Position numbers and translations under genes: made by a program
Sequence record: NC_007023.1
Reading direction: 5' to 3' (one strand)
Length of the DNA stretch: 64,000 nt
DNA from: Escherichia phage RB43
Shown: piece after piece, positions 1-64,000 of the stretch
How the letters are laid out: each line of letters begins with the position of its first letter
How positions within the stretch are numbered: the stretch's first letter is position 1
The notes under the pieces: generated by a model
What the model was told of the DNA's origin: nothing
What the model saw: only the letters and a program-made list of their open reading frames with translations
The model's database searches: none

Positions 1-939
1 TTAGTAGTGACTGAACCCTGCGGTTACATCGGTCATCACCTGATAACGACATACACGCATTTTGGCGTTGTCGTAATCTACTGGAATTGCTACCACATCG
101 CGAGGGTTAGCCTTAACGTGGATCACGCGCCCACGTCCACCGCCATAGTGAGGAAGATATGATTTAGCGGCAACATGCAAACCACACGAGCAAGTTTTGG
201 TTTTGTCTTCGTCTACCTGGTTGCGAGGCATTTTGACGATAGCACCAGGGCTGTTATCAAACTTGCCTGTTGCCATGTCTTTATAGTCTTCGCTAACACG
301 TTTCCATGCGTAGAAATCACCATCATCAGCCAGTTCGATATCGTTATGCACCAGGAAGCCATAAAGCTGATACACAGCATCACGGGACGGGTTTTGCATC
401 AGCTTTTCGAAGAAGTTCACCAGGTGTTCATACGGACGTTCATTATACATTTCACGAACGATTCGTTGGGTGATCCCTCCATCGAAAACGACATCTTTAT
501 ACAGCACTTTATGTCCGACGATCTTAATATTGCCTTTGCTGTACACTTTCAGGGCTTGCTTAGTGTTCAGCAATGCGGCTACACCTTCGATATCGCCTTT
601 AGTCAACAGCGCGTGTGCCTTTTCGAAGTTCGGGTGAGTAGAATCAGCAGTCAGGATTTCGCCGTTGATTACCAGAGTAATGAATGATTCAGAACCAATC
701 ATTTTCGAACTCACATCCGTTTTCGGTAGTGCTTTCGATTCTTCCTGCTCATACTTCGCGTGTTGTTCGGTAATAACGCGCCCGATGGTTCGGACGCTTA
801 CACCAAATTGTTTAGCCAGTGCGGTTTTGTTTGCGCTGGTTAGAAAGCCCTCATAGACTGCTTTCTTTTGTACATCATCGAGGATCTTAACAGTTCTCAT
901 TATTTCCACCGTATTAATTTTACCATAATCATCAGTCAT
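1..939 (-). CDS. rIIB: rIIB-like protein (C-terminal 312 codons of the continuous 1049-aa rII ORF)
   Basis: Internal ATG at 939..937 preceded by GGAAGA; HTH-like ALAKQFGVSVRTIGRV near N-term; conserved C-terminal FYAWK/FDNSPG/HPRD motifs; 312 codons to TAA at 3..1, the length I recall for T4 rIIB; no stop separates it from rIIA part. Confidence 0.55.
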   Translation of the reverse strand: MTDDYGKINTVEIMRTVKILDDVQKKAVYEGFLTSANKTALAKQFGVSVRTIGRVITEQHAKYEQEESKALPKTDVSSKMIGSESFITLVINGEILTADSTHPNFEKAHALLTKGDIEGVAALLNTKQALKVYSKGNIKIVGHKVLYKDVVFDGGITQRIVREMYNERPYEHLVNFFEKLMQNPSRDAVYQLYGFLVHNDIELADDGDFYAWKRVSEDYKDMATGKFDNSPGAIVKMPRNQVDEDKTKTCSCGLHVAAKSYLPHYGGGRGRVIHVKANPRDVVAIPVDYDNAKMRVCRYQVMTDVTAGFSHY

Positions 940-3150
940 CGCTTTATCTTCCAGAATATACCGGATTTGATAGCCATCACTGTTTCTCAGGATTCGAGCA
1001 ATTAACGGATTGCGTTTAGCGAAAATCTCATATTGTTCGTCAACGCGTTCAATCATTGCATGTTCCATTTCTTCATGTCGGGCCTGTGCCACACGAATAG
1101 ACGGGTTCTTTGCTTCTGTCGTTTCACCGTCTTCTGTAGTCTGCATCAACACTTTACCATCAAGCGTGTTCAGAATATTGTATCGACGCGCATCATAACG
1201 GTTTTTAACCATGCGATCAAGGCTAATACCCAACTTTTCATATAGCTCTTTAACGGAATCACGGTACTTTTTCGAAACAAAAGCCGGATACCAGTTAGGT
1301 TTCATTTCTTTTGCAGTCTTGCAGAACAATTCAGCAAGGAACGTATCAAGACAAATCATGCTGCTGTCTGGGATCTTATTCCATAACGAATTACGGAGTG
1401 TATACACCACACGAACACCAGAGATTTCCATCACAGTAGCCAGGTTATTCATGATGTTTGACATCGAGAAGTTATTCGACTCACTCAACGAACTGTAATC
1501 ATCAACACCATACAGACGCAATGCGTATGCAGATTCGAGGTTGACAAACTCCGCTTTCGTGAGGAACAAATCTTCTTTGTTCAAATCGCCATTGATCCCG
1601 ACCGTGTAACGGTATGCTGTCGGCGTTTTCGGACGCGGTTCGGAATCTTTATCGATTGTTTCGCGTGTTGCTCTCCAGCGACGGCGATCCTCAGTATACA
1701 CTTCCAGTTCTTCCGTCATTTCACTGGTTTTCAGATAAACGATTTCAGATTCATCATAGTAACCGTTTTTGATGAAGTTCTGTAAATTATCCTGATTTCT
1801 GTTCGGATCGTATTCAATAAAGTTCATACGGTAAGTTTTGTGAAGCATACAGTACCCGATAGCATACGCACGTACAGACTTCGCGTTGTTATCGTTCTGT
1901 AACAGATACAGGTTTCTTTGCTTCCACGGGTGCAGCATACGCGTAATATCCTGGCGGCGCATGGTTTCAGATTTATACGCGTCGTAACGACGACCAGAAC
2001 CTGTGCGCTCAAAACTGCAATCTTTACCGTCATACACGTTCGCCCAGTATCCCCAGATCTGCATACTGGTGACCAGGTCTTTACTATTGAAGTGCATCAC
2101 CAGTTCAGCAAGGGTATTTTTCCCTACTTTAAACTGCTTATCACGGGTAACGAAAGTCTGCAACAGCGTTGGTAAATTTTGATACCAAATAACCTTTTCA
2201 CGCGTCGTTTTCAGTTTAGCAAATTCTGCTGATAGTTCTGAATAATACTGGTCGTTGATTGCTCCGAGTCGATCCATGATAACTTTCTTGGTGATCTTAT
2301 CAAGGCTTAACTCTTCGCGTGACGGCATGAAATCCAGAGAACCCAGCGGAAAATCCAAAATGTACGCATAGCTACTGTTCTGGTAGCAATAAAACAGGGA
2401 TTCTCTGAACATATCCAGGTCAATAGGATAGCAAATGTTACCCATACGCGCATACAAACCGGAATAATGCTTTGACTTATAACTGATGATCCCGCGATTA
2501 TTTGCTTCTGTCGGTTGCCAGTTGATATCCAGTTGAACACCAATAAAGCGAGGACGAATAGTTGTAAACGCTTCGTACACACGAGCGGCTTCACGTTCCC
2601 ATTCTGGGATATCTTCGACGTTAACCGGAACTGTTACCTGAACGCCGTTAGGTTCATCAGTTTCTACAGCATACAGAGGGTCAATGTACGGTTCGCCGTC
2701 TTCATTGAGGTAAGCAGTATAACCGCGCTTCATGCCGTCCTGAATTGATTCTACGGTGAATGTTGAGGTGTAGCAGAACGGTGATTTGCTACCCAGCCCC
2801 AACGCCCCGATCAGGTCGTCGGTGTCGGTTTTGGTTGATTCGAAATAAACGGTGAATACTTCGTTCACCATGTAATCACTCAGGCCAGTACCGTAATCAC
2901 GAACGATGAAACGAGGATCGAGAACAGTCGGTAACTGAACGTCAAAGCGATCCATGTTACCCGCTACGATATGACCATCAATCGCGTTACAAGAAATCTC
3001 ACGAATGATTGCGCGGATCTTGTATTTGTAGATTGTGGATGAAAGGATTTTGAACGCTTTCTTACCTGCTCTCATTCCAAAAGCTCTACGGCTTCCAGAC
3101 TCGATACCTACACGATGAACTGTGCTTGCTTGGCTTTCGCGTAACTTCAT
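940..3150 (-). CDS. rIIA: rIIA-like protein (about 737 codons, reads in frame into rIIB)
   Basis: ORF track 1..3150; N-terminal ATPase-like motifs (NAIDGH, DYGTGLS, GLGSKSPF) resembling T4 rIIA. Confidence 0.7.
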
Positions 3151-3160
3151 TGTTTATATC

Positions 3161-3394
3161 TCACTTGTTGAAAATAATGTTTTCGCATGAATACTTTGTC
3201 GGTTTCTTGTCGATACCGTATTCAAGCGGTGTACACATACGATCCATATAATCGTAAATTTCTTGTTTTCGTTTTTCTTCCTTTTTCATTTCAAGGATAC
3301 CAAAAACGATAGCAGTCACAAAACACATAGCGATAGTTGAAAGAATAACGATAGCTACATATTTTGATGTGTTTGGTGCGCTGTATGGTCTCAT
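3161..3394 (-). CDS. small membrane protein (hypothetical)
   Basis: 77-aa ORF with hydrophobic helix VAIVILSTIAMCFVTAIVFGIL; ATG overlaps upstream stop (ATGA). Confidence 0.4.
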   Translation of the reverse strand: MRPYSAPNTSKYVAIVILSTIAMCFVTAIVFGILEMKKEEKRKQEIYDYMDRMCTPLEYGIDKKPTKYSCENIIFNK

Positions 3395-3933
3395 TGTAAC
3401 ACCTTTGCAAATTCCTGTGAAGTCAGTTTACGGGCAACTAAACGCCCTTTTGTTGATGCTTTATGGCCTACCATATACATCGTTGAAATGTTGCGCTTTC
3501 CTGATTGAATCTCATTATACATCTTTTCAGGCATGGTTGATTGATAAACTTCACCGTTTGATGTTTTCAGGAACATCGCGTAAACATGGTCATCTTTCTT
3601 TTCGATGATTTCTTTTTCACGAACACGAACCTTAGATGATGTTGGTTTAGCACCCAATTCAATAGCCTTTCTTTGCCATGCAGGTCCGTGTCCAGCACCA
3701 TAACCAACAAGGGCATGTGCGATTTCGTGCATAAGAGTATCTAAAATGCACTCGTAGGTATCTTCTTCAACATGTTTCCGGCGTAACTGGATCTCTCTTT
3801 TGGAGTAACTGCAACAACCCAGAGTAGTTTTCAAACGTCCATTAATTTTGAATGACCAATCAGACAAACCATGTTTAGCCATGATGCTTTTGGCCCAAAG
3901 AATAATTTCCATGTCACTACGAGTTTTGAACAT
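3391..3933 (-). CDS. SprT-like zinc metalloprotease domain protein
   Basis: HExxH motif (MHEIAHAL) plus Cys cluster; start MFKTRSD with AGGAGGA 6 nt upstream. Confidence 0.6.
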   Translation of the reverse strand: MFKTRSDMEIILWAKSIMAKHGLSDWSFKINGRLKTTLGCCSYSKREIQLRRKHVEEDTYECILDTLMHEIAHALVGYGAGHGPAWQRKAIELGAKPTSSKVRVREKEIIEKKDDHVYAMFLKTSNGEVYQSTMPEKMYNEIQSGKRNISTMYMVGHKASTKGRLVARKLTSQEFAKVLQ

Positions 3934-4005
3934 TTTACATCCTCCTAATCGGTAGCGGGAGTAATATAACAAAAAAGCCCCTGCATCGCAAGGGCTTAAT
4001 GTAAA

Positions 4006-5296
4006 TTATTTCAATTTCTTCGAAAGTTCTTTCAAATCATTGAGATATTCAATTTTCGGGGTTGTCTCTTCCCAGTATTTCAGTTGCTTGCGCAATTCAT
4101 TTGCTTCATCTTCCAGCTTTTGACGTTCGTCAGTAGTTAGATGATAGGATGTTCATCGCAACCAGTATTTCGGCGTGGTTTTCGCAACCCTTCCATGTTG
4201 ATACGAATTGAACCGCTTCACTACGACTCAAGCCCTTCAACGAGTCAGGAGATTCAATCATCTGGTCGATAAATTCAACCTTAGCCAGCGCCCTTGCAAG
4301 TGCTTCCTTCGCTTCCTGTATGCGTTTTTCGATGCGCTGTTGATAAACCGTCATACGGATATCAACGAAATCTTTCAACAACGTTTCAGGACGTTCATAT
4401 GAATGCAACTTACCATTGAAGATAACGTTGATGTTCGGGTTTGAGTTCTCAATCAATCCAAAATCTTTCAGGATCTTTTCATGGGTAAGCCCGTTGGCAT
4501 ACTCACGTTTAAGGGTTATCTCATAGCGAAAATCTTCTTTCGATAGATCCTTATAGCTTACGATACACCCTTTCTCTTCCAGCTTATCCAGAATCGCAAT
4601 ATATTTCACGCGATCATACTTGACCGGAATCTCAGTGATCACCAGTTTAGTTTTACCCTGGAGTTCGTACTTACCGTACATTGTCCCGTCTACAATGTCA
4701 CCTTTAAATTGTGGATATTTCAGGTCAAGCGTGAAATCTTTCCCGTTCAGGTAACTAACACATCCATTCAGAACCGAAACCGGATCATGTGGTGGAATGT
4801 TTGTCGCGTATCCTTTCGCGATCCCTCTGAACCCGTTAACCAACACCATAGGAATGATTGGCAGATAATAGGCTGGCGGTAGGTGTTCAGGATCTTCATG
4901 CGGGATTGTTAAATCTTCGTCCATGTAGATAGCCTTGAACAGCGGAGACAGCTTACAGTAAATGTAACGAGGTGCGCCAGGCTTCTTAACCAGACGGGAA
5001 CCAAAGAACCCATCACGATCGAAAAGCGGGATATTATTGCACCAGTGCGCCGCCATGAGAGACAACGCTTCTTCAACGGATGTTTCCCCGTGGTGATACC
5101 CGTATATTGCAACACCGCCAGCAATAGATGCTACTTTCTGGAAGCCTGAACCTCCTTTCGCTGCTGAATGCACGAAGAAACGGTGAACGGGTTTGAACCC
5201 GTCTACCAGGTGCGGGATAGCACGAGAATAAATTGTGTAAAGGGCAAACGTAAGCCCTTCAACCTGTACAACGTCTTTAATACTTCTTTCCATCAT
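4006..5296 (-). CDS. 52: DNA topoisomerase II medium (GyrA-like) subunit gp52, reading frame broken near 4133-4152
   Basis: N-term AIPHLVDGFKPVHRF GyrA signature; 388-aa ORF 4130..5296 ends prematurely and a coding-like +1 frame (DERQKLEDEANELRKQ...KKLK) continues to TAA at 4008..4006. Confidence 0.7.
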
Positions 5297-7185
5297 TTCA
5301 CCGAAAATTTATGTTTTCCGTCAACCCAGTCTTTACGCGGATCGGACTCTTCACCGAAACACAGTTCCAGAACGTCTTTGTAATCGTCGCCCAGTACGAT
5401 TGTATCGTATTTTAACTGGTCGCCCAACACGCGATCGTAATCTGATTTACGCAAAGAACCCAGACCTTTGATGTATCGTACCTCTTTCGCTTTGTCGCGG
5501 AAAGGTACAAAATCGTCCATAGAGTAGAACCATTTTTCATCTTTTCCGATTTTAGCAATGATAATCGGTGTACGGATATACCGGATCTTTTTCTTCTCGA
5601 ACAACTCAGGCCAACGACTAAAGAACGCAATCAGTAGGGTGAGAATATCGCCCCCGTCAACGTCCGCATCCACCATGATCCCGATATTGTCGTATGCCAT
5701 TTCGGAAGAGTCGCCTGGATGGAGATTCAGGATCGCCATTAACTCGAATAACTCTTTGTTTTTGAGAATGTCGGTAAAGCTCATTCCCCAGGTGTTCAAC
5801 GGTTTGCCACGTAGCGGAAATGCGCCTTGTGTCTCTTCGTTTCTGCACTCGATAAACTGCCCTACAGCGGAATCACCTTCGGTCAGAAACAAAGTGGTTT
5901 CGACTCCATCGGTATCAATCCCTGATGCGGGAACATGTTTTGCAATCTTCGCCTTTTTCGCTTTCTTTTTCGCTTTCGTAATTGCTGCGGCTTCTGCTGC
6001 TTGCTTGCGAATAAGAGCGGATTCAATGATCGGAGTGATTATTTCAGAAGTATCCATAATCTGCTTCGCGATCTTTTTGTAATTCAATCCGGCGTGATTG
6101 TTGAACTCTCCAGCAGTATTGGTCAGTTTTTCTTTCGTCTGACTGTCAAAAGCTGGTGCATTGAAGTTATGCAAAAACACGACCAAAGTCAAGCATTCTT
6201 TTACACGGGCTTTCGGGATCTCGATAGCGTGTTTCTTCTTGATCATCGGTTCCAGTTCGGCATAGATACCATCAATCATACAATCGACGTGTACGCCACC
6301 GTTTTTTGTGTCCAGACCGTTGACGAATGATTTTTGTTTGAATCCGTCTTCTGTGCTCGCCAGGATGAAACTAATTTTGTTGTTTGTCTGCGTGATTGTG
6401 CTGTCGCCATACATCGCGCCATACATCGCAAACTTATTCGGTAATGTTTCACCGTTGTATGTGAATTTAACCGAAGGGAACGCCACTGCAAGCGCCATAA
6501 GGCGATCTTTGATGACTTCCTTTGTTTCTTCGTCGATGCCATCAACACCGAAGATTGAGAAATCAGGGGTAAACTTAACAGTGGTTCCCTGTTCTTTCGT
6601 CGGGCTTGTACGGTAATCCATGTTCTGTGCGCCGTCAGTACAGTTGATCGTGACTTTGCGCTTACCGTTGGATGTTTCACCGATAAAGATTGAACTGTAA
6701 CAGTTCGTCAGGAAAGAACCTACACCGTTCATCCCCATTGTTACGCGGTTTTCATCATCGAAGTTTGAACCAGATTTTGCCATAGTCCAGGCTGCAACAG
6801 GTTTAGGAACAATTTTCCCTTCTGGTGTTCTCACGTCATCTTGTGGAATACCGCGCCCGTTATCTGAGATTGTCACCAGATTATGATCAATCTTCACTTC
6901 GATTCTGTTCGCGAATTTAAAATCTGTACGGATCGCTTCGTCGATTGAGTTGTCGAGAATTTCATTGATGATTTTCACCAGACCTTCGACATATTCCACT
7001 TTGCGGAATTTACCCATGATGAAGCGTTCGTGTGCTTCGCGGTTCACTGAACCCACATACATGTTAGGACGTTTGCGAATGTGATCGCGGTCACTCAGGC
7101 AGAAAGATTCATCAACCTTTACGCCTTTTGGCGTTTCCGGTACTTTCTGCGGTTCGTCTTCGTCCATTAAGAAATCTAAACTCAT
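5293..7185 (-). CDS. 39: DNA topoisomerase II large (GyrB-like) subunit, gp39 and gp60 equivalents in one ORF
   Basis: GHKL ATPase motifs (ILDNSIDEA, ISDNGRGIP) and Toprim motif (TEGDSA) in one 630-aa protein; ATG at 7185 after AAAGAGGTG. Confidence 0.85.
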   Translation of the reverse strand: MSLDFLMDEDEPQKVPETPKGVKVDESFCLSDRDHIRKRPNMYVGSVNREAHERFIMGKFRKVEYVEGLVKIINEILDNSIDEAIRTDFKFANRIEVKIDHNLVTISDNGRGIPQDDVRTPEGKIVPKPVAAWTMAKSGSNFDDENRVTMGMNGVGSFLTNCYSSIFIGETSNGKRKVTINCTDGAQNMDYRTSPTKEQGTTVKFTPDFSIFGVDGIDEETKEVIKDRLMALAVAFPSVKFTYNGETLPNKFAMYGAMYGDSTITQTNNKISFILASTEDGFKQKSFVNGLDTKNGGVHVDCMIDGIYAELEPMIKKKHAIEIPKARVKECLTLVVFLHNFNAPAFDSQTKEKLTNTAGEFNNHAGLNYKKIAKQIMDTSEIITPIIESALIRKQAAEAAAITKAKKKAKKAKIAKHVPASGIDTDGVETTLFLTEGDSAVGQFIECRNEETQGAFPLRGKPLNTWGMSFTDILKNKELFELMAILNLHPGDSSEMAYDNIGIMVDADVDGGDILTLLIAFFSRWPELFEKKKIRYIRTPIIIAKIGKDEKWFYSMDDFVPFRDKAKEVRYIKGLGSLRKSDYDRVLGDQLKYDTIVLGDDYKDVLELCFGEESDPRKDWVDGKHKFSVK

Positions 7186-7230
7186 ATTCACCTCTTTATT
7201 AGTTCAGTCATTATATAGGGTTCTATGAAA

Positions 7231-7252
7231 AAGAAAACCCCTTTCGGGGTTT
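7231..7252 (-). terminator. rho-independent terminator hairpin
   Basis: Minus strand ACCCCGAAAGGGGT followed by T-run immediately after stop of 7251..7460 gene. Confidence 0.55.
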
Positions 7253-7460
7253 AAGCATCTTTGATTTTTTGAAGAATGGGTATCAGTTCTTCAACTTGCA
7301 TTCGTGTTAACGCGATCTCAAAACCATATTGATTAATTCGCGTGATTTGAGACACCGATTCTGAATCAAATTCAATAACCAGTCCATCACAATACTCTTG
7401 CGGTTGAAACCCATCGGCATATCCGTAATCATCGGGTATGGTTTCGGTTATTTTAGACAT
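7251..7460 (-). CDS. hypothetical protein (69 aa)
   Basis: ORF with ATG (MSKITETIP) 8 nt after AAAAGGTGG. Confidence 0.4.
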   Translation of the reverse strand: MSKITETIPDDYGYADGFQPQEYCDGLVIEFDSESVSQITRINQYGFEIALTRMQVEELIPILQKIKDA

Positions 7461-7614
7461 AGGGAAAACCACCTTTTACCATTTGGGGCTTGTCAACTGT
7501 TCGATGTGCTTCGCCTCCACATTCACAGTCTTTTGGTGCATCACGGGTCGCAATGCTGGACATTTTACTGAATTCTTTTTCGCACTTGGTGCATTTATAG
7601 GTATATGTTGGCAT
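7453..7614 (-). CDS. zinc-ribbon protein (FmdB-like CxxC...CxC)
   Basis: MPTYTYKCTKCEKEF...CECGG; start overlaps upstream stop (TAATG). Confidence 0.45.
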   Translation of the reverse strand: MPTYTYKCTKCEKEFSKMSSIATRDAPKDCECGGEAHRTVDKPQMVKGGFPYV

Positions 7615-8045
7615 TAATAAATCTCTGACAATGGAATAAAACGGATCGGGGTTGCGGCTTTGCTGAAAACACATTGAGTCTTTCCAGCAAACAGGAGATC
7701 AGTTTCATACACCATACAGATATATCCCTGATGCTCCAGAATTTCCCGCTCCCAGCTATCGAACCATTTAGACAACTTCTGCAATGAAGAGAAGCCGAAA
7801 AGATAGCTACGATAATTTTTACCATGTTTTGCAAGGTTACGCATTAAACGTTCGTCGTCATATGGTGGTATGTGGCGTTCATCGGAACAGCTAAAGTTCA
7901 AGCCAAATTCGATTCCATGCATATCAAGATATTCATGCAAATCATCATCGTCCGAAACATAACCGTTATACGGCCCTAACTGTTTGCACCAACCGTCATA
8001 TGACGAAAAGATAGACGCTTTCAATTCAACGCGATAAACCAACAT
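7614..8045 (-). CDS. hypothetical protein (143 aa)
   Basis: ORF with GAGGA 7 nt upstream of ATG. Confidence 0.5.
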   Translation of the reverse strand: MLVYRVELKASIFSSYDGWCKQLGPYNGYVSDDDDLHEYLDMHGIEFGLNFSCSDERHIPPYDDERLMRNLAKHGKNYRSYLFGFSSLQKLSKWFDSWEREILEHQGYICMVYETDLLFAGKTQCVFSKAATPIRFIPLSEIY

Positions 8046-8065
8046 GATTCGATCCTCGTAATTGA

Positions 8066-8734
8066 TTAACTACAAGTAGAGTACCACTTATCTAATTTCT
8101 TATCAAGCAGTTTATTGATCACTTGCGCAATTTCCGTTGTTCCGTGGGTTGTGTTCAGTTCCAGATAGATGACATCCAGAGCACACACGATCGCATCAAC
8201 ACTTTCTTCTACGATATTGCCCCCGCGTTGAGGCTGAACCAGGCATTCGGAAATTTCCCCGACTTCTGCCGATAGGTGATGAACAACATCACTCTTTGTG
8301 CGTTTCTTGACCTGATGTGCAACTTTAAAAAATTTGTCAAGCACAACAGAGGAATTTTCACGCGGGACGATCTCGCCTCCAGCATTTGATTCTACCATCG
8401 TTTTCTCGACAACATTTGATTCTTCCATCATTTTCTTGAATGCACTTGGAGTAATGATATCTTTATCTTCCGGCGCTTCGATTTCGTTCATGGAGACATA
8501 TACAGGATTAAACATTGAATCCATGATATCAACCGTAACCGGACAGGAGACACCCTCAAGATAAACTGAGTTCGGCATGACCATGCAGATTTTACGCGGT
8601 GCGTTGAAGTCCATCGGATTCTTTCGCAACTCTTCATAGACACGACGAACCGGGTCTGTCTGTTTAACCATCTGTACAACTGCGAGAAAAATCGATTTCG
8701 GGGCGTACATGTCGCCTACTTTATACTTGCTCAT
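8066..8734 (-). CDS. hypothetical protein (222 aa)
   Basis: ORF; internal ATG (MSKYKVGD) preceded by AAAGG. Confidence 0.5.
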   Translation of the reverse strand: MSKYKVGDMYAPKSIFLAVVQMVKQTDPVRRVYEELRKNPMDFNAPRKICMVMPNSVYLEGVSCPVTVDIMDSMFNPVYVSMNEIEAPEDKDIITPSAFKKMMEESNVVEKTMVESNAGGEIVPRENSSVVLDKFFKVAHQVKKRTKSDVVHHLSAEVGEISECLVQPQRGGNIVEESVDAIVCALDVIYLELNTTHGTTEIAQVINKLLDKKLDKWYSTCS

Positions 8735-9005
8735 TAACAATACCTTTATAGTAACCAAAAATAAAACAGTTCACGGTCGGACGTTCGCCAGGGAAGTGAA
8801 CACATTGCATGATGCGTTCTGCCATTAAAACATCGTCAAGATAAACACACGTTGTTTCTTCGTTATAATGACTGTCATATGATGTACGCTTAACCATACC
8901 AGGCAAACCAGCAATGTGCATGAATTTAGCGTTGCTGCACGGCTTTCCTGGTTTATCGTCGTAACATAAAACTACATTAGTTTTGCTGTTTTTTGGTCTG
9001 CTCAT
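8721..9005 (-). CDS. hypothetical protein (94 aa)
   Basis: ORF, ATGA overlap with upstream gene stop. Confidence 0.45.
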   Translation of the reverse strand: MSRPKNSKTNVVLCYDDKPGKPCSNAKFMHIAGLPGMVKRTSYDSHYNEETTCVYLDDVLMAERIMQCVHFPGERPTVNCFIFGYYKGIVNEQV

Positions 9006-9592
9006 TTGTTCACCACATCATTATATGTTGTTAAGTTCCATTCATGCACTTCCGGTACTTTGGAATAGTGATCCAGGAAGATTAGCTGTACTTGCATAAC
9101 ACTAGCACGATTCATATTGAACAGGAAGCGTTGAGGGGAAGAAATACACAGGTAATCTTCTGTTGTTCCTCTGCTCGCGGTAAATTCTTTTGTTTCGCCA
9201 CCATCAAATTTTGCATAAACGGTCGTGGAGAAGTACGGCGCATAAAGATTACGTTTTTCATCGTCAGTAATCGCGCTAAAACAGGCGCTGACGAGTTTTC
9301 CGCTACCTTCCCTTGTGATGGTGAAGGTCGTTCCCTTCGTGCGTCCTAAGACGTTCACAACGCGATCTGTGACATCACCGAAAGCATTCGTATAGTTCAC
9401 GGTTTCTACAAACCCATTATCGCGACGTTCCTGCAACATCTTTTCGTGTTGTTCAGCGGCGTCTTTCTCCGCTGCTTGTTCTGCTGCTTGATAAACCAGT
9501 TTATTCGGATCTCTTGATTGCCACGCAAAGAAAAACACTCCAGCGGCTATCAGTCCGAAAATTGTCCATCGTGCGGTTCCTGATAGTTTCAT
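9002..9592 (-). CDS. membrane-anchored hypothetical protein (196 aa)
   Basis: N-terminal TM helix WTIFGLIAAGVFFFAW; AGGAACAG before ATG. Confidence 0.5.
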   Translation of the reverse strand: MKLSGTARWTIFGLIAAGVFFFAWQSRDPNKLVYQAAEQAAEKDAAEQHEKMLQERRDNGFVETVNYTNAFGDVTDRVVNVLGRTKGTTFTITREGSGKLVSACFSAITDDEKRNLYAPYFSTTVYAKFDGGETKEFTASRGTTEDYLCISSPQRFLFNMNRASVMQVQLIFLDHYSKVPEVHEWNLTTYNDVVNK

Positions 9593-9628
9593 TTTCTGTT
9601 CCTGAAATGGGGCCGAAGCCCCCTTAGA

Positions 9629-9958
9629 TTAACGTAAGTATTTGACATACCCAGACGCATCGATGCTGTTTTCTGGGTTGTTGTAGATGTTACCACGAAT
9701 ACCCTTAGCAGGTGCTTTCCAGCCAGCGGCTTTGTAGATATTCCCGTCATTATCCAGGAATCCGGCAACTGAACGCTGGTTGAACATTTCACCAGTTTCT
9801 TTGTTGCGAGTATCCTGCACGATGCGGTGATACTTACGACCTTTCTCCAGAGTGAAAACAGTTTCAAACGGAGAATCCTGGAAACGTGCGTTACGAGCAA
9901 CGAACATCGCGTTCAGGTAAGGTGCTGCGGCGTTAGCGAGAGTTTCAAAAGTATTCAT
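9629..9958 (-). CDS. hypothetical protein (109 aa)
   Basis: ATG (MNTFETL) 7 nt after AAGGAGA; preceded by conserved promoter-leader cassette. Confidence 0.5.
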   Translation of the reverse strand: MNTFETLANAAAPYLNAMFVARNARFQDSPFETVFTLEKGRKYHRIVQDTRNKETGEMFNQRSVAGFLDNDGNIYKAAGWKAPAKGIRGNIYNNPENSIDASGYVKYLR

Positions 9959-9990
9959 GGTAAATCTCCTTAGTTCGTTTCGATGTGTGT

Positions 9991-10019
9991 ACTGTATCAA
10001 AGTCGGTATTTTAAAGCAA
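9991..10019 (-). promoter_or_regulatory. promoter (TTGCTT-N17-TACAGT; -35 region also matches MotA-box TGCTTTA) with conserved leader
   Basis: Read on minus strand; followed by leader GTACACACATCGAAACGAAC shared with three other genes. Confidence 0.45.
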
Positions 10020-10024
10020 GCGTT

Positions 10025-10237
10025 TTATTGATTTTCGAGCAAATAATTTAAATGGGCTTTCAGTGCCGGAAGTTCAGCAATATGATTCTGCTTAACTTTC
10101 TCATACTCTTTACGTTCCCACGGTTCCAGATCAGAAGCCAGTGCTTCATTGCAGTATGCGATCCCACGTTCCGCGTCTTGAACCATTTGGGTCCACTGTT
10201 TTACCGCTTGTTGGTGCATTGAACCGTTAACCATCAT
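10025..10237 (-). CDS. hypothetical protein (about 70 aa)
   Basis: ORF; ATG 8 nt after AGGGGAGGAA. Confidence 0.4.
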   Translation of the reverse strand: MMVNGSMHQQAVKQWTQMVQDAERGIAYCNEALASDLEPWERKEYEKVKQNHIAELPALKAHLNYLLENQ

Positions 10238-10461
10238 AATCATTTCCTCCCCTTGTTTTGATGGGATAACTATATCAAAGCTACCCCGCGAAGTCTTTAG
10301 CAAAAAGTGCTATGAATGCACCCAATTTCCGATCGCTACGATAAAGCAGGTAATGAAAGGTGCATTACAGAAAAAGTAGATCCCGTAATCAAATTCGGGA
10401 AGTTTAAAATTGTGGGCTGCGAGATAAACAAAGTTAGCAAACACCCACAAAGAAAAGACGA

Positions 10462-10686
10462 TCAAGAATTCGAACATAAATCAACCTGTTTTCCCTGATA
10501 CCATTTCGGGAATGTAACCTTTTCAATCAAGATCCGCGCCAGGTTGTAACTGTCACCGAAGAGAAGAACCCCGAACAATGGGTCTTTTTTAATATCACCC
10601 TTACCGACTGTTCTCATATGCCCTTGATGAATCACGGTGTCGCCCACCGTGATATCTTTGATACTGACTTTTGTTACATGATACAT
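10462..10686 (-). CDS. hypothetical protein (74 aa)
   Basis: ORF track only. Confidence 0.3.
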   Translation of the reverse strand: MYHVTKVSIKDITVGDTVIHQGHMRTVGKGDIKKDPLFGVLLFGDSYNLARILIEKVTFPKWYQGKQVDLCSNS

Positions 10687-10835
10687 ACGATAACCTCAGC
10701 GAGTTTAGCAGGTTTTGCTTCTGGTCTGATTTTCAGAGCATCATTTAAATTGTTTTCAACCATCGCTACTGCGTCTTTTTCGTTGAACCCGTTTTTAACC
10801 AGGGCTTTAACTACTTTGGCTTCTAAGTTTTTCAT
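10674..10835 (-). CDS. hypothetical small protein (53 aa)
   Basis: ATG (MKNLEAKVV) directly after conserved leader ...CGAAACGAAACAGACAAAGGAACGCATC. Confidence 0.4.
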   Translation of the reverse strand: MKNLEAKVVKALVKNGFNEKDAVAMVENNLNDALKIRPEAKPAKLAEVIVCIM

Positions 10836-10871
10836 GATGCGTTCCTTTGTCTGTTTCGTTTCGATGTGTGT

Positions 10872-10900
10872 AATATACTGCATATCGAAATTCGGGTCAA
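10872..10900 (-). promoter_or_regulatory. sigma70-like promoter (TTGACC-N17-TATATT) with conserved leader
   Basis: Read on minus strand; followed by TACACACATCGAAACGAAACAG leader. Confidence 0.5.
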
Positions 10901-10908
10901 TACCCAAA

Positions 10909-11394
10909 TCAAAGAAAATCGTATTTTTCTTTTAATTTTTCGTAATACGTACCCCATGCGGCTTCGTCGTTAATGATCTCAGTACCGAACCGATAAGCAC
11001 GTTTTCGCAGTTCGAAACGTTCACGGATACGCTCAACATTGATTTTCACTGATTCCGGCGTGGGTTTCCAGTCTGCACAAAGATGACGATGAAACAAGGA
11101 GTTTAACAACGGACTAAGATCGAAATCTTCATATGTTCCGTCCATGTATTCTTTACCATTACGTGCGAGGTATTCAGCACGTAATGCAGCATGACGATCG
11201 CGAAGGTATCCCAGCTTATTGTAAAAGAAGGTTACGTGTCCAGTTCCCAGCGTATACACAGCAGGTATTTTAGACAGGTTGATTTTTGCCTTACCGGATA
11301 AAACGGCATTGGGAATGCGCGGGAGTTCGCGGAGTTCTGCGATCAGGTGTTCGTTCAGCAGAAGAGAAGGATCGATTGTGTTAATACGTGTCAT
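10909..11394 (-). CDS. denV: pyrimidine dimer DNA glycosylase (endonuclease V)
   Basis: MTRIN... N-terminus and GHVTFFYNKL motif resemble T4 DenV; GGAGG SD. Confidence 0.8.
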   Translation of the reverse strand: MTRINTIDPSLLLNEHLIAELRELPRIPNAVLSGKAKINLSKIPAVYTLGTGHVTFFYNKLGYLRDRHAALRAEYLARNGKEYMDGTYEDFDLSPLLNSLFHRHLCADWKPTPESVKINVERIRERFELRKRAYRFGTEIINDEAAWGTYYEKLKEKYDFL

Positions 11395-11422
11395 AATTGC
11401 CTCCGTTTGTGTATGTGCGTAA

Positions 11423-11460
11423 TATACAAAAAAGCCCCCTGCATTGCAAGAGGCTTCTTT
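11423..11460 (-). terminator. terminator hairpin of the GCCC-TGCA/TGCA-GGGC family with embedded -35 and downstream TATATT
   Basis: Minus strand AAGCCTCTTGCAATGCAGGGGGCTTTTTTGTATATT. Confidence 0.5.
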
Positions 11461-11474
11461 AGCAAAAAGTGCTA

Positions 11475-11771
11475 TTATCTCAATAGTCGTTTACGAATAC
11501 CGCCATCACGGGTTTGGTCGTAAATCGCTTTTGCTTCTACTATTGTCTTTTTCAGTGTATGGCTTTCCCCGTGTCCGGTAAAATAGAACTCAACGAACCC
11601 TTCGTAAAGGTTTACATGGGTCGTCACACCTTCACCACGGAAGTGTTTCACAAACTGGCGCGTATTATACTTAAACCAATCATGGGCTTCCCCGTGTCTG
11701 TATAAGGAGTGGATCACAAATGCACCACCAACACTAATCAGAATAAGGCCAATTACTATAAGAGCGTTCAT
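11475..11771 (-). CDS. membrane protein (98 aa, hypothetical)
   Basis: N-terminal TM helix ALIVIGLILISVGGAFVI. Confidence 0.45.
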   Translation of the reverse strand: MNALIVIGLILISVGGAFVIHSLYRHGEAHDWFKYNTRQFVKHFRGEGVTTHVNLYEGFVEFYFTGHGESHTLKKTIVEAKAIYDQTRDGGIRKRLLR

Positions 11772-11977
11772 TATTTTCCCCTGTTCACAGACTGACGATG
11801 CAGCGCACGGTTGATGCGCGGTGCTTTATATGGTTTTACTTTGTATGGAGTCGGTTCTTCGTATGGAATTCGACTACACAAATCAACACAAGGTGTATTA
11901 ACCCAACGAATAGAATCAATCAGGCAACTTACCAGAGTGCGGCTAATCATAGTACCACCTAATACAGCTATACGCAT
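11771..11977 (-). CDS. hypothetical protein (about 68 aa)
   Basis: ORF 11771..12013 trimmed to ATG after GGGG; weak. Confidence 0.3.
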   Translation of the reverse strand: MRIAVLGGTMISRTLVSCLIDSIRWVNTPCVDLCSRIPYEEPTPYKVKPYKAPRINRALHRQSVNRGK

Positions 11978-11984
11978 AAAACCC

Positions 11985-12128
11985 CCTATCGTGCCGCCAG
12001 AAGACGAAGCCATTCACCCAACCAAACGATCGCCTCGTAAGACAACCATAATCCGATTGATACAATCGAAATCATACCAATAATTGCAAATGCGAATAGA
12101 ACCTTAAACCCTTCTTTCAAATCAAACA
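11985..12128 (-). CDS. small hydrophobic peptide (47 aa)
   Basis: Not in ORF track (<60 aa); AAGAGGA 6 nt before ATG; MFDLKEGFKVLFAFAIIGMISIVSIGLWL... Confidence 0.35.
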
Positions 12129-12167
12129 TAAATTGTCCTCTTTTGTCTCAGTCCCTATAAAATAACA

Positions 12168-12197
12168 AAGCCCCTGCACGAATGCAAGGGCTTTTTA
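12168..12197 (-). terminator. terminator hairpin (same family) with embedded -35 TTGCAT
   Basis: Minus strand AAAAAGCCCTTGCATTCGTGCAGGGGCTTTGTTATTTT after LysM gene stop. Confidence 0.55.
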
Positions 12198-12479
12198 TTA
12201 TAATTCTGTCATTTGGGGAAGTTTCAGAACCATACCAGGAAGAATATGACTGGCATTCTTAACTGTATCTCGATTCAGCTTTGCGATGGTGCGCCAGCGT
12301 TCACCGCATCCATACAGATTATACGCAATAGAATACATTGTATCGCCAGGCTGAACGATGTATTCACCATATTCAGTTGTAATTAAAGCAGGGTTCATTA
12401 CTCGATCGAACATCTGTACTTTTGCTTCATCCAATGTTTTAGCACGTACAGATATACCAGCAAATGTTAATTTGATCAT
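12198..12479 (-). CDS. LysM domain protein
   Basis: YIVQPGDTMYSIAYNLYG...ILPGMVLKLP LysM pattern; GAGGAA SD; ATGA overlap with dexA stop. Confidence 0.6.
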   Translation of the reverse strand: MIKLTFAGISVRAKTLDEAKVQMFDRVMNPALITTEYGEYIVQPGDTMYSIAYNLYGCGERWRTIAKLNRDTVKNASHILPGMVLKLPQMTEL

Positions 12480-13150
12480 CGTTTCCTCGGAAAACTAAGT
12501 TCGTCAGTTTCTTCTTCGGTCGGCGGTTCTTCCAACCCCATTGCATAACGCATAGCATAGATTAGCATCAACGCATCTTTTGCGCAATCGTGAATTGAGT
12601 TGTGCATCACAAAACCATTCAAAATACCTTTACGCAGAGGACAGGTAGAAGCCCCACGGGTTAACAGTCGGTTTTCAATGGCTGTACGCACATCACGGCT
12701 ATTCCAGAACACGGTCGGCATATCATCAAAGATATCAACCTTCCCTGTCATCTTGCGCACCACGTCAACCAGGATACCGCGATCGAACTCAGGGCCACGA
12801 ACATAATCGAGTGATTGCCAACGGCTTACACCATCTGCTTTCAAGTCCTCGAAAAACTGTTTATGCCCTTCGTACAGGTCTATATCATCAGGCGAAGGTT
12901 TCAGAATAACACGGGCTTCTTCGCTTTGCTGTTTCCACCAATCGGATCGTTGATTTGTCTGCAATGCGATCTGGTTGCTTACGCAAATCAAATTTATACT
13001 TTTTACCGGCGGTGACACCAGTTCTTCGAACGTTGGCGGGTTGTGCGGATCATCGATAAACGGAACGTAAGACAGTTCGACGATTTTACCGTTTGGTGAT
13101 GGTCCTACAGTTTCGTAGTCCCATACATAATCAACGTAAAGATGCGTCAT
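12476..13150 (-). CDS. dexA: exonuclease A (DnaQ-like DEDDh 3'-5' exonuclease)
   Basis: DxE motif (VWDYETVG) and H-x4-D (HDCAKD); sits next to dda as in T4. Confidence 0.7.
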   Translation of the reverse strand: MTHLYVDYVWDYETVGPSPNGKIVELSYVPFIDDPHNPPTFEELVSPPVKSINLICVSNQIALQTNQRSDWWKQQSEEARVILKPSPDDIDLYEGHKQFFEDLKADGVSRWQSLDYVRGPEFDRGILVDVVRKMTGKVDIFDDMPTVFWNSRDVRTAIENRLLTRGASTCPLRKGILNGFVMHNSIHDCAKDALMLIYAMRYAMGLEEPPTEEETDELSFPRKR

Positions 13151-13442
13151 GGTGAATCCTTCTATATTCAGTCATGAAGCCAGCCAACGCAAGAGCTACT
13201 TTCGGAGTGATATCAAATTCGCTAATTTCTTCGCCACATAATGATTGCATACCGAACTGACGCAAACCACAGTTGTAGATCGATTGTTCGAGTCGTTTTG
13301 CATTTTCAACGGCTTCCACAAATTCACACAGATAATCATAATCAACATGTAACGGGATTTGTTCGCGGGGGGTCTTTAAAATCAGATCTGCAATCAGGTC
13401 CGCATGAAGACGAGATAATTTCATAGAGATATCAGTTTTCAT
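13131..13442 (-). CDS. hypothetical protein (103 aa)
   Basis: ATG after GGGAAGG; TAATG overlap with upstream gene. Confidence 0.45.
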   Translation of the reverse strand: MKTDISMKLSRLHADLIADLILKTPREQIPLHVDYDYLCEFVEAVENAKRLEQSIYNCGLRQFGMQSLCGEEISEFDITPKVALALAGFMTEYRRIHHDASLR

Positions 13443-13750
13443 TAGAAACCTTCCCAAAGTTCTTTTTTCTCGTATACGTTGCGAGTCATACGGAGGATCG
13501 CAACAACAACGGTGTATTCTTCGTAAGTCAGTTCTATATCTTTAGTGATATCTTTCCATGTTACGCAAGGCCCGTTAGGACTATAGATCCCGATGTTTTT
13601 ATTTGCGTTTCTGATGAACTCCAAACGGCGAATTACTTCATTTAGGTCAGCGCTGGAATACATACCAATCATTCCGCGTCCTTCATCACCAATACGCGCA
13701 ACGCCTCTCAGAATTTCATCAATATCGTTCGCTTTTAAAATAATTTTCAT
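13442..13750 (-). CDS. hypothetical protein (102 aa)
   Basis: Start taken at ATG after hairpin GGGGCTTTTGCCCC and GAGG. Confidence 0.45.
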   Translation of the reverse strand: MKIILKANDIDEILRGVARIGDEGRGMIGMYSSADLNEVIRRLEFIRNANKNIGIYSPNGPCVTWKDITKDIELTYEEYTVVVAILRMTRNVYEKKELWEGF

Positions 13751-13775
13751 AATAACCTCAAAGGGGCAAAAGCCC

Positions 13776-15107
13776 CTATACATAATCAACGGTATAACGT
13801 GCGCGGGTAACGCCCACGTAGATTAATTGTTTACACAGGTCGTAATCAGCGAAAGCGTAAGCATCGCGTGTGTACATGTAAGCATGGTCATACGTGCTTC
13901 CCTGTGCTTTATGGTACGTACAAACAGGAAGAGGCTTAACGTCCTGAAACTTGTTTTTAATCGCCCAGAATGAATGCCACGGGGCTTTATAACCTGTCTG
14001 CTGCTTGATGCGCTTATAGTTGCTCGCGACATAAGCCAGATAGTTCCCCAGACGTTCTTTCATCACCGGATCAACAACAACCTGAATCTGTGCTTCCTGT
14101 TCTTCTTCTAAGGATACCGTTTTCAAAAGGTAATAGTCAATAGAAATTTTCTCGTCGCACTTTTCAGCCTTAATGACTTCGGTTCGCGGGACAATTTCAA
14201 GAACACGAATCTTTTCGTTGTTGTTGTAAATGATCTCGGTGAATATCTGCCCGTTTAAACGCATTTCCTGAACTAACGGTTCCTGCATCACGATCACTTC
14301 ATCGAGAATAAAAGGTTGCGTTGTTTTGTACAGGTGTTTTCGGATCGTTGCGTTCAGTTTGTCTACGTTGTCGTTGGTGTAGGCAAACATACGGTTTTCC
14401 ATCAGGTCATCAGGCGTTTTCACACGACGAAAATACTGTTTCAGGAAGTCTACAGCGTTCGCATGTTGGAATACGCCCATATCCCCGACCGACATCGGTT
14501 TAAGCATCTTACCATCGCGTACAGCGCGTGAAACCTGAATGATTGGGTTTCCTTCTGCCTGTCGCATGATTTTATCAAGACGAATAACGTCAAAGATTTC
14601 TTCATCAAAGAATGGTGATAGTTCGGTTCGTCCATCAGCATTCACCGGACGGATCTGATCTTTGTCACCCAATCCCAGAATAACCGCATGGCTGGGAATA
14701 GTTCGCTTAATGATGCGAAACATTTCGTGATCAACCATCGATACTTCTTCAACAACAAACACACGACATTCAGACAAATCAGGCGCTTTTTTACCGCGTT
14801 GTTGTTCGAATACGCGGATCTCTTCATTAGTCACAGGGCTAATTTTCAAAGCAGAATGAATCGTCGTTGCATCCATACCTGTAGCCGCTGCGAGTACGTT
14901 TTTAGCCTGGTGCGTCGGGGCTGTTAACCACAACCCGCTAATCCCCATACTTTTTAGGGTTTCGAAGATAAACTTCACCAGCGTAGTTTTACCAACACCA
15001 GGGCCACCCGTGATTGTGGTATGCACCTTGTTTTGAATGTTTTTAATTACTCGATCATGACCTTTCTTCTGGTCATCACTCAGATCATCAAATGTTAACT
15101 CGTTCAT
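13776..15107 (-). CDS. dda: Dda DNA helicase (SF1)
   Basis: Walker A GGPGVGKTT; overall colinear with T4 Dda; 443 aa. Confidence 0.9.
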   Translation of the reverse strand: MNELTFDDLSDDQKKGHDRVIKNIQNKVHTTITGGPGVGKTTLVKFIFETLKSMGISGLWLTAPTHQAKNVLAAATGMDATTIHSALKISPVTNEEIRVFEQQRGKKAPDLSECRVFVVEEVSMVDHEMFRIIKRTIPSHAVILGLGDKDQIRPVNADGRTELSPFFDEEIFDVIRLDKIMRQAEGNPIIQVSRAVRDGKMLKPMSVGDMGVFQHANAVDFLKQYFRRVKTPDDLMENRMFAYTNDNVDKLNATIRKHLYKTTQPFILDEVIVMQEPLVQEMRLNGQIFTEIIYNNNEKIRVLEIVPRTEVIKAEKCDEKISIDYYLLKTVSLEEEQEAQIQVVVDPVMKERLGNYLAYVASNYKRIKQQTGYKAPWHSFWAIKNKFQDVKPLPVCTYHKAQGSTYDHAYMYTRDAYAFADYDLCKQLIYVGVTRARYTVDYV

Positions 15108-15391
15108 ACTTTGAGTATTACCCCTTGAATTTTCGAATTCTCAATAAACCAACGCATTTCTTTTTTCTGTTCCTCGGTAGCCGGAAGCATTTCAGTTTTA
15201 CGGAATAAACTAAAACGTGATCCATCAGGCACGTAATCAATTTTTGTTTGATAGCAATTGCGAATGAACTGCAATTTAGCATTTGCTGAGTTCTGATCAA
15301 GGAACAGTTCAGGCGGTTTTCCGTTTTCGATGTAGGGAATAGTAAACCCTTCTTTGTCTTTGGTAACAATAATATAGTATTTGTCAATCAT
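15104..15391 (-). CDS. hypothetical protein (95 aa)
   Basis: ORF translationally coupled (ATGA) on both sides. Confidence 0.5.
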   Translation of the reverse strand: MIDKYYIIVTKDKEGFTIPYIENGKPPELFLDQNSANAKLQFIRNCYQTKIDYVPDGSRFSLFRKTEMLPATEEQKKEMRWFIENSKIQGVILKV

Positions 15392-15573
15392 CTTTCTCGC
15401 CCCTCATATATGACGTAGAATAAACCTATAAACCATAATATTGATACTACAGCCAACAGGGGTTTGTTGTCAACACCGTTTACATGGAAAACGCACCATC
15501 CAAAGAGATACGTTATCACCGCGCATACAATGTATGACATTAAAAATATTATGTAGAGCGCGGTGATATCCAT
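15388..15573 (-). CDS. small membrane protein (61 aa)
   Basis: Two hydrophobic helices. Confidence 0.45.
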   Translation of the reverse strand: MDITALYIIFLMSYIVCAVITYLFGWCVFHVNGVDNKPLLAVVSILWFIGLFYVIYEGRER

Positions 15574-16106
15574 TAGTAGTTGTTAGCCCAACGACGCAGG
15601 TTTTCAGCCTGTTTCAGAGCATACAGCTTATAGATGGTTTCCGCATCCATACCCAGCGCAAGGAACTTGCACATGAAGAAATGCCACTGGTCGATCATTT
15701 CGAACAGGATTTCCAGTTTATCTTCTTCGCTCATTTCAGCGAATACCTGGTTACGCAGTTCCTGATGATTTGCTTTCCACGGCTTCCAGACACCAGAAGC
15801 AGGTTTAACACCGCGAGACATACCACCCAGAGCGGTGTAGAGTTCGCGGGTCTCGTCTGCGATCGCATCATCTTGCAGTTTCAACCAATCCAGAATTTCA
15901 CCACAGGTTTTCAGTCCATCAGGACGCGGAACCCAACTGAGGGTATCAGAAAGGCTTTGCTGTGCATGATCCTGTAGATCCAGCATAGATTGCAGAGGGT
16001 CGCCATTACGTGCCAGCACTTTTTTGTATTCATTATCAACAAATTCCAGATCGGCAGGATTTACCAGGTGCGCACAGGAATTAAAAACAGGAGTTTTATC
16101 AGTCAT
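15573..16106 (-). CDS. 56: dCTP pyrophosphatase gp56-like (MazG-like)
   Basis: Segments CAHL, ELYTALGGMSRG, EILFEMIDQWHF resemble T4 gp56. Confidence 0.7.
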   Translation of the reverse strand: MTDKTPVFNSCAHLVNPADLEFVDNEYKKVLARNGDPLQSMLDLQDHAQQSLSDTLSWVPRPDGLKTCGEILDWLKLQDDAIADETRELYTALGGMSRGVKPASGVWKPWKANHQELRNQVFAEMSEEDKLEILFEMIDQWHFFMCKFLALGMDAETIYKLYALKQAENLRRWANNY

Positions 16107-16600
16107 TTATTTGTCTCTTCATTATGAAAATTGCCGAAAATATCTTTTGCGGCATCATTGTAAGCGGCTTGTGCTTCTTCAACAGTTGCAAACGAACCTA
16201 AATGTTTTCTTTTGCCCTTGTATTGAATACTTGCAGAAAATCGGCTACCGCGAGGGTATACACCAATAGAACCGCTTGTGTTGTTTTTGCGTTTGTTGAT
16301 GTGGTTTGCATTGTTTTCCGCTGTACTTGCAGGACGCAGGTTATCAGGGAAGTCTCCTACATCGACACCTTTGATATGGTCAATCATATCAGGAAGATAC
16401 CCGAAACGCGAGTAAAATATAACACGATGTCGCATATATTTCACGCCTTTTGTTTCTATACGAGTATATCCCTTTTTGGTTTTCGTCCCAGCTTCCATAT
16501 CATTTTTAAGCCAGTAAACCTTTCCGGTATTGTAATCTATTCTAACCTTAGTCAGAAGATCCTTTATACCATCTATTTCTTTTTCGGACTTCGATCCCAT
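16103..16600 (-). CDS. HNH homing endonuclease with AP2-like DNA-binding domain
   Basis: HRVIFYSRFGYLPDMIDHIKGV HNH core and C-terminal GVYPRGSRFSASIQYKGKRKHLGSFATVEEA; overlaps primase 3' end by 28 nt. Confidence 0.7.
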   Translation of the reverse strand: MGSKSEKEIDGIKDLLTKVRIDYNTGKVYWLKNDMEAGTKTKKGYTRIETKGVKYMRHRVIFYSRFGYLPDMIDHIKGVDVGDFPDNLRPASTAENNANHINKRKNNTSGSIGVYPRGSRFSASIQYKGKRKHLGSFATVEEAQAAYNDAAKDIFGNFHNEETNK

Positions 16601-17601
16601 TGGTTGAATCTCAATTTTGCAGTTAAACCGGACACTGTATTTTCTTTCAGATACTTCGCAATGTCTGCTTTTGTAGCACCATCACTTTTAATCATTTCGT
16701 TGATATCTTTCGAAGGCCAGGGGCATTTATCCCATAACACGACCTTTTCTCCAGCATCAATCAATTTTTTTAACCTTGCGGTAGTATCTGGATGATGTCG
16801 TTCATTGTCAAGTACCCAAACACGCATATTTTTATAGGGAACCTCAGACAGTGCTAACTGTCCACCAGTGATCGCACCAGCATTATCAACAAACAAGCTA
16901 TCCAATGGCCCTTCAAGGAAGTAAACAGTTTTCAACGGATCGATGGTATCTTGACCATATATTTTCGTTGACTGTTCACATGCTTTGATAGTCATGTATT
17001 TTGCTGCTGCATTGTCACGCAAAGCACGTCCCTGGAATGATTCGATTTTACCTTTGTTGTCGAAGATAGGAATCACTAAGCGCGGTTCATCCTTCGGCAA
17101 TGGGTATGAATCAGGGTTAACAGAATTAACCAGGTGTTGCCATTGACGCGTAAACCAGAGGCGATCATATTTGTCTTTAGGTATGTGACGACCTGCAACA
17201 TACTTAACGATAGGATGATTTTCAGGTAACGTGTCCAGACGTTCACAGAACTGCAATTCAGGAATGTATTTCTTTTCTTCCTTCGGCGGTTCTGTATGTG
17301 TTGTTTTGGTTTGTTTGCGATCCTTGAACGATTCCATAAGATAATCCCTGTAATCGTCAGGGTAATAATCTTTAAGGAACACAGTAAACGGTCGGTTATA
17401 CCCACAGTTAAAACAACCACAGTTCATGTGATCGCCTTTCTTCGACGGATAGATCCAGAAACGTTTTTTGTGTTTGTCTTTCATGGAGTCGCCACAAATC
17501 GGACAACGGGAATGGATGCTCAATGCACCACCCCGTCGAACGATTTCACTTTGTGGTAATGATCCCATGATACGAGTCGCAAACTCAATATCAAGATACA
17601 T
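16573..17601 (-). CDS. 61: DNA primase gp61
   Basis: Zn finger CPICGD...CFNCGY and primase core; 342 aa. Confidence 0.85.
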   Translation of the reverse strand: MYLDIEFATRIMGSLPQSEIVRRGGALSIHSRCPICGDSMKDKHKKRFWIYPSKKGDHMNCGCFNCGYNRPFTVFLKDYYPDDYRDYLMESFKDRKQTKTTHTEPPKEEKKYIPELQFCERLDTLPENHPIVKYVAGRHIPKDKYDRLWFTRQWQHLVNSVNPDSYPLPKDEPRLVIPIFDNKGKIESFQGRALRDNAAAKYMTIKACEQSTKIYGQDTIDPLKTVYFLEGPLDSLFVDNAGAITGGQLALSEVPYKNMRVWVLDNERHHPDTTARLKKLIDAGEKVVLWDKCPWPSKDINEMIKSDGATKADIAKYLKENTVSGLTAKLRFNQWDRSPKKK

Positions 17602-17751
17602 TTTTACCTCTTTATACCGATTTTAGTAGCTCTTGCTTCGAGCAATCGATCAAGATATGATTTAGCCGCTCCCATATTCGGATGTCTATTGACAAAATCG
17701 CGAGCATTTACAATTCTTTCTTCGATTCGTTTTAGAGGAAGTTTAACAAAC

Positions 17752-18252
17752 TCATTCGGTTGTTTCAACATCTTTCATGATTTTCCGTTTACGTTTGTAC
17801 GGACGAGTAGAACCCAGAACCTTTGGCCCTTTGTTCGTGATCGCGCCAGTGGTGACACCAGAAGCGATATTTTCTACGCTACCGCCTGAATCACCCGCGA
17901 CCATTTCTTCGTTCATGATTTGACGCATTTCCGGCATGTTCAACATGATCAGTTCGTGGTCGGCTTCTGTCAGATTATAACGGCTACGCAACGAATCGTA
18001 CATACTCGTTAAGTTCATGAATCCAGACATATAAGGAACCGCGTTTAAACGGCGCTTGATGTGTCTTACAGAGCGATGGAATGGGGAATATGCTTCCTGT
18101 TCTTCCTTCGTCTTAGGGTTCTTGATTACTTCCCCTTGACCGTCCAGAATACCCAGCTTGTATGCTGTCCATTCAGTCCAGGGCTTTTTCAGTAGGCGAA
18201 TCATTCGCACACTGTAAGTTAAATCCATGTTTTTTACTAATTGGTCGCTCAT
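17752..18252 (-). CDS. hypothetical protein (166 aa)
   Basis: ORF track; basic C-terminal tail. Confidence 0.45.
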   Translation of the reverse strand: MSDQLVKNMDLTYSVRMIRLLKKPWTEWTAYKLGILDGQGEVIKNPKTKEEQEAYSPFHRSVRHIKRRLNAVPYMSGFMNLTSMYDSLRSRYNLTEADHELIMLNMPEMRQIMNEEMVAGDSGGSVENIASGVTTGAITNKGPKVLGSTRPYKRKRKIMKDVETTE

Positions 18253-18257
18253 AGTCT

Positions 18258-19037
18258 TTACTCTATTGTGAAAGTGAAAAGGTTTTGTGCGGGTTCTGGT
18301 TCGTTGAATTCCATACAGACAACTTCACACAAAGGCTTAACGCCTTTCCAATCCTCCAGATAGTACGATGTATCGACTCCGCATCCTGGGTGCATTTCAA
18401 GGCCAGTTTCATCAAGAAACTTTTTACATTTTGATGACGTTGTTGATTCGTTCTGCTGGAAGTATTGAGCACCAGAATAACGAAAGTTAGCCGACATTTG
18501 AGGAATAATGAACGTACCCGCACGGGCAATCTGTGACGCACGTTCAATAACCTTATATTCAAATTCTGCCCCAGTATACTTACCCTTAAAATCGGATGTC
18601 TTTATCTTCCCGAAAGGTGGATTGCTGATCGCCATATCAAACAGAGTATCAAACTCAGTCGTTAACGCGTCTGCATTAATCCAGGTCGCTTCCGGTACGA
18701 TACGCTTACCCAACTTATAGTATGTATGGTTCAACTCAACACAGACGATTTCACGCGGTTTTGCGTACATCATCATATGAATCATCGCGAAGGATAGCCC
18801 ACCGATACCAGCACAGAGATCAACAACACTTCCGCTTGTGCAAGCATCGATCGTGAAATCGCGAGCAAGCCCGATCGGGGTAAAGAATGCCCCTAACTCA
18901 GAATTATTCGTAAAAGCACCTTCATGGAAGTTCTCAATAATGAATAACTTCTCTTCATAGGTTAGTGCTTTGTCAGACTCCACCAGATCCATTATCTGAT
19001 TGTGTTTCTTCGTTTCCGCTTTTGTTAACTTCGCCAT
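18258..19037 (-). CDS. DNA amino-methyltransferase (N6-adenine type)
   Basis: Motif I VVDLCAGIGGLSFA and motif IV NPPFG. Confidence 0.7.
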   Translation of the reverse strand: MAKLTKAETKKHNQIMDLVESDKALTYEEKLFIIENFHEGAFTNNSELGAFFTPIGLARDFTIDACTSGSVVDLCAGIGGLSFAMIHMMMYAKPREIVCVELNHTYYKLGKRIVPEATWINADALTTEFDTLFDMAISNPPFGKIKTSDFKGKYTGAEFEYKVIERASQIARAGTFIIPQMSANFRYSGAQYFQQNESTTSSKCKKFLDETGLEMHPGCGVDTSYYLEDWKGVKPLCEVVCMEFNEPEPAQNLFTFTIE

Positions 19038-19365
19038 TGTTCCAACTATACAATAATGTTGATTCGTTTGGATAGAATTCCCACCCGTCTACATATCCTG
19101 TTTCCCAGTCAGTAGTTTGGTCAAAACCACAGATCCATTCATACACACCAGGCGGCATGTCAACGGAATCAGGAAGCCCGATATCTTCCGCACTGCGTCC
19201 ACATTCAAAGAATGAATCATGTATGTTTGGTCGAGATAATACCGTAACGTAACCTTCGTCGTCAATAGCCACAATCCATTTCGAACTATGAGGACTATCG
19301 AAAACTGGTTCTTCTGCATCAGGGATTGCTTGCATTTCCGCGTTTCCCCAGTCAAAATTGTTCAT
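18973..19365 (-). CDS. acidic hypothetical protein (130 aa)
   Basis: ORF track; overlaps MTase start by 64 nt so one boundary is uncertain. Confidence 0.4.
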   Translation of the reverse strand: MNNFDWGNAEMQAIPDAEEPVFDSPHSSKWIVAIDDEGYVTVLSRPNIHDSFFECGRSAEDIGLPDSVDMPPGVYEWICGFDQTTDWETGYVDGWEFYPNESTLLYSWNNGEVNKSGNEETQSDNGSGGV

Positions 19366-19592
19366 TTCACTAAACCCTCTTTCAAACCTTCTTTGATTGC
19401 TTTAAGAACACCAATGAACGCATCTTTACCGCCCATAGCACCGATGATAAGCATAAGCCCCATTACAAACCCTGCTGCTGCGATCCTGAAAAGGTTCCAT
19501 GCAAACGGGATAGCCATTAAAACCAACCACGGGAACGGGAATCCCATCAGCGCGTTCAGAACAAGTAAGATAAAAGCGATTGCAAGTTTCAT
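19362..19592 (-). CDS. small membrane protein (76 aa)
   Basis: ATG after AAGGAGGA; two TM helices. Confidence 0.5.
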   Translation of the reverse strand: MKLAIAFILLVLNALMGFPFPWLVLMAIPFAWNLFRIAAAGFVMGLMLIIGAMGGKDAFIGVLKAIKEGLKEGLVK

Positions 19593-19656
19593 GATGTCCT
19601 CCTTTTGTTTAATATAAGGTATCACTTTTCACATGTGATTGCAATACCTACAGATA

Positions 19657-19680
19657 CAAAAAAGCCCCGAAAGGGGCTTT
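19657..19680 (-). terminator. rho-independent terminator
   Basis: AAAGCCCCTTTCGGGGCTTTTTT on minus strand. Confidence 0.6.
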
Positions 19681-19684
19681 AATT

Positions 19685-19942
19685 TTATGCTTTGTTGATA
19701 AGATACCGAAGAACGTTTTTCGCCTGAACTTCGTTACAGCACAGTTTGAAATCTGGGTCGATTGGGAGGAAGCTCCAAAGAAACTCAACGCTACCTTCGA
19801 CATCAGCTTTAGCGCTTTTCAGCATTTCAACCAGTAAACCTCTGTTTACTACGCTGTTGACTACTGCATCGAAATAACCGCTGCTGAAATCCAGGTTAGG
19901 ATTCATCACTTCATCGTATGGGTTGTTCAGTAATGCGTTCAT
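19685..19942 (-). CDS. hypothetical protein (85 aa)
   Basis: AAAGGAGA SD. Confidence 0.45.
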   Translation of the reverse strand: MNALLNNPYDEVMNPNLDFSSGYFDAVVNSVVNRGLLVEMLKSAKADVEGSVEFLWSFLPIDPDFKLCCNEVQAKNVLRYLINKA

Positions 19943-20225
19943 GGGTATCTCCTTTTAATCTATCGTTGTCTACGGGAGACATATTATCATACTGACTACC
20001 CGTGTCAACAACTTTTAGATATCGGGAATTTTTTGCGATCCATCGCGTTAAAGCAGGGAAGATACCCGCAACAGCAATCAGCACGAACACCCATGCTGCG
20101 AATTTAATCACCGCCAGCAGAATGAGCGGAGAGAATACCAACCACCAGGACGCGGTAGCCATAAGCCCAACTTGAGCGAGTTTCAAAGCAAGCAGGATCA
20201 GGAAGATGATAGTTAAAGTTTTCAT
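19911..20225 (-). CDS. membrane protein (104 aa)
   Basis: Two TM helices; AAAGGT SD. Confidence 0.45.
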   Translation of the reverse strand: MKTLTIIFLILLALKLAQVGLMATASWWLVFSPLILLAVIKFAAWVFVLIAVAGIFPALTRWIAKNSRYLKVVDTGSQYDNMSPVDNDRLKGDTHERITEQPIR

Positions 20226-20254
20226 AGTTTACCTTTAAGGGGGCTTTCGCCCCG

Positions 20255-21691
20255 TTAGAATTCAATGTTCATAGATTTTGCGGCTTCGGCTAACTTACTT
20301 CTGTTACCCTCTGCCTGTTTTACCATAGCGCCTTGTGCTTCTTCAACTGTTTTCGGCATCTGACGACCTTTATAATCAGATTTAAAGCCGATATCGCTGT
20401 TATCTGTATCCATCCAGCGCTGATTTCCTTTGCGAACTTCAAGTTTGAAATGGTTGAAATGATTCTTATCACCATAACGAGACTTGATTTGCTTAAACAT
20501 TTGCAAGCCCTGTTCGGCTAGTTCATCCGTTTCAATCACCGCTAACATGAAGTCGGCAGTAGCTGGCAAGCCAGCAGATTCCGCAACATCACCCATGCTA
20601 ATATCAGAAGCATCCCACGCGTTACGAGTGGTTTGCGCACCTGTCCACATCACAGCATTAGTTTCTACAGCTAAACCACGAAGTTCTTCGGCAATCGCTT
20701 TAACTAAAATGTAAGTGTTTTCAGCACCACGCACACGGGTTGATGCACAGATCCCCAGGTAATCGACAATAATAACATCGGGAACAAAGTTCTTCTTCAA
20801 TTTAAGCTCTTTAATAAGCGCTTTGAAGTGGTTCGCGTTTGCCCCTGCTGTTGGGTATTGCTTGACGATTAAACGCCCGACCTTGCTTTGTTTAAGGCGT
20901 TCCATGCGGTTTTTATAATCCGCGTACTGTATATTACCGTTATCGATATCGTCCATCGACACATCAAGAAGGTTAGCATCGATACGTTTAGAACAAACGT
21001 GTTCAGCCATTTCCATACTGATATAGAGAACGTTTTTACCCGATTGCAGATAATCAGCAGCAAGAGAACAAAGCCCCAGCGATTTACCAACGTTAACACC
21101 AGCCATAAGGATGTTCAATGTTCCTCGTTCCGCACCGCCTTTTGTAATGGCGTTCAGGATCGGGATATTGAACGGGATTTTCATCGCCTTAGACTGATAA
21201 AGCATCCAGCGCTTTTCGTAGTCTTCGAAGTAATCATGACCGACCGAACTATCGAAGCTAATCGCCAACGCCTCAGCCATGATATCAGGGATAGCCCCAA
21301 CGTCAGGGATTTTATTGTTGCGTTCACCAGCAGGTTTTTCAGCGTTTGCCTGGATCTCGATTGCGCGTGACAAAGCGCGGTACATCGCTTTATCTTTGCA
21401 GTACGTTTCTGTTTCCTTCATCAACCAATCCAAATCTTCCGGCGCATTCTTCATGCTGCGGATCATCTTCTTGGTGTCTTCGTATACTACATCACTCAGG
21501 CTCTTTTTCTCAAGCGCAACTTCCAACGCAGTTTGTGAAGGAATGCTGTTGAATTCCTGAACGTGCTTATCCATTAAATCATAAAGGACTTGCGCGTTAC
21601 CTTCGAAGTAGTCGCGTTTTAAATGGGGCCATGCCTGAACAAAATACGTTCCGTTAAAAACCAGATTTGAAAATATTGTTTCGACGATCAT
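20255..21691 (-). CDS. 41: replicative DNA helicase gp41 (DnaB-like)
   Basis: Walker A GVNVGKS and long colinear similarity to T4 gp41. Confidence 0.9.
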   Translation of the reverse strand: MIVETIFSNLVFNGTYFVQAWPHLKRDYFEGNAQVLYDLMDKHVQEFNSIPSQTALEVALEKKSLSDVVYEDTKKMIRSMKNAPEDLDWLMKETETYCKDKAMYRALSRAIEIQANAEKPAGERNNKIPDVGAIPDIMAEALAISFDSSVGHDYFEDYEKRWMLYQSKAMKIPFNIPILNAITKGGAERGTLNILMAGVNVGKSLGLCSLAADYLQSGKNVLYISMEMAEHVCSKRIDANLLDVSMDDIDNGNIQYADYKNRMERLKQSKVGRLIVKQYPTAGANANHFKALIKELKLKKNFVPDVIIVDYLGICASTRVRGAENTYILVKAIAEELRGLAVETNAVMWTGAQTTRNAWDASDISMGDVAESAGLPATADFMLAVIETDELAEQGLQMFKQIKSRYGDKNHFNHFKLEVRKGNQRWMDTDNSDIGFKSDYKGRQMPKTVEEAQGAMVKQAEGNRSKLAEAAKSMNIEF

Positions 21692-21700
21692 TATTACCTC

Positions 21701-22006
21701 TTAAACCAGATTGGCGAACATTTGAAAGAAATTGTACAGCTTTACTTTCAACGCCGCCCATAAGGTCTTTTCAGGCTTTGGGAGATTTGGCTTTATTTGT
21801 GCATAGATTGCGTCGTGAACCAACGGGATCAATGCTTCTTTATCGTCGTCAGGTGTACTGAATTCAACTTTCAGACCGTTGTCCCAATAAACCTTATGGA
21901 TGTACACCAAATGAGGAACATCGTGTTCATCGTTGATCAGCAATTCCTGAATAACATCTTGCATTGCTTCATCAAGAATCTTTTTTGTTTTCTGTTCAAT
22001 TTCCAT
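21701..22006 (-). CDS. hypothetical protein (101 aa; occupies gp40 position)
   Basis: Position between uvsX and 41. Confidence 0.4.
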   Translation of the reverse strand: MEIEQKTKKILDEAMQDVIQELLINDEHDVPHLVYIHKVYWDNGLKVEFSTPDDDKEALIPLVHDAIYAQIKPNLPKPEKTLWAALKVKLYNFFQMFANLV

Positions 22007-22043
22007 AATTCACCTTTTGGAAGGGGGCTTATGCCCCCTAATA

Positions 22044-23204
22044 TTACATGATCGGTTCTTCGTCTTGATCGATTCCGATATCATCAGGGATATCGTCATC
22101 TAAATCAATTTTATTTGATTCAGGTTCATCAGTCGAATAAAGATCTTCAAGTGCTGCACCGTCCGTGATTTCCTTATCTGGAATACGGTACTTATCCTGA
22201 ATTGCATCGAGGAAAGGTTGATGTGTAAACAGAGGTCGCCAGAACTCGATAGAGTTGGTTTCTGATTCACGCCATTTCTTTTCTTCAAGTTCCAGTTCAC
22301 CCGTTTCAGTGTTCAGGAACGCACGACCGCGCCAACCTTTTGTTGGAGTCTGAACAAAGTTCATTTCCATCGCAAGATCCAGAAGACCAGAATACATACT
22401 GATACCGCCCTCATAGGTAACATGCAGCGGGAATTTTGATTTTTCTTTCACGAAACGAGATTTCTCGATATTCATGATGAAGTCATACCCGACCACTTCG
22501 GTTCCCTCTTTCACCTGCTGTTTACCCAGAATGATCGCGGTGTCTGCTGAATACATCAGACCAGTACCACCAGAAATGACCTTCTTACTGTACATTTCCT
22601 GTGTATCGTAGGTGTGACAGATACAGACCATCGGAATATCCAGATCAGCCAGGTAAGGCGTTACCATACGGAACATACCTTTAAGGGCTTTAGCTCGCGT
22701 CATATCCTGCTTATCGTTGTCTGAAAGCGCATCAGCCAGTTCTTTTTTACTTGCTGTGTTGCCTACTGAGTCAACGAAGATAATTACCTTATCGCCGCGT
22801 TCAAGAGCGTCAAGCTGGCTTACGACATCGTTTCGCAGTTGTTCAACAGTAGTGATACGAGTATACACCACACGGTCAGGATCAACGCCCATTGATTTCA
22901 GGTAAGACTTCGTTACGCCTTTTTCTGAATCGTAGAACAAACAGACCGCATCCTCATTAGCTTTGAGGTACGCAGAAACCGTCACCAAACCCAGATTCGA
23001 TTTAAAGTGTTTTGACGGGCCAGCAAACAGAGTCAAGCCGGAAGTCAGACCACCATCGAACGCACCAGAAAGTGCGAGGTTGAGGATCGGTACACGAGTA
23101 CGAGTTTTGGTAATGTTATTGAAAACATCGCTTTCAGATAAAATTGCAGCAGATTGGCTATTCGAGTTTTTAATCAGTTTTTTCAGTAGTGCTTTATTTG
23201 ACAT
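22044..23204 (-). CDS. uvsX: UvsX recombinase (RecA-like)
   Basis: LFAGPSKHFKSN Walker A region; colinear with T4 UvsX. Confidence 0.9.
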   Translation of the reverse strand: MSNKALLKKLIKNSNSQSAAILSESDVFNNITKTRTRVPILNLALSGAFDGGLTSGLTLFAGPSKHFKSNLGLVTVSAYLKANEDAVCLFYDSEKGVTKSYLKSMGVDPDRVVYTRITTVEQLRNDVVSQLDALERGDKVIIFVDSVGNTASKKELADALSDNDKQDMTRAKALKGMFRMVTPYLADLDIPMVCICHTYDTQEMYSKKVISGGTGLMYSADTAIILGKQQVKEGTEVVGYDFIMNIEKSRFVKEKSKFPLHVTYEGGISMYSGLLDLAMEMNFVQTPTKGWRGRAFLNTETGELELEEKKWRESETNSIEFWRPLFTHQPFLDAIQDKYRIPDKEITDGAALEDLYSTDEPESNKIDLDDDIPDDIGIDQDEEPIM

Positions 23205-23283
23205 TTATTTTTCCGGTTTATATACACGCATAATATAATCCTCACAAGTTTATATAAAAGGGGCATTTCTGCCCCATCAGGTC

Positions 23284-25989
23284 TTACCAGTCATCACCAA
23301 ACAATGTGTTCAGGGATGCGCGTTTTTCGTAGTCAATTTTACATGCTTCCGTGATGTTTTTCAACGGACTAATCACATGTTTTTCAAATAATCCGTTGTA
23401 GTCTACCCATTTGAGAATATCACTTTCAATCTCATTTGGTAAACGACTACCGGATTGCCATGCAATGCAATCAGATTGCCACGGATTTTTATCACGTAAA
23501 GGCAGAACCATAACCTTTTCACCTTCCATAATCTGCGTGATTCCTTGAATCCCGCGAGTAAGACGGTTGAAGAACAGAACACCTTTGATGTGGTTCGGAG
23601 TTCCTTTAATTGGATGCCCCGTACCATCATTGTATTTCGTGATATTATTAGCAGATGATACACCAGCAATCTCTCGATAGTCAAGCGCCTTATACTCTTC
23701 TTCAAACACTTTGAAAGATTCGTGTAATGACTCTTCACCTTCTTGCAGAATGCGACGGATCGCTTCCTTTAAGAATACTTTAACTGCTGTTGGTGTACTG
23801 CTTCGCTGGGTTTCCATTCCCATGATTTTCAGCTTAGGCTTTTCATAGCGGGTTCCTTCGGAGTCCCACACGTTAGCCGCATAGCGTTTTTTCGCAGTCC
23901 AGAAACTACCCAATCCTTTCGATCCCAGAGGTGGCCCAGAAATGATTTCGCGATCCATAAACATCAAGTGTTCGACGTTGTTCATGTACTCGCATAGTTC
24001 GCGATAGCCCTTATCAATGATAGGTTCCATGCGCTCACGACTGAACTTATCCAGGAAATCAACCCAATGGTTGTTATCTCTGAACTTACTTTCACCACCA
24101 ACTTTCTCGATCACGTTATCCATACACACGTAAATTGAATCCGTGTCACAGTAACGCACGTATGCGTAATCGGTAGTGTTGCACAACTGGTTCAGGTATT
24201 CGTTAACTTTACGCTCAATCCACTGAATAGCCAACTGCCCGAACATGGTGATCGCGCTGGCGTTTCGGATATCAAAGTATCTGAAATGCTCGTTACCCAA
24301 CGCACCATAAAGGGAGTTGATACTGATTTTACGGTTAAGCTGTGCGGTGTTGGCCTGTGCGATCTTCTTCTCACAAACTTTCTTCACTGCTTTGAGCATT
24401 TGCTTAGTTAACGTTTTCAGTACCGCTTTCGATTCATCACTGAAATCAGAATAGAAATCGAAATCAGGATCGATCATTTGGTTGTGCGCGTCTGTCAGGT
24501 GTTCGAGTTCATGCTTGATTAATTCAAGATTTCGCTCACCTGCCATCATTCGTTTTTTCCACATCTTACGCTGATCAAATACTTTCTTGATCTCGACGGG
24601 GATCACGCCTTTAATGTCACGCCTGAACATCCACCCGTTAGGAGAGCAGCTAAATTCATCGCTAGGACGTGGAGCGGTCTTATTGATATATTCATCCAAA
24701 GGACGCACCGCGAAGCTGTTAGCGATTGTCTCAGGGCTTATATTCACCTGTCTGATGATAGACGGATACAGGCTGGTTAAGTCGAACGATACAATGTATT
24801 TGTATGGAGCGACAACCGGATCTTTAACATATGCGCCGTCATACGGGGTTTTCGTATGTCGTTTGTTTTCTGGTATCGCAATCTTATCTTCACGCAACGA
24901 GTTGTATATAATAGCGTCCCACGTTTTCAACGGAGACATAACCCCAGGGAAGTTAATTTTTGCGTAGTACGCAACAGACAGAACCAGTTCAATAAAGTTA
25001 CGCTTACCGTCGATATCAAGTACGCGAATAACATCAACGATGTTGTACGTGATGTACGTCTGGTGATCCTTCTGACGCAGTTCAGACAGAGAACCTTCGT
25101 AATCAACTTTGTTTTTGCCTGTTTCGTACTCAGCGATCGCGCCCAGAGAGTAAGACGGTTGCGGGGTGAAACTGAACTTTTTATAAAGATCCATCCCATC
25201 CATTTGAGACACGCCATAAATTTCGTATCCCAACTGTTCGTTTCCGTACTGGTCTGTTGTCGTCTTCGCTGTTACCTTACCGAACGGGCTAAAATGACGA
25301 ACCACGTTTTGCCCGAAAATGTTCAGGTAACGTGTGATGATGTAAGCGATATCGAATTTGTTCGAGTTCCAACCAGTAACAATTACTGGGGTTCTTTCTT
25401 TCCAATCCTTGATGTATGCAGACATCAAAGATTTTTCAGTCTGGAATGCACGATAAACGATTTTCTTCAAATCCTCTTCGCTGATTTCCTTTTCAGTATC
25501 AACTTTAGAGGCTACCCATTCATCTAAACCACCTTCAACTAGGTCATACACAAAGAACTTATCTTCAACACTATCATAGTGTGTGATTGCGTCGATTGCG
25601 TATTTTGCTTCGCGTGGATCGGGGAACTCAGGCGCTGTAACTTCGATATCGAGCGAGGCAATGCGAATACGTTCGCGGTTATATTCGATCTCATTTCGAT
25701 AGGTGTCGGAAATGTACGCCAACCTGAAATCGTCCATACCCAGCGCTTCCATACCAACATCTTTCATGCGCTGCATCCAGTTTTTAGCATCCTTGATGCA
25801 ATCAAACTTTTTCTTTATGCAGGTTTTGCCATAGATATCTTTATACGGCGAGTCAGTACCCGCCATAGCGTGTTGAAACAACGTAGGTTCATACTTTGTT
25901 TTACGAACTTGTTCGCGTCCGTCTGCGTCGATGAAGCGCTCATAGATATGATCGCCCATTTGTTCGACTGATAGATAAAATTCATTCAT
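23284..25989 (-). CDS. 43: DNA polymerase gp43 (family B)
   Basis: 901 aa; exo motifs and polymerase motifs (SLYPSII, YCDTDS) colinear with T4 gp43. Confidence 0.95.
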   Translation of the reverse strand: MNEFYLSVEQMGDHIYERFIDADGREQVRKTKYEPTLFQHAMAGTDSPYKDIYGKTCIKKKFDCIKDAKNWMQRMKDVGMEALGMDDFRLAYISDTYRNEIEYNRERIRIASLDIEVTAPEFPDPREAKYAIDAITHYDSVEDKFFVYDLVEGGLDEWVASKVDTEKEISEEDLKKIVYRAFQTEKSLMSAYIKDWKERTPVIVTGWNSNKFDIAYIITRYLNIFGQNVVRHFSPFGKVTAKTTTDQYGNEQLGYEIYGVSQMDGMDLYKKFSFTPQPSYSLGAIAEYETGKNKVDYEGSLSELRQKDHQTYITYNIVDVIRVLDIDGKRNFIELVLSVAYYAKINFPGVMSPLKTWDAIIYNSLREDKIAIPENKRHTKTPYDGAYVKDPVVAPYKYIVSFDLTSLYPSIIRQVNISPETIANSFAVRPLDEYINKTAPRPSDEFSCSPNGWMFRRDIKGVIPVEIKKVFDQRKMWKKRMMAGERNLELIKHELEHLTDAHNQMIDPDFDFYSDFSDESKAVLKTLTKQMLKAVKKVCEKKIAQANTAQLNRKISINSLYGALGNEHFRYFDIRNASAITMFGQLAIQWIERKVNEYLNQLCNTTDYAYVRYCDTDSIYVCMDNVIEKVGGESKFRDNNHWVDFLDKFSRERMEPIIDKGYRELCEYMNNVEHLMFMDREIISGPPLGSKGLGSFWTAKKRYAANVWDSEGTRYEKPKLKIMGMETQRSSTPTAVKVFLKEAIRRILQEGEESLHESFKVFEEEYKALDYREIAGVSSANNITKYNDGTGHPIKGTPNHIKGVLFFNRLTRGIQGITQIMEGEKVMVLPLRDKNPWQSDCIAWQSGSRLPNEIESDILKWVDYNGLFEKHVISPLKNITEACKIDYEKRASLNTLFGDDW

Positions 25990-26302
25990 TACGTTTTTCT
26001 TTCTCCGCGTTTAATCGTATCAGAAATGATACACCAGCCAGCTTGATCAGATCAAGTGAACGCTGTGCAGAATCACGAAGGGGTTTATGTTCTTCAATCG
26101 AACTCAACTGATTTACCAGCAGTGTATATTCATTCATGATACGTTTATAGAAATTGGGGAAGTAGTCCTGTGCGTAATTATAGGTACGCAGATCAGAGAG
26201 ATTGCAAGTCAGAGACAGATCGATTTCGTCGCGGTGCAGACGGATAATCAAATGGTCGTCTGTTTTGAGAGATTTAAGAATTTCTTCAATACTAATTTTC
26301 AT
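25982..26302 (-). CDS. hypothetical protein (106 aa)
   Basis: ORF between regA and 43. Confidence 0.45.
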   Translation of the reverse strand: MKISIEEILKSLKTDDHLIIRLHRDEIDLSLTCNLSDLRTYNYAQDYFPNFYKRIMNEYTLLVNQLSSIEEHKPLRDSAQRSLDLIKLAGVSFLIRLNAEKEKRNE

Positions 26303-26330
26303 AATTTAGTCCTCATAATTGGTGTACAAC

Positions 26331-26369
26331 CAATATAACAAAGCCCTTGCAGAAATGCAAGGGCTTTTT
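26331..26369 (-). terminator. terminator hairpin (same family) with embedded -35 TTGCAT and downstream TATATT
   Basis: Minus strand AAAAAGCCCTTGCATTTCTGCAAGGGCTTTGTTATATTG. Confidence 0.55.
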
Positions 26370-26371
26370 GA

Positions 26372-26740
26372 TTAATGTCCGATCCGGTACTTGTATTTCA
26401 AAGTCCATTCGGCTTTTTGTGCGTGGGTCAGTACGCGGAAGTTGTTTTCTTCGGAGAATTTCAGATCAGGTGTAAGGATCTTAATCATCCCCCACTCTTC
26501 CAGAAGTCTCGCAATGTTGTTGCGGCGCAATTCGTCGTCTTCGGTCATATCAACCTGGCGACCATCCAGTTTCAACAGTTCTTTGAAGTGCGTAATGAAA
26601 TAGCGCCCTTGCTTCTGTAGAATATGGCACGATTGCCACAACATTTTCTTTTTGTTATTTGCGATCCCGATACGGGTCAGCGTTTCGCGAATTTTTAAAA
26701 AACTGTCGTCGCTGGACAGCTTGATTTCGAGCATGTTCAT
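26372..26740 (-). CDS. regA: translational repressor RegA
   Basis: 122 aa; ETLTRIGIANNK..LWQSCHILQK..DGRQV colinear with T4 RegA. Confidence 0.85.
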   Translation of the reverse strand: MNMLEIKLSSDDSFLKIRETLTRIGIANNKKKMLWQSCHILQKQGRYFITHFKELLKLDGRQVDMTEDDELRRNNIARLLEEWGMIKILTPDLKFSEENNFRVLTHAQKAEWTLKYKYRIGH

Positions 26741-26743
26741 ATA

Positions 26744-27316
26744 TCACCATTTCTTTATTAATTGTTCAACCTTTTTCTGGTCAGTTTTATTTTTCACAAC
26801 AACAGCCAACACAGATAAAGCAACTTTCATATTTTTACGCTTCCACTCAGAAAGTTTATCCAACGATTTGAGTTCTTCGTAATACTCCATTGCTATACGT
26901 GTATTTACACCATACCGTTTTTGGAGAACATACAAGATAACTTTCATTTCGTTATCTTCGGTGAGTTTAGCCCACGCCCCGAATCGCTTACCTTTGCGCA
27001 CGGTATGCAAATAATAATTAAAGTGCGCCTGGTCAGGTAGACCGGAACCAATCATATTCATTGTGTATGCAGGGATCAGCGTGTCGATGTGCTGGCTCAT
27101 TGCATTGTCAATAAAATACTTGTCATAGGTATCGAGTCCGGCAATTACCAGAGGTTTCTTGCCGTCATTCAACTCTTCCAGGATCATGAACAAGGTGTTT
27201 TCCTTGTCCTTCCCGTAACCTTTTACAAGTTCTTCGATCTTGTCCCAATCTTTAGAACGCCAGGCCGCTTCATGTTCGTTCAATTCATCTTCATCGAGAA
27301 AAGCAGCCAGTGACAT
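26744..27316 (-). CDS. 62: clamp loader small subunit gp62
   Basis: Position and similarity (NEHEAAWRSKDW, MNMIGSGLPDQAHFNY). Confidence 0.8.
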   Translation of the reverse strand: MSLAAFLDEDELNEHEAAWRSKDWDKIEELVKGYGKDKENTLFMILEELNDGKKPLVIAGLDTYDKYFIDNAMSQHIDTLIPAYTMNMIGSGLPDQAHFNYYLHTVRKGKRFGAWAKLTEDNEMKVILYVLQKRYGVNTRIAMEYYEELKSLDKLSEWKRKNMKVALSVLAVVVKNKTDQKKVEQLIKKW

Positions 27317-27318
27317 AA

Positions 27319-28317
27319 TCAGCCCTCCCAGGCTAGGGTAAGCATTAAACCCATGAACAGGTATTGCAGGTGAATTTCTTTGTTAATCGCCAGCCCGTAC
27401 TGTGCGTTGTTTTCGCCTACTGCCTGAATCAAAGCAACTTTAGATTCGTTGGTAACAATCGGGTAAACCGCGTCCAGCAATTTAGCAAGGAACGTTTCAT
27501 ACTCAGGCGCATACTTAATCGCTTCGGATCGCAGCGCTTTGAAGTTTTTCGTTTTAAGCGCCTCAATCACTGGTGTGATGTCCGAACCTACGATCTCACT
27601 GAGAATACCAGCATCGATTTTACCGCGCTTAGAATAGAACCCAAGAGCTTTTACGATGGATCGTGCATCAGGGTAGTGTTTCTTAACGAACGCAGCGATA
27701 ACCTGTTGGTCATACTCGATTCCTTCGATTTCCAGAATACCAAAGCAACGTTTAATCATTTGCTTCATCAGATCAATACGTTCTTCTTTAGAAGGAGAAC
27801 CGAATTTAATCGGAGGACAGCGAGACAACAGCGCCGGATGAATACCGTTAATGTTGTTAGCACTAACAATAACCGTTACGTTTTTGCTGTATGCTTCGAT
27901 AAAGCTACGCATGTGCTTCTGTGCTTCTGCCATACCAGGTCGATCGAATTCGTCAATAAGGATGATTTTACCGCCTTTCTTCTGAGTCATTGAGGATGCA
28001 AAGCGATCCAAATCAGAACGGATAAAGTTGACACCACAATCGGAACCGTTAACAAACATCACTTCTGCATCAACTTCCGCACCCAGAACCAGCGCAAGTG
28101 TGGTTTTACCAGTACCAGGGGAATCAGAAACCAGTGTCATGTTGTCGATGCGACCAGACTTGATAAACCCACGCATAATTTCTTTATCAGCAGCAGGAAG
28201 AATACATTCATCAATCGTGGTCGGTCGGTAGCGTTGATCCCATGCGAATTCATCAGGAGATTGGGAAATTTTGCCGTATTTGGTTTCGATCAGTTGTACG
28301 TTTTCACTAAGTTCCAT
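27319..28317 (-). CDS. 44: clamp loader ATPase gp44 (AAA+)
   Basis: Walker A SPGTGKTT, DEFD Walker B, SRC motif. Confidence 0.9.
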   Translation of the reverse strand: MELSENVQLIETKYGKISQSPDEFAWDQRYRPTTIDECILPAADKEIMRGFIKSGRIDNMTLVSDSPGTGKTTLALVLGAEVDAEVMFVNGSDCGVNFIRSDLDRFASSMTQKKGGKIILIDEFDRPGMAEAQKHMRSFIEAYSKNVTVIVSANNINGIHPALLSRCPPIKFGSPSKEERIDLMKQMIKRCFGILEIEGIEYDQQVIAAFVKKHYPDARSIVKALGFYSKRGKIDAGILSEIVGSDITPVIEALKTKNFKALRSEAIKYAPEYETFLAKLLDAVYPIVTNESKVALIQAVGENNAQYGLAINKEIHLQYLFMGLMLTLAWEG

Positions 28318-28340
28318 AATATTACCTTCAATTTATTATC

Positions 28341-28359
28341 AAAAAGGGGCCGAAGCCCC
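28341..28359 (-). terminator. rho-independent terminator
   Basis: GGGGCTTCGGCCCC followed by TTTTT on minus strand. Confidence 0.6.
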
Positions 28360-28371
28360 ATTCATACTATC

Positions 28372-29035
28372 TTACTTGAACTGGCTGGTTGCTTCAAGTA
28401 CAACCACGTAGGCAACGCCATTTTCGGAAGAGAATTTTGCAGCGCCCTGTGCGGAGATCAACTTTGTAATCGCTGTTGATGAACTGCATGTTGTCAATTT
28501 TCATATCGAAATTGAAAACGTTGTCACCTTCATACTCACCAACTTCAACAGAGAATGTTGATTGGCTTTCTTTACTTTTCGCGGTGATTACCAGTTTGCC
28601 GTTGATTGGTTCAACAGACAGGTCGGTCAGTTTCATCATGCGTGATGCTTTGATCAGCTTTTCGAAATCGTTAGCGCTAATCTGGAAAATCAGATCCGCT
28701 ACAGGCATTTGCAGACGCTTTTTAGGTTTGACGATAGTCGTCGGATCACATGAACGCTCAACGATTTTCATTTTCTCTCCGCGAATAACGATTTCGCCAG
28801 TGGACAGATCGTGTTTTACGTCAGCATCAGTACCAACAACGTTCATCATGTTCAGGAATGAGTTCAGATCGTAGATACCTACATCTTCGTCGATTACATC
28901 GGGAATTTCGGCTTCCGCATAAACCACGCTGTTAATAGATTTCGTCATAATGAACGAACCTTTGGTCAGCATAATAGACGGGTTGATCTGGGAGAAGTTT
29001 TTCAGGATATCAATTGTTTGTTTTGAGAATTTCAT
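28372..29035 (-). CDS. 45: sliding clamp gp45, C-terminal frame broken at homopolymer 28445-28447
   Basis: N-term MKFSKQTIDILKNF as T4 gp45; listed ORF ends in non-homologous tail RCKILFRKWRCLRGCT, while +1 frame gives GAAKFSSENGVAYVVVLEATSQFK ending TAA 28374..28372. Confidence 0.8.
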
Positions 29036-29055
29036 ATTCAACCTATAGTATTCAA

Positions 29056-29340
29056 TTAGGCAAAAGTGCCGTTAATCAGAGTTGCTACTACATTATCAGC
29101 AGCGTTATCGAGTAATTTCTTGCTTTCGGATTCGTTGACTTTATTACCCGCTTCGCGAGCGTCCAGAACTAATCCACGGTGTACAGCTAAAACTGCTTCA
29201 TCGACACGTTTATAATGCTCGAAGCGTTCAGCTTGAGGCATAGCAGAAAACATCGCCTTTACTTGTCCAGGCACTTTACCTACCCATGCTTTACGAACAT
29301 TGTTCAGGTGTGCAACATATACATTTTGTTCTAAATTCAT
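29056..29340 (-). CDS. hypothetical protein (94 aa)
   Basis: ORF track. Confidence 0.45.
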   Translation of the reverse strand: MNLEQNVYVAHLNNVRKAWVGKVPGQVKAMFSAMPQAERFEHYKRVDEAVLAVHRGLVLDAREAGNKVNESESKKLLDNAADNVVATLINGTFA

Positions 29341-29387
29341 AATTACCTCAAACTTTCAGAATTGGGGGCTTTCGCCCCCGTTAAGCA

Positions 29388-30368
29388 TTACAGATCCAGC
29401 AGTTTATCCAGGTCGTCATCACCGGAAGTGTTATCCAGATCAAACGGAGTATCGTCTTCTGGTACAGAACCACCAACATTCAGTTGATTGACACCGCCAG
29501 ATTCTTTAACACTACCGGACTGATTGCCATTATCGAAGTTTTTCAGATCCGCGTCAAATGAGTTTAACTCGCTATCCAAATCAGCACCAGCGCTTGAACC
29601 AGCACCCATTGCAGCACCGCCACCGAATACTTTGGTGAACTTCGCGGTCAGTTCAGCAGTAGGCTTAAACTGATCAGGTGCGGTAATAGGACGGAGGTCG
29701 CTCATACCTTCGAAAATCGCTTTCTGAACTGCTTCATCGTCGATACCTTTAATCGGGCCAGGTACACCGAATGTGCTGTCGTCATAGTTAGGCCAGTCGC
29801 CTACTTTCTTCGCTTTCAGGGTGAAGTTAGCACCAGCGAACGGACAGGTTACAGCAATACCAGGTTCATCCAGATCAGGGTTGCCAGCGATGGTTGCGGT
29901 GATTTTATCCATAATCTTCTTACCGAAGCGGAATTTAAACACTTTACCTTCGTTTTCTGGATTGCCTGGATCTTTAATTACCAGAATGTTAGCCCAGAAT
30001 GATTGTTTACGTCCGATTTGCCCCAACAGTTTATCGGCTTCACCGCCTTTGTTGGCTTTTGCTTTTTCGAACAGGTCGTTATCAGTAATATACTGACATA
30101 CAGGACAACCATCATAATCACCGTGAGTAGACGGGCAATTTTCGATATACCACTGATTCTGTTTTTTGAATGAATGGTTGACGATACGGACGAATGCTAA
30201 TTCATCATCGGAGCGGTTAGGCAGGAAACGAATCACTGCGGAACCGTTTTTCTGTGCATCCAGAGTTAATTTCCACTCTTTTTCGTCTTTCTGAAAACCG
30301 GAGGAACCTTTCAGGGCTGCAACTTGTTCTTGAAGTTTAGTTGGATCTTGACGTTTGAAAAAGGACAT
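29388..30368 (-). CDS. 32: single-stranded DNA-binding protein gp32
   Basis: EWKLTLDAQKNGSAVIRFLP, zinc ligands, acidic C-terminal tail; colinear with T4 gp32. Confidence 0.9.
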   Translation of the reverse strand: MSFFKRQDPTKLQEQVAALKGSSGFQKDEKEWKLTLDAQKNGSAVIRFLPNRSDDELAFVRIVNHSFKKQNQWYIENCPSTHGDYDGCPVCQYITDNDLFEKAKANKGGEADKLLGQIGRKQSFWANILVIKDPGNPENEGKVFKFRFGKKIMDKITATIAGNPDLDEPGIAVTCPFAGANFTLKAKKVGDWPNYDDSTFGVPGPIKGIDDEAVQKAIFEGMSDLRPITAPDQFKPTAELTAKFTKVFGGGAAMGAGSSAGADLDSELNSFDADLKNFDNGNQSGSVKESGGVNQLNVGGSVPEDDTPFDLDNTSGDDDLDKLLDL

Positions 30369-30371
30369 ATA

Positions 30372-31037
30372 TTATTTCTCGTTTAGTTTAATTAAGGTTT
30401 GTTTCATTAAGTTTCGGTATTTTACGATTTCTTCGTTACTGATTTCAACTAATTTTCTGTACGCGTTTAGTTTTTTGCTAAATTCATTCCAGACGAAATC
30501 TGTAGCAATTTCATCGTGTTTATTTATGATGTCTAAAAACGAATCGAGGATCAAGAAAGATTCGTAAGAAATCACCCCTGATTGAACGAGTTTACTGATA
30601 TAAGAAGTGGACGATTTAACGCTATACTGAAACACCGTTGATAGGGGTATACCTTTCATGCGGGAAAATTCATACAGGTTTTTTACATCTTCCACGAAAA
30701 TATTATCAATTCGTCGCAACTTACCAATGTATTGACGATAAAACACGATCGTATCTTCGTCTACATCCCCAACCCAAAAGTCGGGGTTAGCCACCATATT
30801 GCAGAGTAGTATAAGGTAAATCTCCTTGAAAGTAAACCTTTCGGCTAACTTTGTGAAAAAATACCTATCTTTTCTCTTTTGGAACGCTTGTTCAGTGATC
30901 TTTATTTCCCATTTGTACTTGATCGCGTCATACCTTCCCGCAAAGTGATTTTTCATCACCAGATACAGTTTGTATACCGCAATCGGTTTCAAACGGGAAT
31001 TAGCGTCTGAACTTCCAAACGGGGTTTTAAATTTCAC
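30372..31037 (-). CDS. 59: helicase loader gp59
   Basis: AVYKLYLVMKNHFAGRYD..FFTKLAERF colinear with T4 gp59. Confidence 0.85.
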   Translation of the reverse strand: MKFKTPFGSSDANSRLKPIAVYKLYLVMKNHFAGRYDAIKYKWEIKITEQAFQKRKDRYFFTKLAERFTFKEIYLILLCNMVANPDFWVGDVDEDTIVFYRQYIGKLRRIDNIFVEDVKNLYEFSRMKGIPLSTVFQYSVKSSTSYISKLVQSGVISYESFLILDSFLDIINKHDEIATDFVWNEFSKKLNAYRKLVEISNEEIVKYRNLMKQTLIKLNEK

Positions 31038-31285
31038 ATGAAATCATCCAGAGTTTGCGTTGTTGTGTGGTCTTTAGCCACAGAAGGACGCAACAAATTA
31101 TTTTTGATTGCTTCATCGCTAATCTTGTCAATGATAGCTTTCGGAACAGTTTTATTCAACATGGAATAGTCGATACTATTTTCATCCATCCACTGTAACG
31201 TTGCTTCCATGTAGGTTGCCCCTTCTGAGGCAACCAGATTTTCGATGTACAAGCCTACTTCGGTTTTATTTCCGATTTCGCTCAT
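31034..31285 (-). CDS. 33: late transcription co-activator gp33
   Basis: 83 aa; C-terminal IIDKISDEAIKNNLLRPSV resembles T4 gp33; position upstream of 59. Confidence 0.65.
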   Translation of the reverse strand: MSEIGNKTEVGLYIENLVASEGATYMEATLQWMDENSIDYSMLNKTVPKAIIDKISDEAIKNNLLRPSVAKDHTTTQTLDDFM

Positions 31286-31286
31286 T

Positions 31287-31550
31287 TTACGCCTTATCGA
31301 TCACATCGTAAAGTTCGATCAGTTCGTTGTTTTGTTCTTCGAACTCGGTACGCGCCTGGTTGTGATACAGGTTGAACAGCTTGCTAAACGTTTTACCGTC
31401 GATGCCGTAGTCAGTTTTCGCTTTGGATTTGATATCTTTCAGCGTACCCTGATGAATTTCGATCTGGGTTTTGACGTTGGAAGCATCTTTGATCATGTCT
31501 TTGATTGCTTTGGCAATATCAGGGTTTTCTTGCAGTAATTCTACACTCAT
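31287..31550 (-). CDS. dsbA: dsDNA-binding protein DsbA
   Basis: YGIDGKTFSKLFNLYH..ELIELYDVI resembles T4 DsbA; position between rnh and 33. Confidence 0.6.
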   Translation of the reverse strand: MSVELLQENPDIAKAIKDMIKDASNVKTQIEIHQGTLKDIKSKAKTDYGIDGKTFSKLFNLYHNQARTEFEEQNNELIELYDVIDKA

Positions 31551-31559
31551 TTTGTTACC

Positions 31560-32495
31560 TCAAAAATCACTTAATTTTTCATACATACGGACAAGTTTGT
31601 TTTCCATGAAGTATTTCTCCATTTTGGCCTTGTTGCCCGTTTTCGGATTATTGTACGCTTTTTCAATTTCATCTGCAACATCTTTTGGAATAAAATCGAA
31701 ATCTCGTAGTTCTTCGTTTTCTCTGTACCGTGCGGCCCATTCAGGGGTCATGTGTACAGTTGGGTCGTCGGCTTCAAGCCACAATTCAAGTTCGTTCGCA
31801 CGAATTTGCGGTGCTCGTTCACCTTCCACTTTCGTAACAATATAGTCGTTTCTCATTTTAATACAAGCGATACTATCTTTTTTATCGCCCTTAATGATCT
31901 TCATACGTAAATCATTACGAGGTGTACCATACTTCGGCGTAACCCATTTCTTCTGGGTAGGCGACCATTGTCGAACACCTTGATATTTTTGCAGTGCCGT
32001 AAAGTCGCTATCTGCTGATACAATCAGGACTCGCTTACCTTGCGCTACTGCGTTTTTTGTAACGACACCTATAATATCATCGGCTTCTGCGAAGTCAACC
32101 CTCAAGCCTTTGTACGGAAGATTTTCGCGGATCTCGTCGTAAGTCGGGTGAAGGAAACCGTTCAAAAAATCCCAGTCCCATTCAGATTCCGCGTGTTCCA
32201 TTTGTCGTTTCTTTTTGTAGTACCAGGCTTTACTTCTTCGCCAATACTTGTTATCATCAAAGGCTAAGACAATTTCTGGATACTCACCTTTGAATTTAAC
32301 CACGTTGTACCGGATTGTGTCAAGAACAATGTGACGAATAATTTGTTGATTGATGTCTTTCTGGTCTTTCGGCTTGAAGTTGTTCATCAACGTCGCTACC
32401 GAAAGGTTCGATATATCTACACACATCACATCAACAGGATCGTCGTCATTACTCATAAGACTGTTCAGATTGAACATGCTTGCAAATGAAGACAT
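31560..32495 (-). CDS. rnh: RNase H (5'-3' exonuclease, FEN-like)
   Basis: 311 aa colinear with T4 RNase H (ADDIIGV, SADSDF, GDKKDSIA). Confidence 0.85.
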   Translation of the reverse strand: MSSFASMFNLNSLMSNDDDPVDVMCVDISNLSVATLMNNFKPKDQKDINQQIIRHIVLDTIRYNVVKFKGEYPEIVLAFDDNKYWRRSKAWYYKKKRQMEHAESEWDWDFLNGFLHPTYDEIRENLPYKGLRVDFAEADDIIGVVTKNAVAQGKRVLIVSADSDFTALQKYQGVRQWSPTQKKWVTPKYGTPRNDLRMKIIKGDKKDSIACIKMRNDYIVTKVEGERAPQIRANELELWLEADDPTVHMTPEWAARYRENEELRDFDFIPKDVADEIEKAYNNPKTGNKAKMEKYFMENKLVRMYEKLSDF

Positions 32496-32525
32496 ATCAA
32501 TACCTCTTGTTGTTGAATGGTGATG

Positions 32526-32553
32526 ATTATAGTGATCACTTTTTCAAAGTCAA
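32526..32553 (-). promoter_or_regulatory. sigma70-like promoter (TTGACT-N16-TATAAT) for rnh operon
   Basis: Read on minus strand upstream of rnh SD AGAGGT. Confidence 0.5.
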
Positions 32554-32572
32554 TAGATCACTTCAAGATTCT

Positions 32573-32711
32573 GAGCGAAGCGAAGGACACGAACGTAGTG
32601 AGTGTCTAACTACAGAACTACACTTTTAAATTTTTATATTTTATATATAGAGAAAAATGTAGTTTTTGGTATGTTTTTTAACCAATATTACCTATCCGTT
32701 TCGCTTCGCTC
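32573..32711. repeat. 12-bp perfect inverted repeat pair (GAGCGAAGCGAA / TTCGCTTCGCTC) flanking 115-bp AT-rich core
   Basis: Arms at 32573-32584 and 32700-32711; extra CGCTTCG copy at 32719-32725. Confidence 0.7.
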
Positions 32712-32762
32712 ACGGAAACGCTTCGCGTTGTTTTTATTAAATAATATAGATTGGAAGTAGGT

Positions 32763-32791
32763 TTGAAACCCGTAATTCCATCAGCTATAAT
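32763..32791 (+). promoter_or_regulatory. sigma70-like promoter (TTGAAA-N17-TATAAT) for gene 55
   Basis: Near-consensus hexamers 26 nt upstream of gp55 ATG. Confidence 0.55.
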
Positions 32792-32816
32792 GAATGTATT
32801 CAATTTGGAGAATATA

Positions 32817-33332
32817 ATGACTACTAAGATTTATGCAGATAATGATAAGCTGTATCCGGTAATGTGTAAGTGGAAACAGCAGATCCGTGAAACTGGTGAT
32901 CGCAAAATGCCTGATGAACTGGGTATTGCAATCATGAACATCGCTCATGGTTTAGCCCGTCGATACAACTTCAACCGTTATTCCGAAGATTGGAAAATGG
33001 ATATGATCGATGATGGTATTTCCGCTACGATTTCCGGTTTACATAATTTTGATGAAACCAAATATACAAACGTTTATGGGTATATCAACAAGGCTTGCTG
33101 GCAAGCGTTTGTAACCCGCATTCTTTACGAGAAGAAAGAGAACGCGAAAAAATACAAATACTTCCTGGAACACGTTTACGATAGTGACGATACTGATATG
33201 ACCGCGATAGCTGATGAAACTTTCATTCAGGATATCCATGATAAACTTAATCAGTACGAAGAGTCTGCGAAAAAACCTAAAGATAAAATCGAGGTTGTGG
33301 ACGAATCGCCAACTTTGGAAATGTTTCTATGA
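32817..33332 (+). CDS. 55: late sigma factor gp55
   Basis: ATG after GGAG; GLHNFDETKYTN and DETFIQDI colinear with T4 gp55. Confidence 0.85.
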   Translation: MTTKIYADNDKLYPVMCKWKQQIRETGDRKMPDELGIAIMNIAHGLARRYNFNRYSEDWKMDMIDDGISATISGLHNFDETKYTNVYGYINKACWQAFVTRILYEKKENAKKYKYFLEHVYDSDDTDMTAIADETFIQDIHDKLNQYEESAKKPKDKIEVVDESPTLEMFL

Positions 33333-33556
33333 AAATTAAAATTGACCTGAACAAAATTTTAGCAGATGCTGACAACGAAATTGATCTGCTTCCTTACCTT
33401 GTGAAATTAGAGTTGCAGAACGTAGGTGTTCCCGTTATCATCGACCCTACTGATGTACGAGATCCAGACTTCGCTATAGAAAGTGGACGTTTGGACTATG
33501 TAATAAATGCCGATACAATGATCATGGAGATCACTTACTATGAACAAGCAGCATGA
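33329..33556 (+). CDS. hypothetical protein (75 aa)
   Basis: ORF track; ATGA coupling. Confidence 0.45.
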   Translation: MKIKIDLNKILADADNEIDLLPYLVKLELQNVGVPVIIDPTDVRDPDFAIESGRLDYVINADTMIMEITYYEQAA

Positions 33557-33887
33557 AGTATTAGACGAAGTGGCGCACGAGAAAACAGCAACAGAACTTC
33601 GTGAAGAAGAACTGGAATCCCTGAAAGGTACGCGTGTTGAACAGGAAGCGCTACGCAAAGCACAGAAGTATATGCGTAAGAACCGCGCTGAATGGAAACG
33701 ACTTCACAACCACGCTGAAAATGCCCTGTTTGATGGTAACAAAGCACAGTATGTGTACGCTATCAAAAAGATGCGTGATATGCTCAAACAACCATACAAC
33801 GATGAACTGATTGAAACGATGTGGATCACTTCAAATCAACAGCTTAAAGATCTGTTCGTCATGGCTTCTGAAAAATACGGTAAATAA
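33540..33887 (+). CDS. hypothetical protein (115 aa)
   Basis: ORF track. Confidence 0.5.
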   Translation: MNKQHEVLDEVAHEKTATELREEELESLKGTRVEQEALRKAQKYMRKNRAEWKRLHNHAENALFDGNKAQYVYAIKKMRDMLKQPYNDELIETMWITSNQQLKDLFVMASEKYGK

Positions 33888-33906
33888 ACCCCTTCGGGGG
33901 TTTTTG
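33887..33906 (+). terminator. rho-independent terminator
   Basis: AAACCCCTTCGGGGGTTTTT. Confidence 0.6.
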
Positions 33907-33914
33907 AGGTTCTT

Positions 33915-34934
33915 ATGAATTATGTTTTAATTGGTGATACACATGCAGGACTTCGCCAGGATAACCCCTGGAACGAAGAAAACCTGTATGCGGTATTCAA
34001 ACAGATTGTAGAATATTGCAAAGAAAACGGGATCACTCGCGGTTTCCATGCTGGCGATTTCTTTGATGTTCGAAAAGCAACCACACAGACAACGATGAAC
34101 TTCGTTCGTGAAAAGCTGGTTCCTCTTCTGATTGAGGCGGGGATCACGCTGGATGTTCTGGTCGGCAACCACGATTGCCAGTTTAAAGACCGTATACGCC
34201 CCAACGCGCCACGCGAGATATTAAGTCAATACGAATGTTTCAATGTCATTGATGAACCGACTACGGTTGATTTAGGCAACGGGAATTCGATCGACCTGAT
34301 ACCGTGGATCTGTCAGGAAAACAGTCACAGGATTTTCGAGTTTATCAAACAGTCAAAATCGAATTACTGCCTGGGACACTTCGAACTGTCTGGTTATTAT
34401 TTCTACAAGAACAGCAAAGCCGATCATGGGCTAGAACCTGATTTCTTGAAGAAGTACGAGCGCGTTTATTCTGGACACTATCACCACGCTAACGAGGGTG
34501 ATAACGTGTTTTACATTGGTACGCCTCTGACTATGAGCGCGAACGATGAAGACGAAACACGGGGTTTCTATGAATTTACTGGTTCCCCTGAACTAACGTT
34601 CATTGCAAATCCAGTTTGCCACCATCGCCGGATCATGTATCCTTCACAAAAGGATGTCGATTTAGAACAGTTCCGTAATTGTTCTGTACGTCTGATTGTC
34701 AGTGAAGTTGACAGCGGTCTTGCCAAGTTCCAAACCAAGATCGAAGAAATTGCACATGAAATCAGCATCATCGACAAAATCCAGACTGATTCGAACGTCG
34801 ATACAGATTTTGAGATCAAGACCGTTCGTGGCCTGATCGGGGAATACATCGCTAACATGCAAATAAGCGACGACGAAAAAGAAGACGTTAACAAGCTGAT
34901 AAGTGAACTTTACGCGGAGGTGTCAAGTGCATGA
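33915..34934 (+). CDS. 47: recombination endonuclease subunit gp47 (Mre11-like)
   Basis: Phosphoesterase motifs GDTHAG, GDFFD, GNHD. Confidence 0.9.
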   Translation: MNYVLIGDTHAGLRQDNPWNEENLYAVFKQIVEYCKENGITRGFHAGDFFDVRKATTQTTMNFVREKLVPLLIEAGITLDVLVGNHDCQFKDRIRPNAPREILSQYECFNVIDEPTTVDLGNGNSIDLIPWICQENSHRIFEFIKQSKSNYCLGHFELSGYYFYKNSKADHGLEPDFLKKYERVYSGHYHHANEGDNVFYIGTPLTMSANDEDETRGFYEFTGSPELTFIANPVCHHRRIMYPSQKDVDLEQFRNCSVRLIVSEVDSGLAKFQTKIEEIAHEISIIDKIQTDSNVDTDFEIKTVRGLIGEYIANMQISDDEKEDVNKLISELYAEVSSA

Positions 34935-35202
34935 ACGATATGAAAAATATTTTGGGGAAACCCCATTATATTTGCCACTGCTTACAACGTTCGGTATTGA
35001 CCATATTGTAAGCAAAAGCGATGATAGTGTATGCTTGACGTTCGTTAAAGATAACTGGCATTCTTCAAGAACGTTTTCTATCCTGATGCTTGATGCGTTA
35101 GACGATGATACATTGTCATACGCTCTTGAGGTCGAACTCGTTAATATGGTTGCAGAACTTAGTGAAGGTATTTTAAGTGAAACTAAACTTCAAAAAAATT
35201 AA
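34931..35202 (+). CDS. small protein (gp46.1 position), frame uncertain
   Basis: ATG 34931 overlaps gp47 stop (ATGA) but stops after 26 codons; 99-aa ORF 34903..35202 lies in -1 frame. Confidence 0.3.
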
Positions 35203-36880
35203 GTATCAGAATATTCTGTCGGTCGGGAATACCCCGATCGAACTCGAATTCGATACTGCAAAGAAAACCCTGATTACGGGTAAAAATGGTGGTGGTAAAT
35301 CCACACTGATCGAAGCGTTGACGTATGCTCTTTTTGGTAAGTCATTTCGTGATCTAAAAGTCGGGCAACTGGTAAACAGTGTCAACAAAAAGAAATGCCT
35401 TGTTGAACTCGAAATTGAATATGGCAAAGACTCGTACAAAATTGTACGTGGACAGAAGCCGAAGGTATTCGAGATCTGGAAAAACGGCGATAAGTTAGCA
35501 GAAGATTCGGCATCGGGTGATTATCAATCTCAGCTTGAATCCATGCTCAATATTAACCTGGTTGGATTCAAACAGGTAATCGTGTTGGGTACTGCTGGTT
35601 ATACTCCATTCATGGAACTGAGAACACCGGATCGCCGTAAACTGGTTGAAGACCTGTTGTCGCTATCGGTTATCAGTGAAATGGATAAGCTGAACAAATC
35701 ATATGTTCGTGGTGTTAATCAGCAGTTGGATACCCTGTCTATGCAGGTGAACCACATCCAGCAGCAGATCGCTACACACCAGCGCTTCATTGATGAACAG
35801 CGAGCTAAAGCGAACCAGAACAACGCACGATACAAAGAGATCTACGATAGTCACGTTGAAACCGCGAAGAACATCAAAGCACAGCTTATGCAGTTGCAAG
35901 CGGAGATCGCAGAAACGGTGATCACTGGTGCAGACCGAACGGAAGATATAAACAAACTCCGTGATGGTTATACGCGCCTCTCTATGACTGTAGAACAGTT
36001 TAAAAAGCTGGAAGTGATGTATCAGAAAGGTGGTGAGTGTCCGGCCTGTAAACAGGCGATTAAGCCCACTCCTGAACGCATGGAAGAGATCGCCAACAAT
36101 ATCAAAGCTGGTACACAACGATTAACGCTGATCAAAACCAAACAGGACGAGTTGCAAGGCATTATGAACGAGTTGCTTCAACAGCAACGCGCACTGAATG
36201 CTATGAAAACGAAATACGAAGCCCTGAAAGGTACTTTACAAAACGAAGTCGCCAACGCTAAACGCGCACAAGCTATTATGGAACAGGCAAGCGCGGAAGT
36301 CGTTATTGACGAAGAACCCGTTAAGCAGTTGCAGCAACAAGAAACAGAACTGAATGATAAACGTCAAGGATACGTGAAAGAAAAATATATCCGTGGTATC
36401 GTTACGGATATGTTAAAAGATTCAGGTGTGAAAGCCAGTATCGTAAAACGATATATTCCGTACTTCAATAAACAGATTGCGTATTATCTGAATCTGTTGG
36501 GTGCTGATTATCAATTTACACTGGATGATGAATTCAACGAATCGATCAAATCTCTGGGACGCGATGATTTTAGTTACGCATCATTCAGCCAGGGTGAACG
36601 CGCACGAATCAACCTATCAATTCTGTTTACATGGCGCGATGTAACAAGTAAAGTCTCCGGCGTGGATCTGTCTCTGCTGGTACTTGATGAAGTGTTTGAT
36701 GGGCCACTTGATAAAGAGGGTTCATTTGCGATTAAATCACTTCTGGATTCTGTCGATGGTAACGTTATTGTCATCAGTCATCAGGATCTTGATCCGCAAG
36801 ATTTCGATCGACACATCATCATGTCTAAGGTTGGACGGTTCACAAAACCATCAATCAAAGATATGGCGGTATCATGTTAG
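35177..36880 (+). CDS. 46: recombination ATPase gp46 (Rad50/SbcC-like)
   Basis: Walker A GKNGGGKST, coiled coil, CxxC hook (CPAC), signature FSQGE, Walker B LLVLDE. Confidence 0.9.
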   Translation: MKLNFKKIKYQNILSVGNTPIELEFDTAKKTLITGKNGGGKSTLIEALTYALFGKSFRDLKVGQLVNSVNKKKCLVELEIEYGKDSYKIVRGQKPKVFEIWKNGDKLAEDSASGDYQSQLESMLNINLVGFKQVIVLGTAGYTPFMELRTPDRRKLVEDLLSLSVISEMDKLNKSYVRGVNQQLDTLSMQVNHIQQQIATHQRFIDEQRAKANQNNARYKEIYDSHVETAKNIKAQLMQLQAEIAETVITGADRTEDINKLRDGYTRLSMTVEQFKKLEVMYQKGGECPACKQAIKPTPERMEEIANNIKAGTQRLTLIKTKQDELQGIMNELLQQQRALNAMKTKYEALKGTLQNEVANAKRAQAIMEQASAEVVIDEEPVKQLQQQETELNDKRQGYVKEKYIRGIVTDMLKDSGVKASIVKRYIPYFNKQIAYYLNLLGADYQFTLDDEFNESIKSLGRDDFSYASFSQGERARINLSILFTWRDVTSKVSGVDLSLLVLDEVFDGPLDKEGSFAIKSLLDSVDGNVIVISHQDLDPQDFDRHIIMSKVGRFTKPSIKDMAVSC

Positions 36881-37065
36881 AACGTGAGTTCGATTTAAAG
36901 ACCTCTCCCGAAGTGGATAGGTATTATCTACACAACGAACTGTTGGAAGAAAAACACGTTGTTACTATGGAAGATGTCAAAGAAGCCTTTAAAGACAATC
37001 AGTTAGAGCTAACGCGAATACTGAATAACAAATCGTCTGTATGGTTTCTTGAAAAAATCTATTGA
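36874..37065 (+). CDS. hypothetical protein (63 aa)
   Basis: ORF track; overlaps gp46 end. Confidence 0.4.
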   Translation: MLEREFDLKTSPEVDRYYLHNELLEEKHVVTMEDVKEAFKDNQLELTRILNNKSSVWFLEKIY

Positions 37066-37091
37066 CACCTGAACATAAATACCTTAAAGTT

Positions 37092-37125
37092 GCCCGTGTA
37101 CTGAGTTGCACGGGCTTTTATTTTG
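37092..37125 (+). terminator. rho-independent terminator
   Basis: GCCCGTGTACTGAGTTGCACGGGC followed by TTTTATTTT. Confidence 0.55.
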
Positions 37126-37136
37126 AGGAACGGAAA

Positions 37137-37850
37137 ATGATTAACGAAAAAATGACACATCGCGAAGCGTTGGAAATCTTAGGGGCTACTGGTACTGAAT
37201 CCAAAGCCGAAATGTCCAAACTCTTCAAACGTGCTTCTCTGCGTAATCACCCCGATCGTGGTGGTAGCACAGAACTCATGCAAAAAATTAACCAGGCATA
37301 TGACGTAGTAACGAGAACAAACAGTTCTGGCGAAACTATGATGGATATGCGAGCGCGTCACGCAGCGAATAAAAAAGCGTGGGAAGAAAAACTGGATGCG
37401 TATTTTGTTGTTGCTAAGAACTATTTCAGCACGAAATTTAACGCACAGGAATTCGCTGAATACTTCACCAAATACACCGGACAACCGACGACCTTCACAC
37501 AGGAAGTCAAGAAAGATACAATTTCCGTATCTGCTGTGTTCCGTTTCACTTCTGGTGATGCTCACTTTGATTTCGCTTTCTACTGCAAGCCGGAAGAAGG
37601 TAAAGGTTTGATGTCTCCTGATGCAAGCGCATTGGGTAGTGTTTCTGTCAATACTCTGGTATTGGTTGGAACCAAAAAACATAAAATGGCAAGCCGTGAA
37701 TATCAATGGGGCAAAAACCCAGATAAGATCACACCAGAAAGCCTGTTCCCGTCCAAGAAACTTGCATCAATTTTCAGCCCGACACAAAAGAACCTCAAGT
37801 TCAAACGTGCTGACTATATGACTTCTTTCCGCAAGCACTTAGACGCATAA
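37137..37850 (+). CDS. J-domain (DnaJ-like) protein
   Basis: ATG after GAGGAA; EALEILG...KLFKRASLRNHPDRGGS with HPD tripeptide. Confidence 0.65.
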   Translation: MINEKMTHREALEILGATGTESKAEMSKLFKRASLRNHPDRGGSTELMQKINQAYDVVTRTNSSGETMMDMRARHAANKKAWEEKLDAYFVVAKNYFSTKFNAQEFAEYFTKYTGQPTTFTQEVKKDTISVSAVFRFTSGDAHFDFAFYCKPEEGKGLMSPDASALGSVSVNTLVLVGTKKHKMASREYQWGKNPDKITPESLFPSKKLASIFSPTQKNLKFKRADYMTSFRKHLDA

Positions 37851-37913
37851 ATTAGCGGTAATGATATCTATGTTCCTGTAGGCGACCTGAAAGTTCGTTT
37901 CTATCGTCATGTA

Positions 37914-38834
37914 ATGATGCGTAAAGGTGCGTATGTGTTTAGTGCGGTATACGACCCAGCGGTAAGTAAATTCCGTTCTGCTGCAAACCTTCGCGGTACT
38001 ATGTTTGAAGACGAAGACGGCGCATGTTTGGATATGATTATCGACACTTTCAAAGAAATGCAGAAAGCAAAACCGAACGTTAACGGTATTGTCGGTATCA
38101 TTGACAAGATGAACGCAGAATTCGCAGCGGGACACCGTTCAGCATCTTTCGTCAAACGTATGGCACAGCAAGCAGCAGCACCGAAGCCGGAAGAAAAGCC
38201 GAAACGCACTGTTAACCGTATCAGCAAAGATGATTATTTCAACGCATTGAAACAAGCGGGTGCAACATTCCGTAGCAACTACGGTGAGTTTGATAACGGC
38301 GCTGGATTGACTTTCCACTTCAAACGCGAGATCAGCAACCGTAAAGGCTTCTGGAGTTTCAGCAGTTTTAATTTCATGCACTCTGGTCAACGTCATGTTG
38401 AATGGTTGAAAGATATCGACATTGACGAAGACAGCAAAGGTGCAAGTATCGGTCTGATGGTTGATACTCTGAAACAGTTGCGTGGTGTTGCTGATTGGTA
38501 TACTGCAAGAAAGATCCTGGAAGCGATGCGCGACAACTTCAAAGCTGGTAAGTTCTCCGCACCACACGTTAAGAAAGAAGCCGAACAGAAACGCACTGAG
38601 GCGCAAGCTAAGGACGAGTTAGGCGCACAGCCTACCAAACCCCAGGAAGCAAAGAAAGAAGCCCCAGCAGTTGATAAGGCTCATGAGGCGCAAATGGCTA
38701 AAGAGAAAGCACAGATGAATGCAACCATTCGTTCTATGCTCTCCGCTCTGGTTAAAGCTGGACGCAAAGACACGCCGGAAGAAATTAAAAAAGCAGTTGA
38801 TGAAGCAATCGCTCTCTGGCGCTTGAAACACTAA
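37914..38834 (+). CDS. hypothetical Lys/Ala/Glu-rich protein (306 aa)
   Basis: ORF track; same frame as J-domain gene, separated by single TAA and 63 open nt; no clear SD. Confidence 0.45.
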   Translation: MMRKGAYVFSAVYDPAVSKFRSAANLRGTMFEDEDGACLDMIIDTFKEMQKAKPNVNGIVGIIDKMNAEFAAGHRSASFVKRMAQQAAAPKPEEKPKRTVNRISKDDYFNALKQAGATFRSNYGEFDNGAGLTFHFKREISNRKGFWSFSSFNFMHSGQRHVEWLKDIDIDEDSKGASIGLMVDTLKQLRGVADWYTARKILEAMRDNFKAGKFSAPHVKKEAEQKRTEAQAKDELGAQPTKPQEAKKEAPAVDKAHEAQMAKEKAQMNATIRSMLSALVKAGRKDTPEEIKKAVDEAIALWRLKH

Positions 38835-38850
38835 CTGATTGTGTTATACT

Positions 38851-38880
38851 GGGAACTGTTGAAAAGCAGTTCCCTTTTTT
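38851..38880 (+). terminator. rho-independent terminator
   Basis: GGGAACTGTTGAAAAGCAGTTCCC followed by TTTTTT. Confidence 0.6.
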
Positions 38881-38894
38881 ATGAGGAAAATACT

Positions 38895-39221
38895 ATGAGT
38901 TGTCCAACATGGGCGCATTTTGAAAATTTGAAAGAAGGTACGCAGAAACGCGTGTATATCAATCTGGGTTGGATTCCTCCAAGTGATTTTGAATTATCCG
39001 TAATTCTGGTCAATGCCAGCAAAGAGATCAACGAAACTTTCGAATGGGAAAGACTTACTTTGCCTGTTCATCCAGGGTTCTTTATGTCCCGTGAAAAGTT
39101 CGAAGAAATGAAACGAGCGGTAGAATGTATCAATGGGTTTACTACGCCATCTCTACGTATGCACTACCGGAACCTATTCACCCTGAAAAAAGCATGGGAA
39201 ATCGCGGAGGTTGAATTATGA
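38895..39221 (+). CDS. hypothetical protein (108 aa)
   Basis: ATG after GAGGAAAA, downstream of terminator. Confidence 0.45.
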   Translation: MSCPTWAHFENLKEGTQKRVYINLGWIPPSDFELSVILVNASKEINETFEWERLTLPVHPGFFMSREKFEEMKRAVECINGFTTPSLRMHYRNLFTLKKAWEIAEVEL

Positions 39222-39499
39222 TTATTCAGGTATCCGTACAGGGTAACACTCTGACAGTAACCAATTCCATTATGACCGCTATGGCTGCATGTCGTGATCA
39301 TGTATTGACAACGCCGCCTGTGACTGAAATTTTGGAAATTGATATATGGCACGGTGGTGTAATTTCTGGATCTTATGGATTCACACCACTGGAAGAAAAT
39401 TTAAACACAATGGAAGAATGGTTATATGGGAAATTGTACACCAATGAAACTACCAAAGCATACGACGCTGTTAACTCGCGAAAAACTACATTCTGTTGA
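39218..39499 (+). CDS. hypothetical protein (93 aa)
   Basis: ORF track. Confidence 0.4.
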   Translation: MIIQVSVQGNTLTVTNSIMTAMAACRDHVLTTPPVTEILEIDIWHGGVISGSYGFTPLEENLNTMEEWLYGKLYTNETTKAYDAVNSRKTTFC

Positions 39500-39701
39500 A
39501 TGGAGTCCCTTAGACGTGATGATCTTTGATATCGAATCACGGATCATCAATGCTCGTATGAACGGATTAGGAATCTTTTCTGTTGAATTCGAAAAGATTC
39601 GCGGTTATAATGCTGAATGTAAAAACAAGTTACGCGTCATGGTGGAAGCAATGGGCTACATCGTGGATATTGAAGACAATAAAATGTGGATCGGATTATG
39701 A
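39426..39701 (+). CDS. hypothetical protein (start uncertain)
   Basis: ORF track; stop overlaps frd ATG (ATGA). Confidence 0.35.
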   Translation: MGNCTPMKLPKHTTLLTREKLHSVEWSPLDVMIFDIESRIINARMNGLGIFSVEFEKIRGYNAECKNKLRVMVEAMGYIVDIEDNKMWIGL

Positions 39702-40279
39702 GCAAAGTAAAAGCAGTTTTCGCAGTCGGTAATGACGCATATGACGAAGATTTTGCGTTTGGCTACCAGCAGGGTTTACCGTGGGGACACTGCAAAGAGG
39801 ATTTGCAGAACTTCAAAGCAGAAACCGCAAATAGTGTCCTGATCATGGGTGCAAACACTTTTACTTCTCTGCCTGGTAAATTGCCAGGGAGAGTTCATTG
39901 CGTTCTGTCTGCATCCGGTCAACGTTTGGTAACGAAGAACGGGAATACCGCTGATTACATTATTCACTGTGGCGGGTTGTCTGCTGCAATCGACGTGATG
40001 AAAGCAACGCATCCAGATAGTGATGTGTGTATCATTGGTGGTAAGGGGTTGCTTCTGGAAGCAATCAATAATACACTGGTTGATGAATTAGTCATAACTC
40101 ACGTTTATGGACATCGTGTGTATAATGCACCAGCGTTTAAACGTGATGTTTCGTTTAGCGTCAAAGAATTCTATGATGCAGTCTTGAAGTACGGATATTG
40201 TGATTTTGAAACTATCCATATTCACGACAACGAACGCGTTGCAAAACTCGTAATTGATCGATATACGAAAAAGGCATGA
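39698..40279 (+). CDS. frd: dihydrofolate reductase
   Basis: GLPWGHCKEDLQNFKAET and IMGANTF DHFR motifs. Confidence 0.85.
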   Translation: MSKVKAVFAVGNDAYDEDFAFGYQQGLPWGHCKEDLQNFKAETANSVLIMGANTFTSLPGKLPGRVHCVLSASGQRLVTKNGNTADYIIHCGGLSAAIDVMKATHPDSDVCIIGGKGLLLEAINNTLVDELVITHVYGHRVYNAPAFKRDVSFSVKEFYDAVLKYGYCDFETIHIHDNERVAKLVIDRYTKKA

Positions 40280-40280
40280 A

Positions 40281-41138
40281 ATGAAACAGTATCTTGATAT
40301 TATCAGGTTGGTTCTGGCAAATGGTGTTGAATCAACCGACCGCACTGGTGTAGGTACTATCCGTATCTTTGGTGCGCAAACCCGCTGGAACCTCGCAGAA
40401 GGTTTCCCAGCAACGACCAGCAAACAGCTATTCTTCAAACCGTGTAAGCATGAATTGCAATGGTTCCTGTCCGGTTCTACTAACGTTGATGAACTACGTG
40501 AAATGACCTGGGGAATAGGAAGCGATAAACGCACTATTTGGGACGATAACTACGAAAATCAGGCTAAATCGCTGGGATACTCTCATGGTTATCTGGGGCC
40601 AATCTACGGTCATCAATGGCGTTCGTTCGGTGGTGATTTGTATGGAAATCACAGCGTTGACCAGATTGCTCGGATCGTCAACGAACTGAAAACCACACCA
40701 GACGATCGCGGGATCATCGTTTCCGCATGGAACCCTGTTGATCTGGATAAAATGGCATTGCGTCCGTGTCACTGTTTCTTCCAGTTCGTCGTAATCAACG
40801 GTAAACTGTCTCTACAGTGGTATCAGCGTTCGGTTGATGTCTTCTTAGGGTTGCCGTTCAATATCGCCTCCTACGCTCTCCTGACGCATATTATCGCTGA
40901 TATTTGCGGGTACGAAGTAGGTGATCTGGTTTGGACAGGTGGTGATGTCCATATCTACAAAAACGCAATCGAGCAAGCGAAAGAACTATTGAAGCCGGAA
41001 CGTGAACCGTTACCGCTTCCGACCCTCTACATGCCGAAGGTAAATAGCTTACTTGATTTGGATCAAGAATTCTTTGACTCCATCCATTTGAAAGATTATA
41101 ATCATCACGGCTCGCTAAAAGCAGCTATGGCAGTATAA
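40281..41138 (+). CDS. td: thymidylate synthase
   Basis: Canonical ThyA motifs (DRTGVGT, ALRPCHCFFQF, YQRSVDVFLGLPFNIASYALL); uninterrupted. Confidence 0.9.
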   Translation: MKQYLDIIRLVLANGVESTDRTGVGTIRIFGAQTRWNLAEGFPATTSKQLFFKPCKHELQWFLSGSTNVDELREMTWGIGSDKRTIWDDNYENQAKSLGYSHGYLGPIYGHQWRSFGGDLYGNHSVDQIARIVNELKTTPDDRGIIVSAWNPVDLDKMALRPCHCFFQFVVINGKLSLQWYQRSVDVFLGLPFNIASYALLTHIIADICGYEVGDLVWTGGDVHIYKNAIEQAKELLKPEREPLPLPTLYMPKVNSLLDLDQEFFDSIHLKDYNHHGSLKAAMAV

Positions 41139-41140
41139 AC

Positions 41141-41164
41141 AAAAGGGGCGAAAGCCCCTTTCTT
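41141..41164 (+). terminator. terminator-like hairpin
   Basis: AAAAGGGGCGAAAGCCCCTTTCTT. Confidence 0.5.
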
Positions 41165-41178
41165 AACAAGGTAAGATA

Positions 41179-43434
41179 ATGAGTGAAATTAAGACAGTAA
41201 TTAAATCTTCTGGTGTAAGTCAGCCGTTCGAAAAAGAAAAACTGTTTAAAGTCCTGAATTGGGCCAGTGTTGGAAAGAATATTGATGTTAACGCATTCCT
41301 TGAAAGTGTCGTTGACCTGCTTCGTGATGGTATGACTACCAAACAGATCCAGGGCGTAGCTATCAAATATGCAGCGGATCGTATTTCCGTAAAAGAACCA
41401 GATTGGCAGTATGTAGCGGCGAACCTCGAAATGTTCGCACTTCGTAAAACCGTTTACGGGCAATTCGACCCGATTCCATTTTACGAACACATCACTAAAC
41501 TGGTTGATGCTGGGAAGTACGACAAAGAAATCTTAACCAAATGGACTAAAGCGGATATCGAATATTTCGAAGAGAATATTAAGCACGATAAAGATTTTGA
41601 ATTCTCTTACGCTGGCGTACAGCAGTTGATCGGGAAATATCTGTTGCAGGATCGCACCAACGGTGACATCTACGAAACACCGCAATATGCGTTTATGCTG
41701 ATTGCTATGTGTCTGCATCAGGACGAACCGCGAACCCTGAGCGCATTTAATCATGTTGTCGATTTCTACAACGCAATTTCGGATCGTAAGCTGTCGTTAC
41801 CTACGCCTATTATGGCTGGTGTGCGTACTCCTACGCGTCAGTTTTCCAGTTGCGTAGTGATTGAATCAGGTGATTCACTGGGTTCTCTGAATGCTGTAAC
41901 CTCTGCGATCGTGAAGTATATTTCACAACGCGCGGGTATCGGTGTTAATGCTGGACACATTCGCGCAATGGGTTCTAAAATCCGTGGTGGTGAAGCAGTA
42001 CATACAGGCGTGATCCCGTTCTGGAAACATATTCAGACAGCGGTTAAATCCTGTTCACAAGGTGGCGTTCGTGGTGGTGCTGCAACGTTGTATTATCCGA
42101 TCTGGCATTTGGAAGTTGAAAACCTGCTGGTTCTGAAAAACAACAAAGGTGTTGAGAATAACCGTATTCGTCACCTGGATTATGGCGTTCAGCTTAACGA
42201 TTTGATGTATAAGCGTTTAATCAATAACGATTACATCACACTGTTCAGCCCTGACGTTGCAAATGATCGCCTGTATGATGCTTTCTATCAAGCTGATCAG
42301 ACTGAGTTCGAAGAACTCTATACCAGTTTGGAAAAAGACCCAACGGTACGCAAGAAACGCATTAAAGCAGCAGACTTATTCCAGTTGCTTGTTCAGGAAC
42401 GCGCACAGACCGGACGCAAATATATTTTCAACAGTCATCACGTCAACCAGCAGGGCAGTTTCTCCGTTCCTGTTCGTATGTCGAACCTTTGCTGTGAAAT
42501 TGCGATCCCAACGTCACCTCTGGATGATGACGACAAGTTAGCAGGTGAAATCGGACTGTGTACGCTTATGGCTATCGTTCTCGATAACGCTGATGTAAGC
42601 GAATTCCCAGCCCTTACACGTATTGCAGTACGCGCACTGGATAACCTGTTGGATTACCAGAACTACCCTGTTGCGGCGGCTCTGAAAGCTAAACAGCGTC
42701 GTTCTCTGGGCGTTGGTATCACCAACTATGCTTCGTGGTTGGCAAGTAACTATTGCGACTACTCAGAAGCATACGCCGGAAACGTTCATGAACTGATGGA
42801 AGCGTTTCAATATAACCTGTTGGTTGCCTCTATGGAACTGGCGAAAGAACGCGGTGCATGTGGACTGTTCCATGAAACAAAATATGCACAAGGGCTGTTA
42901 CCGATCGATTGGTACTGCAAAACCGTGGATGAACTCGCGTTACCTGTGTATAATTGCGATTGGGAATGGTTGCGCGGCGAAATCAAAAAATATGGCTTGC
43001 GTAACTCAACTCTTTCCGCTTTAATGCCATGTGAGAGTAGTTCTCAAGTAAGCAACTCAACAAACGGGATTGAACCGCCTCGCGGTCCTGTGAGTGTGAA
43101 ATCTTCGAAAGAAGGTTCATTCAACCAGGTAGTACCGAACCAGAACGATCAGATTGATTTCTATGATTATCTCTGGACAATGGCAAAACGCGGTAATAAA
43201 GGTTATCTGTCTCATGTTGCTGTTATGCAGAAGTTTGTTGATCAAGCGATCTCTGCAAACACCAACTATGATCCGGCTAACTTCCCAGATGGTAAAGTGA
43301 AATCTGAAACCATCATTGATGACCTGCTTTATGCGAACTACTACGGCGTGAAAACTCTGTATTATCACAACACCCGCGACGGTGCAGGTGAAGACGAAGC
43401 AGAAGCCGATGATTGCGTAGGCTGTAAGATTTGA
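41179..43434 (+). CDS. nrdA: ribonucleotide reductase large subunit
   Basis: 751 aa; ATP-cone N-term; class Ia catalytic motifs. Confidence 0.95.
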   Translation: MSEIKTVIKSSGVSQPFEKEKLFKVLNWASVGKNIDVNAFLESVVDLLRDGMTTKQIQGVAIKYAADRISVKEPDWQYVAANLEMFALRKTVYGQFDPIPFYEHITKLVDAGKYDKEILTKWTKADIEYFEENIKHDKDFEFSYAGVQQLIGKYLLQDRTNGDIYETPQYAFMLIAMCLHQDEPRTLSAFNHVVDFYNAISDRKLSLPTPIMAGVRTPTRQFSSCVVIESGDSLGSLNAVTSAIVKYISQRAGIGVNAGHIRAMGSKIRGGEAVHTGVIPFWKHIQTAVKSCSQGGVRGGAATLYYPIWHLEVENLLVLKNNKGVENNRIRHLDYGVQLNDLMYKRLINNDYITLFSPDVANDRLYDAFYQADQTEFEELYTSLEKDPTVRKKRIKAADLFQLLVQERAQTGRKYIFNSHHVNQQGSFSVPVRMSNLCCEIAIPTSPLDDDDKLAGEIGLCTLMAIVLDNADVSEFPALTRIAVRALDNLLDYQNYPVAAALKAKQRRSLGVGITNYASWLASNYCDYSEAYAGNVHELMEAFQYNLLVASMELAKERGACGLFHETKYAQGLLPIDWYCKTVDELALPVYNCDWEWLRGEIKKYGLRNSTLSALMPCESSSQVSNSTNGIEPPRGPVSVKSSKEGSFNQVVPNQNDQIDFYDYLWTMAKRGNKGYLSHVAVMQKFVDQAISANTNYDPANFPDGKVKSETIIDDLLYANYYGVKTLYYHNTRDGAGEDEAEADDCVGCKI

Positions 43435-43438
43435 TAAT

Positions 43439-43457
43439 GCCCCTTCGGGGGCTTTTT
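43439..43457 (+). terminator. terminator-like hairpin
   Basis: GCCCCTTCGGGGGCTTTTT. Confidence 0.55.
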
Positions 43458-43470
43458 ATAAGGTAAACTC

Positions 43471-44646
43471 ATGTTAACAGTAATGAACACAAACCCCGAT
43501 CACAAACACTTAGAACAGCCAATGTTCTTCGGTGAAGATACTGGGGTTGCCCGATATGAAGAACAAAAACATCGCGTATTCGAAACTTTGACTGAAAAAC
43601 AACTGTCATTCTTCTGGCGACCGGAAGAAGTGGATCTGTCGATCGACCGTATGCAGTATGCAAAAATGCCGGAACACGAGAAAATCATTTTTGATTCTAA
43701 CCTGCAATATCAAACCCTGTTAGATACCATTCAGGGACGTGGCCCTAACCTGGCGTTTCTCCCGATTGCCTCTGATGTTTCAATGGAAACGTGGATCGAA
43801 ACATGGGCTTTCAGTGAAACAATTCATAGCCGCAGTTATACACACATTCAGCGTAACTTGCATATCGACCCGGCTAAAGAGTTCGACAAAATCCTTCGTA
43901 ACGAAGCGATTATGAAACGTTCGGCTTCAATGACAAAATATTACGATGACCTGATCGCAGAATGTCATGAACTGAAAAACATCGTTCTCAAGATCGAAAT
44001 GATGACATCCCACGGATACCCAGACGAATCGATCGCTGAATACGAACAGAAACGCAAAGAGCAAATGCGCAAATGTAAGGTTGCTCTTTATCTGTGTATG
44101 CACGCTGTCAACGCTCTGGAAGCGATTCGTTTCTATGTCTCGTTTACCTTTACGTTCAACTTTGCCGAACAGGGCAAGATGGAAGGTAACGCAAAGATCA
44201 TGCGTCTGATTGCCCGTGATGAAGCACTTCATCAGAAAGGTACTCAAAGCAAGATCCGACTCTGGCAGATGGGTAAAGATGACCCAGAAATGGCAGAAAT
44301 CGCGTATCAGTACGAAGAAGAAGCAACACAGATTTTCCTCGAAGTTTACGAGCAGGAAAAAGAATGGGCTGAACACTTATTCAGTATTGGTGATGTTGAC
44401 GGCGTGACACTGAAAAGTACAATCGCCTATATCGAACACTTAACCGACCAACGTATGCGAGCGGTTGGGTTACAGTCTCCGTTTAAACCGAGTCCTAACC
44501 CGTATCCGTGGATGAACAAATGGTTGAAGTCTGACAACGTTCAGGTAGCCCCGCAAGAGGTTGAAGTAAGTTCTTACCTGGTTGGCAACCTCAACACCGA
44601 GATCAGCGACGAAGCCTATGCAAAATGGCGACAAAAATACGCGTAA
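43471..44646 (+). CDS. nrdB: ribonucleotide reductase small subunit
   Basis: QLSFFWRPEEVD, WAFSETIHSRSYTHI, YLVGNL C-term; close to E. coli NrdB; uninterrupted. Confidence 0.95.
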   Translation: MLTVMNTNPDHKHLEQPMFFGEDTGVARYEEQKHRVFETLTEKQLSFFWRPEEVDLSIDRMQYAKMPEHEKIIFDSNLQYQTLLDTIQGRGPNLAFLPIASDVSMETWIETWAFSETIHSRSYTHIQRNLHIDPAKEFDKILRNEAIMKRSASMTKYYDDLIAECHELKNIVLKIEMMTSHGYPDESIAEYEQKRKEQMRKCKVALYLCMHAVNALEAIRFYVSFTFTFNFAEQGKMEGNAKIMRLIARDEALHQKGTQSKIRLWQMGKDDPEMAEIAYQYEEEATQIFLEVYEQEKEWAEHLFSIGDVDGVTLKSTIAYIEHLTDQRMRAVGLQSPFKPSPNPYPWMNKWLKSDNVQVAPQEVEVSSYLVGNLNTEISDEAYAKWRQKYA

Positions 44647-44655
44647 GGACATAAC

Positions 44656-45213
44656 ATGATTGATGCGATTCCCGTTTATACGGGAGTCCATCACAATCTA
44701 TACGCATACCTGGCGGGTTGTGTTGATTGTGATGGATGGATTAGTGAAAAAGGAAAGAATGGTTATCTGGTTGGGCTTACACAGCATATTCAACTATGGG
44801 ATGATATGGTTAGCATTCAATCTGATTTGATTAACGATGGTGTTGATGCAAAATTATATGAAAGAACCAGTAGAACAGGATTAGGTAATACGTTGATGTG
44901 CAACCTAATTATTCAAAAATCATCGGATCTCTTGATTCTGTTACCGAGAATCATTCCATACCTTCGATTTAAAAAGCAAAAAGCAGTTGACGCATATTTT
45001 AATTTGTGTAAACATTCAGATCTTAATGCAAGTTCATCCGATAATGATATGAAAGGAAGTAAACGAAAGTATTGGAAGCCGGAAGAAATATCCGAACTAA
45101 TTCGTTTACATTCGGAGGGTTACAACAACCCAGCGATAGGGATTAAAATGAATCGTTCTACCGATTCAATAAGTCATAAGTTGCATCGGTTGGGTATCAT
45201 GAGAAACGAATGA
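44656..45213 (+). CDS. LAGLIDADG-family homing endonuclease-like protein
   Basis: YLAGCVDCDGWIS matches LAGLIDADG motif; C-terminal HTH-like segment. Confidence 0.6.
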   Translation: MIDAIPVYTGVHHNLYAYLAGCVDCDGWISEKGKNGYLVGLTQHIQLWDDMVSIQSDLINDGVDAKLYERTSRTGLGNTLMCNLIIQKSSDLLILLPRIIPYLRFKKQKAVDAYFNLCKHSDLNASSSDNDMKGSKRKYWKPEEISELIRLHSEGYNNPAIGIKMNRSTDSISHKLHRLGIMRNE

Positions 45214-45620
45214 TGGAATCGAAAGTTTATAGAATGTCTCTTGACAAATGCGGTCGAATAGACCGCAGTTTTATCAAGTGTGGTGAGTTAAGAAATTGCG
45301 TTTACTGTATTGAAATCGACGGCGTGATCGTGTATGTTGGTAAAGCAAAAGACATGTGGAAGCGATTAGATACGTACAGGAATTCAAAATACTGGAGGGA
45401 AGCAAACCCCAGCAACATTTTGAAAACCGCACGTCTGGAAATGGCAATCAAAAAACGTAAGCGTGTGAATCTCATTGTGACAACACACGATGAAGAGACA
45501 TATCATGATTATGAAATCAACATGATCCGAAAAATCAATCCTGAATGGAACAAACAGCATTATGACAAAGCTAACAAAAAACCAGAAAACACTCTTCAAC
45601 CAATTGATGAAGCTGTGTAA
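45210..45620 (+). CDS. GIY-YIG nuclease domain protein
   Basis: CVYCIEIDGVIVYVGKAKD...R...E GIY-YIG pattern; ATGA overlap with preceding gene. Confidence 0.6.
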   Translation: MMESKVYRMSLDKCGRIDRSFIKCGELRNCVYCIEIDGVIVYVGKAKDMWKRLDTYRNSKYWREANPSNILKTARLEMAIKKRKRVNLIVTTHDEETYHDYEINMIRKINPEWNKQHYDKANKKPENTLQPIDEAV

Positions 45621-46719
45621 CGAAACCGAATGCTTTTACTTTATTGATCAAAAAACCGTAATGCAGACCCACGTTCGCATTTTCAACTATCGTATGGCGA
45701 GTTATTCCGATTGGTTGAAACCTGGTGCGCTGGAATGTCGCGGCATTATGTTTGCAATGGATGGGGATACCCCCGTAAAACTCGTCAGCCGTCCTATGGA
45801 GAAGTTTTTCAACTACGCCGAGGTAAAGGCATGGGAAGCACTTAAAGAGGCTCCTGTGACGATTGGCGACACCGTAGTTGATGTGATGATTAAGGAAGAT
45901 GGTTCCCTGATCTCTACATTCTGTGATTCCGGCTATCTGGGCGTTAAGTCAAAAGCGTCTGTACAGTCTGAACAGGCTATGGACGCAATGAGCGTGATCC
46001 AAACTAACCGCGCATTGTTCGAACGCCTTACAGAACTGGTTCGCGATGGATTCACCGTCAACATGGAATACGTCGCACCAACTAACCGTATTGTAATTGG
46101 TTATCAAGACCCTGCTGTTGTGATTCTGAACATTCGCAACAACGATACAGGTGAATACGTACCGTATCAGGATATTTTTGCTGATGCTGTGTTGCGTCCT
46201 TACCTGGTTGAACGTGAGAAAATCGAAATCACCGATCTGGATGCGTTTATTGCAGATGCGTACACGAAAGAAGGTTTCGAGGGATACGTAATCAAGACGA
46301 ACAAAGGTTTTGTGAAAGCAAAAACAAACTGGTACGTGAATCTTCACCGCACGAAGGATAGCATCACCAATAACAAAGATTTGTTCTTAAATATTGTTGA
46401 TAACACAGTTGATGACCTGAAACAATTATTCCTGGATGATACATATTCACTCAAGAAAATTGATGCGTTTGAAACTATGTTCCTCGATAGTCTGAATCGC
46501 CTGTCTGCAAAAGCATTCAAGGCGATTGAAGATACTAAAGGATTGTCCCGTAAGGATTACGCAATCAAACTGAGTTCGGATTTAACCCCAGATGGGCGCA
46601 TTATCTTTGGCCCGATGATGCGATATTTCGATGATACCGATAAACAAAAATTGGTTGATAACATCGTTTCTCTGATGGTTAAAAATTACGAACAGTTCAT
46701 ACCGGAAGAGTATAAATGA
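45562..46719 (+). CDS. rnlA: RNA ligase 1
   Basis: ALECRGIMF, KEDGSL (ligase lysine), APTNRIV, EGYVIK colinear with T4 RnlA. Confidence 0.85.
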   Translation: MTKLTKNQKTLFNQLMKLCNETECFYFIDQKTVMQTHVRIFNYRMASYSDWLKPGALECRGIMFAMDGDTPVKLVSRPMEKFFNYAEVKAWEALKEAPVTIGDTVVDVMIKEDGSLISTFCDSGYLGVKSKASVQSEQAMDAMSVIQTNRALFERLTELVRDGFTVNMEYVAPTNRIVIGYQDPAVVILNIRNNDTGEYVPYQDIFADAVLRPYLVEREKIEITDLDAFIADAYTKEGFEGYVIKTNKGFVKAKTNWYVNLHRTKDSITNNKDLFLNIVDNTVDDLKQLFLDDTYSLKKIDAFETMFLDSLNRLSAKAFKAIEDTKGLSRKDYAIKLSSDLTPDGRIIFGPMMRYFDDTDKQKLVDNIVSLMVKNYEQFIPEEYK

Positions 46720-47042
46720 ACATACCAGCTTTACCAAAGTTAAGTTCTTTGGTATGGCCTGTGATTGTGGGGCTATCTTTGATAGCCCTTTTTTATATTG
46801 CAGTCGATACCAAAATAGAAAACAGACAATTGTCTAATGATATCAAAGCATTACAAGCTGATATCAAGAAAGTCAAAGAGACAAACAACACCAACACAGT
46901 GATATACGTAGAGCAAAAGGCGAAGGATCAGCAACTGGTGAAAGATGCGGGACGTAAAGATCTGTTATTCAAAAAGCCAGGACTGATTGAAATCAAGATC
47001 AACAAATCATTCGAAGAGTATATGGAGGAATTCGATAAATGA
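46716..47042 (+). CDS. i-spanin-like protein
   Basis: N-terminal TM then coiled coil; upstream of lipoprotein gene. Confidence 0.5.
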   Translation: MNIPALPKLSSLVWPVIVGLSLIALFYIAVDTKIENRQLSNDIKALQADIKKVKETNNTNTVIYVEQKAKDQQLVKDAGRKDLLFKKPGLIEIKINKSFEEYMEEFDK

Positions 47043-47365
47043 AAATCTCCGTGTTAGTCCTTATCATCGGCGCTCTGTTGGTTGGGTGTGCTGAAAAGCC
47101 CCCAGAAAAGGTTTTACCGACCTTACCTGCTAAAGTGAATCCGGTTGATGTTAAATGGAAAGTGATCGCAGAAGTACGGGAAATCGACGGGAAGAAATAT
47201 CTCGTTATGCCGTTTGACGGAAACCCATATGTTGCGCTATCATATCCAGACTCATTGGTTTTTCGTAGCTGGATGAATGATGTCAAGCGACAGAAAGATC
47301 AAACCGATAATATCCTATGTACAGTGGGATACCCAGAAAAATGTAAGTTGAGAAATTTAAAATGA
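47039..47365 (+). CDS. o-spanin-like lipoprotein
   Basis: Signal peptide with lipobox LLVGC. Confidence 0.5.
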   Translation: MKISVLVLIIGALLVGCAEKPPEKVLPTLPAKVNPVDVKWKVIAEVREIDGKKYLVMPFDGNPYVALSYPDSLVFRSWMNDVKRQKDQTDNILCTVGYPEKCKLRNLK

Positions 47366-48249
47366 ATCTGATTATTACTGTAGGCGTACCAGGTAGCGGT
47401 AAAACTACTTGGGCGAAAGAGAAAGCGCGTGAAATGGGGAACACGTTGACTGTTTCCCGTGATGACATCCGTCGAACCCTTTACTGTGCTGGCGGCGATC
47501 TCACAGGATACCGCTTCACCGAAGAGAAAGAAAACCTGGTCACTAAGTTACAGGCAGACATCGTGTTAAACGCTCTTGCTTCTGGTAAGAATGTGATTGT
47601 GCATAACACGCACCTGAAAAAAGGCGACCATGTTTACTGGAAAGAAATCGCGAAGTATACGAAAGTAGATTTTCACATCGAATGGATGGATGCTGATATC
47701 GTTGAACTTCTGAAACGCAACCATAAACGCGGTGTAAATGCTTTACCTGTTTCCCGCTTATGGGAAATGTTCGAACAGTACCGTAAATTACGCGGTTGGG
47801 TTCCGGCTATGCAGTTTGCAGATCCGAGCAAACCGAAATGCGTTATCTTTGATGTTGACGGTACTCTGACCAAAGTCGGACAGCGTAGCCCGTATGACTT
47901 CACGAAGGTAATCGACGATCCTGCTAACCCTCCGGTTCAGGAACTGTTCAGGATGTATAAAGCCGCTGGTTATGCCTGTGTTGTTGTATCGGGGCGTGAA
48001 GGTACGGAACAATGCGCACATGATACCAAAGCAAGCCTTACTGCGTATGATGTTGACCTGAGTGATGGTATTTTCATGCGTGAAGAAGGTGATCATCGTC
48101 ACGATTTTTACGTAAAAGAGCAAATACTTGTTGAAAAGATTCTCGATAAGTATTATCCTGTTCTTGCAGTGGACGACCGAGACACCCCAGTAGGGATGTG
48201 GAGAATGAACGGAATTCCGTGCTTCCAGGTTGATTACGGCGACTTTTAA
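47362..48249 (+). CDS. pseT: polynucleotide kinase/3'-phosphatase
   Basis: Walker A GVPGSGKTT; phosphatase DVDGTL; colinear with T4 Pnkp. Confidence 0.9.
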   Translation: MNLIITVGVPGSGKTTWAKEKAREMGNTLTVSRDDIRRTLYCAGGDLTGYRFTEEKENLVTKLQADIVLNALASGKNVIVHNTHLKKGDHVYWKEIAKYTKVDFHIEWMDADIVELLKRNHKRGVNALPVSRLWEMFEQYRKLRGWVPAMQFADPSKPKCVIFDVDGTLTKVGQRSPYDFTKVIDDPANPPVQELFRMYKAAGYACVVVSGREGTEQCAHDTKASLTAYDVDLSDGIFMREEGDHRHDFYVKEQILVEKILDKYYPVLAVDDRDTPVGMWRMNGIPCFQVDYGDF

Positions 48250-48256
48250 AAAACAG

Positions 48257-48285
48257 TTGACAGTGAGTGCGGGTATGATAAGATA
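48257..48285 (+). promoter_or_regulatory. sigma70-like promoter (TTGACA-N16-TAAGAT)
   Basis: Upstream of SD AAAAGGAG and ATG 48310. Confidence 0.4.
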
Positions 48286-48309
48286 CTCGCACACAAAAGG
48301 AGATATATT

Positions 48310-48574
48310 ATGATCGAACGTGAAAATGTAAATGTTATGGTTGAACTGGGTGATCGTGTTAAAGTTGACAATCCTGTAGATTTGCAACTAAATTAACCAG
48401 TTAGGCCAACGTCTTGTTGATCGGCTTCCTGCTGGTTATAATGTGAAACTTGTCCGTGACGGTCAGTTCTCCTTCCTGTTGGGGATCATTAGTCAACGTG
48501 GTATCGTTGAACAACAGTTCGGAATCCAATGGAATCCGGTATCTAAATTTGTTACTTGGGCTGGTGTCCTATGA
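48310..48574 (+). CDS. small protein, frame broken at AAA run near 48390
   Basis: ATG ORF stops after 28 codons; +1 frame continues 60 codons and ends TGA overlapping next ATG (ATGA). Confidence 0.3.
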
Positions 48575-48840
48575 ATGAAACAAAAAATCCGAGTGATATA
48601 GTTGAGGTTCATGAAGCATGGATTCTCACTGATAAAGATAAGGTTCGGTATGGCTGTCTGTTCGGTTTAGTGTGTTTAGACCCAGAAGTAGACATAATGA
48701 CTAGCCCGATTGTATCTTATAGTCATCCAGCGAACACGGAATTTGTTGAAGTGATTACGCGATCTGGTAGCACGTATCGCGTAGTAAATCCAGATTCTGA
48801 TTTCATGAAGCAGTTATTAACCGTGATGGATGACAAATGA
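48571..48840 (+). CDS. hypothetical protein (89 aa)
   Basis: ATG 48571 (MNETKNPSDI). Confidence 0.45.
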   Translation: MNETKNPSDIVEVHEAWILTDKDKVRYGCLFGLVCLDPEVDIMTSPIVSYSHPANTEFVEVITRSGSTYRVVNPDSDFMKQLLTVMDDK

Positions 48841-49037
48841 AAAATGTTATCGTAGCGGCAGTGATAATGTGCATCATATCCATTATACTTGTTATAATGA
48901 GCACACCAAACAAACCGACTTCTAAGATAACACCATATCAGTCGAGCAAGACAGAAGAAAGCTCTTGCTCGATGCCAATGTGTGAATCGTTGGGTGGTCA
49001 TGATGCAATTGCTTTACAAGTTATGTTTGGAGATTAA
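48837..49037 (+). CDS. small membrane protein (66 aa)
   Basis: TM helix VIVAAVIMCIISIILVIM. Confidence 0.45.
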   Translation: MKNVIVAAVIMCIISIILVIMSTPNKPTSKITPYQSSKTEESSCSMPMCESLGGHDAIALQVMFGD

Positions 49038-49562
49038 ATGAAATTACTTCATATGATCCGCGCCATAAAGCAAAGTCAGGGTTCTCGATGTATATCGAAC
49101 CGTGTAGGCGCTGTTATTGTAATGAATGGGCGTGTGGTTTCACAGGGTACGAATAATACGGTTGATTCTGATTGTCGATGCGCCGATCATAACAATCATA
49201 TGCTGAATGATGAAGGTAAGTTGAAAGCAATTCATCGACCAGAACATTCAGCATGGTCGAACGATAACGAAATTCACGCTGAAATGAAAGCGTTGCTAAG
49301 TGCTCATACTAATGGTATCATGCTTAATAACGCAGAGTTATACACAACCGCTTCACCGTGTCCGAACTGTGCAAAACACATCGAATGGTATGTTGCGATT
49401 GGTGCAATAACTTCTGTATATTTCCTCGATAAATACGATCGTGGTAATGATGAATGGATTTCGCGTTTGCAAAAATATGGTTGCAAAGTGGAACAAATTA
49501 AACGGGAAAAGTTGGAACCTCATATCAACTTTTCTAATGTAGTGTTTAACAACAATGAGTAA
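49038..49562 (+). CDS. cd: dCMP deaminase
   Basis: Zinc-binding HAEMKAL and PCPNCA motifs. Confidence 0.85.
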   Translation: MKLLHMIRAIKQSQGSRCISNRVGAVIVMNGRVVSQGTNNTVDSDCRCADHNNHMLNDEGKLKAIHRPEHSAWSNDNEIHAEMKALLSAHTNGIMLNNAELYTTASPCPNCAKHIEWYVAIGAITSVYFLDKYDRGNDEWISRLQKYGCKVEQIKREKLEPHINFSNVVFNNNE

Positions 49563-49566
49563 CAAA

Positions 49567-49911
49567 ATGTCTGAACTGAAAGTAAAAGCATCTTTTGAAT
49601 ATGTGATTATCGAAACTGTCGCGCGTCCTGCTGGTTCCGAAATCGTTTCAGAATCTGGATTCCTTATTGGAATTCGTCAGCAAGGCGAAGAACCGATTTC
49701 TGGTAAAATCGTTTCTGTAGGGCCGGATGTACCGGAAGAAAAAGCAAAAGAACTGTTGGGTAAAATGGTTCCTCTTCCGAAAGGTCATATGGCAAATGTT
49801 CCTGATCCAGATTTGGTGAAGGGTGTTATTAGCGCGGAAGATGCACGTACCAAAGAAGTAAAATACGTTTCCGCACATTATAAAGCTGTTCAAGCAATTT
49901 ACGAGATCTAA
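49567..49911 (+). CDS. 31: co-chaperonin gp31 (GroES-like)
   Basis: MSELKVKASFEYVIIE...VSVGPDVPEE resembles T4 gp31; follows cd as in T4. Confidence 0.7.
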   Translation: MSELKVKASFEYVIIETVARPAGSEIVSESGFLIGIRQQGEEPISGKIVSVGPDVPEEKAKELLGKMVPLPKGHMANVPDPDLVKGVISAEDARTKEVKYVSAHYKAVQAIYEI

Positions 49912-49913
49912 TC

Positions 49914-50165
49914 ATGGCTAAATCTATTCAAGCAATTATCGCTGATACTGTCAGCAAGTCTAAAAAACTGTTTGACAAAGGCGATATCCTGGAAGCCCCC
50001 GCGCGTATTGACGTGATGACAGCAATGATCATCGATGCGCATCAGGGTAAACTTAAATCCCGTGCCGATGAAGTCATGGCATACATCGTCCAGTTCGAAG
50101 ACGTATGTAAGTATGCGAAAGGTGTAGATCCGCTGGTACAAGAAATTTACCGTAAGCAGTTCTAA
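49914..50165 (+). CDS. hypothetical protein (83 aa)
   Basis: ORF track. Confidence 0.45.
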   Translation: MAKSIQAIIADTVSKSKKLFDKGDILEAPARIDVMTAMIIDAHQGKLKSRADEVMAYIVQFEDVCKYAKGVDPLVQEIYRKQF

Positions 50166-50171
50166 AAATTT

Positions 50172-50248
50172 GGCCCTTTAGCTCAATTGGTAGAGCGAAC
50201 CCCTCATAAGGGTGTGGTTTCCGGTTCGAGTCACGGAAGGGGCCACCA
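50172..50248 (+). tRNA. tRNA with CAU anticodon (Met, or Ile2 if lysidine-modified)
   Basis: Cloverleaf by hand: acceptor GGCCCTT/AGGGGCC, D-arm GCTC-AATTGGTA-GAGC, anticodon loop CTCATAA, T-loop TTCGAGT, 3' ACCA; T-stem carries one extra base. Confidence 0.6.
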
Positions 50249-50407
50249 AATTAGGGTGCTGGCGCAATGCCGTTAAATGGTTCCGAATATGCAACCGTAT
50301 CTTATGGGATCGGCTCTGTTGGTATCGGGTAATAGGTTCCCTGGAATGCAGGGTGAAGTAAAGAAACTCCCAGCCCACAAATTAAATTAAACTTAAAGAG
50401 AAATGAA

Positions 50408-50836
50408 ATGAATACATCTGGTCTGATTACCCTGTTTAAACTGGCTCCGAAAATGCGTGATATTCTTGTGCATCCTCATGGACACTATAACGAAGAACTC
50501 ATGCGACTATTTCAAGAAGAAATTCCTGATTTTGAACGCGTGTTTGGTGATGCGCTTACCGCATATTCTACACAGGGTTATCTTGCAGCACCGTTAGTAA
50601 ACAACCCCGAAGAATATCGACGGACTTATTTCAACTGGCAGATTATTACACTGATTAAGCGTAGCGGCATTACCCCGACAAACTACAAGCTTTTAACAGT
50701 TGACGCGTCGAAATTTTTGATCCAATATATGATCACGGGTGGATTCAAAAACGAACTCGTACCAGTTGATAATGATGCGTTGCTGGAAGAATTCGACGAC
50801 GCAAAACATTTAATCGATGCAATGAAATCTATGTGA
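50408..50836 (+). CDS. hypothetical protein (142 aa)
   Basis: ORF track; AAAGAGAAA before ATG. Confidence 0.5.
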   Translation: MNTSGLITLFKLAPKMRDILVHPHGHYNEELMRLFQEEIPDFERVFGDALTAYSTQGYLAAPLVNNPEEYRRTYFNWQIITLIKRSGITPTNYKLLTVDASKFLIQYMITGGFKNELVPVDNDALLEEFDDAKHLIDAMKSM

Positions 50837-50843
50837 GGTTTAT

Positions 50844-51125
50844 ATGCAGTTTCGTGAAAAGATGCTATATCATCCAGACGGACATTTTGAGCAAGTATTT
50901 GTTCCGATGTCTCCGGTTAAATTCAAAGAACCCTACGGCGTTACTTTTAAAGAGTGGAAATCAAACCTCCATAAAGACGACTACCGGAAGAAATTCAAAT
51001 TTAATGAATGCTACGTTGAAGATGATCCCTATGATCAGGACGTGTGCGGGGAAACAAACCCAATCATTGAACGAACACCGGAAGAACTTTACGAATCTGT
51101 AATAACCGCAGCATACGAAATTTAA
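50844..51125 (+). CDS. hypothetical protein (93 aa)
   Basis: ORF track. Confidence 0.5.
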   Translation: MQFREKMLYHPDGHFEQVFVPMSPVKFKEPYGVTFKEWKSNLHKDDYRKKFKFNECYVEDDPYDQDVCGETNPIIERTPEELYESVITAAYEI

Positions 51126-51166
51126 TCAACAGGCTATCTTCGGATAGCCTTTTTTCTGGAGAAACT

Positions 51167-51733
51167 ATGCGCTATTTAAAATACGCAAGCTGGATCTTAC
51201 TGGTTCCGGTAGACATTATCACAGGTGTTCTTGCTATCCTGTTAGCCCCCTTTGTGGTTCCGTTCTATGATGAAAAAGTAGGACATCTGCCTAAAGGGTT
51301 CCGATGGATGGAAACCTATGATAACCCGATTGATGGTGACGGTGGACACATCGAACGCTGGAAAGATATTCGCAAATGGGGCGCTGTCGGTGTCTATGCT
51401 CAACGTGTGGCGTGGCTATGGCGTAACAAGGCGTATAACTTCGCGTATCATGTGTTGGGGCGTGAGTCTATATCACACACCTACTGGAAAGGAAACAAAC
51501 TGGTAGACAGCAGTTCAAGCGATCCTAAACATCATGGCTTCCTGGTGATGTGGAACGAATCTGCGTGGGGTGTATTCGGTTTCGTGCCGTGGCTACGTAT
51601 CCATAACATTCAATTCTGTCTGCGTGTCTATTGCGGGTGGAAACTGAAATCGGAAGTAAACAACCCAGACAACAAAGACCGTGTGATGCTGGCATTCCAC
51701 ATCAACCCGTTCCGGTTCTATAAAATCAAGTAA
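51167..51733 (+). CDS. membrane protein (188 aa)
   Basis: N-terminal TM helices. Confidence 0.5.
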   Translation: MRYLKYASWILLVPVDIITGVLAILLAPFVVPFYDEKVGHLPKGFRWMETYDNPIDGDGGHIERWKDIRKWGAVGVYAQRVAWLWRNKAYNFAYHVLGRESISHTYWKGNKLVDSSSSDPKHHGFLVMWNESAWGVFGFVPWLRIHNIQFCLRVYCGWKLKSEVNNPDNKDRVMLAFHINPFRFYKIK

Positions 51734-51742
51734 AGGTAATAT

Positions 51743-52105
51743 ATGAAAGCGTATCAAATTTTAGAAGGTTTACATACTGGTACTATCTATCTGGAAGAAG
51801 GAAACGATGTTCGGATCGTAGTATCAAAAACTCTCGAAGTGGATTCAGTGATCGGAAAATCTCGCGTTGTACCATTCGCAAAACGTGAAGTTGATATTGA
51901 GTTTCAACCGACTGTTAAAGTTGAAGGTGGACAGCACCTAAACGTGAATGTGCTACGTCGCGAAACCCTGGAAGATGCTGTGAAACATCCTGAGAAGTAC
52001 CCACAGTTAACGATCCGCGTTTCAGGTTATGCAGTTCGCTTTAATGCACTGACTCCAGAACAACAGCGCGACGTTATCGCCAGAACCTTTACGGAAAGCA
52101 TGTAA
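51743..52105 (+). CDS. grcA: autonomous glycyl radical cofactor (GrcA/YfiD-like)
   Basis: C-terminal 70 aa nearly identical to E. coli GrcA as I recall it, including glycyl-radical signature RVSGYAV. Confidence 0.8.
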
Positions 52106-52329
52106 TGTCTATTGAAGATATCAAGGGGTATAAACCCCATACTGATGAAAAAATTACGATCGTGAATCGTATCAAAGCAGCAGAAAATGAACTGGGTGCT
52201 ATCCTGGATGATCTTGATAAACGATATTCAGGTGATTACGCCTGTTCAGATCTGGAATCACACACAGAAAAAGAACTTGATGAAATGCTCGAACGTACAC
52301 ATCAAATTCAATGGCAAAAGACCGACTGA
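52105..52329 (+). CDS. hypothetical protein (74 aa)
   Basis: ORF track; ATGA coupling to grcA-like gene. Confidence 0.45.
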   Translation: MSIEDIKGYKPHTDEKITIVNRIKAAENELGAILDDLDKRYSGDYACSDLESHTEKELDEMLERTHQIQWQKTD

Positions 52330-52392
52330 AAGAAGCCTCTATGTGGGCGTGTCGTGCGGTGTTCCAGCCAGAAGAAAACTATTAAAATCAAG

Positions 52393-52419
52393 CCGTTGCC
52401 GAAAGGTGACGGCTTTTTT
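52393..52419 (+). terminator. rho-independent terminator
   Basis: GCCGTTGCCGAAAGGTGACGGC followed by TTTTTT. Confidence 0.55.
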
Positions 52420-52485
52420 CGTTTATATCGAAAATAATGCTTGCGTTGAATCCGGCTTTCTTGTATCTTTAACCACGTAGGCAAG

Positions 52486-52543
52486 ACAACTTAACTTTGA
52501 GGATGACATTATGAACAACTTAACTTTGAGGATGACATTATGA
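52486..52543 (+). repeat. perfect tandem duplication of 29 bp containing SD and ATG
   Basis: ACAACTTAACTTTGAGGATGACATTATGA at 52486-52514 and 52515-52543. Confidence 0.85.
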
Positions 52544-52828
52544 AAACTTACAACATGAAAGACCTGGTTGCTTCAAAACTCGTCGTGAAGCCCGTGCGTA
52601 TGTTCTGGCGGCTGGTAAAAATACCTCTGCTGTAATCGACCTGGGTACTGATAAAGAGGTTGGTGCTCGTTGGGCCGCTGTTGTGGTTATCGCTGTCCCT
52701 GTTACCCCTGCTAAAACTCTGGTTCTGGGTGCTCGCAATAGCGAAACTTTGAACACCAGCACTTGCAATAACAGAGGAGTTCATAGTGTCAAAGTGTTCA
52801 AACGTCGCAGCATTGGTGCGAGGGCTTA
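52511..52828 (+). CDS. internal-protein-like gene (MKTY N-terminus), frame broken
   Basis: ATG 52540 gives MKTYNMKDLVASK... but stops after 31 codons; 94-codon frame without start runs 52536-52828 and ends TAA overlapping next ATG. Confidence 0.3.
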
Positions 52829-53038
52829 ATGATGGTAAATTTCAAAGCAGGTGATCTTATTTCACCAAAGAACCGAGAATGCATTAAAGAGTTCCCATAT
52901 TGGGAAAATCTGGAGATTGTATCTTTCTGCTCTGATTTGTGTGAAGCGGTAGTACGTCAAAAGGATGGTTGGATGTGTAATCATTTTAACCTCGACCCAG
53001 AATTTGGTGAAGAGTTCGAAGTTGTTGGGAGTGTATGA
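52829..53038 (+). CDS. hypothetical protein (69 aa)
   Basis: ORF track; TAATG coupling. Confidence 0.45.
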   Translation: MMVNFKAGDLISPKNRECIKEFPYWENLEIVSFCSDLCEAVVRQKDGWMCNHFNLDPEFGEEFEVVGSV

Positions 53039-53039
53039 A

Positions 53040-53162
53040 ATGAGCAAAACCAAAGAATTAGAACAGAAAGTATTGGGGTTCATGAGTAACAGCGAAGATC
53101 GCTATGCGAAACACCTCATTGTTGAACTGATCACCGAGTACGCCGCCGTGACAAAGAGATAA
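53040..53162 (+). CDS. hypothetical small protein (40 aa)
   Basis: ATG 1 nt after upstream TGA. Confidence 0.3.
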   Translation: MSKTKELEQKVLGFMSNSEDRYAKHLIVELITEYAAVTKR

Positions 53163-53240
53163 AGATCTGAAAGATGAAAAGCGTGTGGTTCGCGAGGTTG
53201 TTGTAGAACCAGTTGAATACAACTTTGGCCCTGGTGGTGC

Positions 53241-53471
53241 ATGATGCGATATGGTAAAAAAGACTATGTTCTTATAGTCGGTCAGCAATACGTAAAGCGT
53301 GATTTCTTCGGCGAACTGTTCCTTTCGAACAATCCTGAATTGATGTACTCATTCGAAACGGAAGAAGACGCGTATATTGCTAAGAACAACAGCAGAAATG
53401 CAGATATTCGTAACTTTGCTCGCGTATACGAGCGCAACACTTTAATAACTTACGAGGCATGTGATCAATGA
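53241..53471 (+). CDS. hypothetical protein (76 aa)
   Basis: ORF track. Confidence 0.45.
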   Translation: MMRYGKKDYVLIVGQQYVKRDFFGELFLSNNPELMYSFETEEDAYIAKNNSRNADIRNFARVYERNTLITYEACDQ

Positions 53472-53698
53472 AATACGTTTTAGAATATTGCGAACATGAG
53501 TTCACCGAAGACATGATGAACAAAATGCGGGTGTATAACCAAAATATTACCAGCATCACCCCTGTTACAGCTTGTCGTGAATTCGTGGGTTATTCGTTTA
53601 CGATTTACACAAATTCAGAAGATGACGCAACCGCATATCTGAAAAGCATTAATGCAATCTTCGACAAATTCGAAAAAGTATGGAAGGTAGGTTACTAA
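53468..53698 (+). CDS. hypothetical protein (76 aa)
   Basis: ORF track; ATGA coupling. Confidence 0.45.
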   Translation: MKYVLEYCEHEFTEDMMNKMRVYNQNITSITPVTACREFVGYSFTIYTNSEDDATAYLKSINAIFDKFEKVWKVGY

Positions 53699-53859
53699 TG
53701 AATTTTATCAACGCAGCATACAAGAAATTTTCGACGCGCTGGAAGCCTGGAAGACACGCACAGACGTTTCTATCACTTCGGCATCCAACGGTACTACATA
53801 CGACCGTTACGACCCTTCTCGTGGCTTACACAAGCCGTATGAGACTAAGGAATCAAAAT
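53698..53859 (+). CDS. small protein, frame broken near T-run 53703-53706
   Basis: ATG overlaps upstream TAA; coding-like -1 frame (QEIFDALEAWKTRTDVSITSASNGTTYDRYDPSRGLHKPYETKESK) ends TGA overlapping next ATG. Confidence 0.3.
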
Positions 53860-54154
53860 GAAGTATTACGGGTTTAAAACGAGTCATTACGGTAAAGCGT
53901 ACCGAACTGATAACATCGATCGCAAACGTCCGTATTATGATTCTCTGGTACGTGCAGGTCGTAAACGTGCTCGCCAGGAAGGGAAGAAGGAAGGAGAAGA
54001 CCGTGGTTGATAATTCAGATCTGAATGAAGCACTTCGTTCTATTACTGCGAATACTAAACCGAAAAAGAGAACAGGAGAAATCATCTTTTTATGTGTATG
54101 GTATTTTGTGTTTAGCTTTGTTGTTGGCGCTGCATTTGCGAAATGGTTCTTATA
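53859..54154 (+). CDS. small basic protein with C-terminal TM, possibly frame-broken near 54005
   Basis: MKYYGFKTSHYGK... 50 codons, then +1 frame encodes hydrophobic tail IIFLCVWYFVFSFVVGAAFAKWFL. Confidence 0.3.
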
Positions 54155-54595
54155 ATGGATATCGGATCAGGTAGTCAATACCCATCATGCGCATTGAGCA
54201 ACTTTGCACCGCATCCGTTTACATTCGACGGGGTAGAATGTGCATCAATGGAGGGCTTTTTACAAAGTCTGAAATTTAGCAATCCAGATATGCAAGCGCA
54301 TGTGTGTACTCTGGTCGGTAAAGCCGCGAAGTTCAAAGGCAAAAAGAAAAAATGGTGGACAACTCAAACCCTGTATTGGAAGGGTATTCCGATACATCGT
54401 GAATCCGAAGCCTATCAGATCCTTATCGAAAACGCGTACAATGCGTTGTTCCTGAATGAAGGGTTTCGCCGTGCGCTGAAAGCAACCGGAAAAAGTACCT
54501 TGACTCATTCAATGGGAAAGAATAAGATGAATGAAACGGTGCTCACTGAACGTGAGTTTGTGCGAAATTTAACCCGACTAAGGGATCTGTTATGA
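54155..54595 (+). CDS. NADAR (YbiA/DUF1768-like) domain protein
   Basis: N-terminal LSNFAPHPFTFDGVECASMEGFLQSLKF matches NADAR core pattern SNF..P....DG......E..FQ..KF. Confidence 0.55.
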   Translation: MDIGSGSQYPSCALSNFAPHPFTFDGVECASMEGFLQSLKFSNPDMQAHVCTLVGKAAKFKGKKKKWWTTQTLYWKGIPIHRESEAYQILIENAYNALFLNEGFRRALKATGKSTLTHSMGKNKMNETVLTEREFVRNLTRLRDLL

Positions 54596-54857
54596 GTGAA
54601 AAAGAAAGAGTAGAATGCGTGTTCCTGTTCAAAGGCGCGATTAATCCATTAGCGTTACTGTATGCACAACATGCATTACGTTCAACGTTGATTCAGAGTG
54701 TTATCTATAAAGGCAGGTGTGTATTATGTTACCATCGGCGCAAATAACATGGTTGTTATTGAATCCTATGTTAAGGAATGCGCATCAAACGGCGTTGTCT
54801 TTGATAAAGTCGATTTTGATGCTGGGGTAGATGCTGTTTATATGTATAAGGGTTGAT
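54592..54857 (+). CDS. small protein, frame broken near 54700
   Basis: ATG overlaps NADAR stop; two consecutive frames each coding-like. Confidence 0.3.
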
Positions 54858-55055
54858 ATGAGTTACGTAGTTTATTTTGATTGTTCGGATCTCGATCCGT
54901 TCGTTCTTCAACAGGCAAAGAAATATCATCAAGATGTCGTTGGCATTGGTGTAACAAATGATGATATGTTGTGCATCGAATTTGAATATTATCGGACATT
55001 TGAGCGTGAACAATTCCTGGGTGAATTGAATGCATTCAAAAGTACCCTTTCTTGA
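54858..55055 (+). CDS. hypothetical protein (65 aa)
   Basis: ATG (MSYVVYFD) after TGATATG. Confidence 0.4.
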   Translation: MSYVVYFDCSDLDPFVLQQAKKYHQDVVGIGVTNDDMLCIEFEYYRTFEREQFLGELNAFKSTLS

Positions 55056-55073
55056 TCGTTATGAGGTTATATC

Positions 55074-55586
55074 TTGACAGAACTTGATGAACTCATTGAC
55101 AGTTTACGAATAGATTTCGAAGCTGGTAAGTGTTTCTGGGCTAAGAAGATAACCAAAAAGACTGTTGTTGGAGAAGAAGCGGGTTCCGTCCGTCCCGATG
55201 GTTATTGTAGAATCCGGTTCAAAGGAAAATATTACTACCGTCATCGAGTCATCTTTTATGCACGGAATAGGTTTCTTCCTGACGTTGTTGACCACATAAA
55301 AGAGGTTGACAATGGCGACGGTGTAGGTAATATTCAGGCAGCAACTCATCAACAGAATATGATGAAACAAAATATCAATTCGTTGAATAAATCTGGTTGC
55401 CCTGGTGTATCATGGGATACACAAAGAAACAAATGGCTTTCCACTATTAAAAAGGATGGAAAGAATATCTATATAGGTCGGTTTGCGTCTTATGATGACG
55501 CGGTTACTGCCCGAATTAACAAAGAAAAAGAACTATTTGGAAACTTTTATAATGAGCACAAACGCAAAGCCTGTAATTCTGACTGA
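55074..55586 (+). CDS. HNH homing endonuclease with AP2-like domain (paralogue of 16103..16600)
   Basis: YYRHRVIFYARNRFLPDVVDHIKEVD and GVSWDTQRNKWLSTIKKDGKNIYIGRFASYDDA. Confidence 0.7.
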   Translation: MTELDELIDSLRIDFEAGKCFWAKKITKKTVVGEEAGSVRPDGYCRIRFKGKYYYRHRVIFYARNRFLPDVVDHIKEVDNGDGVGNIQAATHQQNMMKQNINSLNKSGCPGVSWDTQRNKWLSTIKKDGKNIYIGRFASYDDAVTARINKEKELFGNFYNEHKRKACNSD

Positions 55587-56181
55587 TATTGACGGGATCG
55601 CCGTAAAATGGCAGTCGGGGTTGCCGTTCTTTTTGTCTAAACACAATATGCCTACTGATATTGCTCTGGACATGGTCACCGATGAAAGATTTCGTGATAT
55701 GACCGAAATATTCGGGTGTGATCACCAACTGGCTAAAATCCTGATGGAAGAATATAACAACAGTTCGTTTATTCGCTATCTAAGCGCGTATGACGATGCG
55801 TTAGTTGTGATCAACCGTCTGAAAGCCAAATATGATTTCGTCGCTGTCACGGCGCTGGGAACCACTCCTACGGCAAGTCTGAACCGTATTGCAAACCTGA
55901 ACACATTGTTCCCGTCTGCATTTCGTGAAGTGATGGTCGTCGGGCATGGTGAAACAAAAACACATCGTTACCTGGAAGCGAAAGCCAAATACGGATCGCG
56001 GTTGGTTTGCTTTGTTGATGACCTTGCGGTAAACTTAAACGAGTGTCATAACGTTATCAGTCAGTTGCCGTTATTTCACATGTTGCGTGGTGAACGTGAA
56101 CAACCAAATGTTCCGCACAGTATCGTAAAATCATGGTTTGAAATTGAAGAGAAATTAGATGATCTTATCAATATTGAATGA
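55552..56181 (+). CDS. HAD-superfamily hydrolase (possible 5'(3')-deoxyribonucleotidase)
   Basis: Motif I ILTDIDGI, motif IV CFVDDL; start overlaps HNH gene 3' end. Confidence 0.5.
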   Translation: MSTNAKPVILTDIDGIAVKWQSGLPFFLSKHNMPTDIALDMVTDERFRDMTEIFGCDHQLAKILMEEYNNSSFIRYLSAYDDALVVINRLKAKYDFVAVTALGTTPTASLNRIANLNTLFPSAFREVMVVGHGETKTHRYLEAKAKYGSRLVCFVDDLAVNLNECHNVISQLPLFHMLRGEREQPNVPHSIVKSWFEIEEKLDDLINIE

Positions 56182-57682
56182 ACTTGCATCGACTCTGAAA
56201 ACCTCAGAGAAGGAAGCAATTTTAAAACGTAATGCAAACAACCTATTGTTGAAAGAGATTTTCCGAATTACGTACACAAAACAGATTATGTTCTATGTGC
56301 GTAAGTTTCCCCAGGTGGACGGCAAACCAGGAACAACCCCGCTATCAAATGCAATCGCGGACCTGATGTCCGATTTAGCATCGCGGAAGTATACAGGTAA
56401 TGCAGCCCGCGATCGCCTGATGGATATTGTGTCATCAGTAAACGAGAACGATCGCGAAGTGTTGCGCCGTATCATTAACCGCGATCTTGAATGTGGTGCG
56501 GGTACAACTCTGCCAAACCGCGTATGGAAGAAACTTATTCCAGAACAGCCTCAATGCCTCGCTACGCCGTTTAGTGAAAAAGCCTTAAAACGTATTCGCT
56601 TCCCTGCTTACTCTCAGCTTAAAGCCGATGGTGCGCGTTGTATGTCGGATCTGTTAGAAGACCAGATTCGCAAAGCAACCCGCGCTGGAAATGAGTATAC
56701 AGGTTTGGTTGATCTGGATAAGGATTTGAAAAAGATCCGCGAATATCTGGGTTATGATGTTGTGCTGGATGGAGAATTGATTTATGTCCCTACTGAAAAA
56801 GCTGTTATCGAACCTGCAAGCGGGATTCCTTTTAGTCTTGCTGGGTTTATGGATGATGACGACGATGATATTTCTGGTCTTGTGGCAGATGTTCGACGGG
56901 AAACTACCGAGAACGAAACACTGGAAGAAGCGAAACGCGAAGAGGGCAACGGGATTGTAAACAAATCCCTGAAAGGCACTATTAGCGACGAAGAACAGCG
57001 CAACATTGTATATGTTGTCTGGGACATCATACCGTATGAAGTTTATTATGGCGATGCTCCGAGTGTTCAACCGTATTGCGATCGTTTGTCTATCCTGGAT
57101 GGTGCTCTGGCTGGTTCTGGGGTATCGTGTGTTAAGTTAATCCCTTCTCGCGTTGTGTATAACATTGCAGAAGCAAAACTGGATTACAACAACTATCGAA
57201 ATGACGGTAAAGAGGGTTCTATCCTGAAAAATACCGATTTCGTCTGGAAGGATTCACGCGTTGCGGACCAGGTTAAGTTGAAGAACAAAACCCCGATTGA
57301 ACTACGGATCATCGACGTATACGCGCATACCAAAGAACCCCATAAAGTAGGTGGTTTTGTGGTTGAAGACTTATCAGGCGAAGCCAGGACAAACACAGGT
57401 TCCGGTCTGACTGATACAGACTACCGCTATGATGAAGATGGTATTACGCGTGTGTATATCCCGTTAGAAGAACGCGGAGAACTGGATCGCGAATACATCA
57501 TGGCGAACAAAGATGACTATATCGGCGCTATCGTCGAAATGGAAGTTGACGGACTCCAGAAGTCTAAGACGCGTAAGAAGGGCGAACCTGAATACAGTTT
57601 CTTCTTACCAATCATCAAGAAGATTCGACGCGACAAGACCGAACCGGATGACATTCACGTTATCTTTGCAGATTTGTTTTAA
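56159..57682 (+). CDS. 30: ATP-dependent DNA ligase
   Basis: MILSILNELAS N-term, KADGAR adenylation motif, colinear with T4 ligase. Confidence 0.9.
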   Translation: MILSILNELASTLKTSEKEAILKRNANNLLLKEIFRITYTKQIMFYVRKFPQVDGKPGTTPLSNAIADLMSDLASRKYTGNAARDRLMDIVSSVNENDREVLRRIINRDLECGAGTTLPNRVWKKLIPEQPQCLATPFSEKALKRIRFPAYSQLKADGARCMSDLLEDQIRKATRAGNEYTGLVDLDKDLKKIREYLGYDVVLDGELIYVPTEKAVIEPASGIPFSLAGFMDDDDDDISGLVADVRRETTENETLEEAKREEGNGIVNKSLKGTISDEEQRNIVYVVWDIIPYEVYYGDAPSVQPYCDRLSILDGALAGSGVSCVKLIPSRVVYNIAEAKLDYNNYRNDGKEGSILKNTDFVWKDSRVADQVKLKNKTPIELRIIDVYAHTKEPHKVGGFVVEDLSGEARTNTGSGLTDTDYRYDEDGITRVYIPLEERGELDREYIMANKDDYIGAIVEMEVDGLQKSKTRKKGEPEYSFFLPIIKKIRRDKTEPDDIHVIFADLF

Positions 57683-57700
57683 ATAGCACTTTTTGTTAAA

Positions 57701-57737
57701 GAAGCCCCTTGCGTAAGTGAGGGGCTTTTGTTATTGT
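57701..57737 (+). terminator. terminator hairpin (GCCCCTTGCG...GGGGC) with embedded -35 TTGCGT and -10 TATTGT 17 bp later
   Basis: GAAGCCCCTTGCGTAAGTGAGGGGCTTTTGTTATTGT. Confidence 0.55.
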
Positions 57738-57774
57738 ACACACATCGAAACGAAACAGACAAAAGGAACATCCC

Positions 57775-58044
57775 ATGAACATCAATAAAGAACTCGAAGG
57801 CAAAGTAATCAACCTGGCAGACCGTGCGCGGTTTGAAAAGCTGGCTAATGGTGGTGAATCTCTGGGTGATGCAGTAGCATTATTCGAAAGACTTCGTGTT
57901 AAACGTGTTGTAGATGGCTGGGTTATCGCTCTCCCTGTTGCAGACGAAGACAAAGCGGTTTACGATCCTGTTGCCGATTCATGGGATATTGAAATCTGTC
58001 TGGTTAATATTGAAGTAGAACTTTGCTTCGAGGAAGAAAAATAA
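57775..58044 (+). CDS. hypothetical protein (89 aa)
   Basis: ATG preceded by conserved leader ACACACATCGAAACGAAACAGACAAAAGGAACATCCC. Confidence 0.5.
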   Translation: MNINKELEGKVINLADRARFEKLANGGESLGDAVALFERLRVKRVVDGWVIALPVADEDKAVYDPVADSWDIEICLVNIEVELCFEEEK

Positions 58045-58057
58045 TTAATTAAACCAC

Positions 58058-58086
58058 TTGCACATCGCGAGGGGTTTTGATACATT
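58058..58086 (+). promoter_or_regulatory. sigma70-like promoter (TTGCAC-N17-TACATT) with conserved leader
   Basis: Followed by CCATATCGAAACGAAAGGAG leader and ATG 58116. Confidence 0.5.
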
Positions 58087-58115
58087 ACCCATATCGAAAC
58101 GAAAGGAGAAACATC

Positions 58116-58295
58116 ATGAAAGTTATGCACACTGCGAACCAACTTCAAAACGGCAACTACGCGATCCACGATGCTATCGGTGCGCTGGTTGGGGTTTATC
58201 TTCCTGGTAGCAAATACCTTGAAGTTAGTGGGAATACCTTTACTGATGTTGAAAACATCGAAGCAGCAATGGAAATCATTGGTGAACTGAAATGA
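58116..58295 (+). CDS. hypothetical protein (59 aa)
   Basis: ATG 7 nt after AAAGGAGAA. Confidence 0.45.
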   Translation: MKVMHTANQLQNGNYAIHDAIGALVGVYLPGSKYLEVSGNTFTDVENIEAAMEIIGELK

Positions 58296-58483
58296 GCAAG
58301 AAACTCGAAACATGGGAAACCATCAGCGAAGATCCGAATCTTCGTTGGTGTTGTGCGAAAACTGGTTTTGATGCTGCATGGGGTGCTACTCCAGAACAGG
58401 CGCGAGAAAACTGGGAACATCAGCAAATGTTCTTTGCGCATAAAACCCCATTCAATTATGACGGGAGTCACATAGCAGCATGA
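58292..58483 (+). CDS. hypothetical protein (63 aa)
   Basis: ORF track; ATGA coupling. Confidence 0.4.
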   Translation: MSKKLETWETISEDPNLRWCCAKTGFDAAWGATPEQARENWEHQQMFFAHKTPFNYDGSHIAA

Positions 58484-58788
58484 AAGAGCTAAATCTATCA
58501 AAAGAAGAAGTTGAAAAGCGGATTGCCGAAGGACTTGAAGTGATCAAGTCTATCGACTGGGGAAAAGTGATTGATTCAATGCCTGATATCCCTGATACGA
58601 TTTGCCTTAATTGTGGGCGATCCGTAATGGTTGGAAAGTGCTGTGATAATCAGAATATCGTTATCATGGAAAGGAAAGAAGTTTCACCGGAAGTGTGGGA
58701 TCAGATTCAAGAAATCATCAAAAACCCACCAAAACCGACGAAACGTTTACGCGAACTTATGAGCAGGACACCACGTTATGAAAAATGA
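58480..58788 (+). CDS. hypothetical Cys-cluster protein (102 aa)
   Basis: CLNCGRSVMVGKCC. Confidence 0.45.
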   Translation: MKELNLSKEEVEKRIAEGLEVIKSIDWGKVIDSMPDIPDTICLNCGRSVMVGKCCDNQNIVIMERKEVSPEVWDQIQEIIKNPPKPTKRLRELMSRTPRYEK

Positions 58789-59155
58789 ACCAAGCAAAAC
58801 TGTGCGCCTTATCCGTTGGGAAGGTAACGAACTCCGTTATGAAGACGGCGATCGTGAATTCGTTCATGAAATGCTGGCGCACAATCTGGGATTGAAAAAC
58901 GCTAACCTGGTGCAGATGCAGCAGACAGCAGATCCCGACACATGGCAATGTGTTATTGTCGAACTGAACCCTAACAAGGAATACACAGAAGATGAACTCT
59001 TTGTGCTTGTTCAGGACGTTCCAGCGCGTCAGAAATGCTTTATGATCGACATGCCACGGGAAAACTATGAGAACATCAAGAAAGCCCGTCAGAAGCCCAT
59101 ACACAACGTATTTGATTTGTTTATGGGCTATCATGAGGAACCGGAAACGGCCTAA
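58778..59155 (+). CDS. hypothetical protein (125 aa)
   Basis: ORF track. Confidence 0.45.
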   Translation: MKNEPSKTVRLIRWEGNELRYEDGDREFVHEMLAHNLGLKNANLVQMQQTADPDTWQCVIVELNPNKEYTEDELFVLVQDVPARQKCFMIDMPRENYENIKKARQKPIHNVFDLFMGYHEEPETA

Positions 59156-60255
59156 GCCTCGCTTGTTTTGCTGTCGTCGTTAGTCGATGCCGCCACCTGT
59201 ACACATTCTAATGTTTGCAGGTGGAAATCTTTTGATACGTCACGAATACATTCAACAATCAAATATTTTCCCGCGTATTCGTCGCCTAATACTTCAATTA
59301 ATGCCCCCACTTTTACATCCATTCGACCTTGATTAATATCAAACTTAATCCGTTTTTCATAGCTGGACAGCAACTGACATTTAACCGCCTGGAATGGCTG
59401 GCCTTGTTTGTCTGGGTTCTGAAAGTTGGTATCATATACCGCGTTTCGGTTCATGGTGATCCACGCGTTCTCTATGTCTGTACTTGCGAGGATATCGCTA
59501 TACAGCTTTTTATCTGTCATTGAGAAGCTAAAGAAACTTGCATCACCTAATAATGTGGTGTTATCCTTATACGTAATGTATTCGCCTTTGGTAAACACCA
59601 GCGAATCACCTAAAAACGGGTTGCTCACGTTATACTTGTAAGCCTTGATCGGGGTTTGTGCAAGGATCTCCGTATTACTTTTCATAAAGATACCGGAACC
59701 ATCTTCCCACAAATAACAGAAGTCGGACGAATCAACGCTCTGACCATTATCCCTGATGTAATCAAACACGGTTTCATATGTCCCGCTTAAACATGCCGGA
59801 GGTATACGCACGTTTGATGCGTCAATCGTTGGGGTGATCAGTTTCTTATCGTTGTATAGTGCCGTCATGCACTCTGTAATCGTCTGTACGGCGTTATTAC
59901 TGAATGAACGGGAAAACTTACGACGAAACACCGTATGCACCGGAGAAAGGTTTAGGCGCAATATAGAGCGGTTCATATCATCCGTTTCTACGTTCGAATA
60001 CAGAACACCATAGTAATGCTGTTCCAACGTCTGATTATACTGGAAGGATACCTGTATGATCGGTTTCTCTGTCAACTGATAGATTAACTGGTTATCATAT
60101 ATCTGCATCAATGTTTCAGAAGTCCCGTTGATTATGGTCTTCTCACTCATTGAGACAAGGGCAGGTAGCAATTCAAGATAGACGTTATCAGCAAACTTTT
60201 CATATGTTGGATATAATTTAACCGATACGACACGGTTTATAACTTTATTGGACAT
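59152..60255 (-). CDS. baseplate hub-like structural protein (possible gp27 homologue)
   Basis: 367 aa, GGAGGA SD, divergent from gp28/29/48/54-like genes; similarity to T4 gp27 is a weak recollection. Confidence 0.4.
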   Translation of the reverse strand: MSNKVINRVVSVKLYPTYEKFADNVYLELLPALVSMSEKTIINGTSETLMQIYDNQLIYQLTEKPIIQVSFQYNQTLEQHYYGVLYSNVETDDMNRSILRLNLSPVHTVFRRKFSRSFSNNAVQTITECMTALYNDKKLITPTIDASNVRIPPACLSGTYETVFDYIRDNGQSVDSSDFCYLWEDGSGIFMKSNTEILAQTPIKAYKYNVSNPFLGDSLVFTKGEYITYKDNTTLLGDASFFSFSMTDKKLYSDILASTDIENAWITMNRNAVYDTNFQNPDKQGQPFQAVKCQLLSSYEKRIKFDINQGRMDVKVGALIEVLGDEYAGKYLIVECIRDVSKDFHLQTLECVQVAASTNDDSKTSEA

Positions 60256-60315
60256 TAGACATCCTCCCTTTATTCTATTTACTAAATAGTAAATATCGGG
60301 ATACTTGAGGCGATT

Positions 60316-60891
60316 ATGAAAAGAAAGAACACACTTGATAAATTTATGGTTACTCGTTTAAACATCAAGAACAGCAAGAACAAAACTGTTACCTTGCCTA
60401 CTGGTGAAGAAGTCACGATCCCGCGTCTGGGTTATCGTCATTTCACCCAGATTAAAGCAATGAAAGACCCTATGCAGTTACTTGATTATATCATCAACGA
60501 GATTAAACCACGCGATCTAACAGCAGCAGAAACCGAATTCCTTTTGATTCATTTGCACTATCATAACGATGATAAAGCAATGGAAGCATTGAAAGAGATC
60601 GGCATTAATCTTGATGATATGAAAATCAGTGAGGCTAAGTATGAATACACTTTCGATAACATCAAATTGGTATTCAATAAACCGACCCTGATGCTGGATG
60701 AACTTTCATTACTAATTAAAGAAGCATACGACAACGGGCAACCGATCGAGCTTACGGACGAAAACCGGATTCAATTAATTAACAGCCTGTATCGTTATGA
60801 ATATGACGAGGTAAAACGTGGCGTACTCCAGGAAGTATATATTGTGCATGAGGGGAAAACCATCAAAGGGCTTAACATCATCGGTGAATGA
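60316..60891 (+). CDS. baseplate hub subunit gp28-like (position-based)
   Basis: 191 aa immediately upstream of gp29-like gene. Confidence 0.35.
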   Translation: MKRKNTLDKFMVTRLNIKNSKNKTVTLPTGEEVTIPRLGYRHFTQIKAMKDPMQLLDYIINEIKPRDLTAAETEFLLIHLHYHNDDKAMEALKEIGINLDDMKISEAKYEYTFDNIKLVFNKPTLMLDELSLLIKEAYDNGQPIELTDENRIQLINSLYRYEYDEVKRGVLQEVYIVHEGKTIKGLNIIGE

Positions 60892-62625
60892 TAATGGCTA
60901 AAAACCCATATTACAGCGACGAACAACGTCGCAGGATGCAAAATCCACAACAGCCACAACCCACCGTTCGTAAGATTAACGCAACGTTGGATAAGGCTTC
61001 AATGAACGAATTGAAGGACATCAACAATAACACTCTTGAAACCGCGCTGAATACGCTGGATATCAAAGAGGGTATGAAGTCCTTTGAAGATAGATTTAAA
61101 GACAAATTTGCAGGGTTTAAAGAGCAATTCGAACAGGATCAGGAACCTCTTGCAGAACAGTTACCTGATTTTGTCGGCCCCGCACGACCTGCATCACTGA
61201 CAGACAACAGCACAACCACTGTTGACAATTCCGTTAGTGTAAGAAACCATCCGTTTAGCAAGCTGGAAGAACATACAGGCACTATTGCAGAAGCGATAAC
61301 ATCGTTTATCGCTCTTGCAAGCAAGAAGCCGGAACCAGCACCTGAACCGGAACCCGTGCCGGAAGAAGAACCAGAAGTTGATAAGACGAAGAAGAAAATT
61401 CGTGATAAAGACAAAGACGAGAAGAAATTCAGTAAACGTGTATTAGCATTGCTTGATTCAATCAAAAACAATACATCAGGGATACTGTCTCGCTTTATTG
61501 GTTATTCACTCGAAGCACTGGCTAAATTCGCTAAGTGGACATTGATTATTGGTAGCATTGTATTCGCGATCGACGTTCTGGCTAAGGTTGTTCAGAAGTG
61601 GTTCCAGGATATTCTAAGCGAGGGTGAAGCCTCGAAAGAATTGTTCGGATCATATTTCAAGAACATCAAAACACTTGCTGAAAAAATCAATGATGGTCTG
61701 GAAAACTTCGATATGAGCAATCTGGGCGACTCACTGAAAAATCTCTTTTTGGAACCGTTCAAAGTTCTGGGTGATACGATTAAAACCGCTATCACTGAGG
61801 GTATCGGTAATCTGATTTACGCACTGGGTGAATATACCGGATCGGAAACCATTACTGATGCAGGGCGCGGAATGAAAGTATCTGCGTTGCGTGATAAACA
61901 GAAATATGGTTTAGAGATTGATCAGGATGACCTGATTATGCTCAAAGAGCAAGAAATTCAGGATCAGAAAGATAAGATTGTTGAAGCCCGTTCTCAACTT
62001 ACGGATCAGGTTAAAGCGACACAGGGCGCGTTCTCCTATAGTTTCGGGAAGCAGACAGACGCACAGAAAGCATTGTCTAAGCAACTCGAAGAAATGCGCG
62101 ATCGTGTTTCTCTGGAAGAACAGATCACGAAGGAGAAAGAAAAGGAACTCCAGATGCTGAAAGACAACCCTACTCTGTTAAAAGAGCAGGTGCAGAAGGA
62201 GAACACCGAGAACCGGAAACGTGTTGATGATTCTAAGCAGATCGAAGCAGCACAGCAGACAAGCTAAACCAAAAGCCGAAAGCGAGTTTGATCGAGGTGA
62301 AGAAATTTTGGGTAAAGACGATATCACCGCGAAAGATAAAGAGTTGATGGATAAGATCATGGAATCTCTTGAAGAGAAAAATGCTACCCAAAAACTCGAC
62401 GAAGACGATCGCGAAAAATATCGTGCGATGCTGGAACAATGGCAGAACAAGATTGCAGTAGTACCGGAAAGCAGCGCACCAATTGACAAGCAACCGGAAC
62501 CTGTGAGAGCACCAGTTGATGCAGTTGCTTCTAACAACGTCCAGGTAAACCAAAAAACAGTTAATAACATGGTACAACATTCAGTACAACGCACTGAACG
62601 TAAGCCATTGATTGCATTAGCATAA
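60888..62625 (+). CDS. 29: baseplate hub / tail-length protein gp29-like, frame broken near 62259-62267
   Basis: 459-aa ORF 60888..62267 plus +1 frame continuation to TAA 62623-62625 totals about 579 aa; coiled coil and hydrophobic segment; precedes gp48/gp54. Confidence 0.55.
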
Positions 62626-62636
62626 GGGAAATTTAC

Positions 62637-63722
62637 ATGAAAATCAAAGTATTACAAGACACTGTGCAATCATTTGCTGAAATAAAAAATGCTGGCATCC
62701 CCTCTGGGGGTGCTACAACCACGAAAAACGCATTGAGTCAACCTATTGTAACAGCGGAATTTCCTTCCCAACGTGCAGCAGGTATTGATAACGCGTACAA
62801 CGCATCAAGCCTGTATAATAACGGCTTGCTGTTTACTGCATATGATTTCACTGGTGGTCTTGCACCAGGTAGCAAAGATAACTATCGTTCATTACGTCAA
62901 GCAGCACAGAACGCAAAACAGATATTAAGCGCTAACACAGGTAATGTTCGATATAAACAGGTTTTGAATACCCGTACTATGGGTACATTGAACCCGATTT
63001 GTCAAATACTTTTACCTCGAAGCCTTAACGACAACGAAGTAAACAGCCACCGTTACCAGGATGCAACCGATAGTATCGTTGCTAAAGGTTTGTCCCGTGC
63101 GGTGTCTAACGTTATCTGGGGTGCTGTAGAATCGGTTTCTGGTGGTATTCTGGCAGACCGTAGGGAAGCGATCGATATTGGTACGAAAGCAGCGTTTCAA
63201 GGCTCCGATAAACGTACAAAGATGTATTACAATACATTCGTAATCGAAAGCCGTTATGATCTGCTTGAACTGATTAAAATCTATTACCTGTTTACTGTTC
63301 TGGGTTATGGTACTACGTCAGGTGGTACACCTGCTGAACTGGCTGGCCTTGTTAAAACGGCGTATAACAATACAGCGTCTAAAGTGGCTAACGTGTTTGC
63401 ACCATCCAGCAACCAGACAACAGCAAGCGATTTCAATGACAGTATCGGTGATCAGATTGTTGACTTCGTATCGAACGTTGAGGTTATTAAATCGCCTCCA
63501 GTATGGTTTATTCGTGATTTCCAGACAGGTGACAGTCTACGCTTCCCGCATTCTACATTCGGGCCAGCAGGTATTACCAGCGTTCGTTTCGGGCGTACTA
63601 TGGATAATATCGTAAATACATTAAGAGAGTCACCCAATACACCGATATCCGTTGAAATCGAAATTCAGTTTATGGAATTGATCGACATGCGTCAAGATTC
63701 TATTTTCGATGTTCAATACTAG
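62637..63722 (+). CDS. 48: baseplate tail-tube junction protein gp48-like
   Basis: 361 aa, AAGGGAA SD; size and position as T4 gp48. Confidence 0.55.
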   Translation: MKIKVLQDTVQSFAEIKNAGIPSGGATTTKNALSQPIVTAEFPSQRAAGIDNAYNASSLYNNGLLFTAYDFTGGLAPGSKDNYRSLRQAAQNAKQILSANTGNVRYKQVLNTRTMGTLNPICQILLPRSLNDNEVNSHRYQDATDSIVAKGLSRAVSNVIWGAVESVSGGILADRREAIDIGTKAAFQGSDKRTKMYYNTFVIESRYDLLELIKIYYLFTVLGYGTTSGGTPAELAGLVKTAYNNTASKVANVFAPSSNQTTASDFNDSIGDQIVDFVSNVEVIKSPPVWFIRDFQTGDSLRFPHSTFGPAGITSVRFGRTMDNIVNTLRESPNTPISVEIEIQFMELIDMRQDSIFDVQY

Positions 63723-63730
63723 GGGGAATA

Positions 63731-64000
63731 ATGTTTTATAGCGTAGATGAATTCTTATCTGGAATGGCAAACAAAGATTTTCAACGCAGCAACTTGTTTA
63801 GCGTTGTGTTCGCCACGAGTCCAGCATCACGCATTCTTGATAGCACGATCGGAAGTATTCGAGATACGTTGATTGACGGCACAATGAGTTCAATCAACGC
63901 GAACAACCCGAACGAGTTCATGAACGCTATCACAGGGGGTGTAAGCAAATTATTCAGCTATACAGTTGATAAAGCGATTATGTCCCTCAACAAAACAGGA
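63731..64000 (+). CDS. 54: baseplate protein gp54-like (5' partial, continues beyond window)
   Basis: ATG after AGGGGG; ORF open to window end. Confidence 0.5.
   Translation, partial: MFYSVDEFLSGMANKDFQRSNLFSVVFATSPASRILDSTIGSIRDTLIDGTMSSINANNPNEFMNAITGGVSKLFSYTVDKAIMSLNKTG

Follow-up and report, generated by a model that had tools for sequence, protein, structure and literature searches.

The rII locus of Escherichia phage RB43, as it was deposited, raises the question whether this phage makes one fused rIIA-rIIB polypeptide or the two separate proteins of its relatives. The window, meaning the whole stretch of 64,000 nucleotides analysed here, consists of the opening 64 kb of the RB43 genome as originally deposited in the Sanger era (NC_007023 / AY967407; Nolan et al. 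2006, PMC1524935). The ORF list contains an open reading frame of 1049 aa on the minus strand at 3150..1, which runs free of stops from ATG 3150..3148 to TAA 3..1, as had been described in an earlier note made from the sequence alone. By exact identity its product is GenBank AAX78523.1 / YP_238977.1, 'RIIA-RIIB membrane-associated', of Escherichia phage RB43, and an exact-sequence look-up found the 1049-aa protein on one contig only, of 180,500 bp. In agreement with the same note, the N-terminal part was found to be rIIA-like and the C-terminal part rIIB-like. Residues 1-727 match the rIIA family phrog_612 (E 4.2e-204, profile positions 1-709 of 725), and the C-terminal part (approximately 230 residues) matches several rIIB families, the rIIB profile matches for window 939..1 being phrog_3803 (E 2e-53), phrog_36818 (E 9e-52) and phrog_11221 (E 2e-37). 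No Pfam family reached E <= 0.01 in the fused protein, where an N-terminal domain of the GHKL / HATPase_c type would be expected for a T4-type rIIA, the protein of lysis inhibition and of protection against Rex exclusion. More distant homologues of the protein, retrieved with a protein-database search, carry PF13589 or PF02518.

Alignment of the locus with RB43-GVA, Miller, Xman and RB16 by MAFFT and blastn located one surplus T in a TT doublet at 928..927 on the minus strand (AA on the plus strand). At this site the window reads GATGATTATGG, whereas the four relatives read GATGATATGG with a single T. The locus has 3400 bases in the window and 3399 in every close relative, and between window positions 3400 and 401 the extra T is the sole difference from the independently sequenced RB43-GVA. 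On the coding strand it lies 25 nt before the rIIA stop and immediately 3' of TGATGA (934..929), which was recognized from frame translations as two stops in the rIIB reading frame of the relatives. Because the extra T comes right after these stops, the shifted frame escapes them. The linker YGKINTVEI of the window protein is an out-of-frame reading of MVKLIRWK-stop. When one T was removed in silico, the translation gave an rIIA of 749 aa that equals the protein of RB43-GVA, with its stop at TAA 902..900; in the window as written this TAA is out of frame, and the two-gene arrangement around TAATG is found once one T has been taken out. The insertion alters the last 8 rIIA residues only, and the ribosome-binding site and the ATG of rIIB are kept.

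Based on the comparison of sequences, the real locus is almost certainly an ordinary pair of overlapping genes, rIIA and rIIB, with the boundary at TAATG (902..898). After removal of one T, rIIA occupies 3150..900 on the minus strand (2250 nt, 749 aa) and ends with ...DDMVKLIRWK-stop; it equals the rIIA of RB43-GVA, and the corrected protein covers profile positions 1-722 of 725 in phrog_612. On the same strand rIIB occupies 900..1 (900 nt, 299 aa; ATG 900..898, stop TAA 3..1), as supported by the annotation of relatives and by the PHROG matches. The rIIA stop (902..900) and the rIIB start (900..898) share one base, an arrangement kept in 12/12 relatives. A Shine-Dalgarno-like GGTGG (910..906, minus strand), which probably serves rIIB, precedes the rIIB ATG by 5 nt and is contained in the final codons of rIIA. 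Overlap of rIIA and rIIB has been described in print (PMC4299905, PMC3861415). Over ungapped positions (299 aa + stop), the rIIB of the window is identical to that of Miller and Xman at 298/300, to that of RB16 at 283/300 and to that of GuL6 at 262/300. No promoter or terminator was found at the junction; over 1-3400 there were 5 promoter-like sites against a shuffled expectation of 6.9, and 3 terminator-like matches against 2.7.

The earlier note had divided the ORF into 737 + 312 codons with rIIB starting at ATG 939..937, and had offered, beside a real fusion, the reading that an indel of one base shortly before the rIIA stop had created it artificially. This second reading was right in substance, the indel being the surplus T, but not in its details. 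Within 940-985, where the indel had been expected, there is no length difference, and the actual site at 928/927 lies about 12 nt outside. The in-frame ATG 939..937 preceded by GGAAGA, the TGA 938..936 that overlaps it and the TAA 946..944 are all present as described; however, the stop that is restored is not one of those beside ATG 939 but the TAA further downstream, at 902..900. In relatives ATG 939..937 belongs to the rIIA frame as an internal Met (codon 738, ...EDKAMTDD..., minus strand) and is followed by TAA 12 codons later. It was rejected as the start of rIIB, since in relatives it would encode only 12 codons. The division itself has to be replaced by 749 aa for rIIA and, where annotated, 299 aa for rIIB from ATG 900..898. 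An alignment of the junction with related phages, which had been proposed as a check, showed one base fewer in each of RB43-GVA, Miller, Xman and RB16, and without the surplus T the rIIA stop is restored.

Nucleotide identity of the locus, determined with megablast on phage genomes, was 100% to two RB43-GVA records (HE858210 and HE981739), 99.5-99.6% to the Citrobacter phages Miller, IME-CF2 and Xman, and 93% to RB16 and Lw1. A related-locus search with a single rIIB query returned 5 close loci. The annotated rIIA CDS measures 2250 nt in Miller, RB16, RB43-GVA, Xman, Margaery, leB and CfP1; GuL6 has 2247 nt and Miro 2262 nt. Relatives with an annotated rIIB give it 900 nt (299 aa) and an overlap of one base with rIIA. 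The RB43-GVA record has rIIA annotated and rIIB without annotation, because that record begins inside rIIB.

The junction survey was made from blastn and annotated records and comprised 12 relatives: RB43-GVA, Miller, Xman, RB16, CfP1, GuL6, Margaery, leB, two IMG/VR contigs, and Miro and phiKp_12 from Slopekvirus. It was found that rIIA ends with LIRWK-stop in all 12, across two genera (Pseudotevenvirus and Slopekvirus), and that the rIIB frame 5' of its ATG is shut by stops within 4-10 codons in every one of them. For RB43-GVA, 27 nt lie between the rIIB ATG and the end of the closest preceding stop in that frame, and this stop belongs to the counterpart of the TGATGA at window 934..929. The 17-nt block ATACGGTGGAAATAATG (914..898), GGTGG included, was invariant in 12/12 relatives, and the flanking 3' end of rIIA diverges. 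Upstream of this block the rIIA frame is open in all relatives, and a Leu codon occurs as TTA or CTT, a change that is synonymous in the rIIA frame. Ribosome-binding sites are annotated at the junction in Miller, Margaery and Miro. One case, phiKp_12, was ambiguous in having an unannotated rIIA upstream, with the same junction. In total 176 phage records were similar at the junction, and in the 60 that were sampled the genes are annotated as two features or are cut by the record end.

The extra T was further considered together with the other differences in the record. Window positions 401-64000 aligned with RB43-GVA in a single piece, with 20 indel events and 2 substitutions. With Miller and RB16 as outgroups, the RB43-GVA length was found at every indel where an outgroup aligns; the indel alleles are therefore private to the window. 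As a result of such indels, an out-of-frame reading replaces the C-terminal 29 aa of the gp45 sliding clamp, the gp52 topoisomerase has 387 aa compared to 428, three +G insertions within 67 nt scramble 22 consecutive aa of DexA, a large ORF of the baseplate region between gp28 and gp48 (the gp29 position) has 457 aa compared to 576, and several small ORFs are truncated. All these gene-damaging indels together could not plausibly be carried by a plaque-forming T4-type phage. A ratio of 20 indels to 2 substitutions is characteristic of errors in base calling or assembly and not of stock divergence. We conclude with high confidence that the fusion is an artefact, i.e. that the extra T is an error of the record and that the rII insertion belongs to the class of private indels. 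Its source almost certainly lay in base calling or assembly and not in a mutation of the stock that was sequenced.

It could alternatively be proposed that the sequenced RB43 stock had itself acquired the extra T by a spontaneous +1 frameshift mutation, from which a genuine fusion protein, and possibly free rIIB from ATG 900, would be made; we consider this quite improbable. The deposited sequence does remain open across all 1049 codons, with no more than the last 8 residues of rIIA changed and the initiation signals of rIIB intact, and T4 can do without rII function on hosts that carry no restricting prophage (PMC2993671), so that drift in a laboratory stock is possible. RB43-GVA, a derivative, was kept in propagation apart from the sequenced stock for about 20 years, and the two lineages could in principle differ at the site (PMC3157838). 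The extra T stands in a 2-base run with no long homopolymer, and no chemistry-specific mechanism of error is obvious there. A fusion that lacks the last 8 rIIA residues and has the whole of rIIB could be tolerated, and viability is therefore no argument against the rII insertion on its own. However, the change is private to one record and is found among 20 indels in 64 kb which as a class must be error, as several of them would destroy genes needed by a viable T4-type phage, such as the gp45 clamp and the baseplate ORF. True divergence of the stocks should also give more substitutions than indels, whereas 2 and 20 were counted. If the extra T were real, RB43 would be a viable phage making a full-length fusion of approximately 120 kDa, and the rII proteins would be shown to work when covalently linked, in a 1:1 stoichiometry.

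Fusion as a natural trait was addressed with a search of 5.8 billion proteins using the 1049-aa query. Among the best 120 cluster representatives none was longer than 760 aa and none covered more than 72% of the query. Because a genuine fusion would match both halves and rank near the top, natural rIIA-rIIB fusions appear either not to occur or to be rare. In the 25-member 90% cluster of the fused protein the 14 other listed members have 749 aa, or 724 aa in the case of IME-CF2. The 724-aa rIIA of IME-CF2 reflects an alternative start. No recurrence of the fused ORF in independent genomes was found in the 90% cluster listing, the sampled phage records or the best 120 hits. Inspection of the last 27 nt of rIIA revealed no slippery heptamer of the type X XXY YYZ, and RNA folding at the junction was no better than that of shuffled sequence (z = -0.2). 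Programmed -1 frameshifting was rejected, there being no slippery site in these 27 nt and no structure, and the overlap frame being closed by stops in the relatives. That selection has given the RB43 group a natural fused architecture, or that the frames are joined by programmed frameshifting, is exceedingly improbable: the rIIB start does overlap the rIIA stop with rIIB in the -1 frame relative to rIIA, a PHROG profile spans both proteins (family 609, 1055 positions) and the RB43 gene is termed 'fused' in one published note (PMC4299905), but the 12 relatives have both the rIIA stop and the upstream rIIB-frame stops, the search and the junction analysis gave the negative results above, and the N-terminal 745 positions of phrog_609 score at about 2.4 bits per residue with RB43-group rIIA, as would be given by a profile made there from essentially a single sequence, presumably the RB43 entry itself.

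The artefact that we favour as the explanation also has consequences outside the RB43 record. The family phrog_609 is labelled 'RIIB lysis inhibitor', and the window protein matches its profile end to end with 2373 bits. Genuine rIIA proteins (RB43-GVA, Lw1, GuL6) scored 1447-1831 bits on phrog_609 as compared to 673-687 bits on phrog_612; with phrog_609 scoring higher, best-hit annotation would therefore call them RIIB. From the composition that these scores suggest for the profile, the RB43 chimera appears to have contaminated PHROG family 609. The rIIA genes of CfP1, iPHaGe-KPN-11i and Pectobacterium phage POP12 are labelled rIIb/RIIB, and the rIIB gene of Klebsiella phage PMBT1 is named 'rIIA-rIIB membrane associated'; the scoring on phrog_609 would explain these labels as well as the PMBT1 name. 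The artefact may also be a source of the convention by which RB43-group genomes are opened at the rIIB stop. The description of the RB43 rII gene as 'fused' is found in the note on Miller (PMC4299905), and literature searches turned up no publication in which the RB43 fusion is called an error, only this Miller note. The fusion should be treated as an error by users of the RB43 reference and by those who cite the 'fused rII gene' (PMC4299905), and in NC_007023 / AY967407 approximately one private frameshifting indel per 3 kb of the window has to be reckoned with. The biological import is small, as the overlapping rII gene pair of RB43 is that of its relatives; the value of the result is in flagging the record and the family profile.

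For the real locus the anatomy of the junction suggests that rIIB is most likely translationally coupled to rIIA by termination and re-initiation. The two genes would be co-transcribed, and ribosomes ending rIIA would re-initiate on rIIB by means of the UAAUG overlap and the GGUGG located 5 nt upstream. Such re-initiation would keep the ratio of the two rII proteins constant. That the nucleotides of the 17-nt block are strictly conserved in both genera, third codon positions included, would fit a dual constraint by coding and by ribosome binding.

Among known systems, phage T4 has an rIIA of 725 aa and an rIIB of 312 aa with a short intercistronic spacer between them. The proteins of RB43 are homologous to these, and the locus is alike in having rIIA upstream of rIIB on the same strand and in serving as the conventional genome origin. 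The RB43 group differs from T4 in having 749 + 299 aa and a one-base overlap of stop and start in place of a spacer. The 312 codons that the earlier note gave to rIIB are the T4 length and not that of the RB43 group. The T4 deletion r1589 (Benzer; Champe and Benzer) reportedly removes the 3' end of rIIA together with the 5' end of rIIB and thereby joins the cistrons. The likeness of the deposited RB43 ORF to r1589 is formal, consisting in one polypeptide with rIIA sequence followed by rIIB sequence of functional length. In contrast to r1589, the window exceeds its relatives by one base, nothing is deleted and both genes have their full length. A deletion fusion of the r1589 type was ruled out, as the record has one base more, and this base is almost certainly absent from the phage. 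The idea that RB43 might hold a natural counterpart of the T4 deletion fusions was left unsupported; with a real extra T, it would have been a spontaneous, non-deletion counterpart of r1589. With UAAUG coupling, which is common in phage and bacterial operons, the junction shares the TAATG, the GGTGG 5 nt upstream inside rIIA and the conserved 17-nt block. The closest match is the gene pair of the RB43-group Pseudotevenvirus phages (RB43-GVA, Miller, Xman, IME-CF2, RB16 and Lw1), with the same gene order, the same neighbours, the same TAATG and 93-100% nucleotide identity, and from this pair the RB43 record differs only by the extra T at 928-927 that merges the two frames.

Comparison with RB43-GVA, an independently sequenced RB43 isolate, showed that the extra T fusing rIIA to rIIB is accompanied by 19 further indel events that are private to the window. 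These were found at positions 3955, 4147, 10249, 12944, 13009, 13011, 20016, 20019, 28457, 48392, 48394, 52567, 53138, 53159, 53718, 54712, 55050, 55051 and 62260. At each of them the related phages Miller or RB16, wherever either aligns, have the length found in RB43-GVA. Besides the indels, the window differed from RB43-GVA by only two substitutions (50932 and 58220). The genes truncated or scrambled by them are those for the gp52 topoisomerase (4147), DexA (12944, 13009 and 13011) and the gp45 sliding clamp (28457), together with the baseplate ORF that occupies the place of gp29 (62260); several small ORFs are altered likewise. ORF boundaries are also affected at 3391-3972, where a mechanical ORF of 193 aa with a TTG start on the minus strand is longer than its counterpart in relatives, a CDS annotated with 543 nt. 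The G inserted at 3955 lies within the 5' extension of this ORF, at a site that is intergenic in RB43-GVA, between the CDSs 2990-3532 and 3604-4890.

Both RB43-GVA records begin at window position 401, and at least HE858210.2 (examined over 178000-179836) ends right where the rIIB stop would follow. HE858210.2 therefore lacks the final 400 nt of rIIB and carries no annotation of that gene. The missing stretch (window 1-400) looks like a gap in record handling or assembly and not a deletion.

At the rIIA/rIIB boundary, the 17-nt block ATACGGTGGAAATAATG (898-914, minus strand) showed no base change across 12 relatives, which belong to Pseudotevenvirus and Slopekvirus. The rIIA sequence immediately upstream of it diverges freely among the same relatives, and blastn similarity with more distant ones sets in abruptly at about 920-934. 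This pattern suggests that the block is under a joint coding and ribosome-binding constraint (translational coupling).

The PHROG family phrog_609, labeled 'RIIB lysis inhibitor', has 1055 positions and has the look of a chimera for which the fused RB43 protein (1-3150) served as the seed. Genuine rIIA proteins reach scores on phrog_609 that are two to three times those they reach on phrog_612, the rIIA family. Such a profile probably accounts for the RIIB labels on the rIIA genes of CfP1, iPHaGe-KPN-11i and POP12, and probably also for the rIIB gene of PMBT1 being called 'rIIA-rIIB membrane associated'.

The fused ORF may also be the source of the genome origin at the rIIB stop in the RB43 group. 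Nolan et al. (PMC1524935) set the origin at the rIIA termination codon, and the authors of Lw1 later defended an identical origin by gene overlap. Records of the RB43 group open at the rIIB stop, whereas T4 uses the rIIA/rIIB divide.

Follow-up and report, generated by a model that had tools for sequence, protein, structure and literature searches.

The window analysed here comprises 64,000 nucleotides, the opening 64 kb of the phage RB43 record as published (NC_007023/AY967407). Among its genes are rIIA and rIIB, gene 52, dexA, gene 45, the rki/058w pair, vs.4/acb2 and gene 29, together with a cluster of small ORFs at 48-55 kb. An earlier sequence-only reading had counted at least ten single-base breaks of reading frame in this DNA, mostly at short homopolymers, and had attributed them to consensus indel errors, not programmed frameshifting. 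As the reference for comparison we used the Illumina-resequenced RB43-GVA genomes HE858210 (HE858210.2) and HE981739 (HE981739.1), a wild type/rki::gfp pair, and polarity was assigned with four outgroup phages sequenced independently in other laboratories (Miller, CfP1, Xman and Lw1). RB43-GVA and the published RB43 were reported to lie at least 107 nt apart genome-wide (Perrody et al. 2012, PLoS Genet, PMC3486835), and these are the same two sequences as those compared here. The accessible portions of that article (PMC3486835) neither list the differences nor name the correct sequence. The present comparison places each of the 23 differences in this 64-kb window, polarises them against outgroups and links them to 12 wrongly annotated genes.

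Alignment of positions 401-64000 with HE858210.2 yields two substitutions and 21 single-base indels, nine of them extra and 12 missing bases in the window, which group into about 16 events, with 12 genes affected (Table 1). None of the 21 is reproduced in the Illumina RB43-GVA sequences (wild type and rki::gfp), and none was found in Miller, CfP1, Xman, Lw1 or the other RB43 records. At all 23 differing sites the four relatives share the GVA state wherever they can be aligned, leaving the window as the sole outlier; the window-specific state is thus derived, and the outgroup alternative keeps the ORFs intact. The broken proteins are exactly the AAX78xxx/YP_239xxx entries of Escherichia phage RB43, each found on one contig only, the RB43 record of 180,500 bp. 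Proteins of intact length, by contrast, are present on tens to hundreds of contigs, and the full-length GVA versions align end to end with PHROG profiles.

Table 1. Frame breaks and other differences in the window. Lengths are given as window vs intact form; the last two rows are shared with RB43-GVA.
Feature	Position (strand)	Change in the window	Product
rIIA	927..928 (-)	extra A at 927, TAAT vs TAT, 8 codons ahead of the rIIA stop; base lacking in GVA and four relatives	annotated 1049-aa 'RIIA-RIIB' fusion vs 749 aa in relatives
intergenic	3955..3955 (-)	extra G at 3955, upstream of ORF 3391-3933	no coding effect
gene 52 (topoisomerase II medium subunit)	4147..4148 (-)	extra G at 4147, GG vs G, after codon 382	387 vs 428 aa
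intergenic	10249..10252 (-)	extra C at 10249, CCCC vs CCC, Shine-Dalgarno region upstream of ORF 10025-10237	
dexA	12944..13012 (-)	three extra G: 12944, 13009, 13011	224 vs 223 aa
ORF034c	20016..20020 (-)	two T missing: 20016, 20019; one abolishes the TAA stop	104 vs 68 aa
gene 45 (sliding clamp)	28457..28458 (-)	TT missing at 28457, T vs TTT, after codon 192	213 vs 221 aa
ORF072w	48392..48395 (+)	two A missing: 48392, 48394; AAAATTAAA read as AAATTAA	28 vs 88 aa
ORF079w	50932 (+)	substitution, window-only C, G in all others	Pro instead of Arg
ORF083w (MKTYNMKDL...)	52567..52568 (+)	T missing at 52567, TT vs TTT, codon 10	31 vs 96 aa
68/71-aa ORF starting 53031	53138..53160 (+)	two T missing 21 nt apart: 53138, 53159	43 vs 68/71 aa
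54-aa ORF starting 53698	53718..53719 (+)	T missing at 53718, T vs TT, codon 8	broken after codon 7
87-aa ORF starting 54592	54712..54713 (+)	extra G at 54712, GG vs G, codon 40	split into 51-aa and 52-aa ORFs
ORF092w	55050..55052 (+)	two T missing: 55050, 55051; TTTTCTTT read as TTTCTT, codon 65	65 vs 73 aa
	58220	substitution, T vs C; the only one besides 50932	synonymous
gene 29 (baseplate hub/tail-length determinator)	62260..62260 (+)	extra C at 62260, GACAAG vs GAAAG, after codon 455	457 vs 576 aa
vs.4/acb2 (gene 52105-52329)	52311..52312 (+)	1-nt deletion, TTCAA-TGG vs TTCAATTGG or TTCAACTGG in relatives	74 vs 92-93 aa
057w (rki, J-domain protein, 237 aa)/058w (305 aa)	37848..37850 (+)	in-frame TAA between them	

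The breaks that had been noticed in gp52, gp45, gp29 and an ORF at 48310 (ORF072w) are each accounted for by window-only indels relative to GVA, and the possible break at the rIIA/rIIB junction corresponds to the extra A, which puts rIIA in frame with rIIB and thereby creates the annotated fusion (AAX78523, on one contig only). The shortened gp52 (YP_238980) is likewise unique, its cluster mates having 428-429 residues. DexA is read out of frame for 22 codons before the frame is regained, and this form makes up a singleton cluster. In gp45, 29 C-terminal residues are lost and 21 wrong ones appear; as had been proposed, restoring TT recovers the conserved C-terminus of the longer form, which is present on hundreds of contigs whereas the window form is on one. 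The truncated gp29 (YP_239079) lacks 121 residues and is unique, with 575-578 residues in relatives.

The small ORFs behave in the same way. The long form of ORF034c is confined to the RB43 record. The short ORF072w product (AAX78594) is a singleton, whereas its intact form spans PHROG 8225 end to end, and the short ORF083w product (AAX78605) is also a singleton, with the intact form on many contigs. ORF083w is probably the gene described earlier as internal-protein-like, in which case the break suspected there is its missing T. Of three small ORFs said to be broken at 53698-54857, two are (53718 and 54712), and the third break (55050/51) lies just outside that interval. The intact 53698 ORF matches PHROG 5441 over its full length, the 87-aa form of the 54592 ORF covers PHROG 7604, and the intact ORF092w is found on hundreds of contigs as against one for the window form. 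The changes in dexA, ORF034c and the 53031 ORF had been overlooked by the sequence-only reading, as had the shared break at 52311.

Two interruptions belong to RB43 itself. The break assigned earlier to an ORF at the gp46.1 position is no indel; what separates 057w from 058w is the TAA at 37848, common to the window and GVA, which reads GAA in a gap-free alignment with Miller, CfP1, RB16 and Lw1. It is an authentic nonsense codon without frameshift, and the split has been described (Perrody et al. 2012, PMC3486835). The deletion in the anti-CBASS sponge gene vs.4/acb2 is common to the window and both GVA records, and the missing T is present in all four relatives. It looks real as a frameshift and is the only frame break to survive resequencing; only at 52311 is a break found in independent records with intact relatives, the pattern of an authentic frameshift pseudogene. 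The 74-aa form occurs in all three RB43 records and lacks the second arm of the hairpin. Accordingly, the Acb2/Tad1 hairpin family PF24729 (cut-off 27) scores 67.5 bits over 1-58/58 with the Miller orthologue but 33.2 bits over 1-31/58 with the RB43 protein; the gene matches T4 Vs.4 (PDB 7UQ2) at E 3.5e-22. Two codons 3' of the deletion, A_AAG (52317-52320) forms a minimal slippery tetramer of the -1 type. Slippage by -1 here would restore the conserved C-terminal arm DRLKEASMWACRAVFQPEENY with two residues changed, but there seems only a slim chance that some functional Acb2 is still made in this way. Without such a slip, RB43 would be a natural acb2-null T4-like phage.

The indels are distributed unlike natural divergence. 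Between the window and GVA there are 10 gaps of non-multiple-of-3 length per mismatch, as against 0.04-0.08 between natural relatives. Single-base breaks, as first described, are only part of the picture: more than ten are present at or next to the places named, and both gains and losses occur, but six events are multi-base (indel pairs and, in dexA, a triplet, at spacings of 0-65 nt). Six adjacent pairs are spaced by no more than 25 nt where 0.17 were expected, a number reached in 0/100,000 simulations (P<1e-5). The association with homopolymers holds insofar as 19 of the 21 indels lengthen or shorten a run, yet the true runs are 0-5 bases long, with two or fewer at 12 sites. A phase-variable homopolymer tract (contingency locus), for which runs of at least seven are typical, was rejected on this ground. 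On the plus strand the extra base is G or C in eight of nine cases and the 12 missing bases are without exception T or A. The small-ORF cluster is enriched, with 7/16 events inside 6.8 kb (P about 8e-4). As had been remarked, the central parts of long genes are spared: where a gene has at least 300 aa, its first 75% contains 0/16 events (P about 0.001).

The frame breaks are very probably base-calling or consensus errors of the 2005 RB43 record NC_007023 and not properties of the phage. Nearly all the broken genes can be read as base-calling mistakes because the independent Illumina resequencing and the four relatives have them intact. Resequencing was the test originally suggested for this reading, and the RB43-GVA genomes already provide it. 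At the level of the traces, we infer that a Sanger shotgun/PCR-closure consensus miscounted 21 single bases, mostly in runs of 1-3, and paired miscounts a few bases apart would fit traces that were locally poor and thinly covered. Errors splitting obvious long homologues of T4 genes were presumably removed by annotation-guided finishing. What was left over lies near the 3' ends of gp52, gp45, gp29 and rIIA, in the non-essential dexA and, above all, in the small novel ORFs at 48-55 kb. Regions of novel ORFs were under-represented in the shotgun libraries and were recovered by PCR gap closure (Nolan et al. 2006). The annotators then called the resulting ORFs (the RIIA-RIIB 'fusion', the 28- and 31-aa ORFs and the short gp45, gp52 and gp29), which passed into RefSeq and UniProt.

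The GVA genomes were apparently built with ~99% coverage relative to the published RB43, an assembly not fully reference-free (Perrody et al. 2012, PMC3486835). RB43-GVA is a separate laboratory lineage, some 20 years apart from the stock sequenced at Tulane, and strictly, therefore, states seen only in the window could be stock-specific mutations. Some or all of the indels would then be authentic, tolerated pseudogenisation in the 2005 stock. Stock lineages do differ, the affected ORFs are mostly small and non-essential, purifying selection would also confine breaks in long genes to their 3' ends, and in RB43 at least the frameshift at 52311 and the nonsense codon at 37848 are real. Nevertheless, this is very unlikely, since natural divergence gives the reverse of two substitutions against 21 indels, the tight pairs and strand-specific base bias resemble trace artefacts, and the window states are found in no other contig. 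In addition, genes 45 and 29 are essential in T4, and a phage with both truncated should not form plaques. Individual small non-essential ORFs may carry a real mutation. The suggestion that some breaks are authentic is borne out only for features that had not been singled out (52311 and the 37848 TAA), and not for the other 21 indels.

The converse, that the window is correct and the Illumina GVA records are wrong, has a negligible chance of being true. The GVA records are incomplete and begin inside rIIB, and window positions 1-400 were not found in the GVA stretches examined. Yet four phages sequenced independently in other laboratories match GVA at every alignable site, and the GVA state yields intact, full-length conserved proteins; outgroup comparison thus rejects an error in the GVA records. 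Recoding by programmed ribosomal frameshifting fares no better and is extremely unlikely. That breaks of +1 and -1 type both lie in expressed genes is compatible with it without being specific to it, but where resequenced RB43 and all relatives lack the breaks there is nothing to recode. The 21 indel sites have heterogeneous contexts with no shared heptamer or common slippery motif, and programmed sites are conserved, whereas these breaks are confined to one record. Programmed frameshifting is rejected, and would come back into question only if the window sequence proved right and full-length proteins were made all the same.

If the breaks are errors of the record, as we favour, the consequences are practical and not conceptual. 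NC_007023 serves as reference for Pseudotevenvirus RB43, and the wrong proteins stand in RefSeq and UniProt. Analyses of domain architecture, core genomes and ORFans can be misled by them, namely by the 1049-aa RIIA-RIIB, the short gp45, gp52 and gp29, the scrambled DexA segment and the 28-, 31- and 65-aa ORFs. For the affected genes HE858210 is preferable. The record also begins at the rIIB stop and not, as its stated convention has it, at the rIIA stop, because of the rIIA-rIIB artefact; the records of Miller, CfP1, Lw1 and RB16 have the same start base. What remains of biological meaning is the apparently genuine vs.4/acb2 frameshift and the already known split rki/058w gene.

These two genuine cases share the window with the window-only breaks but differ in surviving resequencing; they are 2 of about 18 sites, with a frame break only at 52311. 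Programmed frameshifting, as in the G/GT type of tail assembly chaperone or E. coli dnaX, similarly has two overlapping frames that resemble one protein. Its sites are conserved across relatives and carry slippery motifs, whereas the RB43 breaks occur in one database record only and are gone on resequencing. The closest likeness is to interrupted coding sequences (ICDS), which in Mycobacterium smegmatis reportedly arose from sequencing errors in deposited genomes. As there, a finished consensus from the Sanger era contains single-base indels that make genes look split or truncated, and the breaks vanish on resequencing while relatives are intact. Unlike in that study, the check here came from an existing independent Illumina genome and outgroups, not from targeted re-sequencing of the same DNA, and unusual in RB43 are the spurious rIIA-rIIB 'fusion protein' and a genome origin placed 900 nt from the intended rIIA stop.

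The frame breaks of the window were assessed by comparing it with other records of the same phage and with its relatives. The window has a G+C content of 43% and belongs to a genome of the T4-like type. It matches HE858210.2 and HE981739.1 (both 'Pseudotevenvirus RB43') at ~100% identity and the Citrobacter phages Miller, CfP1, Xman and IME-CF2 at 95–99%. Its odd or shortened proteins are exact AAX78xxx/YP_23xxxx entries of 'Escherichia phage RB43' (180,500 bp), each present on a single contig (last column of the table); therefore, the window is the initial 64 kb of RB43 as published (NC_007023; Nolan et al. 2006). The two matching records are of RB43-GVA (hereafter GVA; wild type and rki::gfp), made by Illumina sequencing, and their authors remark on at least 107 nucleotide differences from published RB43 (Perrody et al. 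2012, PMC3486835).

Alignment of window 401–64000 with HE858210.2 (1–63603) reveals 2 mismatches and 21 single-base gaps in 20 openings. Translation of both sequences from identical start codons shows 12 genes altered by window-only indels, whereas two indels (3955 and 10249) are intergenic. An independent tblastn scan, in which stop-to-stop ORFs from Miller, CfP1 and GVA were queried against the window, places frame switches at the same positions. Relative to Miller and CfP1, no in-frame stops or frame breaks were found beyond the sites in the table, the remainder being spurious antisense ORFs or CfP1-specific fusions.

Positions and products of the features compared between the window and other records
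Feature	Window position	Window	GVA (other phages where named)	Exact RB43 entry on single contig
Extra bases in window (n = 9)	927, 3955, 4147, 10249, 12944, 13009, 13011, 54712, 62260	present	absent
Bases missing from window (n = 12)	20016, 20019, 28457 (two), 48392, 48394, 52567, 53138, 53159, 53718, 55050, 55051	absent	present
rIIA		runs on into rIIB, 1049 aa	749 aa	1049-aa 'RIIA-RIIB membrane-associated'
gp52		387 aa	428 aa	yes
dexA		224 aa, 22 codons out of frame	223 aa	yes
ORF034c		104 aa, stop codon lost	68 aa	yes
gp45		213 aa	221 aa	yes
ORF072w		28 aa	88 aa	yes
ORF083w		31 aa	96 aa	yes
ORF at 53031	53031	43 aa	71 aa
ORF at 53698	53698	broken at codon 8	54 aa
ORF at 54592	54592	51 aa	87 aa
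ORF092w		65 aa	73 aa	yes
gp29		457 aa	576 aa	yes
Substitution in ORF079w	50932	C (Pro)	G (Arg)
Synonymous substitution	58220	T	C
In-frame stop, 057w/058w	37848–37850	TAA	TAA (GAA in Miller, CfP1, RB16, Lw1)
vs.4/acb2	52105–52384	74 aa	(92–93 aa in relatives)
1-nt deletion in vs.4/acb2	52311	TTCAA-TGG	same deletion (extra base in Miller, CfP1, Xman, Lw1)
A_AAG tetramer	52317–52320	A_AAG	(GCA AAA GAC in relatives)
29-bp tandem duplication	52486–52550	2.3 copies, 97% matches	present (not in Miller, CfP1)
tRNA-Met (CAT)	50172–50248	+ strand	(+ strand in CfP1, Lw1; − strand in Miller, L006 49270–49346)
Two small ORFs	58053–58483	59 and 63 aa	(59 and 63 aa in Miller; one 107-aa ORF in CfP1, L009 14654–14977)

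The sequence-only reading had counted at least ten frame breaks of both base-gain and base-loss types, and the alignment bears this out, as does GVA for its reconstruction of the conserved gp45 C terminus. It had described the breaks as single-base and lying mostly at short homopolymers. When the 21 indels are grouped by proximity into 16 events, six comprise two or three bases and only the others fit that description, while the homopolymer claim holds loosely, as the true run is 0–2 bases at 12 of the 21 sites and 5 at most. Two of the three ORFs thought to be broken within 53698–54857 are indeed broken; the third break (55050/51) falls just outside. Breaks in dexA, ORF034c and the ORF at 53031 had been overlooked. 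Conversely, the break assigned to a 'gp46.1-position ORF' was not recovered: neither the 36874/37062 ORF overlap nor the 057w/058w junction, the two candidates for it, shows an indel when compared with GVA or the relatives, and 057w/058w aligns gaplessly with a 565-aa gene of Miller and CfP1, from which it differs by one in-frame TAA.

The GVA records start within rIIB (base 1 corresponds to window 401), and ~400 rIIB bases seem to be absent there. A counterpart of window 1–400 was sought in the last 2.8 kb and first 66 kb of the record and was not found, consistent with the 'approximately 99% coverage' stated by the authors for HE858210.2 (Perrody et al. 2012, PMC3486835). Because of this, these bases could be checked only against Miller, IME-CF2 and Xman, with which they share 99.3–99.5% identity. 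Spans over the window start are 1000 versus 999 nt in these three phages, leaving room for one net gap, that at 927.

The GVA state recurs in every relative that could be aligned (Miller, CfP1, Xman and Lw1, from four different sequencing projects), for the 21 indels as well as the 2 substitutions, and the window is the lone outlier at each compared site. The intact lengths (428, 221, 575–578, 749, 68, 96 and 73 aa) occur on tens to hundreds of contigs, and the small ORFs in their GVA form span the entire length of their PHROG profiles. A scan of IMG/VR, a collection with few close relatives, using variable-length patterns found no match for the gp45 junction and one for the gp52 junction, in CfP1, where the junction is intact. 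The two substitutions, the only ones against GVA, may be errors too.

That the record is in error is indicated by several independent lines of evidence. The window differs from GVA by 20 frame-changing gaps and 2 substitutions, a ratio of 10, whereas the same ratio among GVA, Miller and CfP1 is 0.04–0.08. Six neighboring pairs of indels lie ≤25 nt apart against 0.17 expected, a count reached in none of 100,000 simulations; such pairing fits short runs of bad trace rather than independent mutations. On the + strand, extra bases are G or C in 8 of 9 cases and missing bases are T or A in 12 of 12. In T4, genes 45 and 29 are both essential, and their window versions would lack 29 and 121 C-terminal residues, respectively. 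As for location, none of the 16 events falls in the first 75% of genes ≥300 aa (P ~0.001), and seven lie within the 6.8 kb where small novel ORFs cluster (P ~8e-4). Clones of novel-ORF regions were scarce in the shotgun libraries, and PCR was used to close these gaps (Nolan et al. 2006). Frameshifts that split obvious T4 homologs were presumably spotted and mended during finishing, so that the ones to persist were close to gene ends or in ORFans. Given this spectrum, clustering, base bias, viability and location, the frame breaks are artifacts of the database record and not biology.

Two other explanations were considered. Since the RB43-GVA lineage was propagated separately from the sequenced stock, a genuine mutation confined to one stock is conceivable in some small ORF, though overall very improbable. 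Programmed frameshifting, already disfavored by the sequence-only reading against consensus indel errors, is excluded: neither resequenced RB43 nor any relative has the breaks, such that the accurate sequence has nothing to recode, and the sites are neither conserved nor share a slippery motif.

Record error also explains the position of the genome origin, which by convention is the rIIA termination codon (Nolan et al. 2006). Window bases 1–3 are the rIIB stop codon. Because rIIA runs on into rIIB through the extra A at 927, its apparent stop became that of rIIB, and the spurious fusion accounts for a 900-nt displacement of the origin (window 1–903). The Miller, CfP1, Lw1 and RB16 records have the identical start base, with rIIB at 1–900, presumably modeled on RB43. 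In CfP1 (NC_031057.1, 900–5398), rIIA is annotated twice in tandem (900–3149 and 3149–5398) with identical protein sequences, which could be an assembly artifact or a real duplication.

Other local features were observed. The 29-bp tandem duplication doubles both the ribosome-binding site and the start codon (ATG) of ORF083w, and its first copy encodes a 10-codon mini-ORF whose terminal TGA overlaps the second ATG; shorter match spans suggest that it is missing from further relatives as well. The window has a single tRNA-Met, and the − strand annotation of its Miller homolog is probably a slip. The 107-aa CfP1 ORF and its two-ORF counterpart represent a gene fusion or split unrelated to the window errors.

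A literature search on an RB43 rIIA-rIIB fusion or RB43 record errors returned only the remark on 'at least 107 nucleotides'; the mismatch between the two RB43 sequences is thus not new, having been reported in outline. The value of these corrections is low except for curation and for a probable natural frameshift in acb2.

Two differences from the relatives are common to the window and both GVA records. One is the in-frame TAA, which splits the gene for a 565-aa J-domain protein into 057w (rki) and 058w and is already known (Perrody et al. 2012, PMC3486835). The other, newly reported here, is the 1-nt deletion in vs.4/acb2, a gene of the anti-CBASS sponge family, found in 3 of 3 RB43 records and filled by an extra base in 4 of 4 relatives. 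No other single-base frame break of the window is reproduced on resequencing. The A_AAG tetramer follows two codons after the deletion, and −1 slippage on it could in principle bring back the conserved frame, but we regard the tetramer as a coincidence of ancestry because of the relatives' sequence there. The Miller ortholog matches Pfam PF24729 (Acb2/Tad1 hairpin) over positions 1–58 of 58 and T4 Vs.4 (PDB 7UQ2) with E = 3.5e-22, whereas the shortened RB43 product keeps PF24729 positions 1–31 and loses the conserved C-terminal arm. Judged by its sequence, RB43 may naturally lack a working acb2.

Follow-up and report, generated by a model that had tools for sequence, protein, structure and literature searches.

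The DNA considered here, referred to throughout as the window, comprises the first 64 kb of RB43, a T4-like coliphage belonging to Pseudotevenvirus. Its genes lie on the minus strand as far as ~32.5 kb and on the plus strand beyond that point, and five of the gaps between them are occupied by a repeated sequence in which a hairpin resembling an intrinsic terminator is overlapped by a predicted promoter. Site 1 follows gene 52 (topoisomerase II medium subunit) and precedes ORF003c, whose ATG lies at ~3933; site 2 is found between ORF017c and denV; site 3 between ORF020c and ORF019c; site 4 immediately past regA, with ORF039c and gene 43 downstream; and site 5, on the plus strand, after gene 30 (DNA ligase) and ahead of small ORFs. 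Gene names were taken from the RB16 annotation.

Positions 3000–13000 of the window are 100% identical to RB43, and the window coordinates match the numbering used by Nolan 2006. The closest relatives are the Citrobacter phages CfP1, Miller, and IME-CF2 (98–99% identity), followed by Escherichia phages Lw1 and RB16 (~91%) and Citrobacter phage Margaery (84%), while more than 100 phages of Klebsiella, Enterobacter, and Cronobacter match positions 3000–13000 at 60–90%. CfP1, being 99% identical to RB43, is uninformative for comparison of the modules; its apparent 2-kb extra length reflects two adjacent rIIA CDSs annotated in the CfP1 record. A scan of the window against Rfam returned no family at the module sites, and the sole match at the gathering threshold was a tRNA at 50172–50244.

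Anatomy of the intergenic modules

The sequence-only reading of this DNA had proposed five related hairpins, each placed after a stop codon and each carrying a -35 element followed by a -10. All five are present at the positions and on the strands proposed, and share the strand of their flanking genes. Each begins no more than ~25 nt from the upstream stop: directly abutting it at sites 3 and 4, 8 nt beyond it at site 1, and ~15–17 nt beyond it at sites 2 and 5. The stop-to-start gaps filled by the modules measure 72, 80, 68, 69, and 92 nt at sites 1 to 5, and each gap ends in a Shine-Dalgarno sequence (GGAG-type, although weak at site 5) and an ATG. The modules and their parts are as follows.

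Site 1 module, coding strand: TTAAGCCCTTGCGATGCAGGGGCTTTTTTGTTATATT
3975..3997, minus strand: site 1 predicted terminator hairpin AAGCCCTTGC-GAT-GCAGGGGCTT, -15.8 kcal/mol; U-tract 3969–3974; TransTerm 3977–3995 (Nolan 2006)
3963..3991, minus strand: site 1 predicted promoter, -35 TTGCGA 3991–3986, 17-bp spacer ending TGT, -10 TATATT 3968–3963; Pe:4005 (17.6)
Site 2 module, coding strand: AAGAAGCCTCTTGCAATGCAGGGGGCTTTTTTGTATATT
11429..11459, minus strand: site 2 predicted terminator hairpin GAAGCCTCTTGC-AAT-GCAGGGGGCTTTT, -18.5 kcal/mol; TransTerm 11434–11454
11421..11449, minus strand: site 2 predicted promoter, -35 TTGCAA, N17, -10 TATATT; Pe:11463
Site 3 module, coding strand: AAAAAGCCCTTGCATTCGTGCAGGGGCTTTGTTATTTT
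12167..12194, minus strand: site 3 predicted terminator hairpin AAAGCCCTTGCA-TTCG-TGCAGGGGCTTT, -19.3 kcal/mol; TransTerm 12170–12191
12159..12187, minus strand: site 3 predicted promoter, -35 TTGCAT, N17 ending TGT, -10 TATTTT; Pe:12201 (24.7)
Site 4 module, coding strand: AAAAAGCCCTTGCATTTCTGCAAGGGCTTTGTTATATT
26340..26367, minus strand: site 4 predicted terminator hairpin AAAGCCCTTGCA-TTTC-TGCAAGGGCTTT, -19.8 kcal/mol; TransTerm 26343–26364
26332..26360, minus strand: site 4 predicted promoter, -35 TTGCAT, N17 ending TGT, -10 TATATT; Pe:26374 (25.4)
Site 5 module, coding strand: AAGAAGCCCCTTGCGTAAGTGAGGGGCTTTTGTTATTGT
57700..57729, plus strand: site 5 predicted terminator hairpin AGAAGCCCCTTGC-GTAA-GTGAGGGGCTTTT, -21.1 kcal/mol
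57709..57737, plus strand: site 5 predicted promoter, -35 TTGCGT, N17 ending TGT, -10 TATTGT; Pe:57694 (23.7)

At the sequence level, the hairpins have the make-up of intrinsic terminators, with 10–14 pairs including six G-C, loops of 3–4 nt, and 3–6 U after the stem. The 3′ arm had been described as TGCA-GGGGC, which is what sites 1–4 have, but site 5 has GTGAGGGGC instead. The GC stem is immediately preceded on its 5′ side by an A-tract (AAA to AAAAA, or AAGAA), at approximately -40 to -45 relative to the predicted start, and a shared upstream motif precedes the hairpin at site 2 (GCACTTTTTGCTAAAGA, 11456–11472) and at site 5 (GCACTTTTTGTTAAAGA, 57686–57702). The -35 hexamer sits in the 5′ arm and loop of the hairpin and matches only three to four of the six positions of TTGACA, and the -10 variants TATTGT and TATTTT are similarly sub-optimal. 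An extended -10 TG is found at -15/-14 in 11 of 14 copies in the genome, including sites 1, 3, 4, and 5, which read TGT-TAT; site 2 is without it, as TTG there abuts TATATT. The site 5 promoter is followed by a conserved leader, CACATCGAAACGAA, at 57741–57754.

These positions had been picked out before. The Pe entries above, together with Pe:58043, belong to a list of 43 predicted RB43 early promoters in Nolan 2006 (PMC1524935, Additional file 3), in which the module sites include the four highest scores in the window. The TransTerm entries come from the terminator list of the same paper (PMC1524935, Additional file 6), with a confidence of 100 at sites 1–4. The two lists were produced separately, and the passages searched contain no comment on the fixed-register overlap of promoter and terminator (PMC1524935). 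Terminators are also annotated at the orthologous places in the RefSeq records of CfP1 and Margaery.

Further members in RB43

A census of the intergenic gaps in the window uncovered a sixth, weaker module that was absent from the original set of five, and two predicted early promoters without hairpins are also of interest here.

58051..58086, plus strand: sixth, weaker module; hairpin 58051–58077, AACCACTTGC-ACATC-GCGAGGGGTT, one mismatch, -10.8 kcal/mol; predicted promoter, -35 TTGCAC 58058–63, N17 ending TGA, -10 TACATT 58081–86; leader CATATCGAAACGAA; Pe:58043 (25.1)
10872..10900, minus strand: predicted hairpin-less early promoter, TTGACC-N17-TATATT; leader CACATCGAAACGAA at 10855–10868
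9983..10033, minus strand: predicted hairpin-less early promoter, TTGCTT-N17-TACAGT, with the same leader; Pe:10033 (20.1)

The predicted promoter at 9983–10033 shows TTGC to be the local form of the -35 even without a hairpin. Elsewhere in the window, a terminator at 19661–19680 is followed by TATCTG and has no promoter in the module register.

When the whole RB43-GVA record was searched for TTGnnn-N16-18-TAnnnT in which a stable hairpin encloses the -35, 14 clear module copies were returned. They occur at 3.6–100.5 kb and 156.9–178 kb, exclusively within regions of early genes, and the late structural block contains no copy. The original set is thereby extended by the sixth window copy, by the 14 genome copies, and by a variant with 18-bp spacing.

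Spacing and conservation of the promoter elements

The pattern TTGC[AG][AT]-N17-TAT[AT][TG]T occurs five times in the 64-kb window, in each instance at one of the five sites, and dinucleotide-preserving shuffles contain it 0.31 +/- 0.51 times, with none of 100 shuffles reaching five; this comparison overstates the significance, because the pattern was defined after the five sites had been seen. The sequence-only reading had put the distance between the elements at exactly 17 bp. This is true of all five sites, but genome-wide the distance is 17 bp in 11 of the 14 copies and 18 bp in the other three, and 17-bp spacing is a strong mode and no law. The manner in which the distance is kept is informative. 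Across the 14 copies, the part of the spacer formed by loop and 3′ arm ranges from 9 to 12 nt, with 9–10 nt accompanied by six T and 11–12 nt by three to five T, so that the length of the U-tract offsets that of the hairpin and holds the -35/-10 distance at 17 bp (18 in 3/14).

The same relationship was sought in IMG/VR with the pattern GCCCTTGC-N7-11-GGGCTTT-N0-7-TATATT, which leaves the -35/-10 distance free between 12 and 23 bp. Among 75 unique contexts, the distance was 17 bp in 60, 18 bp in 11, 16 bp in one, and 19 bp in three, although these counts are not independent, because about half of the contexts (37/75) share one AT-rich contig family, distantly similar to Flavobacterium phages and carrying several copies per contig. 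The two gaps of the pattern are anticorrelated, occurring as (7,5), (8,4), (9,3), and (10,2). Taken as a test of the 17-bp mode, the result is supportive but not decisive.

Alignment of the copies, which the sequence-only reading had suggested as a check, showed promoter bases fixed and loops variable. In an ungapped alignment of 11 copies, CTTGC, three T of the U-tract, T-12, A-11, and T-7 are invariant, and the loops and flanks vary. Sigma-70 promoters in general depend most on the TTG of the -35 and on A-11 and T-7 within the -10. Opposite the CTTGC of the 5′ arm, which its role as -35 would keep fixed, the 3′ arm takes only the forms GCAGG, GCAAG, GTGAG, and GCGAG, all of which pair with it, and the U-tract is always interrupted at the same point because G-14 and T-15 form the extended -10. 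When the 11 hairpins were aligned with MAFFT and analysed with RNAalifold, only four pairs and no covariation emerged, a result that was set aside because differences in loop length put the 3′ arms out of register; covariation was judged instead from per-sequence folds and direct comparison.

Related phages provide further evidence of this kind. In the RB16 copy of site 3, the base of the stem has changed from G-C to A-T on both sides and the 17-bp distance is kept. For site 4, RegA-anchored loci were fetched from IMG/VR, which yielded only six close relatives; the hairpin, along with TTGCA and TATATT, is preserved in the orthologues from Lw1, RB16, two uncultivated genomes, and a KP15-like genome, while the loop is inverted (TTTC to GAAA) and one A-U pair has become G.U. 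That related phages retain both the terminator and the promoter reading, with compensatory or neutral changes, is thus supported by the sequences compared. Marine T4-like IMG/VR contigs were considered as site-4 orthologues and rejected, as regA is followed there by TTGACA-N17-TATATA with a hairpin downstream of the -10.

These observations bear on the idea that the elements are terminators only, with the TTGC and TAnnnT boxes arising as an incidental by-product of a shared palindrome and AT-rich sequence, and the resemblance among sites arising by duplication. No other signal is indeed as strong or as unambiguous as the hairpin with its U-tract, the -35 resembles TTGACA only poorly, and other terminators in the window, such as that at 19661–19680, do without a promoter in register. 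Moreover, the copies are clearly related, and the shared boxes could be inherited; since the copies are paralogous repeats, part of both the conservation and the IMG/VR statistic reflects shared descent. Incidental boxes would nevertheless sit poorly with TTG, T-12, A-11, and T-7 remaining invariant while neighbouring positions vary, or with a U-tract whose length shifts to hold 17–18 bp. The hairpin-less RB43 promoters share the TTGC -35, the -10, and the leader (9983–10033), the genes downstream of the modules would otherwise lie without a promoter behind a strong terminator, and an independent HMM search placed the sites among the best RB43 early promoters (PMC1524935). On balance, a purely terminating role appears quite improbable, and the reading as combined terminators and promoters is retained.

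Hairpin stability and strand preference

As sense RNA, the five hairpins have predicted folding energies of -15.8 to -21.1 kcal/mol, corresponding to z values of -4.2 to -6.1 relative to shuffled sequences. It could be argued that such structures are mainly RNA 3′-end protectors, RNase processing sites, or attenuators standing beside genuine promoters. The U-tracts at sites 3–5, at 3–4 U and interrupted by G, are short for efficient termination, and T4-type early transcription is known for extensive read-through. Arbiol 2010 likewise wrote of a "terminator/attenuator" for the comparable elements of other phages (PMC2839356). On the other hand, stems of 10–14 pairs at -16 to -21 kcal/mol followed by at least three U are typical of intrinsic terminators, the TransTerm confidence was 100 at no fewer than four sites (PMC1524935), and the stem-loop of a phi1 element of this kind lowered lacZ expression as rrnB T1 did (PMC2839356). 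A role confined to attenuation or transcript stability has only a slender chance of being correct overall, although it may hold for the copies with just 3–4 U, and termination is the function favoured here.

The hairpins also favour one strand. In 13 of the 14 genome copies, the sense RNA exceeds the antisense in stability by 1.4–10 kcal/mol, because G.U pairs available only in the sense RNA are used, and this preference points to selection on a transcribed terminator hairpin. It is very unlikely that the palindrome TTGCA...TGCAA acts instead at the DNA level, whether as an operator bound by a dimeric regulator of phage or host origin, as a cruciform, or as a site of recombination. In favour of such a role, site 4 comes close to a perfect DNA palindrome (-19.8 kcal/mol as sense and -20.2 as antisense), the inverted loop of Lw1-type orthologues suggests events of an intrastrand or cruciform kind, and indel junctions coincide with modules (see below). 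Against it, the G.U pairs in 13/14 copies together with GTGAG and GCGAG opposite CTTGC break dyad symmetry, the loops vary in length and sequence, and the covariation of the stem base from G-C to A-T keeps pairing and not half-site sequence.

Gene-content differences at the modules

Comparison of the window with RB16 by blastn revealed that two of the modules border genes that differ between these phages. RB16 is without RB43 positions 10878–11412, which contain denV. The right junction, 11413, is the 3′ edge of the site 2 promoter, and the left junction falls within the 10872–10900 promoter. In place of the two promoter repeats that flank denV in RB43, RB16 carries one hybrid module, the upstream half of which corresponds to site 2 (ATAGCACTTTTTGCTAAAGAAGCC plus the hairpin) and the downstream half to the 10872–10900 leader (TATATTACACACATCGAAACGAAACAGACAAA...). 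Such a hybrid is consistent with the expected product of recombination between the two promoter repeats. RB16 is also without RB43 positions 12202–12470, containing ORF020c, with the junction, 12201, at the 5′ edge of the site 3 hairpin.

Other ends of RB43/RB16 blocks adjoin hairpins or promoters at 34964, 38886, 43405, and 51122, and Margaery blocks end at 7253 and 11455. Sites 1, 4, and 5 lie inside blocks that are colinear with RB16. The association of indels with modules fits module-mediated shuffling, although this amounts to consistency and not proof; the junctions fall in intergenic gaps anyway and coincide with modules at two of the five sites.

Relation to PeSLs and other known systems

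A class of elements with these properties has been described in other T4-like phages under the name PeSL (promoter-early stem-loop). In RB49 and phi1, PeSLs were reported as a repeated intergenic sequence that combines a stem-loop with a sigma-70-like early promoter preceded by AT-rich DNA, and were divided into five sub-classes by stem-loop position, one of which overlaps the -35 (Arbiol 2010; PMC2839356). Both promoter and terminator activities were demonstrated with lacZ fusions from phi1/RB49, in which a phi1 stem-loop cut expression as much as rrnB T1, and the cloned RB49/phi1 promoters were so strong that clones gained -35 or -10 mutations (PMC2839356). PeSLs were furthermore associated with indels and, in phi1/RB49, with the formation of mini-circles, and PeSL-like sequences were mentioned in the vicinity of RB43 gene 43, the location of site 4 (PMC2839356). 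Subsequent work extended the class to PST/T4 and nt-1/KVP40 (Comeau 2014; PMC4122927), the latter having the consensus TTGYVH-N17-TAWWAT and A3-4G3-loop-C3T3-4 stems (PMC4122927).

The RB43 modules share the traits of this class. At the sequence level, TTGCnn-N17-TAnnnT is found at the five sites and the sixth; a stable hairpin overlaps the -35, as in the corresponding sub-class (PMC2839356); the A-tract lies upstream; and the module fills the gap from the preceding stop to the next Shine-Dalgarno sequence and ATG. As with PeSLs elsewhere, the RB43 elements are repeated in early or hyperplastic regions, adjoining small ORFs, with 14 copies in RB43-GVA, and the bordering of indels, judged against RB16, applies to sites 2 and 3 only. 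The RB43 form is close to that of nt-1/KVP40 in consensus and stems. The PeSLs of RB49/phi1 differ in having near-perfect TTGACA and TATAAT, polyG-loop-polyC stems, and stem-loops located mostly between -35 and -10 or over the -10, whereas the RB43 modules have CCC(C)-TTGC...GGGG stems, a TTGCnn -35 within the 5′ arm, and, in most copies, the TG of an extended -10. It is therefore very probable, judging from sequence, that the RB43 modules are PeSL-type cassettes of the sub-class with the stem-loop over the -35. No mapping of transcript 5′ or 3′ ends for RB43 or any Pseudotevenvirus was found in the literature searched, which for RB43/KP15-type phages held in-silico predictions only, nor did that literature contain a PeSL catalogue, reporter assay, or mini-circle test for RB43.

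Likenesses to other systems are more limited. The T-15 and G-14 of the RB43 modules recall sigma-70 promoters of the extended -10 type as well as the GT-rich region that T4 early promoters carry upstream of -12, and this feature fits promoters that would tolerate a weak -35. Unlike ordinary extended -10 promoters, the RB43 TG also ends a terminator U-tract, and the TTG of the -35 is kept as well. A likeness to the morons of lambdoid phages is also apparent, in that a small RB43 gene with its own signals, such as denV in the comparison with RB16, is gained or lost as a unit. In lambdoid morons, however, a separate promoter and terminator flank the gene, whereas in RB43 the terminator of one unit is the promoter DNA of the next, and novel ORFs of T4-like phages were described in Nolan 2006 as not moron-like in GC content (PMC1524935).

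Middle promoters were also considered. The MotA box of T4 reads (a/t)(a/t)(a/t)TGCTTtA, centred at -30 and located 11–13 bp upstream of TAnnnT. A MotA-dependent promoter was rejected for the modules, which have TTGC(A/G)n and not TGCTT and in which GCTTT occurs only at the end of the stem, 2–5 bp from the -10. Taking TTGC itself as the MotA box fails on both motif and distance, and RB43, according to Nolan 2006, possesses neither a motA orthologue nor a middle-promoter consensus (PMC1524935).

A proposed explanation for the modules

The original proposal of coupled terminator-promoter modules rather than chance finds support in conservation, spacing, strand preference, orthologues, earlier predictions, and the existence of the PeSL class. 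For RB43 we infer the mechanisms of termination, initiation, and recombination from sequence, and they can be envisaged as follows. One sequence of ~45 bp would be read twice, as a terminator when transcribed into RNA and as a promoter in the form of duplex DNA. In the RNA, A(3-5)-(G/A)CCC(C)TTGC-loop-G(C/T)(A/G)(A/G)GGG(C/T)-U(3-6) would fold into an intrinsic terminator that ends the upstream transcript, a step suggested by the anatomy of the modules and by the phi1 experiment. In the DNA, host sigma-70 RNA polymerase would encounter the A-tract at the position of an UP element, TTGCnn in the 5′ arm and loop as the -35, and the 3′ arm and T-tract as a 17-bp spacer. The G that ends the T-tract would serve as G-14 of an extended -10 (TGn), with TAtatT as the -10 itself. 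Transcription would then restart ~7 nt downstream, giving a leader of 20–30 nt that contains the Shine-Dalgarno sequence of the next early gene; this step is indicated by the pattern of conservation, the compensation in spacing, and the HMM predictions.

The A-tract, GC stem, and U-tract of the terminator would thus coincide with the UP position, the -35 and spacer, and the extended -10 of the promoter, respectively, and the cassette would insulate neighbouring early genes and re-set transcription within a gap of 70–90 nt. The 14 similar copies might also act as short homologies for the gain, loss, or swapping of gene cassettes, and the RB16 junctions make it appear that cassettes have been exchanged in this way.

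The exactness of the overlap, which puts the point of termination within the spacer and -10 of the following promoter, invites one further suggestion beyond mere compaction. Polymerase that has terminated can re-initiate nearby. It is conceivable, though unlikely, that sigma-70 re-captures polymerase as the transcript is released at the U-tract, and that the enzyme re-initiates in place while still on the template. In a weaker variant of this hand-off, the extended -10 would resist an AsiA-type block of -35 recognition, and the modules, in a phage devoid of MotA, could double as "middle" promoters. Both ideas draw on geometry and general knowledge only. If hand-off does occur, the early genes would form a chain of short, equal-dose transcripts made from limited host polymerase.

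Significance

The finding of modules in RB43 is correct but already known, and it opens no new question because both the PeSL class and the predictions for these sites have been published. The present analysis contributes a description of the RB43 family, the mapping of two functions onto one sequence, the compensation in spacing, and the junctions at denV and ORF020c. The modules may be put to use in better annotation of early transcription units and as compact insulator-promoter parts for phage engineering. More broadly, they lend the published PeSL model support from another T4-like branch, Pseudotevenvirus, comprising RB43, RB16, Lw1, and relatives from Citrobacter and Klebsiella. On the proposed reading, a large lytic phage packs the stop of one gene and the start of the next into ~45 bp, and the repeated cassette would mark the places where genes such as denV come and go between related phages.

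Conserved motifs flanking the early promoters

Two short motifs recur beside early promoters of the window, some of which are part of a module (a hairpin overlapping the -35 element and followed by a -10). Matches to them were found as follows:

9974-9987 (-), 10855-10868 (-), 57741-57754 (+) and 58090-58103 (+): leader motif CA(C/T)ATCGAAACGAA
10294-10310 (-), 11456-11472 (-) and 57686-57702 (+): 17-nt motif GCACTTTTTG(C/T)TAAAGA

The leader motif is conserved just 3′ of the -10 in four early promoters, with four matches in the window against 0.24 expected, and genome-wide at least ten copies follow promoters. The transcripts from these promoters would begin with it, over their first ~20 nt; it might act as an initial transcribed sequence, as a signal for translation or for RNase, or as a piece of the recombining repeat. 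The 17-nt motif lies on the other side, abutting the 5′ flank of the module at site 2 (between ORF017c and denV) and site 5 (after gene 30), and is also found 5′ of a decayed, hairpin-poor module copy at ~10250-10310. Its three matches compare with 0.00 expected, and a fourth copy occurs elsewhere in the genome. In the sub-family bearing this motif the repeat reaches ~90 bp, motif included.

Other promoter and hairpin arrangements

Hairpins are also combined with promoter-like sequences in other ways within the window:

37062-37115 (+): rki promoter TTGACA-N17-TAAAGT, then hairpin GCCCGTGTAC...GCACGGGC plus T-run
38823-38882 (+): promoter-like TTGAAA-N16-TATACT, then hairpin GGGAACTGTT-GAAA-AGCAGTTCCC and TTTTTT
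19593-19684 (-): terminator hairpin AAAGCCCCTTTCGGGGCTTTTTT, with inverted repeat ATCACATGTGAAAAGTGAT ~40 nt downstream
7186-7250 (-): hairpin AAACCCCGAAAGGGGTTT, then GTTTTC-N17-TATAAT

The first precedes rki (ORF057w, a J-domain protein), which northern blotting has shown to be transcribed early (PMC3486835). Directly after the promoter's -10, and before the Shine-Dalgarno sequence, come a strong hairpin and a T-run. Having its stem-loop 3′ of the -10, this promoter-early stem-loop (PeSL) belongs to another sub-class than the modules. At 38823-38882 the hairpin and its six Ts are likewise immediately 3′ of the promoter-like sequence, and a block of similarity between RB43 and its relative RB16 ends just past them, at 38886. 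At 7186-7250 the terminator U-tract itself supplies the GTTTTC, a sequence similar to the T4-type -35 GTTTAC; similarity to another relative, Margaery, breaks off nearby, at 7253. Finally, the terminator hairpin within 19593-19684 has no in-register promoter, and the inverted repeat 3′ of it, which coincides in part with the -35 and spacer of a promoter-like site with TATATT, could serve as an operator.

Differences between RB43 and its relatives

Both denV (endonuclease V; 10878-11412) and ORF020c (12202-12470) are present in RB43 and absent from RB16, and both differences are bordered by promoter or hairpin modules. At the denV position RB16 has only one hybrid module. A further difference concerns the tRNA region:

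50172-50248 (+): tRNA-Met (CAT), the sole tRNA there

The RB16 annotation has tRNA-Met and tRNA-Gly at the place matching 50172-50407, whereas in RB43 tRNA-Met is followed by ~160 nt of non-coding sequence (50249-50407) without a second tRNA.

The module after regA (site 4) also varies. Its orthologues (window 26340-26367) in Lw1 (L012) and two further loci (L010, L011), found at locus positions ~1570-1610, have their loop and inner stem in the opposite orientation to those of RB43 (TTGCATTTCTGCAA versus TTGCAGAAATGCAA). This looks like a palindrome "flip" in which hairpin, spacing and the TTGCA of the -35 are all retained. The hairpin of the KP15-like orthologue (L013, L014) is identical in sequence to that of RB43 site 3, between ORF020c and ORF019c.

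Similar cassettes in more distant phages

Four marine T4-like contigs (L016, L017, L023, L026) carry, ~20-100 nt past regA, TTGACA-N17-(TG)TTATATA and then a hairpin 3′ of the -10, a PeSL-like arrangement that shares the genomic position of RB43 site 4 but differs in geometry. Seven AT-rich environmental phage contigs from IMG/VR (L147, L106, L156, L096, L097, L126, L165), with only distant similarity to Flavobacterium phages, possess two to four cassette copies each. The cassette reads aaataaacNttaaagaGCCCTTGC-loop-(A/G)GGGCTTTTTTnnTATATT, then ...TTATAAC...ATG, and lacks a Shine-Dalgarno sequence. Its hairpin/TTGC/TATATT geometry is identical to that of RB43, in what is apparently an unrelated group of phages.

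Follow-up and report, generated by a model that had tools for sequence, protein, structure and literature searches.

Among the T-even phages, the type II topoisomerases of T2 and T6 are built from two subunits and that of T4 from three (PMC11461880). In T4, the Toprim domain is broken by an insertion of ~70 aa, and the codons for DADHDG are immediately followed by the bypass, at gene 60 codon 46 (T4 sequence; PMC11461880). The PDB entries for T6 gp39 (8ylu_C) and for an engineered T4 gp39-gp60 fusion (8yo3_C) were described in a Nature Communications paper of 2024, together with the E...DxD metal-binding motif of the T6 enzyme and relaxation assays for the enzymes of T4 and T6. The catalytic 'RY' dyad belongs to the partner subunit, gp52, as do the tower and the coiled coil (PMC11461880).

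The insertion has been described as a MobA element of ~1.1 kb, which inserts at aa 466-473 of a 'parental' fused gene where it extends ORF1 at the C-terminus and ORF2 at the N-terminus and brings in a bypass cassette. In some Aeromonas phages, the gene has been re-fused and retains the extensions of the element, which is called 'hit and run' (Manning & Atkins, bioRxiv 10.1101/2022.08.31.505936). The locus compared here with these systems lies in a window of 64,000 nt from Escherichia phage RB43 (NC_007023.1).

Identity and Start of Gene 39+60

The reading frame at 5293-7185 of the window is almost certainly gene 39+60 of coliphage RB43 (genus Pseudotevenvirus), encoding an ancestral, one-piece, GyrB-like subunit of a type IIA topoisomerase. 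In the list of open reading frames, the mechanical reading covers 632 aa on the minus strand, from a GTG at 7191 to the TGA at 5293-5295. The sequence upstream of the start, read directly, is AAGAGGTGAAT-ATG. The best start is the ATG at 7185, which is preceded at a distance of 5 nt by a GAGG, whereas the GTG at 7191 falls inside this ribosome-binding site. In Citrobacter phage Miller, the homologous ATG is the annotated start.

Translation of the resulting 630 codons reveals no internal in-frame stop, and a protein look-up returned an exact match of the product to AAX78527.1 of RB43. The same protein is encoded, with 100% identity, by RB43-GVA and by phage Miller, and with 95.7% identity by RB16. 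The continuity of the ORF therefore does not result from indel errors of the kind found elsewhere in this record. At the DNA level, the stretch 4000-7400 is 100% identical to RB43-GVA (HE981739) apart from one gap, 99.6% identical to the Citrobacter phages Miller and CfP1, and 91.7% identical to RB16, in whose record the homologue is named 'gp39plus60 DNA topoisomerase II large subunit'. The ORF is thus confirmed as a real one-piece topoisomerase gene, far beyond chance. It is also an ordinary and already annotated one, present in GenBank as AAX78527.1 and labelled '39plus60' in RB16. In RB16, Miller, CfP1, Lw1 and other Pseudotevenvirus phages, gp39plus60 is the same gene, at the same position and with the same length (630-631 aa). 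Gene 39+60 of RB43 does not differ from those of the RB16/Miller/CfP1/Lw1-type phages; only its frameshifted neighbour, gene 52, is particular to the RB43 record.

Domain Organization

The protein carries the complete set of domains of a GyrB-type subunit in a single chain (Table 1), the HATPase_c, DNA_gyraseB and Toprim models of Pfam all scoring above their gathering cut-offs. The claims made in the sequence-only reading, namely a single ORF of 630 aa with no coding gap that joins the ATPase and Toprim domains in one protein, are both borne out.

Table 1. Features of the topoisomerase locus of RB43 (positions in the 64,000-nt window).
Feature	Position	Strand	Evidence and remarks
Strong terminator-like hairpin	3975..3997	-	Consensus scan; 10-pair stem then TTTTGTT; 9 nt past the stop of the 428-aa gene 52
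Extra base 4147 and last 46 codons of gene 52 (YHLTTDERQKL...KKLK, then stop), intact, out of frame	4006..4147	-	
Gene 52 (GyrA-type subunit) as read in the RB43 record	4130..5293	-	387 aa; exact match to AAX78526.1 / YP_238980.1 'gp52'
Gene 39+60, unsplit large (GyrB-type) subunit of phage type IIA topoisomerase	5293..7185	-	630 aa; ATG 7185, TGA 5295-5293
C-terminal region past Toprim, corresponding to most of T4 gp60	5317..5574	-	Pfam TOPRIM_C 27.6 bits, just below the cut-off of 29
Toprim domain, in one piece	5584..5895	-	Pfam Toprim 27.2 bits, cut-off 23.1
Equivalent of the MobA-element insertion site	5652..5704	-	Plain coding sequence here (..SSEMAYDNIGIMVDADVDG, then GDIL..); BLASTP junction, alignment, DNA
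Transducer domain with QTK loop	5983..6387	-	Pfam DNA_gyraseB 57.7 bits, cut-off 27
GHKL ATPase domain	6559..6987	-	Pfam HATPase_c 41.7 bits, cut-off 26.4
Ribosome-binding site GAGGTG of gene 39+60	7189..7194	-	GAGG (7194-7191) 5 nt before the ATG; annotated equivalently in Miller
Terminator-like hairpin (AAACCCCGAAAGGGGTTT then T-run) after the preceding gene	7235..7252	-	Consensus scan; annotated terminator in Miller

All three signatures by which a GHKL ATPase is recognized were identified: the N-box (ExxxNxxD) in EILDNSIDE (aa 75-83), the G1 box (DxGxG) in DNGRGIP (aa 108-114) and the G2 box (GxxGxG) in GMNGVGS (aa 151-157). The lysine motif of the QTK loop, QTKEKL, is located at aa 349-354. 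In the Toprim domain, the catalytic glutamate lies in EGDSA (aa 436-440), followed by PLRGK (aa 457-461) and the metal-binding DADVDG (aa 506-511). The EGDSA glutamate and the DxD metal-binding motif are thus found within the same chain, as expected of a B-type subunit.

The gp39 proteins of T6, T2 and RB14 (PDB 8YLU, 8YOD) likewise combine the GHKL, transducer and Toprim domains in one piece, and all catalytic motifs are common to them and the RB43 protein. In comparison with these proteins, the RB43 type is extended by an acidic stretch of ~21 aa at the N-terminus and is slightly longer at the C-terminus. RB14 gp60plus39 is 49% identical over residues 30-621 of the RB43 protein. T6 gp39 (8ylu_C) matches the RB43 protein in a single stretch covering residues 27-625 (E 1.3e-196), whereas the engineered T4 gp39-gp60 fusion (8yo3_C) matches it in two stretches.

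The Site of the T4 Break and Bypass

For the comparison with T4, genes 39 and 60 were taken from NC_000866. The gene 60 query was made by joining exon 1 (2990-2853) and exon 2 (2802-2458), omitting the annotated 50-nt gap TAGCC...ATTGGA. By BLASTP, with residues counted on the 632-aa reading, T4 gp39 residues 9-473 correspond to residues 32-496 (50% identity, E 1e-155) and T4 gp60 residues 28-158 to residues 495-623 (45% identity, E 2e-39). These matches abut at residues 495/496, with zero extra residues separating them. Nothing in the RB43 protein corresponds to the C-terminal 43 residues of T4 gp39 or to the N-terminal 27 of gp60, either by BLASTP or in a multiple alignment of the RB43 protein with RB14 gp60plus39, T4 gp39 and T4 gp60. 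The T4 proteins are homologous to the RB43 protein over all shared parts, and the function of the enzyme is presumably the same.

The multiple alignment shows the RB43 protein to be collinear with the unsplit RB14 gp60plus39 (605 aa) across the break and bypass site. At the site, RB43 reads ..LHPGDSSE-MAYDNIGIMVDADVDG-GDIL.. and RB14 reads ..LVLGEKAENLNYHNIAIMTDADHDGLGSIY.., the RB43 protein being 1-2 residues shorter there. The DNA equivalent to the MobA target is identical to that of RB14 at 29 of 48 nt.

The sequence-only reading had placed a possible ~50-nt insertion with an in-frame stop between the ATPase and Toprim parts. This location requires correction: the split of T4 lies inside the Toprim domain, with EGDSA in gp39 and DxDxDG in gp60, and the place for such an insertion is therefore at ~5652-5704. 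The T4 gp39/gp60 break corresponds to about nt 5704, and the T4 take-off/landing point to the boundary after Gly511, at 5653/5652. Examination of this interval revealed continuous coding sequence only, the DNA at the bypass-equivalent site reading GAC GGG GGC GAT ATT in frame.

None of the features of the T4 arrangement was detected. After the DxDxDG codons, there is no GGA-stop take-off, no ~50-nt gap with a hairpin and no landing GGA at the site. A search for the T4 take-off hairpin (GGATAGCCTTCGGGCTATC) across the 64,000-nt window, allowing up to 3 mismatches, gave 0 matches. Between the gp39-like and gp60-like parts there is neither a mobA gene nor a remnant of one, and no intervening DNA. 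At ~aa 466-473 (RB14 numbering), no ORF break with element-encoded extensions was found, the ORF being continuous. In comparison with T4, RB43 is thus without the split, the mobA remnant, the ~70-aa Toprim insertion, the GGA-UAG take-off, the 50-nt gap and the landing GGA. The proposal of an arrangement lacking the 39/60 split and its 50-nt bypass therefore holds, since T4 gp39 and gp60 abut on the RB43 protein and the latter is collinear with that of RB14. The alignment with T4 gp39, gp60 and fused proteins, suggested as a check of this proposal, extended end-to-end with the T6 and RB14 proteins.

A continuous gene might also have arisen by re-fusion after the loss of a MobA element, in the 'hit and run' manner of the Aeromonas phage clade. 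Such re-fused genes do exist (Manning & Atkins, bioRxiv 10.1101/2022.08.31.505936), and the gp60-type family PHROG 7229 matches residues 473-624 of the RB43 protein (E 7e-41), as it would match any unsplit homologue. However, re-fused genes retain an insertion homologous to the extensions of the element, and the 43 gp39 and 27 gp60 residues noted above are without counterpart in RB43, whose protein is shorter than that of RB14 at the site rather than longer. It is therefore highly unlikely that gene 39+60 is a re-fused product; as no inserted residues are present at the site, the idea of a scar of a former MobA element was rejected and is effectively refuted.

Relationship to Other Topoisomerases

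The RB43 protein matches PHROG 543, 'DNA topoisomerase II large subunit', over residues 1-628 of 630 (E 2e-251). This full-length match, together with the gene for a gp52-type partner immediately downstream, places it among the unsplit T-even-type large subunits. Among solved structures, the RB43 protein is closest to those of phages T6 and T4 and next closest to eukaryotic Topo II. Acquisition of the ORF from a host, as a bacterial gyrB or parE, is scarcely credible: GyrB and ParE models are its best NCBIfam matches, but these reach only 159-209 bits overall against curated cut-offs of 723-900 (TIGR01059, TIGR01055 and TIGR01058 giving 201, 159 and 175 bits against 882, 723 and 900), so that it is a member of none of them, the closest structures are those of phages, and the whole neighbourhood (rIIA, rIIB, gene 52) is of T4 type. 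The far-below-cut-off NCBIfam scores and the PHROG 543 match argue for a phage-type enzyme rather than a host gyrB or parE.

The one-piece form dominates among related phages. The stretch 4000-7400 was matched by 174 phage records (Pseudotevenvirus-type). At least 80% of it is present at a single location in 172 of them, and the best 20 of the 174 matches each consist of one aligned piece. When the T4 60-mobA-39 region was used as the query, 528 phage records matched. At least 80% of this query is covered, i.e., the insert is carried, in 42 records, and most of the remaining matches cover 61%, which corresponds to the unsplit gene, as in RB14, ime09 and phiD1. The insert is thus absent from ~480 of the 528 T4-like records, and about nine in ten of T4's nearest relatives have the gene in one piece. 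The description of the split as T4-specific was consequently too narrow, the insert being found in these 42 records and the MobA element having been reported in 28 genomes of 6 clades (Manning & Atkins, bioRxiv 10.1101/2022.08.31.505936).

Gene 52 and Flanking Signals

The product of gene 52 matches Pfam DNA_topoisoIV (E 1e-70) and has the catalytic Arg-Tyr pair at aa 109-110; in its frame-corrected form, it matches PHROG 551 (E 2e-183). The ATG of gene 52 overlaps the TGA of gene 39+60 (TGATG; AAATGATGG), and a second in-frame ATG is located at 5296. This overlap of stop and start suggests that translation of gene 52 may be coupled to that of gene 39+60.

In RB43, gene 52 follows directly after gene 39+60, whereas in T4 it lies at 163,876-165,204, ~6.2 kb from gene 60, beyond the rII genes and across rIIA, rIIB, denB, ndd, stp and ac. 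The RB43 stretch begins at the rIIB stop codon, as do the RB16 and Miller records. That replication genes are clustered in RB43 and RB16 has been noted previously (Petrov et al. 2010; PMC2993671).

The two-gene topoisomerase unit is bracketed by two terminator-like hairpins, that at 7252-7235 forming its upstream edge and that at 3997-3975 its downstream edge. A search for a sigma-70-type promoter directly upstream of gene 39+60 gave 6 sites where 8.4 were expected, i.e., nothing beyond chance. A MotA-box-like TGCTT near 7255 was considered as part of a middle promoter and rejected, as it is ~35 nt away from the nearest TATAAT. Such a distance is too long for a middle promoter of the T4 type.

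Single-Base Differences in the RB43 Record

Over the 64 kb, the RB43 record differs from RB43-GVA at 25 positions outside the gfp cassette region. Five of these are substitutions. The other 20 are single-base indels, comprising both gains and losses, and several occur as pairs. RB43-GVA has a separate propagation history of ~20 years (PMC3157838). The first 11.4 kb contain four extra bases (927, 3955, 4147 and 10249), all absent from RB43-GVA, Miller and RB16; those at 3955 and 10249 are both non-coding.

The extra base at 4147, a G, shifts the frame of gene 52 46 codons before its conserved end, resulting in a protein of 387 instead of 428 aa. The length of gp52 is 428 aa in RB43-GVA, Miller and RB16, and 428-435 aa among the other cluster members listed. 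Conservation of the lost tail, YHLTTDERQKL..., extends to T4 gp52, and the strong terminator is positioned 9 nt past the conserved gene 52 stop, not past the truncated one. The extra base at 927, an A, joins rIIA (749 aa elsewhere) to rIIB (299 aa) in a 1049-aa ORF at 1-3150. This 1049-aa fusion is the GenBank entry 'RIIA-RIIB membrane-associated', which is unique to this RB43 record.

The extra bases at 4147 and 927 are probably base-calling errors, because indels exceed substitutions and some of the indels are paired. A programmed +1 frameshift in gene 52 was also considered and rejected. At the indel (AUC CUA UCA), re-pairing in the +1 frame is impossible for both the Ile-tRNA and the Leu-tRNA; moreover, the extra base is missing in RB43-GVA, Miller and RB16, and gp52 of the listed cluster members measures 428-435 aa. 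It is very unlikely that the insertions are real mutations of the sequenced stock, which would imply a viable phage with a gp52 lacking its last 46 residues and a natural rIIA-rIIB fusion of 1049 aa. If real, the frameshift in gene 52 would impair the holoenzyme in that stock, and the reading of gene 39+60 would be unaffected.

With ~20 single-base indels per 64 kb relative to RB43-GVA, at least two of which give misleading gene models (the truncated gp52 and 'RIIA-RIIB'), other oddities of this stretch of the RB43 record should be compared with RB43-GVA before they are believed.

Proposed Function and Origin of the One-Piece Gene

From its homology to the T6 and T4 enzymes of known structure, the gene 39+60 product is predicted to pair with gp52. 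The tower, the coiled coil and the winged-helix domain bearing the catalytic Arg-Tyr would come from gp52, and the resulting A2B2 enzyme would drive, at the expense of ATP, the passage of a duplex through a transient double-strand break. Both the activity and the subunit stoichiometry of the RB43 enzyme are predicted from homology to the T-even enzymes (~50% identity).

An unbroken gene represents the ancestral condition as well as the usual one, and gene 39+60 is in one piece because it has kept this condition. The Toprim-coding region of T4, and of a minority of other myoviruses, was entered by a MobA homing-endonuclease element, which gave rise to genes 39 and 60 and added short new termini and the 50-nt bypass cassette. 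This element never entered the RB43 lineage, or left no trace in it. Gene 39+60 of RB43 is of use only as a standard comparator, free of the insert, for the gene-60 bypass of T4.

Organization of the topoisomerase genes

The uninterrupted large-subunit gene of the RB43 type IIA topoisomerase (gene 39+60) is followed directly by gene 52, which encodes the GyrA-type partner, and the stop and start of the two genes overlap at positions 5293-5296. The two genes form a gyrB-gyrA-like pair with terminator-like hairpins on both sides. In T4, by contrast, the large-subunit gene and gene 52 (163876-165204) lie ~6.2 kb apart, with the rII genes between them.

The large subunit of the RB43 type carries an acidic N-terminal extension (MSLDFLMDEDEPQKVPETPKGV..., aa 1-22, positions 7120-7185), which is missing from the T4 and RB14 proteins. 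In the re-sequenced RB43 (RB43-GVA, HE981739), the CDS begins at the second Met (position 7167) and is labelled “protein of unknown function”.

Between gene 52 and rIIA, an SprT-like ORF is found, followed by a smaller one (see table). The equivalent position in T4, from gene 60 to rIIA.1, is without any annotated ORF.

ORFs of RB43 located downstream of gene 52
Feature	Position	Strand	Support
SprT-like zinc-metalloprotease-domain protein, 180 aa	3391-3933	-	Pfam PF10263, E 2e-13; PHROG 6445
77-aa ORF, next after the SprT-like ORF	3161-3394		PHROG 7845

Single-base differences in the RB43 record

Comparison with RB43-GVA revealed 25 differences over 64 kb, namely single-base indels (n = 20) and substitutions (n = 5), apart from a gfp cassette which takes the place of positions 37145-37846 in RB43-GVA. 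Several indels are paired a few bases apart (13009/13011, 20017/20020, 28458, 48393/48395, 55051/55052).

Gene 52 (minus strand) contains, in the stretch 4006-4147, one extra base at position 4147, which is missing in RB43-GVA and in the related phages Miller and RB16. This base puts the gene out of frame, resulting in a product of 387 aa versus 428 aa, and T4 gp52 shares the conserved C-terminal part that is lost. This shortened protein is the one deposited publicly as AAX78526.1 / YP_238980.1. The extra base is probably a base-calling error of the original record.

Positions 1-3150 are read as a single 1049-aa ORF spanning rIIA and rIIB, because of one extra A at 927, nine codons ahead of the rIIA stop of the relatives. 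It is deposited in GenBank as “RIIA-RIIB membrane-associated” (AAX78523.1). The remaining 24 members of its protein cluster are 749 aa long, except for one of 724 aa, and rIIB has its own annotation in Miller and RB16, at 1-900. Further odd gene models of the window may likewise be artefacts of indels discordant with RB43-GVA.

Strand switch

The sign of both GC skew and AT skew flips near 32 kb (~30000-33000). Gene orientation, according to the RB43-GVA annotation, also changes there from minus to plus, and given this coincidence, the ~32-kb position is a divergent transcription point.
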